Source: Chrysochromulina tobinii (lineage: Eukaryota). From it: a stretch of DNA of 34,452 bases. This document shows positions 1 through 34,452 of the stretch, piece by piece. The stretch covers positions 1-34,452 of the forward strand of contig JWZX01001759.1 of NCBI GenBank assembly GCA_001275005.1, read 5' to 3'. Position numbers and translations under genes: made by a program. Numbering within the stretch: position 1 is the stretch's first letter; the number at the start of each line of letters is the position of its first letter. The notes beneath the pieces were generated by a model. The model worked only from the letters and a program-made list of their open reading frames with translations. It searched no databases and was not told the DNA's origin.

Positions 1-295
1 GGCGGCGGACCCCGGGCGCGGACCCGACGCCGCCGCCGCCGCCGGCGGCGTTCGTCTCGATAAAACGCAAAAAGCAAACAGGCCGCATTTTCTCTACCAC
101 AAAACACGTCACACGGCAACGTGAAGGTTCACACGCCTGAGTCTGTTCCTAGTGACACCTTCAGTGACACCTTCTCCCGCGCCTGGATGCTGGGGCCGAA
201 AACTCAAAACACTACTATTCGACGAAACAGCGAACGTGGCTTGCCAACGTCCCTCACGTCGATTTGAGGCCATGCAGACACGGTATTAGCGCCAT

Positions 296-742
296 TCAAT
301 TCTTGCTCGGCACGCACTTGAAGAGCCCTTCGCGCACGCAACCCGGCTGGCAGTCTTTCAAGAAGCCCGGATTGCAAGCAACCCCCTTGATGCTGACGGC
401 TGGCGGCGGCACCCCTTTGTGATACTCGGCGATGGTCCGCGCAATGCTACCGAATGAGCAAATGAAGAAGAAGATATACGCGAGGATGAGGAATGTGCTC
501 TTGAACAAGCGATTGACGGACCCCTTGGGCGTCTTGTTCCACTCCTTGTCGTGCTCCGTCCGGCCAAAGACGTAGGCCATTGCGTGCGGGCTCGAGTCGC
601 GGACGATGGGCGGGCCATACAGCCAGTAGTCGAGCCACTTAGGAATGCCCTTGTTCTTGGGGGCGTAGCCGCGCAACGAACTCGGTGAATACACCGCCTG
701 AAGGTATCCGGGCTGACGCTGCGCAAACGGGACGTCGGCCAT
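296..742 (-). CDS. Hypothetical small membrane protein (~148 aa), one hydrophobic segment and a Cys-rich C-terminus
   Basis: ORF MADVPFAQ...; hydrophobic FKSTFLILAYIFFFICSFGSIA; ATG at 742 is immediately preceded by TTTTTGCAG, a possible acceptor of a 5'UTR intron 743-789 (GTGAG...CAG). Confidence 0.55.
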   Translation of the reverse strand: MADVPFAQRQPGYLQAVYSPSSLRGYAPKNKGIPKWLDYWLYGPPIVRDSSPHAMAYVFGRTEHDKEWNKTPKGSVNRLFKSTFLILAYIFFFICSFGSIARTIAEYHKGVPPPAVSIKGVACNPGFLKDCQPGCVREGLFKCVPSKN

Positions 743-1007
743 CTGCAAAAAGCAATCTCGCCGAAGGTCGACCCCGGGATTCCTCTCACAGGGGGGTCAA
801 AAGCAAGCTCGTTCCCGCCGAGTGTGAAGAAAAGCTCTCAATCGCGTCGCTCGCTTTTTTTGCGTTCGGCCGCGGCCGTCCGTGTGCGACGAGTGCCCGC
901 TCCGCGAAACGCTGTTGCGGGCGCCGCGTGGGAGTTCTGAGCGTTCCCCCAGAGGCAGACTCCAGTCCAAATCTGCGACGAGTGCCATCCAACCGTGCTT
1001 TTCACGA

Positions 1008-3201
1008 ATGCCTCGCCCGATTTTTACTCCCGAGTACAAATGGGATACCCGGCGTCTGTCCGCACCCGTAGTGATGCCCGACGTTCACGTTCAATCTTCG
1101 CCGCCGCCGCAATCCAAACTCACGCCGGCACAAGCACGCTCAAAGCGCATCCTCGAGTCCTCGAGGCGACGCATGCCTGACAGTTCACTCGCCCCTCCCG
1201 TAGTCATGCCCGACGCGAATGTAGCCCAAGGCGTGTCGGCGAGACGGCTTCAGATGCAGAATGCCAGGGCAGCCCTCAAGGCAGTCGCGCAGCAAGACAA
1301 GGCCAAGGCCGAGAGTGAGGGTGCTACCGCGGGTTTTGCGGTAAGGAGTGACGCTGCTGCAAAGGAGGAGGAGATGCGGAAGGCCAAACAGGCCAAAGAG
1401 GAGCAAGCGAAGCGTGGGCGTGAGGAGGCTGCCGCCGCGCAAGCTGCGGGCAGGGTTGGCGCGGCCCAAAAGGCCGAGGAGGCGGCGCGAGCAAAGGAGG
1501 CTGCACGAGCAGGCGGCGCGGAGCAGGCGGCGCTCGAGCAGGAGCGGGCGCAGAAGCTCAAATCGGCCAACGCGAGCTTCGAGGCCGGGAGGCTTATGGT
1601 TAAGAAGGTAAAGTATCGGGAGGCGGAGGCGGCGTTCCGGACTGCGCTGCAGATCAGGTCAGAGGTGCTCGGTAAGCGCCACGAAGAGGTGCTCAAGGTT
1701 CAAACGGAGCTCGGCGAGGTGTGCATACGCCAAGACAACCACGTCGAGGCAGCGCGCCTCCTCCACGAGGTCTATGAGAGCTATCTAGCGGCCAAGGGCC
1801 AGGCGGATGTGATGACCCTCAAAGTGGTCCATTTGCTGGGCAACGCGCTCTCCGCCAGTGCGCGCTACGAGGAAGCCGAGACGCTCTTGAAGCTCACCAT
1901 CGACGCGTGCTCCTTGCAGTACGGCCCGAGTGCCAAGAATACGCTCGTTTTCAAGACGGGGCTCGGCTTGCTCTTTGACAAGCAGGATCGCCTCGAGGAC
2001 GCAGAGCCCTTGTTGCGTGAGGCTCTGGCGGCGCGCCGGAGGGCAGCCTTGGTGGCCGTTGTGAGCGGCACGCATGATGTGAACGACCTGTGCGCCTCGA
2101 TGGGCAGCCTCGCCGTGGTGCTCCAGAAAAGGAAGCAGCCTGGACCGCTCGCTGAGGCGGAGGCGCTCTATCGAGAGGCGCTCGAGCTCACGCGCAAGCA
2201 CGACGAGGGAAAGGAGAGTCGCACTTCCATTGGATTGATGAATAACTTGGCAGCGCTCCTCAAGCCCGAAGCGAGCCGCTCGGACGAGGTTGAGCAGCTC
2301 TTGCGGCAATGCATCAAGGCCGAGAAGGAGCTCTATGGACCGTCGAACGACGCGACTCTGAACACCACCGAGCAGCTCGCTTCGCTCCTGCATCACACCC
2401 GAGGCTTACACGCCCAGGCCGAGGAGCTGCTGCGCGACGTGCTTCAGGAACGTCGAGCCGCGCTCGGCCTGATGACCTCTGATGACCTCTGATGACGTCT
2501 GATGACGTCTGATGACATCTGATTGCCTCCCTCATCAGGAACGTCGAGCCGCGCTCGGCCTGATGACCTCTGATGACCTCTGATGACATCTGATGACGTC
2601 TGATTGCCTCCCTCATCAGGAACGTCGAGCCGCGCTCGGCCTGGGTCATGAGAGCACGATCACGACGATGGTGAACCTGGCGTCTGTCTTCCGTGCCATG
2701 GGCCAAACTCCGCAATCGGAAGCGCTGCTCAAGGAGGCGCACGAGGCAAGCCTAAAGGCGCTCGGCGCGGGGCATTACAAGACCAAGCTGATCGAAAGGG
2801 ACTTGACGGGCTTGGGCGCTGTTCCAAAAGGTACAGGAGGCTCCTTCGTGGCCAAAGGGTTCGACATGACGATTAAGACGCTCGGCGTGGCCTCGGGCTG
2901 GCAGGAACTCTTCGATAACTTCGACAATTCGGACGCGGGCCTGGAGGAGGCGTTTGCCAAGGTGGACACGGACACGAGCGGCAAGATCGACGCCAAAGAG
3001 TTGAAGGCGTACATCCAGAGCAAGTACAAGTCGAATGGCCTTGACGACAAGACCATCGAAATAATGATGGCGGCGGCGGACACGAACAAAGACGGCGAGA
3101 TTGACCTCGATGAGTTCAAGATGATCATGCGCGCTGGGGCTGGGCCAGGGGCTGGGCCAAGCGTGGAGACAGAAGAGGAGAGCTTCCGAGGCGGTTTGTA
3201 G
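1008..3201 (+). CDS. TPR-repeat (kinesin light chain/nephrocystin-3-like) protein with C-terminal EF-hand pair; exons 1008-2447, 2620-3201
   Basis: Repeats such as KYREAEAAFRTALQIRSEVLGKRH and LAEAEALYREAL; EF loops DTDTSGKIDAKE and DTNKDGEIDLDE; removing 2448-2619 joins the two ORFs in frame (DVLQ|ERRAALGLGHES). Start codon uncertain. Confidence 0.85.
2448..2619 (+). other. Repeat-family intron #1 (two tandem modules; apparent GA-AG)
   Basis: 24-nt copy of downstream exon start + 6 decamer units + CCTCATCAG, then the same again with 5 units; excision restores the frame. Confidence 0.85.
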
Positions 3202-3610
3202 GCGCGAGCGGCGAGGCGCCGGCCATGGTTGGTACCCAGCGTACGCACCAGCGCCCTGCCCGGGTCAGTGTGTGTCCACACCGCACTCCGCACACGACTA
3301 ACGCACAACCTTATTGCTTATAGGATTTTTATCGGCCGGGGATCGTGCTAACTGCTATGCTCGACTTATCGTTAGAAAAATGTCGTTTCTCTGGGATGCA
3401 TCTTTGTACACTTCTGATTCTTAAGAATCGGGTTGTTGAACCGGACGGGACTCGGGAGCGCGACCGAGCTCCTCCAGCGGTAGACAGCGGGTGTTCCCGC
3501 ACCCTTTTCGGAAATAAGGCTGAAAATGAGACCGGGCTTCAAGTTTCTAAAGAAGACGTTTCGTGGCGGCATCGCGTCGTCAAGAGCTCCAAGTCAGGTC
3601 AAGGTTTGGC

Positions 3611-3625
3611 TTGACTTGACTTGAC
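3611..3625 (+). promoter_or_regulatory. (TTGAC)3 candidate promoter element
   Basis: TTGACTTGACTTGAC ~40 nt upstream of the BCD1 ATG; similar arrays at 4711-4720, 7981-7999 and 12393-12416. Confidence 0.4.
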
Positions 3626-3664
3626 GACTCCTCATCTGTACTTTACAAAAAAGGTCCGCTGACA

Positions 3665-4648
3665 ATGGACGGCGACGACGTCGCCTCGAAGGCGGCGGAA
3701 GAGGAGCCTCCTCCGCCGGCCCGACCCCCGGTCGCTCGCTGCGCGTGCGGCGAGCCCGCCAAATACCGCTGCCCCGCATGCGACACGCGTTCGTGCTCCG
3801 CCGCGTGCGTCGACTTGCATAAGCAAAACCGGCCTTGCACGGGCAAGCGCAATGTGGCTGAGTACCACGCGATTGGCGAGTTTGACGATCTCGTGGTGCA
3901 TCGCGATTACCAGTTCTTGGAAGACGTGGGGCGTGCCGTCGACAGCAGCAAGCGCGTGCGCCGCGATGTGGAGCCGGCCGAGGGCCGGCGTGGATATTCT
4001 CTGCCACCCGCCCGGCACCAGCTGCTGCAGCGCGCGCTCGAGCGGGGCGTCCATTTGGAGCTGCTGCCGCACGGTATGCAGCGGCAGCGTGAGAACACGT
4101 CGCGCTATGATGCCCGCCGGCGGCACATCTGCTGGCGCGTCGAGCTCGACTTTGGCGTCGCGGGTGTGCGGCACATCTTGCCAAGCGTGGTGGACAGCAC
4201 GACGCTGCGCGAGCTGCTGCGAGACCTTATCGGGCTGAGTGGGGAGCCGAGCGGCAGCACGGGCGCGGAGCATGCGGGCAACAGCGTCAGCGCCAGCAAT
4301 GGTGGCGGCGGCGGCGGTGTTGCCGCCGCCGGCGATGCGAGCACGAACCCTAGCGCAGCTACAGCACCTGCGGCAGCGCCAGCGGCGCCGTCGCACCGAC
4401 GCGACGGCGGGCAGCGCGCGGTGCTGCGCCACAAGCTGCGAGCGTACGCGGCGGCGGGCGAGAAGCAGCTGGTGGTCTTCATGGCCGTGCCCCACCGGCG
4501 CGGCGCAGCCGACGAGCGCTTCTACAGCCTGCCGCTCGTCGCCACGCTGCTCGACGCGCTGCACGGCAAGACGCTGATCGAGTTCCCAACGTTGCACGTG
4601 GCGATTCGCGATGGGTCGGAGAAGCAGCGCTTCCCGACGGTGGGCTGA
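3665..4648 (+). CDS. BCD1: Box C/D snoRNA protein 1 (zf-HIT; BCD1/ZNHIT6 homolog)
   Basis: zf-HIT CACGEPAKYRCPACDTRSCSAACVDLHK...CTGKR followed by DYQFLED, LLPHGMQRQRENTSRY and C-terminal LIEFPTLHV motifs typical of BCD1. Confidence 0.9.
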   Translation: MDGDDVASKAAEEEPPPPARPPVARCACGEPAKYRCPACDTRSCSAACVDLHKQNRPCTGKRNVAEYHAIGEFDDLVVHRDYQFLEDVGRAVDSSKRVRRDVEPAEGRRGYSLPPARHQLLQRALERGVHLELLPHGMQRQRENTSRYDARRRHICWRVELDFGVAGVRHILPSVVDSTTLRELLRDLIGLSGEPSGSTGAEHAGNSVSASNGGGGGGVAAAGDASTNPSAATAPAAAPAAPSHRRDGGQRAVLRHKLRAYAAAGEKQLVVFMAVPHRRGAADERFYSLPLVATLLDALHGKTLIEFPTLHVAIRDGSEKQRFPTVG

Positions 4649-4791
4649 TCCCGCGGTCTGCATGGGGCTGCAGATCGTGGTGTGCCCTTTTTTTTCTTTT
4701 TTTTTTTTTACTTGACTTGAGAGGCTTCACAATCACAGCTTTTAAAGAATCTCCTTTTTTGGGCCTTCTTGTGGTCTTCTTGAACTCCGAA

Positions 4792-5730
4792 ATGGGCCGT
4801 GTGTTGATGCTCCTTGCGGCAAGGACCTTGGCGGCGGCGTTTACAAGCTTTCACACTACAGCGTTGGTAGCGGCGCCGGAGTGGCACGGCATAGGGCTGC
4901 ATGGCCTGCTGAGCGCGCAGGAGGCCGCTCCAGATGCACCGTTGATGCTCTTTGACCGGCATCTCGAGAAGAATGGGGGCTTCTCGATGCACACGGCCAT
5001 GCAGAATTCTGTGGCTTCAGCCGGCTCCAAGCTCAACTGCACCAAACTCTTTGGCTACCAGATCAATAACAAGGACTGGGTCGAGATGGCGTCGTTGCTC
5101 ACGCAGAAGCAGAGCATCTGCGTGGACGGGCACTCGCCGGTCCCGTCGGACTGGCTGCAGCGCGCGCGCGCTGTCGCGTCCGAGGTGGCGGCAACGGGCA
5201 CGACACCGCGCGTGCTGACGACGCTGCGCATCCGCAAACCGACAGATCATTACCGCTCCTTTTATGACTGGGATCAGGTGCCGCGCATGAACCAGAAGTG
5301 GGCGACGAACGTGAGCCTGATCGAATTCATCATGATGACGCCCGACCTGCAGGCCTCGACGTTGCTCGAAAGCAACCGGGCGGTGCTCGCGCAGCACCGC
5401 AAGGGCGCGACCGAGCCGCTCAGCGCGAGCGAGTGCGCGGCGGCGCTCGAGACCGCGGCAGACGTCGACCTGCTCACAACGACGGAGGCCATGACGGAGA
5501 TGTGGCCTGTGCTGCGCCGGCTGACGGAGTTCGCGCTACCCGAGGAGCACATCCACGAGGGGCCGAAGCGCTTTGGCTGCTGCGGCCCGGCCGTCTCGCT
5601 CCTCGTCGATAAGGTCGAGCAGGCGACGCGCACGATGGCGCCCTGCGACTGGATGCTGTATGAGATGGCGCAGCGTGCCACCAGCAAGCTGCTCGACGAG
5701 TGGAGGACACTCTCTGATGCTAAAGAGTAG
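4792..5730 (+). CDS. Putative sulfotransferase-like protein
   Basis: N-terminal hydrophobic segment; HLEKNGG resembles the 5'-PSB motif (HxxKxGG); LRIRKPTDHYRSFYDW resembles the 3'-PB motif; DWMLYE near the C-terminus. Confidence 0.5.
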   Translation: MGRVLMLLAARTLAAAFTSFHTTALVAAPEWHGIGLHGLLSAQEAAPDAPLMLFDRHLEKNGGFSMHTAMQNSVASAGSKLNCTKLFGYQINNKDWVEMASLLTQKQSICVDGHSPVPSDWLQRARAVASEVAATGTTPRVLTTLRIRKPTDHYRSFYDWDQVPRMNQKWATNVSLIEFIMMTPDLQASTLLESNRAVLAQHRKGATEPLSASECAAALETAADVDLLTTTEAMTEMWPVLRRLTEFALPEEHIHEGPKRFGCCGPAVSLLVDKVEQATRTMAPCDWMLYEMAQRATSKLLDEWRTLSDAKE

Positions 5731-6170
5731 TGAGCGGCAGAGCCGTGTACATGTAGAGAGTAGAGTTTAGAGAGTGGCAACCGTGCAACTAATTGTATTA
5801 AAGCGCTATAGGCGCGGCGGCTACACCGCAACCGCATCGTACTCCTTCGTACTCCATCGTACCGCTAGTCGCTCCTGGCAACCATCCGTGTCGCGCCAAT
5901 CGGACGTGTGAAATCCCACAGAAATAAGCCCTCCGCCCACGTGCTGGCCTCTTTCGGGCGGACGGGGTCAACAGTGGCTTGCGCAGCTGGAACGCGGCCG
6001 GAGAGCATACGCTGCACACGTGCACAGAGCCACAGACAGTCAGAAAAAGCCCGCCACACGCATGCGCGTAGGAGCCCCGAACCACGCAGATTGCGTCACC
6101 GGGCGCGCAGTGGACCGCCCGGCTGCCGGCGGTGAGCGGCCGCGCATCATTGAGCACGTCCACGGAAGAC

Positions 6171-7784
6171 TCACGCGAGGGTTGGCGCCGGCTGTGGCCG
6201 CATCAGCGACGATGGCAGCGGCGGCAGTGGCAGCTCTCGCGACCACTCGAGGGCAGCCTCGACCTTGGGCGCACTCACGTTATAAACCGGGTTGACGAAT
6301 CCCAAAGCCGTCTTCCAGTGGGCTGGGCTGGTCGCGGGGCGTGTGCCCGCGGTGGCAGGATCGGGCTCTGGCTCTGCCGCCGCCACGGCGAGCCCCGAGA
6401 GGCAGTAGCACGTGTGATAGTAGTCGCGGCTGCGAGGCACAGTGGTCGATCAGAGGAGCATCGGGTGAGAGCGGCAGGCTGTGGGGAGCATCGGGTGGGA
6501 GCGGGCAGGCTGTGGGCGGCAGGCAGTGGGCAGAGGGGCAGCTTTGGGATTCGTCAACGGCAGGCTGTGGGCGGCAGGCAGTGGGCAGAGGGGCAGCCGA
6601 GTTGCAGCCGGGGTCAGAGGGCAACCGAGCTCCAAGGCCAAGAGGTTTGAGGGGTCGAGAGAGCGAGCGGCGCACCCACGGCCGGGCTTGTCACGCAGCC
6701 CCCCATTCGACTGCTGGCAGCAGACGAACAGATAGTCGAGCAAGCCATCTGTGGAGAAGAGCGAAGCGATCCCTCCAGAGGGAAGCTCGGCGGTGCGTGT
6801 GAGCGCCGCCTCGAGCAACGGGAATGCACCGCCTTGCCAGAAGGAGTAGCACCCGTCGACGAGCTTGTTTGTGCGGCCTTGGAAGCCGCCGTGCACGCCC
6901 ATCTGCCGCTCGACCAGCCAGCGGGTCAGCGGTGGCACCCGAAGGAGCTCGACACGGTCGAGGAGCACCATGGACGCGAGGCCGCAAAAGGTATAGCCGC
7001 CGTGCGCCTCCTCGCCAGGCGTCGCGCCGATCCCGCCCTCATAAGTTTGACATGACGCGATCCACTCCGCGGCACCACGGCGGAGCTCGTCGTCGAGCAG
7101 GTTGGTCAACGATGCCACCGCCAGCGCGGTATAGACGCCGCGCACGTCGCACTCACCGTCGTCGTGCATGCTGAAGCTGCCGTCGGGCCTTTTCATGCGC
7201 CGCAGGAAGACGCGTAGCGACGCGCGGTCGATGGCGGCAAGTGCGGCGGGCGTGCCAATCGTCACCAGCGTGTTGATCGCAGCGTACGTGGGTGCCAGGT
7301 GCGCAATCTGGCCCGGATGCGCCCCCCCGGCGAAGCCACCAGTGCCGGGCACCTGGCAGCGCCTGAGGAAGCCGACGACATTGTCGGCCTCGTCGCCTCG
7401 CAGCGCGTGGCTCGGCCCGAGGAGCTCGAGCGAATGGGAGATCCAGTAGGTGAGCCACGGACGCGATGCGTCGAGGCTCACGTAGCCGGCCGCAAGCGAG
7501 CCGAGCCCGGCTTTTAGGTATGCGGCGTGTTCAGTTCGGCAGAAGGATACGCTGCGATCGCGTGCGCACGTAAGGCAGGTCGTCAGAAGCGGGATGGGAC
7601 GGCATGCGCATGGCTCATTATCGTTCACTCTCTGCCGGGAGGCGCACGATTCACGGCTGAGGCTGCCGTCCGGATTGATCCATTCTTCAAAGACCGCGCG
7701 GCATGCATCCTCGGTCTTGAGCTGCTCATTCGTCGAGTGCGTGGGCAGGCCGTCGTCGTACGTCGACTCCCAGAAGGTCGCCAT
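6171..7784 (-). CDS. FNTB: Protein farnesyltransferase beta subunit; exons 7784-7648 (first intron tentative), 7551-6676, 6429-6171
   Basis: LDASRPWLTYW, AHLAPTYAA, EAHGGYTFCG, FQGRTNKLVDGCYSFWQ; splicing 6430-6675 gives DKPGRG|RDYYHTCYCLSGL. Confidence 0.93.
6430..6675 (-). other. GT-AG intron with internal tandem duplications and an inverted exon-derived insert
   Basis: GG|GTGCGC...CTCGCAG|C; 39-nt direct repeat 6504-6542/6559-6597; 6541-6558 is the exact reverse complement of exon 6291-6308. Confidence 0.85.
7552..7647 (-). other. Probable in-frame GT-AG intron (96 nt) in FNTB
   Basis: TC|GTGCGC...CTGAC...ATCGCAG|C; contains no stop, so not required by the frame. Confidence 0.5.
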
Positions 7785-8082
7785 CGGCAACGCAGTCGCA
7801 AGGGTGTCGCGAGGTGTGAATACAATGACGGTCTTCTCGTCAGGTCGTGCTCGTAACCAATTTGAGAACCGTGAACGTTTTGATGTCAGGGTGGAGGTTT
7901 GCATCGACGACAAGCGGAAGCCAACCATTTGAATCCTGAAGAGTCCCACCGATGGCTTCACCATTGACCTGTATCGTCGAGACTTGACTTGTCTTGACTC
8001 TCACGAGGCACAGCGGACGTGTCGCACGCCCGGCGGTCCACGGACGTGGCCCTGCCCTTCTGTGCGCCTCCCTGGTCGCGCA

Positions 8083-9558
8083 ATGTCGTCTCCTAATTCC
8101 AAGCGCCGCCGCACAGATGGCCGTGGAGATGACTTCCACGATGGGCCCCTTCCACGACACCCACTCGGCACCTCCCGATGGAACGGCCCTGATTCGGATT
8201 CAGATGAGGATGCCGCACCGCCCGCTGCCAAAACGGCGGCCGCAGGCAGTTCGAGCCTTGATCACATGCGCAAGAATCTTGAGGACTTCAAACGCCTTGG
8301 TGGTGGCTCTGCGGAGACCACGGAGGCTGTTGTGGACGGTGGGGGGGTGCTTGGGAGTGCATCGAGCCCTGCACTTAGCACGACGCCGACTGGGGTGGAA
8401 GCTGAGGTCAGATGCTGCATCGATGCTGCTGGGTGCGCCGCCACGATAGGATCCTCGGATGCTGGGCCGTCGACGCTGAGCCTGGGCGAATCTGCACGTG
8501 ATCCAGCTGCACCGCTGCAGAGCGGCCGCATATCCTGTCTACCTCCGATCTACCGCGGTCGCTGCCGTGGTGTTGACAAGTTCGAAAAGATTGCGAAGCT
8601 CGACGAGGGAACCTACGGCGTGGTATACAAAGCCCGCGAGCGCGACACCGGGGATATTGTGGCGCTCAAGCAGATCAAGATGAACCACGCAGGTTCCGAG
8701 GGCTTTCCGCCGACGGCGCTGCGAGAGCTCAACATCCTACTTTCCCTCAAGCACCCACACGTGATCAACACACGCGAGATGGTCGTGGGCGACACGCTGG
8801 ATAAGATCTTCATGGTGATGGACTTCATGGAGCATGACGTGAAGCAGCTCATGGCGGCGATGCGCTCGCCTTTCACCGAGGCCGAGGTGAAGCGCCTGAT
8901 GCTCGACTTGACCTCTGCCCTCGCCTACTGCCACGATCGTTGGGTGTTCCATCGCGATCTAAAGACGTCGAACCTGCTGATGAACAACCGCGGCGAGGTG
9001 GCCATCTGCGATTTTGGGCTTGCTCGCTATTACCATGAGCCACTGAAGACCTACTCGCCGACGGTGGTCACGCTGTGGTACCGGGCACCCGAGGTGCTCT
9101 TGGCGGACGGCGGGAGAGGTGAGAAGACGACGTACGGCCCCGCTGTCGATGTGTGGTCACTCGGCTGCATTTTCGCGGAGCTTGTGCTCCGCGCGCCGCT
9201 ACTCAACGGCCAGGGCGAGATCGATCAGGTCAAGCGCATCTTCGAGCTCCTGGGCACGCCCGACGAAGAAACGTGGCCGGGCTGCACCGCGCTGCACTTT
9301 CTGCGCAAGTACCCGCAGCGGCGCCAGCCGTTCAATCGGTTACGCGACAAGTTCAAGCGTGCGACCTTCACCTCGGCCACCGCTCTCTCCGAGGCAGGGC
9401 TCGACTTGATGCTGAAGATGCTCACGCTCGACCCGAACCAGCGCCTCTCGGCGAGCGAGGCGCTCAAGCACCCGTACTTCCGTGAGGAGCCTCCCCCTAA
9501 GCCACACCACCTTATGCCCACCTTTCCGTCGACGCATCGGTCAGATGCGCGTCGCTGA
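8083..9558 (+). CDS. Cyclin-dependent kinase, CDK11/CDKG (PITSLRE-type; here PPTALRE)
   Basis: DEGTYGVVYKA, EGFPPTALRE, HRDLKTSNLL, DFGLAR, VVTLWYRAPE, C-terminal MPTFPS. Confidence 0.9.
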   Translation: MSSPNSKRRRTDGRGDDFHDGPLPRHPLGTSRWNGPDSDSDEDAAPPAAKTAAAGSSSLDHMRKNLEDFKRLGGGSAETTEAVVDGGGVLGSASSPALSTTPTGVEAEVRCCIDAAGCAATIGSSDAGPSTLSLGESARDPAAPLQSGRISCLPPIYRGRCRGVDKFEKIAKLDEGTYGVVYKARERDTGDIVALKQIKMNHAGSEGFPPTALRELNILLSLKHPHVINTREMVVGDTLDKIFMVMDFMEHDVKQLMAAMRSPFTEAEVKRLMLDLTSALAYCHDRWVFHRDLKTSNLLMNNRGEVAICDFGLARYYHEPLKTYSPTVVTLWYRAPEVLLADGGRGEKTTYGPAVDVWSLGCIFAELVLRAPLLNGQGEIDQVKRIFELLGTPDEETWPGCTALHFLRKYPQRRQPFNRLRDKFKRATFTSATALSEAGLDLMLKMLTLDPNQRLSASEALKHPYFREEPPPKPHHLMPTFPSTHRSDARR

Positions 9559-9636
9559 TGACGACCGCGGCGCCCTTGAGCCTTGGCTTTGTCTGGCGCA
9601 TGGGGCGTGAAGCTACACGGCACACGGAGGAGTCGT

Positions 9637-9682
9637 GGAACCCTCCCTGTGCGGTGGAACCCTCCCTTTGGAACCCTCCCTC
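9637..9682. repeat. Three copies of GGAACCCTCCCT downstream of the CDK stop
   Basis: Direct repeats visible in the sequence. Confidence 0.7.
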
Positions 9683-10991
9683 TTTGCCATGATGCCATCT
9701 GGTCGATTGGCGTCACACACATAAAGTTGTCTAACGTACTTATCTACTTAATGTTGACTCCTAGACGTTGGCTTAGTGTTTCGTTTCAAGTCCCAATGTT
9801 GTTTAATGTTCAACAGCGCGTTAGTGCTGCGCGTTACTACTTTGTTTAAGTCTTAAGAATGCGACCGACCCCCAAACATGTAACATCAATGTTAAGAATA
9901 ACTCAATGAAGAATGACCAAACATCAATTTTCACGGTCACGTCGACGTCCGGGTCCGCCGCCTAGACCCGCAATATATCGAAAGTTCACTAGCAAGAGCA
10001 TCTCGGCCTCCCTGATACTGCTCGCTACTAACTCGCTACGGTTGACGCGAAGACGTCGTGCGGGTGCGCGTTTCTGGCGGGGGCCGGCCGGGGGCCGTCC
10101 TGGATGGCCCCCGCGCCCCCTTGCCTTTCTTGCCCGTTTGCCCAACGCGTGACCGTGAGGATCGAACGGTTGGAACGGAGATCAAACGGAGATCTCAACG
10201 TTCGCGCCAAGTGCACATCTTCGGGGAATTTCCTCTCGTTCTGCTGTTAAAGTTTAAGTTAAGAAATTTTTCGTTCTGAGGTTCACATTCTGTTGTTCGA
10301 ATCATATTTCCAATCACGACATCGTGAGTGTTGCCGGTTCTCGTTGAAGGTTGATCCGCGTATCGGGTACGTTGTCCGTTGCCGCCCTTGTCCGGTCCGT
10401 CGAACGCGCCGCCCGCGCCGCGGCTCGCCGATGCGACGTCATGCGGTCGTCCGGTCCGGAACGCCCTCACAAGGCTCAAGGGTCATGTGCGGTCATGGCT
10501 CATCGCACTGAGTTCGTTCCTGCTCTTAACGTTAGACAACTCTACACCCACACCCACACATGTACGAGATACCGAATACGTGTTGCCGAGTTGTGTTTCG
10601 AGCTGCTTGCTCTCTCTGGTGCTGGCTACATGCCCGATTTCCGCTCCCCCGTCCCCGCCCGGTCTCCCCCGGAGCGGCACGCACTTCCACTCGGGAGGAC
10701 GCGGAGCCACCGCACACACGCTGCACCGCACGACACGACACCCCCGCCGACATGGACACGAGACATATCATTCGGATCCGCGCATTATCTTTGAGGGAGA
10801 GGGGTCAGGGGTATGTGCGCAGGGTGTCGCCGTCGCACCGTCCGGTGCTGCTGGAGCTGAACATCTCGCCCCAGCCGGCATTCACGCCTCGTCACGCCCG
10901 CCTGCTGCCATCAAGCCCCCTCGATGCCGCGTCTTGAGGAGGCTTAACATCTGCCGACGTACCGGAGATGCGTAGGAGATGCGAGCCATGC

Positions 10992-12273
10992 TCACACGTT
11001 CTGCGCACCCGCCTCCGCGGCCGCCTCCGGCTTCTTCGTCCTCCGCGTGAACGAGAGCGAGCGCGCCATCTTGCCGAGAGTGCCCTCAGCGGCAGGCTCA
11101 CTCGCGGCCGGCGGGGCGGCGTCGGACGCCCGCGGCGTGCTGCTCTCCTTCTTCTGGTTGCGCTTCGTGAATGAGAGCGAGCGCGCCATCTTGCCCATTT
11201 GGCCCATAATCGAGCTCTCCTTCTGCCTCTTACGCTCTTCTGCCTTACTCTTCTTCTTGCGGTAGATCATGTGCCTGGCACCGCTCTGGATCTTAGTGGC
11301 AGCCCACTGTCTCAGGTTATCCTTCTTCAGCTTGAGCTCCGCCTGCGCCTGGCGGCGTCGAACCGCCGCCTGCAGCATGAGGGATGCGCCGCGCTCCTCA
11401 TGGAACTGGCCACGTGCCTTGTACGCGCGGAAACACTTTTGGATCCTGGTGGCCGCACGATTCTTCGCGCGCAACTCCTTCTTGAGTCTGTTCTCCTCGG
11501 TGGGGATCGCCTCAGCGACGCTCTCGAAAACGCTCTTCGCGCGCGCCGAGAGCTGGCCGAAGTTCTGCTCCGCCCCTTGCATGAAGTTCGCAAAGCCCGC
11601 AGCAATGTTGAGACCGCCTGGAGGAGGCGTGGGTGCGGGTGCGCTGCTGCTAGGGGCTCCGGGCCCGTTGATGACCTTCAGGCCCGTCAGCAGTGGCCCG
11701 GGTGCGCCTGCACCTGGGCCGCGTGGCGTCGCCGCGTCCGTGCGCGGCGTCGCCTGCGGCGCCTGTCCCGGCTGAGCAGCCTCGATGGCCTTGCGCGCGT
11801 TCTCGGCCTCGATCTGCGCATACTCCTCGTACTTCGCATCGAAGTCAGCGCGCTTCGGTAGCTTCTTAATTTTCAAGTAGCCCTCCGATTCGCGCAGCAG
11901 CCGCGCAGCATGCAGCGGGCCCTGGACGTCTTGGCCCTGCACTGACATGATGCGCTCGCCGACAAACAGCTTGCCGACGGCCGGGCCCGTGGCGCCGAGC
12001 CGGCTGATGATGGCCGCTTCCGGCACGCCGCCCTCCTGCGGATCGCGTCGGTAGAATGTCACGCCCAGCTTACTGTCTTTGGACTCCTTGTACAGGATGA
12101 CCTCCTGGGCCTGCGGAGGACGCGGCGGCGGGCGAGGGCGGTGAGGAGCACGGAGACCAAGAGCGCGCCGCGTCGCAGGGGCCAAGGATGCAACATCCGA
12201 TCGGCGTGGCACATGCGAAGAGGCGTGGCTCGCGGCATCGCACCTGCGCCAGCTGCGCGCCAATGCCAAACAT
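10992..12273 (-). CDS. PDZ-domain + IQ-motif protein; exons 12273-12244, 12110-10992
   Basis: PDZ-like KDSKLGVTF...IISRL...GKLFVGERIMSVQGQ; IQ motifs AATRIQKCFRAY, LQAAVRR, AATKIQSGAR; CAG|GTGCG...CCGCAG intron gives MFGIGAQLAQ|AQEVILYK. Confidence 0.75.
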
Positions 12274-12571
12274 CCTTGGCCGACTCAAGGACGACTTGGA
12301 GGCCAAGCTGGGTTTGTCGATTTGGGCCGCTAAAAAGGGCTCTGATTAGGGGCGTAATCACTTTGCCTTCTAGGTTCGAAAAAACCCCGTGATCAAGTCA
12401 AGTCACGTCACGTCAAGGCACGTCAAGGGCACGCGCAAGTTGACCTTGAGATCTTGATTGTGTTGCGTGAGTGCTCGCCAAAAAGAGATTTTCTCCGACG
12501 GCGGTGCCGCGCCCCGAACGAAAAAGCGGCACGCGACCCGAGTTCCCCTCAAGACCCTCAAGGTGTCCACG

Positions 12572-12997
12572 ATGAGTTTTTTCGCCGAATTCATCGAGGG
12601 TCTTGATCCAGTGAAGAGGGAGCTACGCACGAAGAACCGTGCGGCACGCAAGATCCAAAGGTCGTTCAAGAACCACTCGTCCAAAGGCGAGTTCGAGGAG
12701 AAGCGCGGCGCGGCAATCTTCCTGCAGGCTGCTGCACGGCGCAAGAGGGCGCAGTCGTTGCTCGAGGCGAAGAAGAATGACCTCAGGATCTGGGCCGCGA
12801 TGGAGATCCAGGACGCCGGTAGGCGCATGATCCTCCGCAAGGCGGCGAAGAAGGCGGCCGAAGACAGGCGGCGGGCAAAAGCCGGTTTACTGGGTATGGG
12901 CGTTGGTACGTACCGCAGTATGGCGCGCTCACTCTCCTTCACGAAGAAGAAGAGCCCCGAAAAGAAGCCCAAAGTCGCATCGGTGCAGGAGCTTTGA
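12572..12997 (+). CDS. Small IQ-motif protein, paralog of the C-terminal half of the adjacent PDZ-IQ gene
   Basis: KRELRTKNRAARKIQRSF...LQAAARR...WAAMEIQ...MARSLSFTK aligns by eye with the neighbour. Confidence 0.75.
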   Translation: MSFFAEFIEGLDPVKRELRTKNRAARKIQRSFKNHSSKGEFEEKRGAAIFLQAAARRKRAQSLLEAKKNDLRIWAAMEIQDAGRRMILRKAAKKAAEDRRRAKAGLLGMGVGTYRSMARSLSFTKKKSPEKKPKVASVQEL

Positions 12998-13799
12998 GCG
13001 CAGGCAGGAGACAGTAATGAGTGAGGCCGCGGTGGCACACTATTCCTGCGTTGAGAGGCCGCTTGCCCCGGCGACGACTCTCCGGGCAGCCCCAGAGATG
13101 CGCCGCGACGCGGAAGAAGTGACATGAGAAGGGCGAGGCGTGCGAGCGGCCCTGAAGAGGCCCGGCCGACAGGGTCATAGGCTCTCAGCGTGTCGCATCT
13201 GCTCGCACGTGGACACTTGATCTACAGCGCCACCGGCAAATGTGCAAGACCCCCGCTTGCCCAACAACCCGTATGACGCTGTTCTGTATGCGGGGGAGTG
13301 AGTGGTCACTGTGCGCATGTGTTTCCCTGGTGGTCTGTAGGCCAGGGAATACGCGACGCTCGCCCCGGAATACGGTAGAATCGAAGCTGACGAGAAGTGT
13401 ATAACGGGACCAATTGGATACGCACTGCGGGACGTGTCCGCAGTTGCTTCCCACGTCGAGCCGGACGCCCCCAGGCTGCGGACGGCGGAGCAAGTACCCC
13501 CGCGGGTTGTTGCGCGTTCCTCCGGCTCCGCTCCCGGAGAGATATCAGATAACAAGACGAGTTGGTCACTCTACGGAGAGATGCCGGTGAGCGGCTGCGG
13601 TGCCGGCCCTGTGGGCCTGGCTGCGTGGCTGGTGCCTAAGGCTCTCGCGAGGGAGCTCGACGAGCGCGATGGTTGTTGGTGCGCTTGAGGAGGATGCTGG
13701 TTCAATTTCAAGAGATTGTGCGTGCGCCGTCATCATGTTTTCATCCCTCATGCGTCCTGTTTCGTCGCGGGCCCGACGGATCGCACACCGGCCTGGAGC

Positions 13800-14804
13800 A
13801 TGGATGTACCGTCGACGACCACGACCGCGGTCCAGACCTCTCTCCGGGCGGCTGCCCACGCCTTCGGTGACATGCCCAACGCGCGCACGCCGCCGCACTC
13901 GGTGTCACAGCTTTTGCACTACCTCCAATCCGCCGAGCTCCAGGCGTCCGAGAAACCCCTCCCTCCGATGCGAATCATGCTCGCGCTTGCGGAGCAGACG
14001 ACGAGCGAGCTCGAGGCGCGGTCGCGTAAGGCAGTGATGAAGCAGCGATGCTGGCTGCAGGAGCAGCTTCAGCATGGACTCGTCGTAGCCGATGCGCCCG
14101 GCTGGATGCGGCTTCCCAAGGGCCTGCGTACGATCCTTTGCTCACGGTATTCTGGTCACACAGAGGAGCGATACTTCGACAACCAGCCGCCGGCGCGCGC
14201 CGCGGCCGGACCAGACGCACTCGCAGCCGTGGGCGCGGCTCATGCACAGCTCAAGAGTCGCTACGCCCTGTGGCGGCGCGTGCTCGACTCGTCGTTCGGC
14301 TCGCACTGCTCGCCGCGGGAGATCCAGAGCACCCCGCGAGCGCAGGACAGCCACACGCCGTCGACCCGCGACGTCGACACCGGTGGCAGCCGCGACATTG
14401 TCGAGGAGGGCGATGACGGCATGGTCTTGCCTGTGACCTCTTCGGTGAGCATCGAGCTGCGCGGCGGTCCGAGCGGCATCATCTCGCCGCTCGTCGACGC
14501 GCGCACGCACTGGCAGGTGAAAGTGCGCCTCGACTGCGGGAGCGTACCCTGCCGCGTGAGTCGGCTGATACTCTCCGAGGACATCCGCGACGCCTGGGCT
14601 GTCGACTTGGCCGCCGAGGCCTTCGGCCCCGCCGAGCTCGCGGCCCTCGAGCGCCTTGCGACGGTCGAGCATTCCTTCTCACCGCCCGCCGAGCTGCTCG
14701 GCAGCTGCTCCTCGGTGCACGTGCGCCTCAAGATGCCGCGCGTACGCGCAAGCGGCTCACTCGAGACAGAGCCACCAAAGCTGCGCGTGGAGCGCGTGCT
14801 GTGA
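13800..14804 (+). CDS. Hypothetical protein (~334 aa)
   Basis: Long ORF with codon usage like neighbouring genes; no family recognised. Confidence 0.5.
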   Translation: MDVPSTTTTAVQTSLRAAAHAFGDMPNARTPPHSVSQLLHYLQSAELQASEKPLPPMRIMLALAEQTTSELEARSRKAVMKQRCWLQEQLQHGLVVADAPGWMRLPKGLRTILCSRYSGHTEERYFDNQPPARAAAGPDALAAVGAAHAQLKSRYALWRRVLDSSFGSHCSPREIQSTPRAQDSHTPSTRDVDTGGSRDIVEEGDDGMVLPVTSSVSIELRGGPSGIISPLVDARTHWQVKVRLDCGSVPCRVSRLILSEDIRDAWAVDLAAEAFGPAELAALERLATVEHSFSPPAELLGSCSSVHVRLKMPRVRASGSLETEPPKLRVERVL

Positions 14805-15301
14805 GAGGTCGTGTGCGCGAGAGCTGTTTGAGGCAGTGGGCACAGCAAGTGGAGAGGGGGTCCCTGTGGCATCGGTGCGACGTTTGTCGGATCGCGTGAC
14901 CGCCGGGCGACACGGATCCGGGCGCGGCCGCGGGTCGACGGTCGTGAACGGAAGATCTGAAAAGTACCGTACCGTACGGTGCCGTCCGGCCGGGCGTGAC
15001 CGCCCCGCGCGGCCTTGCGTGAGAGTCAGACGCGTGACCGACTGACCGTCCAGCTCCCCCCCGGTCGCCCCGGTTCCCGCCGCCGCCGCACACGACAAAC
15101 CCCGTGTAGCACGCGGCCACGACTGCACGTCAGTCAACACCGCGCTTACACCGCGCGACGGAACATCAGTCATAAGCACGCACATATCGTGACACAACCT
15201 CGGCATGCCTCTGTTCTTAGTTCTGTTCTTAGTTCTGTTCGACCCCCCCCCCCCCCCGCACCGCGGGGAAGTGCAGCAGATGGGGAGAAAGGGGGGAGAT
15301 C

Positions 15302-18300
15302 TCACCTCATCCGCACCGCGGGGAAACGCAGCAGGGACTCGGAGGCAGCTGAGTCGCGATCCGAGCCGCGGCTCGAGTCCGAATCACAAGATAGGCGCGA
15401 CGAGCGCAGAGAGTGCAGCGAGTCGCGGATCGAGTGACGAAGCGAGGTGCGGATCTCCGGCGACGAGTACTCGAGCGTAAGCGCCTCGAACTGCTCGTTC
15501 ATCTCGACCGAGAGCGGCTTGCGCAGCGGTGAGAGCACGGGTGCCTCGAGGGTGTACTTGGTGTCGAAGTTGGACACGTCGCTCGTCGGGTCGGCGGCAT
15601 TCAGCGTGGGCACAAACGGCGCCTCAAGCTTCCCGAGCATCAGCAGCTTCCAGTTCAGGTTGCGGAAAAAGGGGTGTGTCTTGAGGGAGGCAAAGTCGGA
15701 CTGACACGTGGGCGACTCTTCTCGGACACCGAGCCGCTGGGCGGGGTCCTTGGTGAGAAGCCCTTTGATGAGCCCCTTGGCCTCATTCGTGAACCAAGAG
15801 GGCAGCCGCAGCTTCGTGTGCACGATCTTGCGCTGCAGCTCCTTCTGCTCCTTGTGCCACCACGGCGCCTCGCCCGTCATCATCTCGTAGAGCAGCACAC
15901 CTGATGAGGGAGGCAATCAGAGGTCATCAGAGGTCATCACACCTGATGAGGCGTCATCAGCTCGTAGAGCAGCACACACCGAGCGACCACACGTCTCATC
16001 AGAGGTCATCAGAGGTCATCAGAGGTCATCAGAGGTCATCAGAGGTCATCAGCACACACCGAGCGACCACACGTCCACCGCCTGGCCACAAAGCATGCGC
16101 CGCAGCACCTCGGGCGCCATGTACTCGGTCGTGCCAACCAGCACAGGCCGGCCTGAGGCGGACGTGTGCGTGGCGGAAGCGGTCAGCCCAACGGCTGCGA
16201 GCCCGAAGTCACAGAGCTTCGCGTTCCCGTCGGCGCAGATGAGCACATTCTCCGGCTTGAGGTCGCGGTAGATGATGCTCTGCGCATGCAAGTGCTCGAG
16301 CGCGAGCATCACCTGCCAAATGAGGGAGGTCATTAGGGAGGTCATTAGGGAGGTCATTAGGGAGGTCATTAGGGGGGGTCATTAGGGTAGCCATGAGGGT
16401 GCTCGAGCGTCGTGACGATCACCTCGGCGGCATAGAAGCGCGCCATCTTCTCCGAGAACATCTCATGCGCCCTCAGGTGCGCGAAGAGCATGCCGCCCGG
16501 CACGTACTCCATCACGAAGTGCAGCTTGGACGCGCTCTGGAAGGCACATTCGAGCCCGAGGATGAACGGGTGGCGCGCCTCGGCATGCTGGCGCAGGATG
16601 CTCAGCTCGATCGCAATATTCTCCATCGAACGATAGCGCTCAATGGACGCCTTATCGACCACCTTCATCGCATAGATCTGGTGGTTGAGGTGGCAGCGTA
16701 CTTGGAAGACCTTGCCGTAGCCTCCCTTGCCCACGAGCCGCAGTAGCACAAAGTCGTCCATGGAGAGCGTGCGCATGCTTGCCGTCTCCGCCAGCTCGAG
16801 CTCCTCCACGAGCGCGTCCACCGCCTCCGCCGCCGCCGCCGCCGCCACACGTGCCAAAAAGTCCCCATCGAGCGGCGACGCGAGGTGCTCACCATGGCGC
16901 TCGTTGGCGTCGCTCCTTACGCTGCCCGCCGCCGCCTCCTCCGCCGCCTCCGCCGCCTCCGCCTCCTCCGCCTCCTCCGCCTCCTCCGGCGCCGAGATCG
17001 ACCGCAGCAGCGCGGCGAGGGCCGCCGTGAGCTCTGCCGCTGCCGCTGCGGCATGCGCCCCATCGTACCGCGGCAACTCGCCGCTGATCAGCGAGCGACT
17101 CGACGGCGGCACGATGATCTTGAGCACGACGGGGGGGCTCGGCGGCGTCGTTGCGGGCGGCGTCGTCGCCGCGCTCGCGCCGGCGTCGTTCTCGTCAGGC
17201 ATCATCGAAGTGTCTGGATCGGCCAGATTGAGCGTCGTCGCGGGCGTCGTCGTCGTGGGCGCCGCAGTGCCCGTCGGCACCGCAAGCTCGTCTGTGACCG
17301 TGGCGCTGAGTGGTGGGCGCAGGCCGGTGGCAGCAGCAGCGGACGTTGAGGCGCCGACGGCGGGCGCGCTGCGCTGGGCACCTGGTGGCGGAGCGCCGTG
17401 CTGGGCGGCGGGAGGCAGCTTCATCGAGTGTGGGAAGTTGTGCGGCGGAGAGTGCCGAGGGTGAGGGGTGTCAGGACCGTGCAACGGCTCCCTGATCTCG
17501 TCTTCGATATCATCGTGTAAGGGCTCCCTGATCTCATCGTCGTGCGCCGCCTCGATCGACATATGCACCGGATCCGATGCTGCCCACGACGGCGCGGCCG
17601 CGCTGCCGGCCGCTGCCCACGACGGCGCCATGGGAGCCGCGACGGCGCCAGTGCCGGTGGATGCTGCAGCAGGGGTGGGTGGTGTGACCGAGGAGGAGGT
17701 CGAAGAGGCGGGCGTGGGTGTGGCCGAGGAGGCGAGGAAGGAGGAGGCCGAGGAGGAGGTGGAGATGGCTGTAGTGCTCGACGCGGCGCTCATGCGCAGC
17801 ATCGAGGAGACGGAGGCTGCCTCGAGCCCCCCGCTACCCGCCTTGGCCCCCGGCGAGAGAGGGCCGCTGCTCGCTGTGGGCGGCGGCCGGCTATGTAGAA
17901 GCGATCCATGGCTAAGGGTGGCGGGGAGGGCATCGAGGTGACGCAGCTCTCCCAATGCGGTGGCAGCCGCGCTGCTCTGCTGCTTGATCTTCTGTGCCGA
18001 GGACTTGAACTGATACAGCCGATCCAGCATTGCCTGGCCCTCATCCGCCGATGCGCCCGCGACGGCGCCGGCGCCGCGTCCGCCGCCGCCGCCGCTGGCG
18101 CCCACGCCGGCGCCGGCGCGTCCCCCCCAGGCCCCCGCAGGGGGCTGCTTGCGCCACGTGGCGTCGGGCGACGCGCCGGCGGCACTGGCGCCGAGGCTGC
18201 TCCCCCACGCGCTCGGCTTGGGCGTGGACGTGCTGAGTGGGTGCGCCTCCTCCTCCTCGCGCGATTCGCGCGGCGCCACGTGTACGGTCTCGACCGTTGG

Positions 18301-20172
18301 TGCCCGCCACGGCGCGTGCATGGCCGAGGCGGCCGCGGAGGCCGAGGCGGCCGCGGAGGCCGCGGAGGCCTGCGGTGCGCCCGGCTCGGCGGGCATCGTC
18401 AAATCCGCCTCCTCCCACGAGGCCACGGAGACGGTCGACATGCGGTTGCTCGGTCGGCCTGATGGGCGGGCCGAGGGCTGCAGCGAGCGAGCGTCCGGCG
18501 CCGTCGTGGGCACCGGCGCGGCGGACGGAGCGGCTGAAAGAGGCGGCGCGGGGGGCGCAGGTGGAGCTGGTGGCGCAGATGGAGCTGGTGGCGAAGGCGG
18601 AGCTGGCGGCGGTGGAGCTGGCGGCGGTGGAGCTGGCGGCGGTGGAGGCGGAGGAGCGGCGGAGGGCGGGCCGTCGGCGCCAGCTGCGGCTGCGGAGGCG
18701 GCTGCGGAGGCGGCTGCGGGGGCAGCTGCGGAGGCGTCTGCGGGGGCAGCTGCGGAGGCGTCTGCGGGGGGCCATCGCCCCTCGTCATCACGAGCCATCT
18801 GGCGCTGCAGCGTGGCCAGCTCGTACTCGAGCTGCGGAATCGAGAGCACCTGATGAGGGAAGCCATCGGAGGTCATCAGTGAGGCAATCAGAGGCAATCA
18901 GCTCATACTCGAGCTGTGGAACTGAGAGCACCTTGGCCTGTAGGGCCTCGGTCAATCAGAGGCAATCACATGCAATCAGAGGCAATCACATGCAATCATA
19001 GGCAATCAGCGGTCATCAGTGAGGTAATCAGAGACCATCAGAGGCCATCAGAGGCCATCAGAGGCCATCAGAGGCCATCAGTACCTTGGCCTGTTGGGCT
19101 TCGTTGAGAGGTTTGCCATCAGCGTGCTCCTGCTGCACCGCGAGGGCCTGCCGGAGCTTCTTGAGGATCGCTCGCTCGCGCTTCTCCGCCTCGCTCTTGG
19201 CACTGCTCGTGGCCTCGGCGGCCGGGGTGCCCGCTAGCTCGTACGAAACTGCCGCCTCGGCCATCGGCTGAGTCTCGGCAGACAGCGCGCCCTGCGCCTC
19301 TGCGGCCGCCTCTGCGGCCGCCCCTGCGGCCGCCTCGGCTGCCTCGGCCGCCTCCGCCGCCTCGGCCGCCTCCATCCTGGCTCGTAGCGCCGCCTTCTTC
19401 CTCTCCCGCGCGGCCGCCTTCGCAGCGGCCGCCTCATCGGCGCTCGCCTCGGCGCTCGTCACGGCGCTCGCCGCACTGCTCAGCACGGCGCTCGACTCGG
19501 CGCTCAGAACGGCGCTCGCATCGGCGCTCAGCACGGCGCTCGCCTCGGCGCTCAGCACGAGTTTAGTCACGGCGCTCGTCTCGCTGGCCGTGGCACGGCC
19601 CTCAGAAGATGGCGTGACAGCCCCCCCAGCTGCCCCGACGGGCAGTGCCGTGTCAGTGGCCTCGGCCGATGGTGGCGCCGCGGCCGCGGGCGGCGGCGTG
19701 GCCGCGGCCTTGGCGGCGGCCACGTCCTCAGCGGCCGCCTGCGCGGCCTCCAACTGCGCCTCCGCCGCCGCACGCTCCTCCTTGAGCTCTGCCTCGCTCG
19801 CAAGCTTCTGCAGCTGCTCCGCGGTGAGGGTCTTGGCCTCGAGGCTGCGTGGCGAGAGGCACATCGACCCGGAGGGCGTGAGTGGCATCCACTGGAACTC
19901 GCGATGGGCAGCTCCAGGCGGCAGCATGTGCGTTGCGGCGGCAGTGCTGACCTTCGGATTTCCTCAATCTGACGCAGCTTCTTCGTGAGCGCACGGATGC
20001 GCTTGTTCAGGGCTGTTACGGGATCGTCGATGGACTGCGCGAGACACAGCCGCGCTCTCAGGTCAGCAGCGGGAAGAGCGGACACGGTGCTGAGCATGAT
20101 GGGTACGTCGCGCGGGTCTGTGCAGCTCGTTTCACGCACCACCACAGCCGTGGATGGCCCCTCGGTTGCCAT
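15302..20172 (-). CDS. S6K-like AGC kinase with a long N-terminal extension (~1419 aa); exons 20172-19952, 19844-19085, 18849-16423, 16312-16060, 15900-15302
   Basis: [54 protein letters not shown] tail APFVP...DVSNFD; four GT-AG introns give one continuous frame (4260 nt). Confidence 0.85.
15901..16059 (-). other. Repeat-family intron #2
   Basis: G|GTGTGTGCTGATGACCTC...TGATTGCCTCCCTCATCAG|GTGTG; internal junction copy 15952-15995. Confidence 0.88.
16313..16422 (-). other. Repeat-family intron #3 (12-mer CCCTAATGACCT variant)
   Basis: GAG|GTGATCGTCACGACGCTCGAGCAC...(CCCTAATGACCT)n CCCTCATTTGGCAG|GTGATGCTCGCGCTCGAGCAC. Confidence 0.88.
18850..19084 (-). other. Repeat-family intron #4
   Basis: AAG|GTACTGATGGCCTC...CCCTCATCAG|GTGCTC; internal junction copy 18899-18950. 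Confidence 0.88.
19845..19951 (-). other. Ordinary GT-AG intron
   Basis: AG|GTCAGC...CCACGCAG|C joins [13 protein letters not shown] in frame. Confidence 0.75.
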
Positions 20173-20448
20173 CGCCGTGGTAGGCGCACAGCCAGTATTC
20201 GCAATGCCGACGGCCACAACGAATACTGGAGGCAGCACACAGCGTGTGATGATTTGCTTCTCGCGCCTCCGCTCCGTCGGCTGCGACCTCAAACGAGGTC
20301 GCCCCAAAAATGAACTTTGTCATTCATCTACGATTCGGTCTCGCTCGAAAAGTGACTGGCGTGTGCATACACAAAGATTGGTCTATGCGCCAAATTTTGC
20401 CACGAGAAGGAAATGAAGGGATCCTAGCAGGGTCAGAGCAGGTCTCGC

Positions 20449-22710
20449 ATGAGCGCCTCCAAGTGTTCGACCTGTGGCGTGCGCTGGGCCGACCCCTCAG
20501 CGGCGGATGGCCGCTGCCGCTCGTGCACACGAAATTTGGGGAGCGCCGCAGCCGATGGTGCTCCCGCGGCGGCCCCCTCACTCCGTGTGGCGGCAAATGC
20601 CGTAAGGGTCGCCGCTCCGCGTCCTGGTGCAGCCGCCAACCCTGTTGCCCGGACCGCCGCGCCACCGATTCCCACCAAAGCCGCCGCGCCCGCGGGCCGA
20701 GCCCCCGCCAGCGGCACTCGCCCAGCGACCCTTCCCGGATCACGTCCGTCGTCAACCCGTCCAGGTACACTCAGCACTGCAGCCGCTCCCGCCGCCCAAG
20801 GGCCACCTCGGCCGTCGCCAGCGTCGCGCGCGGCGGAAGCTCGTGCTGATGCCGCGGCGGAGCTTCGTGCTGCTGCCACGGCGGCGCGCGCGGCGTCGTC
20901 GCGCGCGGCGGAAGCTCGTGCTGATGCCGTCGTGGATGCTCATGCAGCCGCCGAGGCGCTTGCTCGTGCTACTGCCGCTTCGGAGGCTCGAAGTGCCGCC
21001 GCGTCGGCGCGCCCATCACCGCGAGAGCTTCGTGCCGCCGGCGGCGACGACGACTACCTCCTGCAGGCAGTGCTAGCAGCATCCCTCGAGGAGATGGCCG
21101 GTGAGGACTTTGTGGGCCGACTTGGCCTCGGTGGCGCGAGCGCGGTGGCGCCGGCGAGCCTCGCGGAGCTGCGCGCGATCGTTGGGGAGGACGCGAGCGA
21201 CGCCGGGCTCGAGCGGCTCATCCTGCAGGCCGACGGCGACCTGAGCGTGGCGCTGGAGCTCTATCTTGCTTCGCCTGTAGCGTACGCGAGCGATGCGGCC
21301 GCACTGGTGGAAGACGACGACGGGATGGGAGCTGCGAGTTGCATTGAAGGGGTGTGGGCTACAACGCTTGCGCTGCTGCCTCCGGAGGATGCCGAGGAGG
21401 CTCACCAGGCGTACGTGTGGCGCGGCGATCGGATCGTGTTGCCTCACGCGGCGCTCGGTGCCTTCTTGGACGCTCTCCATGCGCGCACTGGCCGCCGTCA
21501 GCCGCCCAACCCAATTTGCATGCGTCTCTGCCTCTCAGGCGCGTCGCGCGTCTGTGGAATCGCCGACTGGAGCGCGCCCGAGGGTACGGTCATCGTGCCG
21601 CAGTGGCTGCTGGACGAGATGACGATGGCGTCGGGGCGCGTGGCGACGCTCGGCGAGCCCGTGGGTGTGGAAAGTGCGGACGTGCCCCGCGCCACCTCCC
21701 TCTCATTGCGCCCTCTCGGCCAGGCCGTGCGCCTCCTTAGCCGCGAGCGGCAGGTCGAGCTGCTCACACGGGGCGTGCAGGATATCTTCACGAACGTGCG
21801 AGTGGGCGATCACCTCGACATCGCCGGTGAAGGGGGCGGCAAGTTCGAGGTGGTTGCATGCCGTGGCAAGTTGGACGAGCGGATGGGGGGCGCTGGAGCC
21901 TCACGCGGCGGCGGCGGCGAAGACGCGCGCGGCGGCACCACGCAGGAGGCCGTTTGCGTGGTCGCCGCCGACAACGGTGATCTCGAGTTCGATCTCGATC
22001 TCGAAGAGAGCGTCGAGCGTGAGGGTGCGCGCCTTCGGTTCGAGGCGGCGCGAGAGGCGTACAAGCAGACGCTCGAGGGTGCGGCGATCTCGGGACGATC
22101 TCGGCTGCTGCTCGACGAGCCGATCGCGCGAGATCAGCTGCGCGCGCTCGTGAACGCGGCGGACGAGGCAGTCGAGGCGGGCTGTGAATTCGGCGAGGAG
22201 CTCGATCTCGCGCGATCTGGCCTGCAGGCCGCCGATAGGCTCGTCGAGTTGGAGCGGTTGGCACACGAGGCCCAGGCCCAGGCCGAGGCCGCTCGCGAGG
22301 CAGAGGCAGTCGGACTCGCCCAGGAGGCGTTCCAAGCGCAGGCGGCGGCCGAGGCGGCGCGGCACGCGGCCACTGCGCTCGCGGAGCAGCTCCAGGCGCG
22401 TCTGAGCGCTCTGGTTCCCGCTGAGCCGGAGGTTGGAGGCATGCCCATCCGCGTGCAGTGGCCGCACGGCGGCCAGCTGCAACGCCGCTTCGAGGCCGGC
22501 GCCACGCTCGAGCAGGTGCGCGCTTGGGTGGTGACTGCGTACCCGGCCGACGCGCCCACGCCGCTCACCGAGGCCTTTGTGCTCAAGACGCGCCCTGTGC
22601 CCGGCACGCCCACGATCAAGCTTGACGAGTCCAACCGGCTCGTGACCGTCGAGGAGGCGGGATTGCGCGGGCAGACGCTCATGTTTGACTTGTCCGGGGG
22701 CTGTCCATAG
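20449..22710 (+). CDS. Putative p97/Cdc48 adaptor: UIM + UBA-like + UFD1-like + coiled coil + UBX
   Basis: UIM DDDYLLQAVLAASL; UBA-like LERLILQADGDLSVALELYL; UFD1-like GDRIVLP...CGIADWSAPEGTVIVPQWLL...VPRATSLSLRP; UBX IRVQWPHGGQLQRRF...TLEQVRAWV. Confidence 0.75.
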   Translation: MSASKCSTCGVRWADPSAADGRCRSCTRNLGSAAADGAPAAAPSLRVAANAVRVAAPRPGAAANPVARTAAPPIPTKAAAPAGRAPASGTRPATLPGSRPSSTRPGTLSTAAAPAAQGPPRPSPASRAAEARADAAAELRAAATAARAASSRAAEARADAVVDAHAAAEALARATAASEARSAAASARPSPRELRAAGGDDDYLLQAVLAASLEEMAGEDFVGRLGLGGASAVAPASLAELRAIVGEDASDAGLERLILQADGDLSVALELYLASPVAYASDAAALVEDDDGMGAASCIEGVWATTLALLPPEDAEEAHQAYVWRGDRIVLPHAALGAFLDALHARTGRRQPPNPICMRLCLSGASRVCGIADWSAPEGTVIVPQWLLDEMTMASGRVATLGEPVGVESADVPRATSLSLRPLGQAVRLLSRERQVELLTRGVQDIFTNVRVGDHLDIAGEGGGKFEVVACRGKLDERMGGAGASRGGGGEDARGGTTQEAVCVVAADNGDLEFDLDLEESVEREGARLRFEAAREAYKQTLEGAAISGRSRLLLDEPIARDQLRALVNAADEAVEAGCEFGEELDLARSGLQAADRLVELERLAHEAQAQAEAAREAEAVGLAQEAFQAQAAAEAARHAATALAEQLQARLSALVPAEPEVGGMPIRVQWPHGGQLQRRFEAGATLEQVRAWVVTAYPADAPTPLTEAFVLKTRPVPGTPTIKLDESNRLVTVEEAGLRGQTLMFDLSGGCP

Positions 22711-22903
22711 CTGGATCCGCAAAAAGCTTTTTAAGGGGCTGGAACACCTTCAGTGCTTCGGCTTCAGGGGCTAACAAACTTTTGGGGGGGACCGCGACGA
22801 AACTGACTGACTTCCTGTTGTTTGCAAACTTTCGAAGTTCTGAAGTCCCGAAGAAACAGAGTTGCCTCTGCCTGTTCACCTTCTGTCGGTCTTCCGCACG
22901 GCG

Positions 22904-24217
22904 ATGATTGACGAGGCTGCGAAATACGTCGAGGCTGGCATGGCCGATGACGACAGCCTGGACTTTGACGGCTTCTCCGAGCTTGTGCGCGTCCGCGAGG
23001 GCGGCGAGCACTCAGCCGCAGAATTGCGGGCTCGCTTCCGCATGATGGACACCACAGGGAGCGGTCGCGTTAAGAAGCAGGACTACCCGCTTTTCCTGCT
23101 CCGGGCTGCGCTCGCTCAATCGGTATCGTACGTCCAGGAAATCTTTCAGAGGTGGGACGCGGACGGCAACGGGATGGTTGACGCGAGCGAGTTCCGGAAG
23201 GCAATCATCTCGCTCGGCTTAGCGGACGTGATGCCTGCAACCATCGACCAGGTCTTCCGTGAGCTCGATGATGATGGGTCTGGGTCCGTCTCGTACCGTG
23301 AGCTCGACCGCAGACTCCGTAAGTTCGCCGGCATCAGCGTGACGCAGCGGCACGACCTTCGGAAGGTGTCAGGAGGGCGGCGCGGCGCGGCGCTCGCGAC
23401 GACGGTCAAGCTGGACCGCGCGAGTGGCAAGTCGATCCCCACGCTGCTGAGCGAGGCGCTCGCGTCCCGTGGTGTCCGCGTGATGGACCTCTTCCACGAC
23501 TGGGATGAAGATGGCTCAGGGCGGATAGACCAAGAGGAGTTTTTCCGAGGCACCGTCGCTCTGAAACTCGACGTGACACGCGCGGAATCGAATGAGCTCT
23601 TCGACGAGTTTGATACGGACGGCTCGGGCGAGGTCGACTTTCGCGAACTCAACAAGCTGCTTCGCAGGCGCCTCATGGTCGAGCGGACAGCTGGCAGGCC
23701 GAGCCCGTTGGAGATGTCGCGCGCTTCGCTGCTCAGGGTCAGACCCCCTGGGCCAGCGCGCGCGTCGCTGGCGCAAGCGTCAGGTGCAACCGACGCGAGC
23801 GGATCTTCCACAGTCGTCCATCTGCCCTCGCCGCGCCAGGCCCTCCTCTATCAGCATGGGCTGGTCGCGGAGTACCAGACCGATCGTAACGAGCAGTGCG
23901 CGTTCCGACGCGACATCACGCCGGGATTGCGATCCGAGTACACGGGAAGCATGCCGCCAAATCCCTGGGTGAAACCACCCGAGCTGACGAAACTCGCCTC
24001 GCTCTGGCTGCAGCCCGCGCGTGGGCAGGAGTGGCGCAATCGGGGCCAGTCCGGCCTGAGCGGCCTGGCCTCACCTCTGGTCTCACCGCGAGGGGCGCCC
24101 GGTGCGGCGCCCGGTGCGGCACCACCGCACGCACGCCCCTCCGCTCTGCTCTCGCCTCGCGGGCCGCTGCCGTCACGCATGAAGCCGTCGGCCGGCATCA
24201 CCCTTACTGCCTTGTAG
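22904..24217 (+). CDS. Multi-EF-hand calcium-binding protein
   Basis: EF loops DTTGSGRVKKQD, DADGNGMVDASE, DDDGSGSVSYRE, DEDGSGRIDQEE, DTDGSGEVDFRE; low-complexity tail. Confidence 0.85.
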   Translation: MIDEAAKYVEAGMADDDSLDFDGFSELVRVREGGEHSAAELRARFRMMDTTGSGRVKKQDYPLFLLRAALAQSVSYVQEIFQRWDADGNGMVDASEFRKAIISLGLADVMPATIDQVFRELDDDGSGSVSYRELDRRLRKFAGISVTQRHDLRKVSGGRRGAALATTVKLDRASGKSIPTLLSEALASRGVRVMDLFHDWDEDGSGRIDQEEFFRGTVALKLDVTRAESNELFDEFDTDGSGEVDFRELNKLLRRRLMVERTAGRPSPLEMSRASLLRVRPPGPARASLAQASGATDASGSSTVVHLPSPRQALLYQHGLVAEYQTDRNEQCAFRRDITPGLRSEYTGSMPPNPWVKPPELTKLASLWLQPARGQEWRNRGQSGLSGLASPLVSPRGAPGAAPGAAPPHARPSALLSPRGPLPSRMKPSAGITLTAL

Positions 24218-24904
24218 CCGCCGTGCCTGCGAGGCGAGGCCGCACTAGTTGCCGCACTGAGTCCAACTGGCCGCTGCGGCATCTCGCATCTGATCGCAGA
24301 CGGCCCGATAGCGGGCCGGCGACAGGCGTCAGGTTGCGCGTGCCGCGTGGATACCGCGACACCACACATGCCACGCACAAACACGCGTGTGAGAAAGAAA
24401 AAGTACCCACACGGCCATCCGCACGTATGTGGATGGCGGTGTGTTAGGCGGTGTGGGGAAACTTTGGAGGTTCAATACGGTTCAATATGTGTACAATGTG
24501 ACGCGCGAGAAGGTTCAAGGTAACTCTCCACGATCCAGCGGTCGGGTGGCCGGTGCCACCGACGATCATCGTCACGATCGGATCGGGATAAACGCGATAA
24601 TGGTCGCAATGGCTTCGCTTTTATTGTGCGCTTTCGCTTCGATTATTCGCTTACCGCTTCGCGCTTGCGCTTTTCACGGTAAGCCTTTTGAAAGTCGAGA
24701 CTCGAGTGCGGAGTGGCGTCGCGTCGTCTTCACGAACACGCGGCCACAGGGGACCAAAGGAAAAGCATCGCTCAGGGGTGTGCACATGGAAGGCACACGG
24801 CCTTTACACATGACAATGCGTCACGCAGGTGCACTCAGGCAGCGACGCCACAGCCGTGCATGGCGCTGAGGGTAGACGCGGCTGCCGCCTTCGCCGCCTT
24901 CGCC

Positions 24905-27767
24905 TCAGAAGCCAGTGAAGAGCTCCGAGTCGGCGGGCTTGCACGGCTTCGCATCAGTGACGATTCTCTCCGCGGGCAGCCATTCGTACTTGGACGCATC
25001 GAAGAGGGGAGGCTTAAAGGCAGAGCCGCGCTGCGCATAGTCGGTCCAGTCGAAGCCCGATTTGGCATAAAAGGGGTGCTCCTTGATGTCCTTGCAGCCG
25101 TCGCGCAGGTTGCCATACCGCTTCGAGATATCCTTCTGGAGCAGCTTGGAGATCAGATCTGCCGCATCGATGTTCATCTCGGGCGGGTAGTGGACCGTGC
25201 CGTCGAGGATCTTTTGGTACGTCGCTAGGTGGTCCTCGGCCTCAAAGGGCGAGTGGCCGTTGAGCATCTCGTAGAAGAGAACGCCCATCGCCCAGTAGTC
25301 GACTGCCTTCGAGTGCCCCTTCTCGAGGATGATCTCGGGCGCGAGATACTCTGGTGTTCCACAGAGCGTCCACGAGCGGTACTTGATGACCTTCGCGAAG
25401 CCAAAGTCGGTCAGCTTGAGCGCGCCGTCCTGGGCGACCAGGATGTTCTCGAGCTTGAGGTCGCGGTGTACGATGCCCATACTGTGCATGTACTCGAGAG
25501 GAAGCATCACCTGCCGAGGGCGAGCGACCGCGGGCGGTAAGTGGGGGTTGTGTGTGTCTGTGTAGGGGTGGGGGTGGGGGGGAGGGCAGAGGGCGGAAGG
25601 CGCGTGCCTGCGACACGTAGATACGCGTGTCGGGGACGGAGAAGCGCTTGTGCTTATACAGCTGGTCGAACAGGTCGCCGCCCGGGCAGAACTCCATGAT
25701 GAGAATGAGGTTGGACGGGGTGACAAAGCCGGCCCACTTGTTGGTAACGAATGGATGCGCTATCCTGTCGAGGATCTGCGTCTCCTGCATAATGTGCTCC
25801 ACCTGGCCCATCGAGACAATGTCCGCCTTCTGCATCTGCTTGAGTGCAAAGACCTCGCCCGTGCTCCTCACGCGGCATCGGCGCACTGTACCGAACGCGC
25901 CTTCGCCGAGCGTCCCTTTGGTCACTGTGAAGTCACTCAGCGTCATCGGGCGCTGCGCCTTGATGTACTTGTGCTCGTTGGGCATCTCGACGCCTGCGCT
26001 CGCGCTGCCGGTGCTCTCCGCGTCCGCGTCGCTTGCCTGCTGCTGCAACTCGGCGCCGCTCGCAGTGTACTTGCGCATCGCGAGCAGTTCCCCCAGCGGC
26101 CCTAGAAGCCGTTGGAAGGCGCCGCGGTCCATACGCACGACGGTCGTGCCCGCGGCGGCGGCGGTCACTGACGCCATCGTGGGCGCCCCCGTCTTGAGTG
26201 ACAACTCTCCGAAGTAGTCTCCCTGATGAGGGATCACTCAGATGCAATCAGATGCAATCAGATGCAATCAGATGCAATCAGAGGAGACACGTTCGGAGCA
26301 TACCTCCCTGCGACGTGCGAGCTCGCCCTGGCCCGCCTTGGTGATCACCACCTCGCCTCGCGCGATCACATAAAAGTGGGTGCCTTCCTCGCCCTCGGTG
26401 ATGATCGCGTCATCCTGGGCGTAGGTGACCTCCTCGAGCGCATCCACCATGCGGTTGCGCTGGTCCTTGTCCAGCGGCGCGAGCAGTGGCACCTTTTCGA
26501 GGAACGATTCATAGCTCGCCGCCTTCTTCGTGTTCGCCTCGAGCACGATCGTGCGGAACGAGACGCGATCGAGCGACCATAGCACAACGGGAGTCGCCGC
26601 CTGGATCGTCGCCGTGCGCGGGCAATTGTACATGAGCGCGAGCTCCCCAAACGACTCGCCCGCCCGGAAGCCCCTGACGCGCACCGGGTGGCTGTCGGGA
26701 TCCTCCCCCTGCACAAACGCATCGAGCTCGCCACTGTCCACGATGAAGAAGTGGTTCCCCTTCTCGCCTTGCGTGATGACATTCTGACCGGGGTGTATTG
26801 TGTGCTCCATCATGGCCTCCTGCAGCATCGTCAGCTGCATCTCGTTGAGCCGCGAGAAGATGACGTTGCGACTCACCGCCCCCATGATGCGCGCTACCTG
26901 CTCCGTGGTCTTCTTCTTCCCAGATGCGACCTTGCCGGTCAAGACGCCTGTCGTCGCCTCCGCCGCCTCACCAAAGCGGCGGCCGCGCATCTTGCTGCCG
27001 GCCGGGGCGCCCTCAGCCTTGAGCGCGAGCTGCTGCTGACCCGCCTCCCGCACGAACGCATGCAACGGCACCAGCTTCAAGAAATCCTCCTTTCGGAACG
27101 TGGCGCACCACACCGCCGTCTCCGCGCGGCGTGTCTCCTGGTGCTTCGAGTTCTGCAGAAGCTCGACGTGCCCAAAGTAGGCCTGCCGGCCGTACTTGGT
27201 GCTCTCGGCTGGGCCGCCCGCGACCGCGACCACCGTGCCTTCACGCACGACGAAGAACTTATTGTCGCCCGGTGTGCCGACCTCGTGCATCGTGGCGCCT
27301 GCCGCGTAGCGCACCTCGCGGCACGCGTCGGCGAGCAGCCCAAGCTCGTAGTCTTCGGAGAGCTCGGCGAAGATTGGAAGCAGCCTGAGAAAGGGGACCC
27401 ACTCGGCGCGCTTCTTGACGATCTTGTCGCCGAGCGCTGCATTGAACGCGCGCCGATTCACCATGAGCAGAGTCACCTCCGGCGAGGTCGCCATGATGCT
27501 CGCGCTGCGCGGCTTGCCGGTCAGCAGCGAAAGCTCACCGCACCACGAGCCGGCGGTGAGGGAGCGGACGTTGCGCCGCTCACCCGCGCTGTCCGCCATC
27601 CACACGTCGCACGTGCCGCTCTTGATCAGGTAGAAATTGTTGCCCTTGTCCCCTTGCCGCATGATGACCTCCTGTTGCTTCACCTGGACCTCTGCCATCG
27701 AGTCGACGAAGCCTCTCCGCTCCTCGTCGGTGTCCATGTAATTGTGCAGCAGCGCACAAGGTGGCAT
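24905..27767 (-). CDS. Cyclic-nucleotide-dependent kinase: four cNMP-binding domains fused to a PKA-C-like kinase domain; exons ~27767-26304, 26222-25608, 25510-24905 (5' end uncertain)
   Basis: Phosphate-binding cassette motifs CGELSLLTGKPRSAS, FGELALMYNCPRTAT, YFGELSLKTGAPTMAS; kinase LGEGAFG, HRDLKLEN, WTLCGTPEYLAPE, KRYGNLRDG, ends FTGF-stop. Confidence 0.88.
25511..25607 (-). other. GC-AG intron
   Basis: CAG|GCACGC...CTCGGCAG|GTG gives YVSQ|VMLPLEYMH in frame. Confidence 0.8.
26223..26303 (-). other. Repeat-family intron #5
   Basis: GAG|GTATGC...(TGATTGCATC)4 TGAGTGATCCCTCATCAG|GGAGAC gives ARRRE|GDYFGEL. Confidence 0.88.
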
Positions 27768-28223
27768 GACCTCGAACGAGCCCGCCGCCGACTTGAGTTG
27801 CCTGAGATTCCAGCAGCGCAGGTGCGCGCAGAGGCGTGAGAGCAAAGGAAGAAAGCGCAGACGAATGGTGAAGCGGCCTCAGGACGTCAAGGCGCGCCGG
27901 GTTCAAGAGGCAGGGGAGGAGCGTACGGTCGCTCATACGTCTTCTGGCCGCTAGCAGGCGCAGCCGTGGGCATCGGCACAGGCAGTCGCAGGCCGGTCCG
28001 CGGCCGTGAAGAGAGGAAAGTGCAGTCGCGATCGGCAAACTTGTTACCGGTATCCAAGCCGAGCGCACGAAGAAAATAGTCTCAGCTATGGCATCGCGTC
28101 ATCCCGGCACCTAGCGGTGCTTTTCAACGGTGGGGAGTCGGGACACAAAACGGTAAGCGCGCGGCACGGCCGCGACATGAAAGCGTCTTCGAGTCTCGGC
28201 CGTGCCCTTTTTCTCCCGCGAGC

Positions 28224-30440
28224 ATGTCCGACGACGTGTGTTCGCAGACCTCCGCCGCCTTCTGGGCGCAGGGTGGCCCTCGCACAACGCAGTGCATAGG
28301 CGCAGCAGCCCTGGAGCAGTTTGCTGCCATCTCCTTGCGGAAAGAGGCTGGTGGTGCAGGCAGACATTGTCTGCCTGCGGGCAGTGCGGCACTCGTGATC
28401 GGTGGCAACAAAGGCGACGACTGTGCGGGATGGGCCCGGCTGCTATCCGGTGACGACACCCTGAATGCATCCGCTTGGCGTGCAGAGTTGCTTCGGCATA
28501 TTACTGGCAAAGTCGACGCGTCGGTGCGCAAAATCGGCACGAGTGCATGCATTGGCGAGTATCCGCTCGCACGACAAAGTGCGGTGCGAGCCCACGTGTT
28601 TTGTGTCGAGGCCCTGCCAGCAAACTCCCGCATCCTTGGAGCAGCTGTCAGAGCCGCGCCGTGGAGCAGCTACATGACGACGATCGCAGCCGCTGCCGTT
28701 TCCCCGACTCAAAAGATGGCAAGTGGCACGGTGCCGTTTCCGAACTGGGAAGTCTTTGGATTCGAGAGCATCGGACTCGGCTCGCGACCGGGCATACCTG
28801 ACGCGCAGGTGGAAGCCGTCACCGCAGATGATCTCGTTCGCTCACACATGAGTGGATTCACACCCGCTGTGCTCACGGTAGACACGGAGGGCAATGATCC
28901 TGAGGTGCTGCTTGGGTCGACGCAGCTGCTCGCGTCGGGGAGTGTGGGGTTTTTGCAGTTTGAGGTTCACAGCCAAGGCGCTTGGCGAAGCCATTTGCTC
29001 CGCGACACCATTGGCATGCTGGACAACCATAGCTACACGTGCTTCTGGGCTACCCAATCTGGAGCTCTCTACCGGATCACGGGCTGCTGGGAGCCCCGCT
29101 ATGACCAACGCAAGATCTGGAGCAATATCGTTTGCGCGAATCGCCGTTCCGCATGCTGGACCGAAGCACTTGAGCGTGCTGCCTACAGGCCCAACGCGCG
29201 CGCTACGCGGCAGCCACGCTCACTCAACGAGGTTGCACCCGATGAGTGGGCGAAGTCTCAGAAAATCGATTCGGACGATCCGACGAGGGCGCATCAAGAG
29301 CCGCCAGTAGGATCGACGCAAAATGTATCGGCGTTGGGCAACCTGAGCACGCTGCTTCACGGATCGACGCTCGCCAACCTCTCGACAGAGTGCTGTGCGG
29401 ATGGGAGGGTGCTCATGCAGCAGACGAGAGCGTGGCTGTCAGTTCCCTCGAGCTCCAATCGACCTGTGTTTGAGACTTGCTTGCAAGGCAGAAAATGGCC
29501 TCTCGGCCCCACGGAAAGACGTATATTTCATGAAGCGCTTCAGCATCGATGCCATTGGGTCAACGGGCTGGATTCGAGCGTTGCATGGGTTGTTCTTGAC
29601 TGCGGTGGCTACGGCCACAGTCAGCCGCCAGGGCGACGGCACGACAACGGTTCGCTGGCACGCTGTGCACCTGCTCACGTGAGTGTCGCGTGCGTGACCT
29701 GCTCAAAGCCGGATTTGCGTCCTGGAATCGACATGGGCTTCCCACCCATATCGTGGGGGACGAAGACCCTTGCGGCTTTGCGACCGAATTCGACGCAGGA
29801 TGTCGAACAGCGGTGCCTCTTCAACTACGAGCACCGCTTTGAGCGGTACCCGCTCGCCACATTTCGAGGCTCGTTCGCAAGCCGGTTTAGCCGTCATACC
29901 TATCCATATGACGGGTATAAGCGTACTTTGGGGCATTGGTTGCTCAACATGAGCAGGCACAATGTGAGCGTGCCGGGATGGGGCCACATACAGGTGTCGT
30001 TTACAGACTTCAAAGACAAGGCACCGGCGGCGATGGAGGGTGCGAAGACGCTTTGCACGAACTCGTACGAGGAAGACTTTCTGAAGAGCCAGTTCATCCT
30101 CGCGCCACGTGGGACCAATCTTTACTCGATGCGAGCCTTTGAGGCCATGTCTATGGGCGTGATCCCCATCATCATCTCGGATGATTGGGTCTTGCCATTC
30201 GAGGACGTCATCAACTGGTCGCAAGTCTCGGTGCGGCTGTCTGAGCTCGAGCTTGAGTCGTTACCTGCCAAACTTGCGTCGATGACCATCGAGCGAGTCT
30301 GCCAGATGCGCAAAAATGCGTTTGAGGCCTACCGCCGGTACCTGGAATCGCCGGCAGCATGGGAAGCTGGGATTGCAAGTTCTCTGGCCGCGAGGAGGAG
30401 GAGCAGCGCCGGTCCCACGCCGCCGTCTGACGGGCCGTAA
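28224..30440 (+). CDS. FkbM-family methyltransferase fused to an exostosin (GT47)-like domain
   Basis: VIGGNKGD...FCVEALPAN...VLTVDTEGNDPEVLLG...LQFEV (FkbM); SQFILAPRG...RAFEAMSMGVIPIIISDDWVLPFEDVINW (exostosin C-terminal signature). Confidence 0.8.
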   Translation: MSDDVCSQTSAAFWAQGGPRTTQCIGAAALEQFAAISLRKEAGGAGRHCLPAGSAALVIGGNKGDDCAGWARLLSGDDTLNASAWRAELLRHITGKVDASVRKIGTSACIGEYPLARQSAVRAHVFCVEALPANSRILGAAVRAAPWSSYMTTIAAAAVSPTQKMASGTVPFPNWEVFGFESIGLGSRPGIPDAQVEAVTADDLVRSHMSGFTPAVLTVDTEGNDPEVLLGSTQLLASGSVGFLQFEVHSQGAWRSHLLRDTIGMLDNHSYTCFWATQSGALYRITGCWEPRYDQRKIWSNIVCANRRSACWTEALERAAYRPNARATRQPRSLNEVAPDEWAKSQKIDSDDPTRAHQEPPVGSTQNVSALGNLSTLLHGSTLANLSTECCADGRVLMQQTRAWLSVPSSSNRPVFETCLQGRKWPLGPTERRIFHEALQHRCHWVNGLDSSVAWVVLDCGGYGHSQPPGRRHDNGSLARCAPAHVSVACVTCSKPDLRPGIDMGFPPISWGTKTLAALRPNSTQDVEQRCLFNYEHRFERYPLATFRGSFASRFSRHTYPYDGYKRTLGHWLLNMSRHNVSVPGWGHIQVSFTDFKDKAPAAMEGAKTLCTNSYEEDFLKSQFILAPRGTNLYSMRAFEAMSMGVIPIIISDDWVLPFEDVINWSQVSVRLSELELESLPAKLASMTIERVCQMRKNAFEAYRRYLESPAAWEAGIASSLAARRRSSAGPTPPSDGP

Positions 30441-30948
30441 CGAAACCTACCGGCACGATTGAAAGAATCCTGACTGCACGTCTCAAGCACAACGTACGTA
30501 GCGATAAGCCTGCGGATGCTGCGAGCTGCCTGACGTTGCGCAAGCCGCCAGCAGTGGGCGAGGCCTCGATGTCCTTTCGGAGTAGAGCTAGAGGATCCTC
30601 CGAGTGTCTAGAGCTGTCTTGTTATTCGAAGGGCAATACCAATAGGGCGCGTTAGGCGCGACGCCCATCGCGACTAGCCGCTACCGCTAGCCCTACAGTA
30701 CGCGCTAAGTATGGTACTCGGTCCATCGACCGCACCCGACTCCTACGTTGTTGGTGGTACGACGGTTCCCGGTTCGCCGATACATTACAGCTCGCGGGCT
30801 GTGCTACGGTACTACATCACCGCCTGCGAGTGCAGCTCGAGCTGGACTCTCAGCCGCCGTGTTGAGCCTCTGTAGCCGGCGTCGACAGGCGGGGCCACTT
30901 GCGCAAGCTGCTCAGACTGAGTGCAACCAAAGATCAGCCAGATTCGCG

Positions 30949-33900
30949 CTAATCGCGCAACGTCCACACCCGAATCGTCTCGTCGAGCGAGCCTGAACAC
31001 GGGCGCCCCTCGTGCACGACGAGGCTGTACAGACCCCCTCGATGGCCCGCGAGCACGCGCAGTCGCTCGTACGTGCCCAGATGCCACACGATGCAGGTCT
31101 TGTCCGAGGAGGCGGAGAAGAGCCGTTGCCGGTGCGCGTCGGCTGCGAGCGCGCACACGAAGCTGCGGTGGCCGGCCAGTGTGGCTTGTTGCTCGAGGGA
31201 TGCGAAGTCCCAGACGCGAATGAGCCGATCGCCGCCGCCGGAGAGCAAGCGCAAGCCGGCGGCCGAGCCGGCGGGCGATGGCGGCGACGGCGGCGACGGC
31301 ACGAGCAACAGAGCGTAGACAGCGCCGTCGTGGGCGATCGGTTCGAGGCGGCCCCGTGCACGGAGTGTGTACAGAGGCGCAAGGGTGCGAGCGTCCCACA
31401 CACGAATGGTCGCATCGGCGGAGGCCGAGACGAAGCGCTCAGTCGCGTAGATGACGATCGCATGGATCTCGGCCTCGTGAGCCTCCTTGGCGAGGTGTGT
31501 CAGGGTGATGCTCGGGCGGACCATCGCCGAAGCACCTAGCCCGAGCCCACCTGCCCTGCCTGCCCTGCCTGCCGGGTGGACCGCCGCCGAAGCGTCCTGC
31601 AACGTCGCGGGCGATGGATCGGGCGCGGGATAGGGCGCCACGCTGGGCGGTGCATGCGGAGATTGGATCTCGAGCCGCGGAGATTGGAGCTCGAGCCGGA
31701 GCTCGAGCCGGCTGATCCCGCAGTCTGCGGAGCCGCAATACACTGGGCCGTCGGGAGTGGCCGCGCTGGCGCACAGCACGCTAGCCGCGTGCACCGTGCA
31801 CCTCTGCATGCACTCCCAGCGCCCAGAGCCACCTTCAGGTGGGCGCCACAGCTGAACTGTCCCGTTGGCAAGCCCGGCCAGGAGCACGCCGCGCAGCGGT
31901 AAGAGGGCGAAGACTGTCGTGTCGTCAGCCGCATCCGCCTCGACGGATCGAGCAACAGCGGGCCGTGGCTCGAGTGCCAGGGCAGCCTGAGCAGCGCAGT
32001 CGAGCTCGACTACCAACCGCCATGCCGCACGCGCCCCAGCTGCCTCCGCCTTAGCACCCTGCGCTGCCGCCGGCGCGCTCCGCTCCGTCTCCGCCGACGC
32101 TCCCTCGGCGGACTCTCGATGCTCCTCCTGCCAGATGCTCACCTTGCCATCCGCGCCACCTGAGAGCAAAATGGGGTTGCTGCTGTCGGCGGGTGTCAAT
32201 GCCGGTCTACCCAGGGCCGCGTCGGCGGTGGCGAGGGACCAGACGCAGCCACGATGGGCAGAGAGAACCTCCGTCGTCGGCTCTTCTGCCAGGTCCTGAG
32301 CGCCTGGGCGAACCGGGACGCGGTGAAGCGCCAGCGCACCGTCCACGCTCCCGGAGAGTAGCTGCGTCGCTGCCCGGCCGGTGCGCCGGGTTGGATGATG
32401 AAGAGGAGCGGCTATGAGCGATAGGATGCCGGAGGAGTGAGCAGCACAGCGGACGACCGGTAGGCTCGGTAGGCTCGGTGGGAGGGAGGTGGCGGAGGCG
32501 GCGGAGCCGGCGGAAGCGGCGCATTGGACGGCCGCCGCCGCATCCCAACACAAGAGTTCGCCGCGTCCGCCCGCTCCATGCAACCACCCCTCCGCATCGG
32601 CCGCCAGTGCACAGACGGAGCCCTCGCCGCTAGTCAGCTGGCCGACTGCCCTTCGCCCCGGCACGTCCCAAAGCACAACGTGCCCCTGTGCATCGGCCGA
32701 GGCGAGCTGGAACGTGCCCGCGAGCGGCGTGCACCCAGTCCTCGCGGGGTCGCCTGCTGCGGCTGCGGCGCCATCGTCCAGCACGGGTGGTAAGAGCGCT
32801 GCCAGAGCAAAGACCGACGCACGATGCATGCTCGGGTCGAGCGTTGCCACCGCGCTCAGATCGGCGCGATTCCACAGACGCACGCGATGGTCCGCCCCGG
32901 CGGTGACGACGAGGGACGACGCGGCGAAGGCGAGAGCGTAGACACCACCGCCCTGCTCGGTCACGTGCACGCGCGCCGTTGGCAGCATCGAGCCGCCTGC
33001 GAGACCGAGCACCGGAAGCGGGCGGACGGACCATCGCAACAATTCGCCTTTCGCATCTGCAGAGAAGAGAACCGACGCGGCGGCATCGGCGGCAGCGGCG
33101 GCGGCACCAGCTTCTGCGTACGCTCCGCTGGCGCAGGCACAGCAGAGCACGCTCCCCGTGTGGCCCATGAGCGCCACGATGGCGCGGAACCGCATGAGGT
33201 CCCAAATGCGTATCGATCCATCGGCGGAGGCGGAGACTAGCTGGCCTGAGGGGGTGAGCGTCAGAGCGTGCACCTGCTCGAGGAGTGCCTTCCGATGAGG
33301 GCCGCAATCAGAGGCCATCACATGCAATCACATGCAATCAGAGGCCATCAGAGCGTGAGAGCGCGCACCGCATCCGTGTGGCCGCGAAGCGTCGCCACCT
33401 GCTCGGCCATCGCGGGCACTTGAGCGGGCGCGGCCGCCGCTGCTGTGCCATCTAAAACGGCTCCTGCGGCCACGTAACCACCATGGCCGGCCACGTAACC
33501 ACCGTCGCCGACCACGCGGCTGCCCACGCTGCCAGCTGCGCCACCGACCACACCGCCGACCGCGCCATCGCCTGCGCCGGCCAGGTCGGTGGCGAGTCGC
33601 GGTACGCATGCATCCGGAGTCCAACGGCAGAGGCGGATCTCGCCATTGCCGCCGCCGCATGCAAGCGTGTGGTCTGGCAGCATCAACATGGACCAGACGC
33701 ACGTGCCGTGCGGCTGGATCTGGCACGGCGCCGTGCCGAGCGCCACGTACCCAGGCGCCTGCGCGCCCGCCACGGCGCCCGTTGCGTTCGACTCTTCGCT
33801 GACGGCGCCTGCCACGGCGCCATCTCCCGCGATCTGGCCGCCGGAGGCCGCCGCACCAGTTGCGGATCCTCCCGAGATCGGAGCTCGGGTTTCGGCAGCC

Positions 33901-34247
33901 ACCTCCTCGTCCGCACGCAGCCGAAGCCACCAGCTCTTGATCTCGCCGTCCGAGCTCGCGCTCTGCAGCCTGGCCCCCTTCAAGAGGAAGCTGTGCTGCA
34001 GCTCCTCCGCTGCCCCCGCCGCCGCCTCGCCGCTCGATGCGAGAGCGCTACGGCGCACCGAGTCACCGCTCGCCAGCAACGCATAGATGCCCGCCGTGTG
34101 TGCCGTCCAAGCACGTAGGGCATGCCGCTTTTCGAGATCCCACAGCACCACGCATCCGTTGAGGTCTGCCGAGACGGCGCGATCACGTGCAAGCACGGCG
34201 AGGGCGGAGACGAAGGCGTCGTGCCCATGCTCCGCCGTGAGCACCGT

Positions 34248-34298
<51 letters not shown>

Positions 34299-34452
34299 TG
34301 GCGAGGGGCTGGGGCTGAGGCACGCCAGCGTTGGCACGAGGTACATGTGGACCTGCTGGTCGGTCCCTCCTGCGAGCAGGCGAGCTGGGCCGCCGCGCTC
34401 GCAAGCGGGCGCCGCCGCGAGACAGAAGAACGAGTAGCTCGCCTCCGAGGCT
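30949..34452 (-). CDS. Large WD40-repeat protein, 5'-truncated by the window end; exons >34452-33369, 33273-30949
   Basis: Many GH...WD-type repeats (GHRSFVCAL...SASSDKTCIVW, GHTGSVLCC); the frame stays open to the window edge. Confidence 0.88.
33274..33368 (-). other. Repeat-family intron #6
   Basis: GCG|GTGCGCGCTCTCACGCTC + 5 decamer units + CCTCATCGG...GAGCAG|GTGCACGCTCTGACGCTC. Confidence 0.85.
34248..34294. repeat. (GCC)n microsatellite encoding poly-Gly in the WD40 gene
   Basis: Trinucleotide run. Confidence 0.9.

What the first reader, a model, noticed from the sequence alone, without database searches (positions are those of the whole stretch)
2448..33368. Candidate intron-generating system: minisatellite introns whose 5' end duplicates the downstream exon
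Seen: six introns in four unrelated genes (2448-2619, 15901-16059, 16313-16422, 18850-19084, 26223-26303, 33274-33368) share one sense-strand layout. It runs: copy of the first ~5-24 nt of the next exon (5 of 6 introns); variable array of TGATGACCTC/TGATTGCMTC/TGATGGCCTC-type units; then CCTCATCAG or a variant. All six are in sense orientation to their host gene, and I saw the array nowhere outside introns. Duplication fidelity ranges from perfect to undetectable, like an age series. Established: introner elements (Micromonas, Aureococcus) are non-autonomous DNA transposons that take one splice site from a short fixed-length target-site duplication. Inference: this follows the same logic, with the duplication giving the donor and the insert giving branch point and acceptor. 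However, duplication length and unit number vary and there is no fixed-length element, which points to iterative templated synthesis (telomerase/RT-like addition or templated break repair) rather than cut-and-paste. No enzyme for it is encoded in this window.
Basis: partly seen in the sequence, partly recalled or inferred. Interest (0 to 1): 0.92.

Follow-up and report, generated by a model that had tools for sequence, protein, structure and literature searches.

The report
Introns seeded from neighbouring introns' ends
In a haptophyte alga (Chrysochromulina), many introns consist of a 10-47 base copy of the next exon plus a stretch resembling the tail of other introns, and some are present in one strain but absent in another, so new introns are likely being born here by copying the ends of existing ones, probably during DNA break repair.

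Summary
The six array introns are real. One is spliced exactly in three RNA runs, and homologues are colinear across four of them. The host is a Chrysochromulina-type haptophyte.

The layout is genome-wide. Of 125 array ends in related contigs, 78 carry an upstream copy (10-47 nt, one 70) of the next exon. Strand calls were 50 sense, 1 antisense, 41 unclear. A second family without arrays has the same layout (27 of 42); the scan noted a similar intron before in this genome (e1-2577349).

These are likely gains. Intron 5 is missing from unspliced gene calls of near-identical strains. Relatives on long DNA contigs run through introns 2-5 uninterrupted.

Three results bear on mechanism: excess microhomology where copy meets array, neighbouring introns far more alike than distant ones, and acceptor-less inserts at existing donors. 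They favour microhomology-primed copying of existing intron ends at staggered breaks, filtered by splicing. A telomerase-like single template and the 'age series' are not supported. DNA versus RNA template is open.

I found no description in ten literature searches; one introner screen lists C. tobinii with zero families.

The parts
2448..2619 (+). Intron 1 (TPR/EF-hand gene, phase 0): two head-to-tail units, each a 24-nt copy of the next exon start + 10-nt array + CCCTCATCAG; begins GA
   Evidence: 7 near-identical gene calls read into it; RNA unitig ends at 2471 and 2616 fit a spliced branch, but no joined contig was listed
2448..2471 (+). First copy of the exon start 2620-2643 (second copy 2539-2562)
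   Evidence: 24/24 identical
15901..16059 (-). Intron 2 (AGC kinase, phase 1): donor + array, 16-nt copy of the upstream exon end (15980-15995), 26-nt copy of the downstream exon start (15952-15977), short array, CCCTCATCAG
   Evidence: flanks adjacent in 5 of 5 homologues
16313..16422 (-). Intron 3 (AGC kinase, phase 0): degenerate copy of the next exon (16392-16422), 12-nt-unit array, variant end CCCTCATTTGGCAG
   Evidence: P=0.0015; read-in in 33 near-identical gene calls; flanks adjacent in 5 of 5 homologues
18850..19084 (-). Intron 4 (AGC kinase, phase 0): donor + long array, copy of the upstream exon end (core 18932-18950), 33-nt copy of the downstream exon start (18899-18931), array, CCCTCATCAG
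   Evidence: flanks adjacent in 2 of 3 homologues
26223..26303 (-). Intron 5 (cNMP-binding kinase, phase 0): GT donor with a non-local 5' piece, array, CCCTCATCAG; presence/absence polymorphic
   Evidence: spliced in RNA runs X13-X15, kept in DNA run X9; absent in 9 and present in 2 listed cluster members; no local copy; no source for its 5' piece in the held loci
33274..33368 (-). Intron 6 (WD40 gene, phase 0): 18-nt copy of the next exon (33351-33368), array, decayed end CCCTCATCGG followed by a later AG
   Evidence: P=0.03; removal joins a WD40-like repeat (81); splicing not shown
25511..25607 (-). Ordinary 97-nt GC-AG intron in the same gene as intron 5; internal control, not a family member
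   Evidence: skipped in RNA (listed there as 25510-25606, a 1-nt slide); read into by 8 of the 9 gene calls that lack intron 5 (68)

Best explanation
These introns are each a copy of the start of the next exon joined to a stretch that matches the 3' end of other introns, and they were likely made when a staggered DNA break was repaired by copying the end of an existing intron, often one in the same gene. Inferred steps: (1) two nicks 10-47 nt apart leave a 3' overhang; (2) its end anneals by a few bases to the branch-point array of an existing intron and copies it; (3) synthesis returns to the start of the overhang, duplicating it. In coding DNA such an event would survive only if the duplication starts at a donor-like G|GT (or GC) and the copied stretch ends at the template's AG, so that splicing restores the mRNA exactly; or if it spans an existing donor and is swallowed by that intron. 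Each new intron would be a new template, so the family would amplify itself without an element of its own. Arrays and whole units then change copy number by ordinary slippage. Shown: the anatomy, splicing of one intron, polymorphism, strand bias, microhomology excess and neighbour similarity. Inferred: the breaks, the polymerase, a DNA template and the order of events.
For: Layout: 39 of 58 unique seed sites have an upstream copy scoring >=10 versus 0.2% of shuffled pairs; 55 of 58 are followed by G (44 GT, 7 GC). Wider set: 78 of 125 array ends and 27 of 42 family-B ends. Exact removal leaves an open frame in 60 of 63 clean cases versus 18 unspliced. Strand: 50 sense, 1 antisense, 41 unclear of 92; random windows 80/69/151 of 300. 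Gain: intron 5 is absent from 9 gene calls, 8 of which run into the next ordinary intron, on contigs up to 26,404 nt. Relatives on 9.6-183 kb contigs are uninterrupted at introns 2 and 3, P0242 (24.4 kb) at intron 4 and P0016 (29.8 kb) at intron 5. DNA pairs about 98-99% identical differ by a 71-nt family-B intron with a 32-nt copy (L029/L074), an 83-nt one (L006/L066) and a 76-nt donor-spanning insert (L061/L080). Microhomology at the copy/array junction: mean 1.62 nt (n=37) versus 0.70 simulated, P=5e-5. Neighbours: best match in the same locus for 15.2 of 29 array introns (null 3.3), 8.0 of 19 without L033 (null 1.5), 6.8 of 27 family B (null 1.3). Acceptor-less inserts: 14 of 85 introns have an upstream repeat spanning the donor, 2 of them with an array beside a family-B intron that has none. 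Hybrids of the two families occur in 4 loci by the script's labels plus L053.
Against: No break, enzyme or template was observed. Neighbour similarity could come from gene conversion after birth. The same products arise from an RNA template. 47 of 125 and 15 of 42 ends lack a detectable local copy; intron 5 and the L066 intron have non-local 5' pieces with at most a 1-2 nt repeat, which needs a whole-intron copy or another route. Most best matches are not in the same locus, and a 42-nt unit whose source exon is in L091/L107 recurs in unrelated loci, so long-range copying is needed too. Donor-spanning repeats end unexpectedly close to the donor (2-11 nt in; P=0.002 under uniform placement, 10 events picked after seeing the data), which random breaks plus selection do not explain. 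Loci were found through the array motif itself, so this is no unbiased genome sample; no whole genome was available. Absence in relatives rests on protein calls taken to be unspliced, not on their DNA, and could include losses. Only 1 of 6 window introns has direct RNA proof.
Confidence: 0.5

Rival explanations
1. RNA-templated version: a nick at the G|GT target primes reverse transcription on the 3' end of an excised intron or nascent transcript (target-primed, by a retroelement RT or a repair polymerase). Truncated copies take their donor from the target duplication; full-length copies bring their own.
For: A fixed 3' end, variable 5' extent, variable duplication and 5' microhomology match the non-LTR signature (variable TSDs and 5' truncation in PMC9977147 passages; 5' microhomology recalled). 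Whole introns with non-local donors and almost no duplication exist. Orientation is nearly always sense. Same-gene bias and skew towards donors suit a transcription-linked process.
Against: Acceptor-less array inserts with the same kind of duplication show that the 3' end is not always fixed. No poly(A) or other tail was seen by eye in the printed ends. No RT among 22 window ORFs (weak). The antisense array is richer in AG, so selection alone could give the strand bias.
Confidence: 0.25
2. One or two non-autonomous master elements (SINE-, Penelope- or Replitron-like) insert at G|GT with variable duplications, i.e. an unusual introner.
For: Family B has a conserved core and hybrids share one array-to-core junction. 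Replitron-1 inserts at RG with variable TSDs and fuzzy ends, and one Replitron locus is reported in C. tobinii (PMC10288648 passages). Earlier scan note e1-2577349 read it this way.
Against: Idiosyncratic 3' ends are shared by neighbouring introns, not genome-wide. There are 69 unit variants. No terminal repeats or fixed length were seen in the printed introns.
Confidence: 0.1
3. Old introns in which arrays expanded and exon edges were later copied ('mirage'-type exon-boundary minisatellites).
For: Whole units and donor-spanning segments are tandemly amplified in many loci. Intron 3 is fixed in 33 of 33 calls.
Against: The copy sits at the intron's first base and supplies the donor. Relatives lack introns at these sites. 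Presence/absence is precise. The same insert families recur in unrelated genes.
Confidence: 0.07
4. Two steps: plain tandem duplication at AG|GT makes a weak intron, then gene conversion from other introns replaces its 3' part.
For: Intron length (mostly 65-98 nt) is independent of copy length for arrays, and copy and insert lengths are anti-correlated (rho -0.50, -0.45). The mechanism is accepted in review (PMC3443670 passages).
Against: Only 16 of 44 and 8 of 18 clean sites have AG before the donor, so most duplications would lack an acceptor. Polymorphic pairs show no plain-duplication intermediate.
Confidence: 0.06
5. Assembly artefact at repeats.
For: Unit numbers differ between near-identical assemblies (L009/L057). 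A 25-32 nt repeat could collapse in a short-read assembly or by RT jumping.
Against: The same structures recur at 99.9-100% identity across assemblies. Intron 5 has no flanking repeat, yet is spliced and polymorphic. Copies carry mismatches, some towards a better donor.
Confidence: 0.02

Closest known systems
Introners that recruit the 5' splice site from a TSD: Symbiodinium, and Polarella ILE classes 4/5 and 6/8/10 (PMC9860276 and bioRxiv 10.1101/2020.10.14.339549, passages)
   Same: Insert carries the 3' splice site; the duplication gives the donor; mRNA is restored exactly; GA/GC donors occur there too.
   Different: There the TSD has a fixed length per class (4 or 8 nt), the Symbiodinium element has TIRs, and copies are near-identical. 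Here the duplication is 10-47 nt, the insert is variable, and it resembles neighbouring introns.
Introners of marine Chrysochromulina MAGs (PMC9860276 Fig. 2C legend and supplement rows)
   Same: Same genus label; repeated introns of about 80-110 nt in the rows seen.
   Different: The figured family has a 4-bp TSD, carries its 5' splice site and co-opts the 3' one: the opposite polarity. I did not see the family sequences, so overlap with other listed families is not excluded.
New introns of Daphnia pulex attributed to staggered double-strand-break repair (PMC4202315 passages)
   Same: Polymorphic new introns flanked by a repeat of the adjacent exon end; secondary internal duplications.
   Different: Repeats there are 4-12 bp and sources mostly unknown. 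Here repeats are longer and the insert belongs to genome-wide intron-end families.
Intron transposition / reverse splicing: Micromonas IEs, Oikopleura same-gene intron pairs, fungal ILEs and Hypoxylon sister introns (PMC3879977, PMC3443670, PMC8469720 passages)
   Same: Existing introns as source; sense-only; same-gene pairs; nested or merged copies.
   Different: Those are whole near-identical introns (no TSD in Hypoxylon). Here most copies are 3' portions flanked by long duplications.
Non-LTR/Penelope-like and Replitron-1 insertions in Chlamydomonas (PMC9977147, PMC10288648 passages)
   Same: Variable-length TSDs; 5' truncation (PLEs) or fuzzy ends with an RG target (Replitron-1).
   Different: Defined elements with autonomous partners; not reported as intron makers in the passages seen.
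'Mirage' exon-boundary minisatellites of amphioxus (from scan notes; not read)
   Same: Tandem copies of exon edge plus splice signal inside introns.
   Different: Locus-specific units in existing introns, with no shared insert family.

Membership tests
Spliceosomal intron | Removed exactly from mRNA | tested here: met
   Intron 5 in 3 of 3 RNA runs. Introns 2-4 by colinearity with homologues only. Introns 1 and 6 not shown.
Introner (TE-derived intron family) | Many related introns at unrelated sites, with presence/absence between close genomes | tested here: met
Introner (TE-derived intron family) | End-to-end sequence similarity between copies | tested here: not met
   5' part is locus-specific; only the 3' part is shared; lengths vary
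DNA-transposon (MITE-type) introner | Fixed short TSD (3-9 bp) | tested here: not met
   10-47 nt, continuous spread; scoring threshold hides copies under 10 nt
DNA-transposon (MITE-type) introner | Terminal inverted repeats | tested here: inconclusive
   None seen by eye in printed introns; no formal search run
Non-LTR / SINE / Penelope-type insertion | Variable TSD, fixed 3' end, 5' truncation with microhomology | tested here: met
   but acceptor-less inserts also exist
Non-LTR / SINE / Penelope-type insertion | Master element and autonomous RT partner | not testable with these tools
   No genome held; none among 22 window ORFs
Telomerase-like addition | One template giving one repeat unit | tested here: not met
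   69 unit variants among 277 units, although one unit makes up 124 (74); family B has no array (39)
Intron gain by tandem duplication (AGGT model) | Whole intron is duplicated exon sequence between two AG|GT | tested here: not met
   Only the 5' part is exon-derived; AG before the donor in 16 of 44 and 8 of 18 (63)
Intron gain by break repair with templated insertion | Direct repeat from staggered ends plus junction microhomology | tested here: met
Intron gain by break repair with templated insertion | Dependence on a repair polymerase and on breaks | not testable with these tools
   Needs genetics

The most novel reading that the evidence does not exclude
A self-propagating, element-free route of intron birth is running now in Chrysochromulina populations. 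Any intron's branch-point/acceptor end can be copied into a break in the same or another gene, with a long target duplication supplying the donor. Introns beget introns without a transposon, possibly through their own excised RNA, and screens that need end-to-end similarity miss them.
Probability: 0.55. Interest if true: 0.92.

Novelty: new variant of a known kind. Interest (0 to 1): 0.82.

Why it matters
The source of new spliceosomal introns is a long-open question; outside introner families most gained introns have no known source. Here the donor half and the acceptor half can both be traced, events segregate between near-identical strains, and the alga is in culture. DNA-repair and RNA-based models of intron gain can therefore be tested directly. 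Published screens seem blind to this layout (C. tobinii scored 0 families in one), so similar cases may be undercounted. The arrays also break gene models and short-read assemblies in these genomes.

Tried and rejected
Own genome not held; loci could not be extended, so no genome-wide count. The array patterns had 0 matches in viral contigs and in prokaryote genomes. The family-B pattern had 1 viral match, at a contig end beside phage-like ORFs and likely a chimera. No Rfam match in the window. No RT, transposase or HUH family among 22 of the 44 listed ORFs scanned against Pfam.

RNA for intron 1 (52): no joint listed. In X16, unitigs end at 2471 and start at 2616, as a spliced branch would cause if k=31 (my inference). 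Intron-holding pieces have similar depth (7-14 versus 10-12), X17 starts in the unspliced form, and an RT jump across the 28-nt repeat would look the same. Left open. One gene model (P0177) uses a GT 9 nt upstream instead; the X16 unitig does not break there.

RNA for introns 2, 3, 4 and 6: not bridged among the pieces shown (tables were cut and swamped by other array copies). Summed depths at arrays were not used as copy numbers.

A search for captured non-local 5' pieces was swamped by array words and gave no clean donor. No source for the 5' piece of intron 5 (68); its match to the inverted junction is borderline (P=0.05).

Rejected readings: telomerase-like synthesis, the age series, a fixed-length introner, pure artefact. 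The Huff 2016 introner paper was not held and is not used as evidence.
Full report
OBSERVATION. The six arrays are at the given coordinates. They interrupt four genes: TPR/EF-hand, an AGC kinase, a cNMP-binding kinase and a WD40 protein, always in sense. The array motif occurs 32 times in the window, only inside these introns, against 0.02 expected. Proteins named as Chrysochromulina parva and C. tobinii fall in the 90% cluster of the TPR gene and in that of its next-best hit, and the nearest named relative of the kinase is Haptolina. The host is therefore a Chrysochromulina-type haptophyte.

THEY ARE INTRONS. RNA contigs of three runs skip intron 5 exactly and also skip an ordinary 97-nt GC-AG intron in the same gene; the DNA run keeps both. 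Flanks of introns 2, 3 and 5 abut in 5 of 5 homologues each, and of intron 4 in 2 of 3. Intron 1 starts with GA and its splicing is only hinted at by unitig ends. Intron 6 rests on a restored WD40-like repeat.

ANATOMY. A copy of the next exon is found in five introns: 24 nt perfect and doubled (1), 26 nt (2), about 28-31 nt degenerate (3), 33 nt (4), 18 nt (6). In introns 2 and 4 it lies inside, preceded by a copy of the upstream exon end; a second duplication-plus-array has landed across the donor. Intron 5 has no copy.

GENOME-WIDE FAMILY. No whole genome was held. After dropping internal matches and duplicates, 58 unique sites remained of 155 matches: 55 are followed by G, and 39 have an upstream copy scoring at least 10, against 0.2% of shuffled pairs. 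A looser search gave 125 array ends, 78 with a copy of 10-47 nt (one 70). It also revealed a second family (B) with a conserved core, a pyrimidine tract and CCACAG but no array: 42 ends, 27 with a copy of 10-40 nt. Most introns are 65-98 nt whatever the copy length. A codon model trained on window exons called 50 of 92 array ends sense, 1 antisense and 41 unclear; random windows gave 80, 69 and 151. Exact removal leaves an open frame in 60 of 63 clean cases, against 18 unspliced. The loci were chosen through the motif, so these are not unbiased genome figures.

GAIN, NOT OLD INTRONS. Protein clusters hold gene calls that read into introns and stop, so they are unspliced. Among the 15 listed members of the 69-member kinase cluster, 9 lack intron 5 exactly and 2 read into it; 8 of the 9 read into the next ordinary intron, on contigs up to 26,404 nt. 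A call on a contig of that same length reads into intron 3 (P0216), so that record is likely DNA without intron 5. Intron 3 is present in all 33 near-identical calls that reach it, and intron 1 in all 7 unspliced ones. More distant relatives on contigs of 9.6-183 kb run through the sites of introns 2 and 3, P0242 through intron 4 and P0016 through intron 5. In DNA, pairs of loci about 98-99% identical differ by a 71-nt family-B intron with a 32-nt copy, by an 83-nt family-B intron with only AG repeated, and by a 76-nt array insert across a donor.

MECHANISM. (1) The end of the copy shares more bases with the array register than chance: 1.62 versus 0.70 nt, n=37, P=5e-5. (2) Introns in one locus are much more alike than introns in different loci, also within one group of near-identical assemblies, with the seed 30-mer sites left out, and without the extreme locus L033. 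L033 has about ten introns of one subtype in one gene. (3) Arrays without an acceptor sit between duplications that span existing donors: 14 of 85 introns examined have such a repeat, two with an array beside a family-B intron that has none of its own. (4) A/B hybrids exist and units come in 69 variants. (5) A 42-nt unit whose first part matches the exon in L091/L107 recurs in unrelated loci. Together these point to a general mutation, a duplication with a templated insert copied from existing intron ends, filtered by the need to splice out. Exon ends have G at -1 in 35 of 44 and 15 of 18 clean sites versus 1369 of 3933 background sites; this fits donor selection or annealing to the template's end. 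A DNA template (repair or template switch) and an RNA template (target-primed reverse transcription of intron RNA) give the same product. I favour DNA modestly, because acceptor-less inserts show that the 3' end is not fixed by the template. Whole-intron copies and the skew of second events towards donors (P=0.002, post hoc) favour RNA and remain unexplained by the DNA model.

COMPARISON. It works like introners that take the donor from a TSD (PMC9860276; bioRxiv 10.1101/2020.10.14.339549; passages). It fails their defining tests: no fixed short TSD and no end-to-end similarity. It resembles Daphnia break-repair introns (4-12 bp repeats, sources mostly unknown; PMC4202315 passages) and same-gene intron transposition (PMC3879977, PMC3443670, PMC8469720 passages). 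Its junction signature recalls non-LTR and Replitron-1 insertions (PMC9977147, PMC10288648 passages). PMC8355091 on tandem duplications at 3' overhangs was seen only as a search listing.

IN PRINT? Ten full-text searches found no description; most subscription journals are not covered. The C. tobin genome paper mentions 'intron' once and no such repeat in the passages found (PMC4580454). The 2025 introner survey lists C. tobinii with 0 families (PMC12130899 supplement file 7; files 13-14 not searched). The 2022 survey names C. tobinii and C. parva only in its input table (file cut when stored); it reports introners in marine Chrysochromulina MAGs whose sequences I did not see. This scan noted a 66-nt intron with a 15-nt repeat in the same genome (e1-2577349); I take it to be family B from its description, without having seen its sequence.

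VERDICT. A real, active and apparently undescribed route of intron gain, with a well-supported anatomy and an inferred mechanism. I file it as a new variant of a known kind; it would be categorically new if the element-free, intron-templated model is confirmed.

Noticed in passing
L003, L013, L022, L030, L032, L055, L060, L061, L074 and others: Family B introns: copy of the next exon + conserved core with a CTCAC branch-like motif + pyrimidine tract + CCACAG. None in this window.
   Followed up: yes
L033:3000-5700: About ten introns of one array subtype in a single gene, some 200-400 nt apart.
   Followed up: partly
window 2448-2449: Intron 1 would use a GA donor; 3 of 125 array ends are followed by GA and 8 by GG, so non-canonical donors may be tolerated.
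   Followed up: partly
L002, L003, L041, L046, L053: Hybrid introns joining the array to the family-B core, or the core to an array-type end.
   Followed up: partly
L091, L102, L107 versus L004, L011, L035, L077, L118: A 42-nt unit whose 5' part matches the exon of one gene, where it is tandemly amplified, recurs in unrelated loci.
   Followed up: partly
L065:3030-3102 (-), L060 (-): Array and family-B introns stacked at one site with no exon between.
   Followed up: no
window 28286-29482: A second haplotype or paralogue of the exostosin-like gene shows in both RNA and DNA runs.
   Followed up: no
window 3606-3625, 7981-7999, 12393-12433: Short TTGAC/GTCAA-type repeats near gene starts, distinct from the intron array.
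   Followed up: no
L123:2850-3060: A contig of the viral collection with phage-like ORFs ends in a host-type family-B intron and a different 10-nt array between direct repeats; likely an assembly chimera.
   Followed up: partly
L006/L066, L020/L039, L038/L078, L029/L074: Further 78-169 nt insertions that differ between near-identical sequences and belong to neither family, or only in part.
   Followed up: no

What the first reader, a model, noticed from the sequence alone, without database searches (positions are those of the whole stretch)
2444..2643. Apparently youngest insertion: perfect triple copy of the exon start, two stacked modules and a GA donor
Seen: GAACGTCGAGCCGCGCTCGGCCTG occurs identically at 2448, 2539 and 2620, each preceded by TCAG. 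The copies are separated by 6 and 5 decamer units plus CCTCATCAG (modules of 91 and 81 nt). Precise removal of 172 nt restores the TPR frame, and within the repeat the only AG|G register is CAG|GAACGT, a non-canonical GA-AG intron. Inference: the donor is whatever the duplicated exon starts with, so this spliceosome may tolerate GA donors. Removing module 1 regenerates the same donor, so recursive splicing is possible. An upstream in-frame GT (2439) would also work but would lose 3 residues.
Basis: partly seen in the sequence, partly recalled or inferred. Interest (0 to 1): 0.8.

Follow-up and report, generated by a model that had tools for sequence, protein, structure and literature searches.

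The report
Stacked repeat intron with GA donor
A gene of a Chrysochromulina alga is interrupted by two back-to-back repeat-filled inserts that are likely spliced out exactly from an unusual GA start; GA starts are known in related algae, but this family of stacked repeat introns appears undescribed.

Summary
The anatomy is as described. RNA favours the GA reading. No contig bridges the site, but contig ends fall at 2471 (4 of 6 RNA runs) and 2616 (5 of 6), where a simulation puts them for genomic plus precisely spliced RNA. None falls at 2439/2620, as the upstream GT would give. The one DNA run laid breaks at 2473/2614, as two modules predict. Relatives and the paralog keep the VLQ residues. 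So this is likely a 172-nt GA-AG intron in a TPR/EF-hand gene of Chrysochromulina. 'Youngest' is not supported: a 93%-identical relative has the same acceptor here, and equally perfect copies are common. Stacking is common in the family (27 of 136 loci). Donors are filtered, not arbitrary: GT 76, GC 18, GA 2 of 109. Recursive splicing could not be tested. GA donors are published for Emiliania and for dinoflagellate introners; the variable-duplication, stacked decamer family was not found in print. The scan noted this family before, on another piece of this genome (e1-2577349).

The parts
1173..2447 (+). Exon 1 coding part of a TPR + EF-hand protein (ends in CAG); RNA contigs begin near 960-973
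   Evidence: Pfam TPR_12 E=2e-24; RNA contigs without mismatches
2439..2440 (+). Upstream in-frame GT; used by a C. parva gene model (P0031) but not supported by RNA contig ends
2448..2619 (+). 172-nt intron, likely GA-AG, donor context CAG|GAA
2448..2538 (+). Module 1 (91 nt): copy of exon-2 start, 6 decamers, family acceptor tail
2539..2619 (+). Module 2 (81 nt): second copy, 5 decamers, acceptor tail; likely a local tandem copy of module 1; internal AG|GA junction at 2538/2539
   Evidence: 27 of 30 bases equal to module 1 upstream of the tail; better than all 21 modules of other loci
2444..2471 (+). 28-nt direct repeat, copy 1 (also at 2535-2562 and 2616-2643)
2600..2619 (+). Family hallmark: last decamer (branch-point-like CTGAT, consensus recalled) plus acceptor tail
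   Evidence: 136 metagenome loci carry it exactly
2620..3201 (+). Exon 2: end of a TPR repeat and two EF-hands; RNA contigs end near 3303-3371
15901..16059 (-). Sister family intron, GT-AG, 159 nt, with internal exon copies and an internal acceptor tail
   Evidence: bridged by RNA contigs in 4 of 4 runs; anatomy
16313..16422 (-). Sister family intron, GT-AG, 110 nt, 12-mer array, decayed copy of exon start
   Evidence: bridged in 4 of 4 runs
18850..19084 (-). Sister family intron, GT-AG, 235 nt, holding a decayed copy of the exon-exon junction
   Evidence: bridged in 2 of 4 runs

Best explanation
Positions 2448-2619 hold two back-to-back decamer-repeat modules, each starting with an exact copy of the next exon's start, and they likely form one spliceosomal GA-AG intron that is removed precisely from a TPR/EF-hand gene. 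Shown: the anatomy, the family membership, at least two modules in DNA reads, and RNA contig ends that fit exact removal. Inferred: (1) a cassette of decamers plus an acceptor tail entered the gene with a 21-28-nt duplication of the target, by break repair or another route that gives variable duplications; (2) the cassette supplies branch-point-like motifs and the AG, the duplication supplies the donor; (3) selection keeps mostly GT and GC starts, and this GA start survives because it sits in CAG|GAA, the context in which GA donors work elsewhere; (4) module 2 arose later as a local tandem copy, and such local copying, not a recent first insertion, keeps the three copies identical. Whether removal takes one step or two is open.
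For: Simulation with 31-mers predicts contig ends 2471/2616 for genomic plus exact 172-nt removal, 2439/2620 for the GT, 2418/2617 for the GC and 2473/2614 for DNA alone. Observed: 2471 in X1, X12, X13, X14 and 2616 in X1, X12, X13, X14, X15 of 6 RNA runs; 2473/2614 in DNA run X2. RNA contigs start and stop near the gene's ends and two silent bins have depth 0 in 4 of 4 RNA runs. P0003 and P0048 read straight through with VLQ; the GT model needs a 3-residue gap against the paralog. Exon 2 stays open and 93-99% identical in relatives. Three sister introns are directly bridged in RNA. Family: 56 of 109 sites have an upstream copy of the exon start (control mean 1.2, max 3). GC starts are preceded by AG in 4 of 4 against 15 of 35 for GT (hand count, stacked sites left out; p=0.047). 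GA donors: 11 of 241 curated Emiliania junctions, one checked by RT-PCR (PMC4028052); AG before and A at +3 in copepod GA donors (PMC5714493).
Against: No contig spans the joint; the evidence is the position of contig ends, and k=31 is recalled (X2 fits it). The listed pieces of X15 (upstream side) and X16 (both sides) stop short and say nothing. A reverse-transcriptase jump between the 28-nt repeats would give the same product, and the fold brings the ends near each other (z=-2.3). All 29 registers give the same mRNA, so GT..AC at 2452-2623 is not excluded by RNA. Only 1 of 10 DNA holders was laid. No family site with a clearly obligatory GA donor was found among 109. The breaks also mean that unspliced or partly spliced RNA is present. 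No mobilising enzyme was sought (no genome); microhomology at junctions was inconclusive (10 sites, p=0.11). The DNA behind P0003, P0047 and P0048 was not seen.
Confidence: 0.78

Rival explanations
1. The intron is not spliced at GA; the exact 172-nt loss in RNA libraries is a reverse-transcriptase or PCR jump between the 28-nt direct repeats, and the gene is truncated or split.
For: Perfect direct repeats flank the cut; mild fold-back; libraries are labelled RT-PCR; public protein sets hold the two halves separately (P0024, P0019); unspliced forms are present.
Against: The joined form must be frequent enough to branch the graph at depth about 7-17 in 5 runs; the DNA run shows no such branch; exon 2 completes a TPR and is conserved in frame in relatives; sister introns are spliced.
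Confidence: 0.09
2. The upstream GT at 2439 (or the GC at 2418) is the working donor and the protein lacks 3 (or 10) residues.
For: Canonical dinucleotide and open frame; the C. parva model P0031 uses the GT.
Against: Would break contigs at 2439/2620 or 2418/2617, even when mixed with the GA form; seen in 0 of 6 RNA runs; leaves a gap against the paralog. Minor use below the contig filter is not excluded.
Confidence: 0.03
3. The RNA cultures carry a second haplotype without the insertion, or repeat-mediated deletion occurs in DNA; the joined form is genomic.
For: P0003, P0048 (9314-nt contig) and P0049 are uninterrupted while P0047 of the same lineage has the insertion.
Against: DNA run X2, identical to the window in both exons, shows only the two-module pattern; those proteins may come from transcripts or collapsed assemblies.
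Confidence: 0.06
4. The same 172 nt are removed in another register, GT..AC at 2452-2623.
For: Starts with GT and gives the same mRNA.
Against: The family acceptor AG lies 4 nt upstream and is used by sister introns; 241 of 241 curated Emiliania acceptors are AG.
Confidence: 0.04

Closest known systems
Dinoflagellate introner-like elements (Symbiodinium; Polarella classes 4, 5, 6, 8, 10), bioRxiv 10.1101/2020.10.14.339549 (part 1 of 4 read) and 10.1101/2022.06.06.494994 (passages)
   Same: [quoted passage not shown]
   Different: Those have fixed 4- or 8-nt duplications and inverted ends. Here exact duplications run from 12 to 49 nt, the body is a variable decamer array, and modules stack. The Chrysochromulina introner shown in the 2022 paper has a 4-nt duplication and carries its 5' site, the reverse arrangement.
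GA-AG introns of Emiliania huxleyi (PMC4028052, section and passages read) and Eurytemora affinis (PMC5714493, part 1 of 2 read)
   Same: GA donor with AG acceptor; AG before the donor and A at +3 as in the copepod; gene models fail at such sites; intron retention is common in Emiliania.
   Different: In the parts read, neither paper ties GA donors to a repeat cassette or to a duplicated exon start.
Intron gain by tandem duplication or double-strand-break repair (review PMC3443670, passages read)
   Same: Direct repeats of exon sequence flank the intron; removal is precise.
   Different: Here the acceptor comes from a cassette shared by many loci, not from the duplicated exon or unique filler DNA.
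Recursive splice sites with zero-length exons; fungal stwintrons (search listing; abstract of PMC10156609)
   Same: An internal acceptor directly followed by a regenerated donor.
   Different: Recursive sites are mostly described in long animal introns with AG|GT; stwintrons are nested. Here two complete 81-91-nt modules abut at AG|GA, and stepwise removal is untested.

Membership tests
Introner / introner-like element (DNA-transposon type) | Related copies at many unrelated loci | tested here: met
Introner / introner-like element (DNA-transposon type) | Insert is spliced out of mRNA | tested here: met
   Direct for 3 sister introns; indirect, by contig ends, for this one
Introner / introner-like element (DNA-transposon type) | One splice site carried, the other taken from the target duplication | tested here: met
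   56 of 109 sites have an upstream copy of the exon start; 50 of these 56 begin GT or GC
Introner / introner-like element (DNA-transposon type) | Short target duplication of fixed length | tested here: not met
   35 of 109 sites have exact copies of 12-49 nt with no single length
Introner / introner-like element (DNA-transposon type) | End-to-end similarity between copies | tested here: not met
   Arrays differ in unit type and length; mean identity to other loci upstream of the tail 0.31, ungapped, 27 modules
Introner / introner-like element (DNA-transposon type) | Terminal inverted repeats | tested here: inconclusive
   8-nt inverted match between module start and end, but the same word recurs along the array
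Introner / introner-like element (DNA-transposon type) | Empty site in a relative or paralog | tested here: inconclusive
   Paralog proteins and P0003/P0048/P0049 are uninterrupted, but their DNA was not seen (searches found nothing)
Introner / introner-like element (DNA-transposon type) | Autonomous partner with a transposase | not testable with these tools
   No whole genome is held
GA-AG spliceosomal intron | mRNA joint compatible only with G..AG as GA..AG | tested here: met
   1 of 29 registers; contig ends exclude the other listed donors as main forms
GA-AG spliceosomal intron | AG before the donor and A at +3 | tested here: met
   CAG|GAA against the pattern in PMC5714493
GA-AG spliceosomal intron | Lariat with 5' end at the GA | not testable with these tools
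   Only assembled contigs were available
Recursive splice site | Acceptor directly followed by a donor that is rebuilt after the first step | tested here: met
   AG|GA at 2538/2539; the two module starts share 49 bases
Recursive splice site | Splicing intermediates or lariats at the internal site | not testable with these tools
   One-module forms add no new contig ends in the simulation

The most novel reading that the evidence does not exclude
Chrysochromulina carries an undescribed intron-making minisatellite cassette that keeps re-copying itself with the start of the next exon. The result is back-to-back 40-110-nt mini-introns with zero-length exons that are spliced recursively, here through AG|GA. 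Loss of the first module would hand the donor role to the exon's own first bases, so introns would regenerate in place and change donor type.
Probability: 0.2. Interest if true: 0.75.

Novelty: new variant of a known kind. Interest (0 to 1): 0.5.

Why it matters
It adds a route of intron gain that looks like introners in logic but not in footprint: variable long duplications, a repeat array as body, and frequent stacking. Stacked sites are ready-made tests of recursive splicing in very short introns. The GT, GC, GA ranking after one fixed acceptor is a natural assay of what this spliceosome accepts. In practice, public models mishandle the gene: it is split into two proteins or modelled with the GT that drops three residues. 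The GA donor alone is not surprising for a haptophyte.

Tried and rejected
No whole genome is held, so no genome-wide donor count. The hallmark was absent from viral contigs. The search for related loci with P0003 found nothing in genome contigs or viral contigs, so the relatives' DNA at this site was not seen. None of the 136 loci overlaps the window's exons in the hits listed. A direct bridging contig was sought in 6 RNA runs and not found. Contig depths were not used as copy number or splicing rate. That this intron breaks contigs while GT sisters are bridged is not taken as poorer GA splicing, because depth differs and a plain GT-AG intron at 12111-12243 is also retained in contigs. Microhomology test: mean overlap 1.9 against 0.67, 10 of 35 sites usable, p=0.11 for 3 or more bases, and the null is lenient: inconclusive. 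L023, L026 and L033 were inspected as further GA donors and set aside: the first two have an upstream GT, the third has intron-like sequence upstream. Four rows with share 0.00 were not used. Papers searched without a description of this family; term look-ups in PMC4580454, PMC2784329 and PMC12130899 gave nothing on it. No supplements were read; the introner tables of the 2020 and 2022 papers could list this family.

Full report
Observation. The 24-mer is exact at 2448, 2539 and 2620, each after TCAG, so the full repeat is 28 nt. Module 1 is 91 nt and module 2 is 81 nt. Removing 2448-2619 opens a 618-aa frame; the GT at 2439 gives 615 aa. The left part has TPR repeats, the right part the end of a TPR and EF-hands. 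The protein cluster holds a Chrysochromulina parva model at 99% identity in the C-terminal part, and the paralog cluster a C. tobinii protein, so the window is Chrysochromulina.

Is it spliced, and where? Sixteen runs hold the gene, 6 of them RNA, all as assembled contigs. I laid all 6 RNA runs and 1 of 10 DNA runs. No contig crosses the site, but contigs end where the sequence graph branches, so their ends are diagnostic. A 31-mer simulation gave 2473/2614 for two-module DNA alone, 2471/2616 for genomic plus exact 172-nt removal, 2439/2620 for the GT (also when mixed with the GA form), 2418/2617 for the GC, and no break for a single module (k=31 is recalled). DNA run X2 ends at 2473 and 2614. 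RNA contigs end at 2471 in 4 of 6 runs and start at 2616 in 5 of 6; the remaining listed pieces stop short of the site. None ends at 2439 or 2620. Of all single deletions scanned, 36 give 2471/2616: 29 are the same 172-nt product and 7 others do not end in AG. Among the 29 registers only 2448-2619 is G..AG, and it reads GA..AG. The RNA contigs behave as transcripts: they start near 960-973 and stop near 3303-3371, and two silent bins are empty in 4 of 4 runs. The breaks also imply that unspliced or partly spliced RNA is present.

Protein evidence. P0003 and P0048 run through the site with VLQ, and P0049 starts within it. The paralog has VLI or VLM, and the C. parva model that uses the GT needs a 3-residue gap against it. 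Whether P0003 and its cluster come from mRNA, an empty allele or a collapsed assembly is unknown.

The family. The window has five more arrays. After keeping last acceptors with enough flank and removing duplicates, 109 sites remained. The next two bases are GT 76, GC 18, GG 3, GA 2, other 10, against about 7%, 10%, 7% and 7% after AG in the flanks (GA depleted, p=0.013). 56 of 109 have an upstream copy of the exon start (control 1.2), beginning GT in 42, GC in 8, GA in 1. Exact copies of 12 nt or more occur at 35 of 109 sites and run to 49 nt; some long ones may include array bases. So the duplicated start supplies the donor, but through a strong filter. The GG-starting sites inspected, L014 and L048, and the window's 26223 intron use a separate upstream GT. 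None of the 109 clearly needs a GA donor, which makes this site a rare case.

Stacking and age. 33 back-to-back modules occur in 27 of 136 loci (the pattern search favours such loci), including four copies with a GC start in L041 and seven in L014. Of 27 modules compared, 11 match the preceding module at 80% or more, this site among them (0.90), which points to local tandem copying; about ten look unrelated to their neighbour, which may mean fresh arrays at the same junction or just ungapped misalignment. 'Youngest' does not hold: 16 of 109 sites have copies at least as long and exact, the 15901 intron has a perfect 26-nt repeat, and the acceptor is at the same place in relatives at 96% and 93% identity (P0030, P0047). 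The array already differs in a 99% relative (P0001). The perfect triple is best read as recent local copying at an older site; this is inference, since the relatives' DNA was not seen.

Mechanism. Most likely a cassette of decamers and an acceptor tail entered with a variable target duplication. The decamers resemble branch-point words (consensus recalled). The donor comes from the duplication and must be tolerated; CAG|GAA fits the rule seen for copepod GA donors and the AG preference of GC starts here (4 of 4 against 15 of 35). Variable lengths argue against a cut-and-paste transposase and for break repair or target-primed copying; the data do not choose between these. The internal AG|GA could support recursive splicing, but one-module forms leave no trace in 31-mers.

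What is known. GA donors make up 11 of 241 curated Emiliania junctions, one confirmed by RT-PCR (PMC4028052). Dinoflagellate introner-like elements take GT, GC or GA donors from fixed 4- or 8-nt duplications, with GA commoner in recent introns (bioRxiv 10.1101/2020.10.14.339549). The 2022 introner survey shows a Chrysochromulina family of the reverse design. Ten searches did not find this family described; supplements were not read. It works like an introner but fails the fixed-duplication and end-to-end tests, so I do not file it as a DNA-transposon introner.

Verdict. Observation confirmed; interpretation partly supported. Likely GA-AG intron (0.78) in a stacked repeat-intron family; new variant of a known kind; interest 0.5.

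Noticed in passing
window 18850-19084 (-): The intron holds a decayed copy of the exon-exon junction (about 21 + 30 nt) between two arrays; three of the differences in the downstream part are CpG-type transitions, which suggests methylation-driven decay.
   Followed up: partly
window 15901-16059 (-): Three-part intron with perfect 26-nt and 17-nt copies of both flanks and an internal acceptor followed by GT; removed whole in 4 of 4 RNA runs.
   Followed up: partly
window 12111-12243 (-): A predicted plain GT-AG intron (133 nt) is retained in the main RNA contig of X1, X14 and X16.
   Followed up: partly
   Followed up: partly
L049 and L110: The intron's copy begins GT where the exon begins GC, as if the donor had changed from GC to GT after duplication.
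   Followed up: no
L014:241-830: Seven tandem copies of acceptor plus a GG-starting exon start behind a GT-donor module; a 44-nt higher-order repeat.
   Followed up: no
window 2921-3138; P0002/P0033: A paralog carries the EF-hand pair in the middle of the TPR run, whereas this gene has it at the end: domain shuffling between paralogs.
   Followed up: no
P0047 against P0003/P0048/P0049: One diverged lineage shows both interrupted and uninterrupted forms; could be splicing, intron presence/absence polymorphism or assembly collapse.
   Followed up: partly
window 6430-6675 (-): A non-family intron with its own 30-nt internal repeats, bridged in 3 of 4 RNA runs.
   Followed up: no

Follow-up and report, generated by a model that had tools for sequence, protein, structure and literature searches.

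The locus described here raises the question of how an intron of 159 nt came to hold, between its working donor and its working acceptor, repeat arrays and copies of the ends of both exons that flank it. It lies in GC-rich eukaryotic DNA of the haptophyte alga Chrysochromulina tobinii (contig JWZX01001759.1). The whole stretch analysed, 34,452 nt long, is called the window; all positions refer to it, and features are on the minus strand unless stated otherwise.

Splicing and composition of the intron

A continuous protein-kinase profile was obtained from three minus-strand exons (Pfam Pkinase positions 3-105, 108-182 and 186-256), the kinase C-terminal domain (Pkinase_C) was also matched on this strand, and a cluster look-up identified the spliced protein as KOO32492.1, an S6 kinase-like protein of C. 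tobinii. The intron at 15901..16059 sits between the second and the third of these exons. The upstream exon (16060..16312; Pkinase 108-182, seen in RNA contigs) ends ...DVWSL G in phase 1, its last bases being TCG, and its last 16 nt (16060-16075) are the template of a copy inside the intron. The last kinase exon (15302..15900; Pkinase 186-256 and Pkinase_C, read by translation) starts GT GTG CTG CTC TAC GAG ATG ATG ACG, and its first 17-26 nt are likewise the template of an internal copy.

The original prediction placed this intron and another junction-copy intron, at 18850-19084, in the same kinase gene. This was borne out, the frame being open for 809 codons from the 18850-19084 intron to the kinase exon. 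The connecting frame (16423-18849) is of low complexity and links the kinase with exons further upstream, so that the 400 residues annotated probably represent the final part of a considerably longer protein. Within this frame, 27 nt at 17373 are missing from one RNA contig.

A joint of 159 bases with CT..AC ends was found in contigs of 2 of 3 RNA runs (X14 and X15), while run X18 showed no joint at 15901-16059. An additional run contributes an RNA contig that is compatible with this joint and also bridges the neighbouring 110-nt intron. The segment 15901-16059 is a spliceosomal GT-AG intron whose outer GT and outer AG are used, and it is removed as a single piece in the mRNA contigs seen. Use of an internal acceptor near 15943, which had been considered originally, was found in none of the listed joints, and the internal donor was unused in all of them, contigs being prone to drop rare forms. 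On translation, use of the internal acceptor alone brings a stop codon into the spliced frame. The extra GT of the internal copy had been expected to shift the frame of that copy; it is without effect on the protein, since the 159 bases, the copy among them, are skipped as one piece and the two exons stay in frame with each other in the mRNA. At 15980-15997 an AG and a GT frame an in-frame 15-nt pseudo-exon that would repeat DVWSL; no joint using it was present in the RNA contigs seen.

A direct sequence check found all the elements described originally at their minus-strand places within 15901-16059. The intron opens with the working donor GT (16059-16058), which together with 8 nt of next-exon start (16057-16050) forms the start of module 1 (16050..16059), as in the allele ending SLGVC* described below. 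Module 1 consists of this GT, the 8 nt of next exon and a decamer array of 54 nt (15996..16049) with about 5.5 units of CTGATGACCT (TRF period 10, 5.7 copies). This array terminates in CTGATGAG, the reverse complement of the cassette end. Module 2 comprises 16 nt that match the upstream exon end exactly (15980..15995), a second donor-like GT with an exact 17-nt next-exon start (15961..15979, taken as the module 2 start) and an 18-nt cassette remnant, CTGATGACG-CCTCATCAG (15943..15960), in which both inverted ends are present around a 4-nt loop and whose internal CCTCATCAG (15951-15943) is the unused acceptor motif. Module 3, of 42 nt (15901..15942), begins with GTGTG (15942-15938), 5 nt of the next exon, followed by 28 nt of units up to the final CCTCATCAG (15909-15901); put otherwise, it holds GTGTG, two units and a 30-nt terminal cassette that carries the working acceptor.

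The 44-nt block recognized originally (15995-15952) is composed of 16 nt of upstream exon, exact, a GT and 26 nt of downstream exon, 25/26 identical. The 26-nt copy is present, but its last 9 nt can equally be read as the start of the 18-nt remnant (CTGATGACG plus CCTCATCAG), so that the unambiguous copy of the downstream exon amounts to 17 nt. Two exact copies of the 16-mer were counted in the window against 0.08 expected (one unrelated match with two mismatches lies at 9148), and two of the 17-mer against 0.01 expected; both exon copies are beyond chance. The 18-nt remnant is predicted to form a DNA hairpin of -4.6 kcal/mol, which 1 of 200 shuffles equalled, and the 30-nt cassette, with its 7-bp inverted ends, folds weakly (12 of 200 shuffles as good).

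An Rfam search of the repeat units (15891-16048) returned four C/D snoRNA matches of 13.8-20.8 bits, below the thresholds of 36-60. A C/D-box snoRNA identity was rejected on these scores, the matches being explained by words in the repeat unit that we take to resemble boxes C and D. The unit also holds CTGAT, presumably branch-point-like, and, being a decamer, differs from the telomere repeat that we assume for haptophytes.

Donor alleles and related introns

The exon-2 proteins of other assemblies run into the intron to the first stop and so report its first bases. Fourteen such proteins were present in the cluster: eight end SLGVC (41 contigs), four end SLGVCCSTS or SLGVCCSTI (6 contigs) and two end SLGV (65 contigs), the contigs of an allele not being independent samples. 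When module 1, module 2 without its upstream-exon part, and GT plus module 3 were each placed at the donor, exactly these three ends were produced; these translations were computed after the alleles had been seen, and the alleles were read from protein ends and not from DNA. The GT plus 17-nt run lies directly at the donor in the allele ending SLGVCCSTS*, and the SLGV allele would be GT plus module 3, among other possible readings. The modules of this intron thus differ between strains. In the simplest account, GT plus module 2 plus module 3 would be a hub allele, from which loss of module 2 between two GTGTG runs would give the SLGV allele and a donor-side duplication the allele of the window; the direction of these steps is not fixed. 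Since the outer splice sites are used, the protein is intact and the modules vary between strains, the stacked modules are carried as tolerated passengers, and no function is predicted for them.

Within the window, six introns or arrays of this decamer type were counted. The other junction-copy intron, of 235 nt (18850-19084), contains a decayed internal copy of 21 nt of upstream and about 33 nt of downstream exon, in the same order of parts as in 15901-16059, and was recovered without differences in one contig in each of two DNA runs. Its splicing was not seen; RNA contigs cover it unspliced. The 110-nt intron (16313-16422), bridged by an RNA contig, is built of a 12-nt unit variant with a decayed next-exon-start copy at its 5' end, and it is absent in the relative P0060. 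On the plus strand, at 2448-2643, two modules of 81-91 nt are present in which a 24-nt exon piece occurs three times in a TPR-like frame; the exon piece starts GA, and the donor is this GA or an in-frame GC inside the copy. Of two further minus-strand repeat introns, at about 33277-33370 and 26223-26305, one carries a copy of the exon start (18 nt, 2 mismatches) and has its acceptor displaced beyond a decayed motif, and the other has no exon copy.

A scan of metagenome contigs yielded at least 129 stretches with the exact 22-nt end, at least 103 of them distinct. Thirteen of the 103 were left out for short or repeat-filled flanks and 90 were used, all among the matches listed; these loci were chosen by the 22-nt exact match, and some come from repeated assemblies of possibly one culture. 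A copy of the next-exon start was found upstream of the cassette in 56 of the 90 loci among the matches listed, against a mean of 1.35 and a maximum of 3 when exons were swapped between loci in 20 rounds; the other 34 showed no such copy at the score threshold. The copies range from 8 to 47 nt in a continuous spread with no fixed length. The next exon begins with GT in 63/90 and with GC in 17/90 of these listed loci, counts that stand without a control set of ordinary introns of this genome. The exon-start copies are the pattern of an insertion whose target duplication would supply the donor. Ten of the 56 first copies (same listed loci) differ from the exon in their first 6 nt, too few to call a drift of the donor towards a stronger consensus. 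The terminal motif had no match in viral contigs. At L115 the first bases of the duplicated piece are CT, and with a donor 21 nt into this piece the protein would retain a duplication of 7 residues.

Stacked structures recur in the family. Two or more acceptor motifs occur within 260 nt in 37 of the 90 loci among the matches listed, and inspection by eye of 20 automatic matches retained donor-spanning copies at nine of these 90 (L006, L011, L013, L031, L038, L051, L059, L119 and L126). L038 and L059 are architectural twins of the kinase intron: a short exon start, an array, the upstream-exon end with a longer exon start, an array and an acceptor. A second assembly contains L038 without change over 706 nt (as L089). 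Among 11 aligned locus pairs, L006 and L091 represent one intron with different modules, and L117 equals L060 plus one 43-nt module. Non-repeat leaders are common to otherwise unrelated loci (L014, L033 and L123; L032 and L128), which suggests copying between introns.

The structure described originally for a single gene is real as far as could be tested; that view overlooked both the family to which the intron belongs and the variation of its modules between strains. The intron at 15901-16059 is one elaborate member of an apparently undescribed intron family and not a separate system.

Origin of the intron

Twenty-five related kinase sequences read through the intron site, a 26th match being the annotated spliced protein. 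Inspected by eye, P0012, P0019, P0020 and P0060 run into apparent introns elsewhere and are therefore probably derived from genomic DNA; some of the other read-through relatives may come from transcripts. In a midpoint-rooted tree, the two rows of C. tobinii type group together (100/99) and are nested within the read-through rows; the tree holds 17 rows (2 of 19 were skipped), 9 of its 14 inner branches are open, the intron state of P0041 was inferred, and P0002, the nearest relative, is unscored. No empty site was seen in C. tobinii. A gain of the intron at this site is favoured by these comparisons, not proven.

The intron was probably gained in the C. tobinii lineage by insertion of a cassette with duplication of the target exon, and then probably rebuilt by local DNA copying that stacked the three modules. 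In a first step a cassette of about 30 nt, consisting of two imperfect decamers and CCCTCATCAG and copied from another intron of the family, would have entered at G|GTGTG. A staggered duplication would have put next-exon bases at the 5' end of the intron, where their GT became the donor, and the cassette would have brought the acceptor. Subsequently, a slip of GT would have lengthened GTGTG at the donor. In a third step, to which the alleles point, modules would have been added or removed by slippage between exon and array, frequently where 2-3 bases match: acceptor-side modules made of exon start, units and acceptor, and donor-side modules made of exon end, donor and units. The decamers would have expanded locally.

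Template switching through microhomology, as proposed originally, is supported for the joints from exon copy to array, but not for the return from array to upstream exon. The test used the 23 of the 56 copy-bearing loci that have a periodic array right after the copy; the mean overlap at these 23 joints was 2.48 nt against 0.72 simulated, a value reached in 0 of 3000 simulations. For array-to-copy joints the mean was 1.08 against 0.67 (P=0.095, not significant) in 12 hand-picked cases, 10 from loci, one of them an intron-internal copy, and 2 from the window. At 15901-16059 the overlaps are 3 nt at the donor, 2 nt at the third module, 8/9 nt at the second and 0 nt at the array-to-upstream-exon joint.

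For the first step, we slightly favour repair of a staggered break templated on the DNA of another intron over priming on an RNA copy; the insertions were linked to no transposase, reverse transcriptase or polymerase. On an RNA template, a reverse transcriptase would use a nick to start copying an excised intron from its 3' end (CAG), run on for a variable length and rejoin at a few matching bases; every module with CCTCATCAG at its end would then represent a separate new insertion at one and the same site. Target duplications of variable length, a fixed 3' end and a variable 5' end with microhomology are hallmarks of target-primed reverse transcription and non-LTR elements. All three were found here: the 3' end is fixed exactly at the acceptor, the 5' end varies between loci with microhomology of 2.5 nt, and the target copies span the 8-47 nt given above for the loci among the matches listed. 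The exon end and the cassette end share little (0-1 nt in 30 of 50 cases), and the shared leaders look 5'-truncated. Against an RNA template, the elements end in CAG, without the A-rich or simple-repeat 3' tail of non-LTR or SINE-like elements, and no enzyme was linked to them; the cassette does not close the modules of the donor side; slippage alone explains many of the stacked modules, which are near-identical tandem copies (L007, L099, L100); and selection for splicing would also fix the 3' end. We consider this route unlikely, with some chance of being correct.

Old introns could instead have been remodelled in place, with no gain at all. A slip from exon to array would then copy the acceptor and the exon start, a deletion would run from the old donor to the copied GT, and the cassette would spread by gene conversion. 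L091 provides a precedent, having gained an exon-start module at its acceptor while its donor has no exon copy, so that exon-start modules can arise without a new intron. This explanation is made distinctly unlikely by the 25 relatives that read through the site and by the 80 of 90 downstream exons, among the matches listed, that start with GT or GC, apparently more than is usual for ordinary introns.

We give a similarly small chance to a scheme with no fixed element, in which reverse transcription at staggered nicks would insert the 3' ends of excised C. tobinii introns; with every insertion 5-50 nt of exon would be duplicated and turned into the donor, and the modules would regenerate CAG|GT and permit stepwise recursive splicing. 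A GT or GC follows 38 of the 59 internal acceptor motifs in the 90 loci among the matches listed; no splicing intermediate was present in the contigs, which drop rare forms. If this scheme were true, a site could be re-seeded and its intron lengthened with no damage to the protein.

The interior block could also be a product of assembly, if, for instance, two alleles had been placed in tandem over the repeat; the real intron would then be simpler. The joints between array and upstream-exon copy (15996/15995) and between remnant and module 3 (15943/15942) are known from the window assembly alone, and the GT plus 17-nt part is backed by other assemblies through the protein ends. DNA run X2 gave no contig over 15951-15994 at 100% likeness, and X1 and X7 list no interior piece; such holes prove nothing, as short pieces between high-copy repeats may be dropped. 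An antisense-frame search crossing the interior returned 101 repeat-driven matches, none from the 15901-16059 locus. An artefact of this kind would fit the existence of the three modules as separate donor alleles and the reference assembly, which according to the available text was produced by merging shredded contigs and reads (PMC4580454); a possible mis-join was also encountered at L105 and L118. These two loci, in two assemblies, carry an identical exon-derived module between unlike flanks, which may reflect a mis-join at a repeat or a whole intron copied to another gene. However, 16 nt of upstream exon would not recur behind an array if alleles had merely been joined; no interior joint has more than 8 nt in common with its sources, which is not enough for a path in the assembly graph; and an equal order of parts is found at L038 (two assemblies), at L059 and in the contig-covered 18850-19084 intron. 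We therefore regard an assembly product as quite improbable, and the intron is real as far as this could be tested.

Reinsertion of a reverse-transcribed piece of the gene's own mRNA is hardly credible: the 44-nt block does join the upstream-exon end to the downstream-exon start like a spliced junction, but it has the extra GT, which is present at the working donor and absent from the mRNA, and the GT plus 17-nt run stands at the donor in other strains, so that a rare RNA mis-spliced two bases late would have to be supposed. The extra GT argues that the junction copy was made from the genomic donor junction and not from cDNA of spliced mRNA.

Comparison with known systems

In the broad sense of the term, the family behaves like introners: sequence is shared by many unrelated loci (at least 103 distinct) and an insertion signature is found at the exon boundary (56/90 against 1.35, among the matches listed). 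It was not filed with MITE-type introners, since target duplications of 8-47 nt do not have the fixed length of that type. An intron made by tandem genomic duplication (Rogers model) was also rejected: the acceptor comes from the cassette, the exon ends in TCG and there is no duplicated AGGT pair. New introns flanked by direct repeats elsewhere resemble the present ones in that a duplicated exon piece gives a splice site; there, the filler differs each time or both sites come from a duplicated AGGT, whereas here a common cassette supplies the acceptor at many loci, and CAG precedes the donor in the exon in only 11 of 50 cases.

In the available text on Symbiodinium and Polarella glacialis, introners of classes 4/5 and 6/8/10 have a duplication length fixed per class, at 3, 4, 5 or 8 nt (bioRxiv 10.1101/2020.10.14.339549). 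As far as described there, the likeness to our family is close: the target duplication provides the 5' splice site while the element brings its own 3' splice site, the following exons start with the donor dinucleotide, and the short inverted ends have a putative counterpart in those of our cassette. The present family differs from that description in its variable duplication of 8-47 nt, its locally expanding decamer array and its stacked polymorphic modules.

Among haptophytes, introner fam24 of Emiliania huxleyi is listed in the available part of a survey as about 70 nt long, "co-opt 5', carry 3'", with 10bp terminal direct repeats, class unknown and 5 copies (PMC12130899). It shares the haptophyte host and the polarity with our family, a relation by sequence being no more than possible. 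An introner reported for a Chrysochromulina sp. MAG by Gozashti et al. 2022 has, in the text available, a 4-bp duplication and no inverted ends, carries its 5' site and co-opts the 3' site (bioRxiv 10.1101/2022.06.06.494994); it shares with our family the genus label and the nature of an intron-making repeat family, at opposite polarity. GC and GA donors are documented in E. huxleyi in the accessible part of a further paper (PMC4028052), and the accessible text of the C. tobin genome paper mentions introns once (PMC4580454). A review (PMC11282704) holds no haptophyte passage, and the available account of Replitrons (PMC10288648) gave no match to this family. No description of the family was found in the published literature, subscription papers and some supplements lying outside the scope of the search. 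Introns of E. huxleyi reportedly contain 10-11-bp tandem repeats (Read et al. 2013), and we know of no exon duplication or terminal cassette in that description.

In its available part, the similarity-based survey of 8,716 genomes by Gozashti et al. 2025 gives no families for C. tobinii (PMC12130899), a sign that counts of families with a repeat body and variable duplications may be too low. The origin of most new introns cannot be traced; here the target copies are long and readable. Three alleles matching three modules at one locus make the birth and early remodelling of an intron traceable within one species, and variable duplications together with a fixed 3' end make the choice between DNA repair and an RNA template testable in a cultured alga. 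New in this analysis are the three donor alleles that match the modules and the 25 related kinases that read through the site.

Follow-up and report, generated by a model that had tools for sequence, protein, structure and literature searches.

A repeat-built intron of Chrysochromulina tobinii contains a copy of its own exon junction, most likely the buried border of an earlier insertion

Where new spliceosomal introns come from has been debated for a long time, and the prevailing view attributes mass gains to introners derived from transposons. Non-LTR retrotransposition (TPRT) of SINE-like RNAs produces variable TSDs, a fixed 3′ end and a variable 5′ end with microhomology. Like the introns described here, those of another haptophyte, Emiliania huxleyi, contain short tandem repeats; these repeats, of 10–11 bp and reportedly described by Read and co-workers in 2013, are not known to have been tied to long flank duplications or to gain. 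Family 1 introners of Symbiodinium carry the 3′ splice site and obtain the 5′ site from the TSD (Gozashti et al., 2022, PMC9860276). As in the family described here, such introners form a dispersed, intron-making family that brings the acceptor, takes its donor (GT, GC or predicted GA) from duplicated host sequence and leaves the mRNA unchanged; unlike it, they have TSDs of 3–9 bp, often have TIRs and are grouped by sequence similarity, whereas the present family has variable duplications of 10–58 nt, an unstable 10-mer array, variants shared between neighbours and re-duplicated borders. The arrangement is reversed in a Chrysochromulina introner that the same study reports from a TARA MAG: its TSD measures 4 bp, and the splice site that it brings is the 5′ one. 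Rogers tandem duplication at AG/GT (Hellsten et al., 2011, PMC3265369) likewise gives an interior resembling the flanking exon, AG/GT-like sites and a donor from the duplicate, but in that model the duplicated segment provides donor and acceptor alike and examples are very rare, whereas here the duplicate is short, the acceptor comes from the inserted array, and a fifth or more of a large family has this arrangement. Double-strand-break repair with filler DNA (PMC3296678, PMC11782384) also leaves an insert between direct repeats with microhomology at the joint, but the filler here is always one sense array family, apparently from nearby introns, and is reused genome-wide. Relaxed donors, among them GC and GA, are also found in the introns of E. 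huxleyi (PMC4028052). No description of the present repeat family was found in the searchable literature, which leaves out subscription papers and does not establish absence from print; in the available text of the C. tobin genome paper the word “intron” appears a single time, and haptophytes go unmentioned in the main text, as excerpted, of a 2025 introner survey.

The window, a stretch of 34,452 nucleotides of C. tobinii DNA (contig JWZX01001759.1), contains six family introns made of 10-mers such as CTGATGACCT and CTGATTGCCT, most of which end in CCCTCATCAG (Table 1). For the survey, 129 loci were picked by the family motif from metagenome contigs and, with the window, came to 831 kb; removal of 19 overlapping loci left 695 kb with 183 non-redundant members that have a recognisable 3′ end. 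An earlier pipeline had missed the focal intron, and intron boundaries were redefined for the 183-member set. Because the loci were picked by motif and strains were pooled, the survey frequencies are not genome-wide estimates. No match to the family motif was found in viral contigs. As in introners, related introns lie at many unrelated gene positions (183 members in 695 kb, 6 of them in the window), and splicing is precise, the three family introns of the kinase gene, in the RNA-covered region, all being skipped by RNA contigs (3/3). What the members lack is a discrete unit similar from end to end: the 10-mer unit and the 3′ terminal are common to them, length and make-up vary, and close similarity is found mostly between neighbours. 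Array length differs between strains at one and the same intron (L002/L004, and P0220 and P0222 at the focal intron), indicating that arrays are still changing; allele pairs among the sampled loci gave this array-length change (L002/L004) and no clean presence–absence case. Separately, L037 and L082 are 94% alike over 531 nt, after which L082 runs on continuously and L037 turns into a family intron preceded by another upstream exon, a break for which exon shuffling at an intron, a paralogue and a chimeric contig are all possible.

Table 1. Features of the focal intron, its host gene and the other family introns of the window
Feature	Position	Strand	Evidence or remark
Focal intron, 235-nt GT-AG, 10-mer array family	18850..19084	-	RNA contig skip and open spliced frame
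Used donor, 5-nt remnant GTACT, 4/5 match to downstream exon start	19080..19084	-	
5′ array, 10-mers of CTGATGGCCT / CTGATTGCCT / GTGATTGCAT types; probable second insert	18951..19079	-	
Copy of upstream exon's last 19 nt, 17/19 identical	18932..18950	-	
Copy of downstream exon's first 33 nt, 29/33; probable 5′ duplicate and donor of original intron	18899..18931	-	
3′ array and terminal CCCTCATCAG with acceptor	18850..18898	-	
Putative original 82-nt intron, nested at 3′ end	18850..18931	-	22/38 long-5′-duplicate introns are 63–96 nt
Upstream exon, Ala-rich, ends ...LNEAQQAK	19085..19844	-	RNA joints at both ends
Downstream exon, ends in N-lobe of Ser/Thr kinase domain	16423..18849	-	Pfam PF00069 E=5.5e-18; RNA joints
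Second family intron of kinase gene, diverged ~25-nt 5′ duplicate of next exon	16313..16422	-	RNA skips 110 nt
Third family intron of kinase gene (kinase intron), junction copy 16 + 26 nt	15901..16059	-	RNA skips 159 nt, 4/4 runs
Family intron, TPR gene: 24-nt duplicate and array, twice in tandem; predicted GA donor	2448..2619	+	Sequence only
Predicted family intron, cNMP-binding kinase gene, without long duplicate	26223..26303	-	Sequence only
Predicted family intron, WD40 gene, 18-nt 5′ duplicate with 2 differences	33274..33368	-	Sequence only

The focal intron belongs to the 10-mer array family and is confirmed as spliceosomal. Exactly its 235 nt are skipped by a single RNA contig of 331 nt and depth 3.9, from one of four runs (X17), and the reading frame is open once these are spliced out and meets stops in 3/3 frames if they are retained. 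Its two arrays are related: the core of the 3′ array recurs within the 5′ array at 33/39 identity, and each array has one of the only two copies of the 14-mer CCTCACTGATGACC in 831 kb. Between the arrays, the initial annotation had recognised a copy of the spliced junction at 18899–18950, and this is real: without a gap, 46/52 positions agree with the spliced sequence made of 19 nt from the end of the upstream exon (19085–19103) and 33 nt from the start of the downstream exon (18817–18849). The match scores 74, whereas the best of 2000 Markov-resampled junctions reaches 29 and the best of 967 other stretches in the window reaches 23. Four of the six differences are synonymous, the remaining two being Q>L and I>V, and three are CpG-type. 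These counts had been given correctly, but the synonymous share is not significant once drift of the exon is allowed (p=0.14; p=0.03 if the copy alone drifts), and the excess was rejected as the mark of a diverged donor allele. The concern that such copies might be no more frequent than chance did not hold, since they recur far above chance in the sampled family introns.

As might be expected of a used alternative exon, the frame stays open through the copy, and AG and GT sites are present, with the acceptor-like CCCTACAG 6 nt before the inner GT. We nevertheless consider it very improbable that the copy is such an exon or an artefact of assembly. RNA (X17) skips the whole 235 nt, and the contigs of the four RNA runs used for the splice test leave the middle of the copy (18908–18936) uncovered; an unspliced RNA contig, X13 (18867–19037), does span it. 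Against an artefact, 98% of the region's words are present in twelve DNA runs (possibly the assembly's own source), and the six differences from the exons exclude a collapsed repeat. The CCCTACAG motif (18932–18937, −) would define a possible two-codon micro-exon, absent from the RNA contigs of the four runs.

The proposal that the intron was gained, and that relatives might keep an intron-less site, agrees with what relatives contain. The focal site is read through in single ORFs of P0212 (24 kb contig), P0215 (183 kb), P0168 (18 kb) and P0216 (9.6 kb), and both kinase sites are also crossed by P0212, P0168, P0216 and P0214. Gene calls in close relatives run into the intron and stop, and therefore such calls are not splice-aware. 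Two of the relative clusters thus appear to hold intron-less genomic DNA at the focal site; two further clusters read through on short contigs that are possibly transcripts. All five members of the window's own cluster (the window's included) and a relative at 84% have the array directly after the donor, and among these neither an intron-less nor a simple 82-nt allele was found, with the first intron bases alone visible. Read-through of all three family introns of the kinase gene in relatives argues that these introns are gains, and the comparison of sequences supports the focal intron as a probable lineage-specific gain. An old intron remodelled by border duplications and deletions, with no gain, would be in keeping with the frequent right-border duplications (24 spacers in 19 introns). 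It is hard to credit when relatives read through the site, when the exon after a family intron begins with G in 172/183 cases, and when the two RNA-confirmed non-family introns of the same gene have no duplicate and are followed by exons starting CC and TC.

How family introns begin and end suggests how they arise. The intron opens with a 10–58 nt duplicate of the downstream exon start in 41/183 members, compared with 0/909 shuffled pairs; a few of the 41 (e.g., L014, L024, L034) are boundary mis-calls inside tandem units, and the earlier pipeline had counted a long 5′ duplicate in 53/195 introns. The median length is 23 nt (n=38), half of the duplicates (19/38) are perfect, and donor position +3 has changed to A in 3/38. 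The donor comes from the duplicated exon start, as in tandem duplication of the Rogers type, but the acceptor comes from the array terminal CCCTCATCAG rather than from the duplicated exon. The next exon begins with GT in 132/183 family introns and in 86/122 without a visible duplicate, against 6% after any CAG; GT starts even where no duplicate is visible suggest that the whole family was born by the duplication route. Microhomology of at least 2 nt is present at the duplicate–array joint in 11/26 testable cases, versus 7.9% in controls. The length of the duplicates is not fixed and differs from the fixed, short 2–10 bp TSD of TIR DNA-transposon introners; CTGATGA and TCATCAG are complementary over 7 nt, yet family 5′ ends fall anywhere in the 10-mer unit. 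The TPR intron was cut in two ways, and the frame is kept by the GA donor alone, at the start of the 24-nt duplicate, so that it is predicted to be GA-AG.

The interiors of family introns carry many further copies of their own borders. Among 164 inter-array spacers, 108 match the flanks of their own intron: 59 are left-border copies, 24 exon-start copies, 10 other upstream, 4 other downstream and 11 junction calls, with none inverted; 322 controls gave 10 direct matches, 3 inverted matches and 2 junction calls. The 34 longer unassigned spacers are mostly degenerate array and contain no exon piece from another gene. Left-border copies continue into the array in 41/59 cases and exon-start copies are preceded by CAG in 20/24, which indicates that the usual template contains the intron. 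At locus L054, an intron (−) of an ABC-F-like gene includes 24 nt that were taken, via a 5-nt match, from one of that gene's own exons, which lies 865 nt farther downstream (about 5860–5885 and 6797–6821).

The initial annotation had read the focal copy as a record of an intron-less allele or of spliced mRNA. That reading is mostly unsupported and is not needed, because the left border of a long-duplicate intron already reads upstream exon followed by downstream exon, and an inner copy of it requires neither template. Templating by spliced mRNA or cDNA during repair of a break in the intron would accord with the uniform orientation of the assigned flank copies (108/108 direct), with the sense bias of the array units (1117 sense to 5 antisense) and with the synonymous tilt of the focal differences (4/6). 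We regard it as improbable, since most left-border copies run into the array, which spliced mRNA could not supply, and most exon-start copies follow a CAG. No copy split over another intron was seen in 86 spacer parts, a test with almost no opportunity, as the gaps between family introns (at least 82 nt) exceed the curated copy lengths.

Nine junction-copy introns were kept by eye from two pipelines: the two in the window, L001, L014, L034 and L052 from the 11 calls, and L031, L049 and L038 from 8 earlier calls. Four of the 11 (L047, L056, L060 and L063) were dropped by eye as right-border or array matches, L012 of the earlier 8 was dropped by eye as weak, and L032, whose copy is missing 15 nt around the junction, was left out of both sets. 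None of the nine has fewer than 68 nt between its inner donor and its acceptor, and 6/9 have 68–95 nt, the size of simple family introns. The exon copy and the retained 5′ piece together make 22–34 nt (summed by hand). L052 and L034 each show an intact long-duplicate intron with a stack of units on its 5′ side, every unit consisting of a donor, an array, a terminal and a piece of exon. Furthermore, in 4/9 the copy and the 5′ end of the intron have a state in common against the exon: an extra TG in the kinase intron, an extra base in L001, and changes in L034 and L049. Those in the kinase intron and L001 are derived, because they shift the frame and are not ancestral coding states; that in L034 is synonymous and ambiguous. 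The downstream halves of the copies are diverged at 27/286 positions and the upstream halves at 8/168 (p=0.10). Together, these features most likely identify the inner junction copy as a buried old left border, left by two successive events of insertion and duplication.

For the focal intron, we put the probability at about two in three that it was gained, that the copy is its old border, and that two events, via likely microhomology-guided template switching, produced the present structure. In the first event, an array ending in CCCTCATCAG would have been copied into an exonic AG/GT site so that the next 33 nt came to stand on both sides of it; of the resulting 82-nt intron, the first 33-nt copy would give the donor and the array the acceptor. 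In the second, a further array would have been copied in, and 24 nt straddling the donor (19 nt of exon and 5 nt of intron) duplicated, which buried the old border and made the new outer GT the donor. We infer this order of the two insertions, which is not dated at the focal intron itself because the halves of the copy are equally diverged (2/19 and 4/33). At +3 the copy has the state of the exon (GTG) rather than that of the intron's 5′ end (GTA), which obliges the two-event reading to assume a single later change at this donor position. Trimmed first duplicates outnumber intact ones (9 against 2 elements), and the two-step reading consequently needs a one-step form of the second event. By eye, the two arrays are unlike each other in most of the other junction-copy introns, which also speaks against this reading.

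A single complex event on the empty site is an alternative to the two-event history, in which synthesis jumped from the array to the intact target strand (or to an intron-less sister or homologue), across the junction, and back to the array. Agreement of the copy with the exon at +3, equal divergence of the two halves and the lack of an 82-nt allele make such an event possible; multi-jump events like that in L054 (865 nt, 5-nt match) do occur, and one donor template would account for the kinship of both focal arrays. A single event leaves unexplained the frameshifting changes common to copy and 5′ end in the kinase intron and L001, the stacked border units of L052 and L034, and the always full-size inner part, and we consider it unlikely, if clearly less so than a spliced mRNA template.

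For 15/129 introns the best-matching array is found at their own locus, against 2.4 expected. Rare array 14-mers are common to 6/69 same-strand pairs within 1 kb, with an open frame between the introns in 6/6, compared with 133/16437 different-locus pairs, 0/111 same-strand pairs farther apart and 2/36 opposite-strand pairs; an unweighted 12-mer neighbour test showed no excess over other loci (p=0.28), the excess appearing with rare words only. Later gene conversion between neighbours could be a source of this local sharing, and the sense bias of array units may reflect mechanism or selection for splicing. Microhomology, direct-only copies and variants common to neighbouring introns suggest, from the pattern of the sequences, local template switching, in which repair or replication synthesis would jump between templates within about 1 kb, often to a neighbouring intron of the same gene. 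Such a pattern would be compatible with DNA slippage and equally with a pre-mRNA template.

TPRT suits the variable duplications, and the family resembles TPRT products in its variable TSD and variable 5′ end with microhomology. It suits less well the 35/59 inner events without the terminal before the copy. The CCCTCATCAG 3′ end, which TPRT would fix, is constant in spliceable introns, partly because of how these introns were chosen, and stands before only 24/59 inner left-border copies; moreover, the donors look local, and no partner RT was seen in the sample, a crude RT motif having 0 matches in 831 kb, which is about 1% of the 59-Mb genome (size from PMC4580454). More tentatively, and with rather less confidence than in the two-event history, we suggest that the introns may breed in cis without a transposase, their own unspliced pre-mRNA templating repair at the locus and writing repeat and acceptor into a nearby exon between long duplications. 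If true, this would be self-propagating, RNA-templated mass intron gain, and it would explain the sense-only arrays, the direct-only copies and the variants shared within genes.

Several observations concern the host gene and its neighbours. A 68-aa protein (19061–19264, −) that ends at a stop inside the focal intron is present in NCBI, UniRef and EukProt sources, and an exact protein look-up returned a match for one of five ORF forms; an entry stopping in the intron implies that public annotation seems to miss the intron and to split the kinase gene. The focal intron cuts a short domain (19105–19230, −) that also occurs in unrelated proteins (P0218, P0225), with 68% in a 1428-aa ankyrin-kinase-like protein; judged from protein similarity, this spread suggests domain shuffling. 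The neighbouring farnesyltransferase gene is identical at 370/370 positions to a protein labelled Chrysochromulina parva, which places the window in that freshwater species or one very closely related to it. An intron of this gene (about 6420–6675, −) has internal direct duplications of another repeat type, without the 10-mer array. An intergenic-looking short repeat of TCAAG/TCACG at 12393–12433, beside an AT-rich stretch, resembles a TCAAG run upstream of a gene in L002.

A repeat family that generates introns with long, variable duplications is likely to be an undescribed way of intron gain. Two cautions follow from it: finding a copied junction within an intron does not alone prove that the template was mRNA or lacked the intron, and families of this kind may be overlooked when introners are screened for by similarity. 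The alga, a freshwater haptophyte, is cultured and sequenced, and the question of a DNA or an RNA template is therefore testable. Intron gain in this family appears to be a bulk process of mixed character, in which exon duplication is combined with the local copying of an acceptor-bearing repeat, and the history of the gain is readable inside each family intron.
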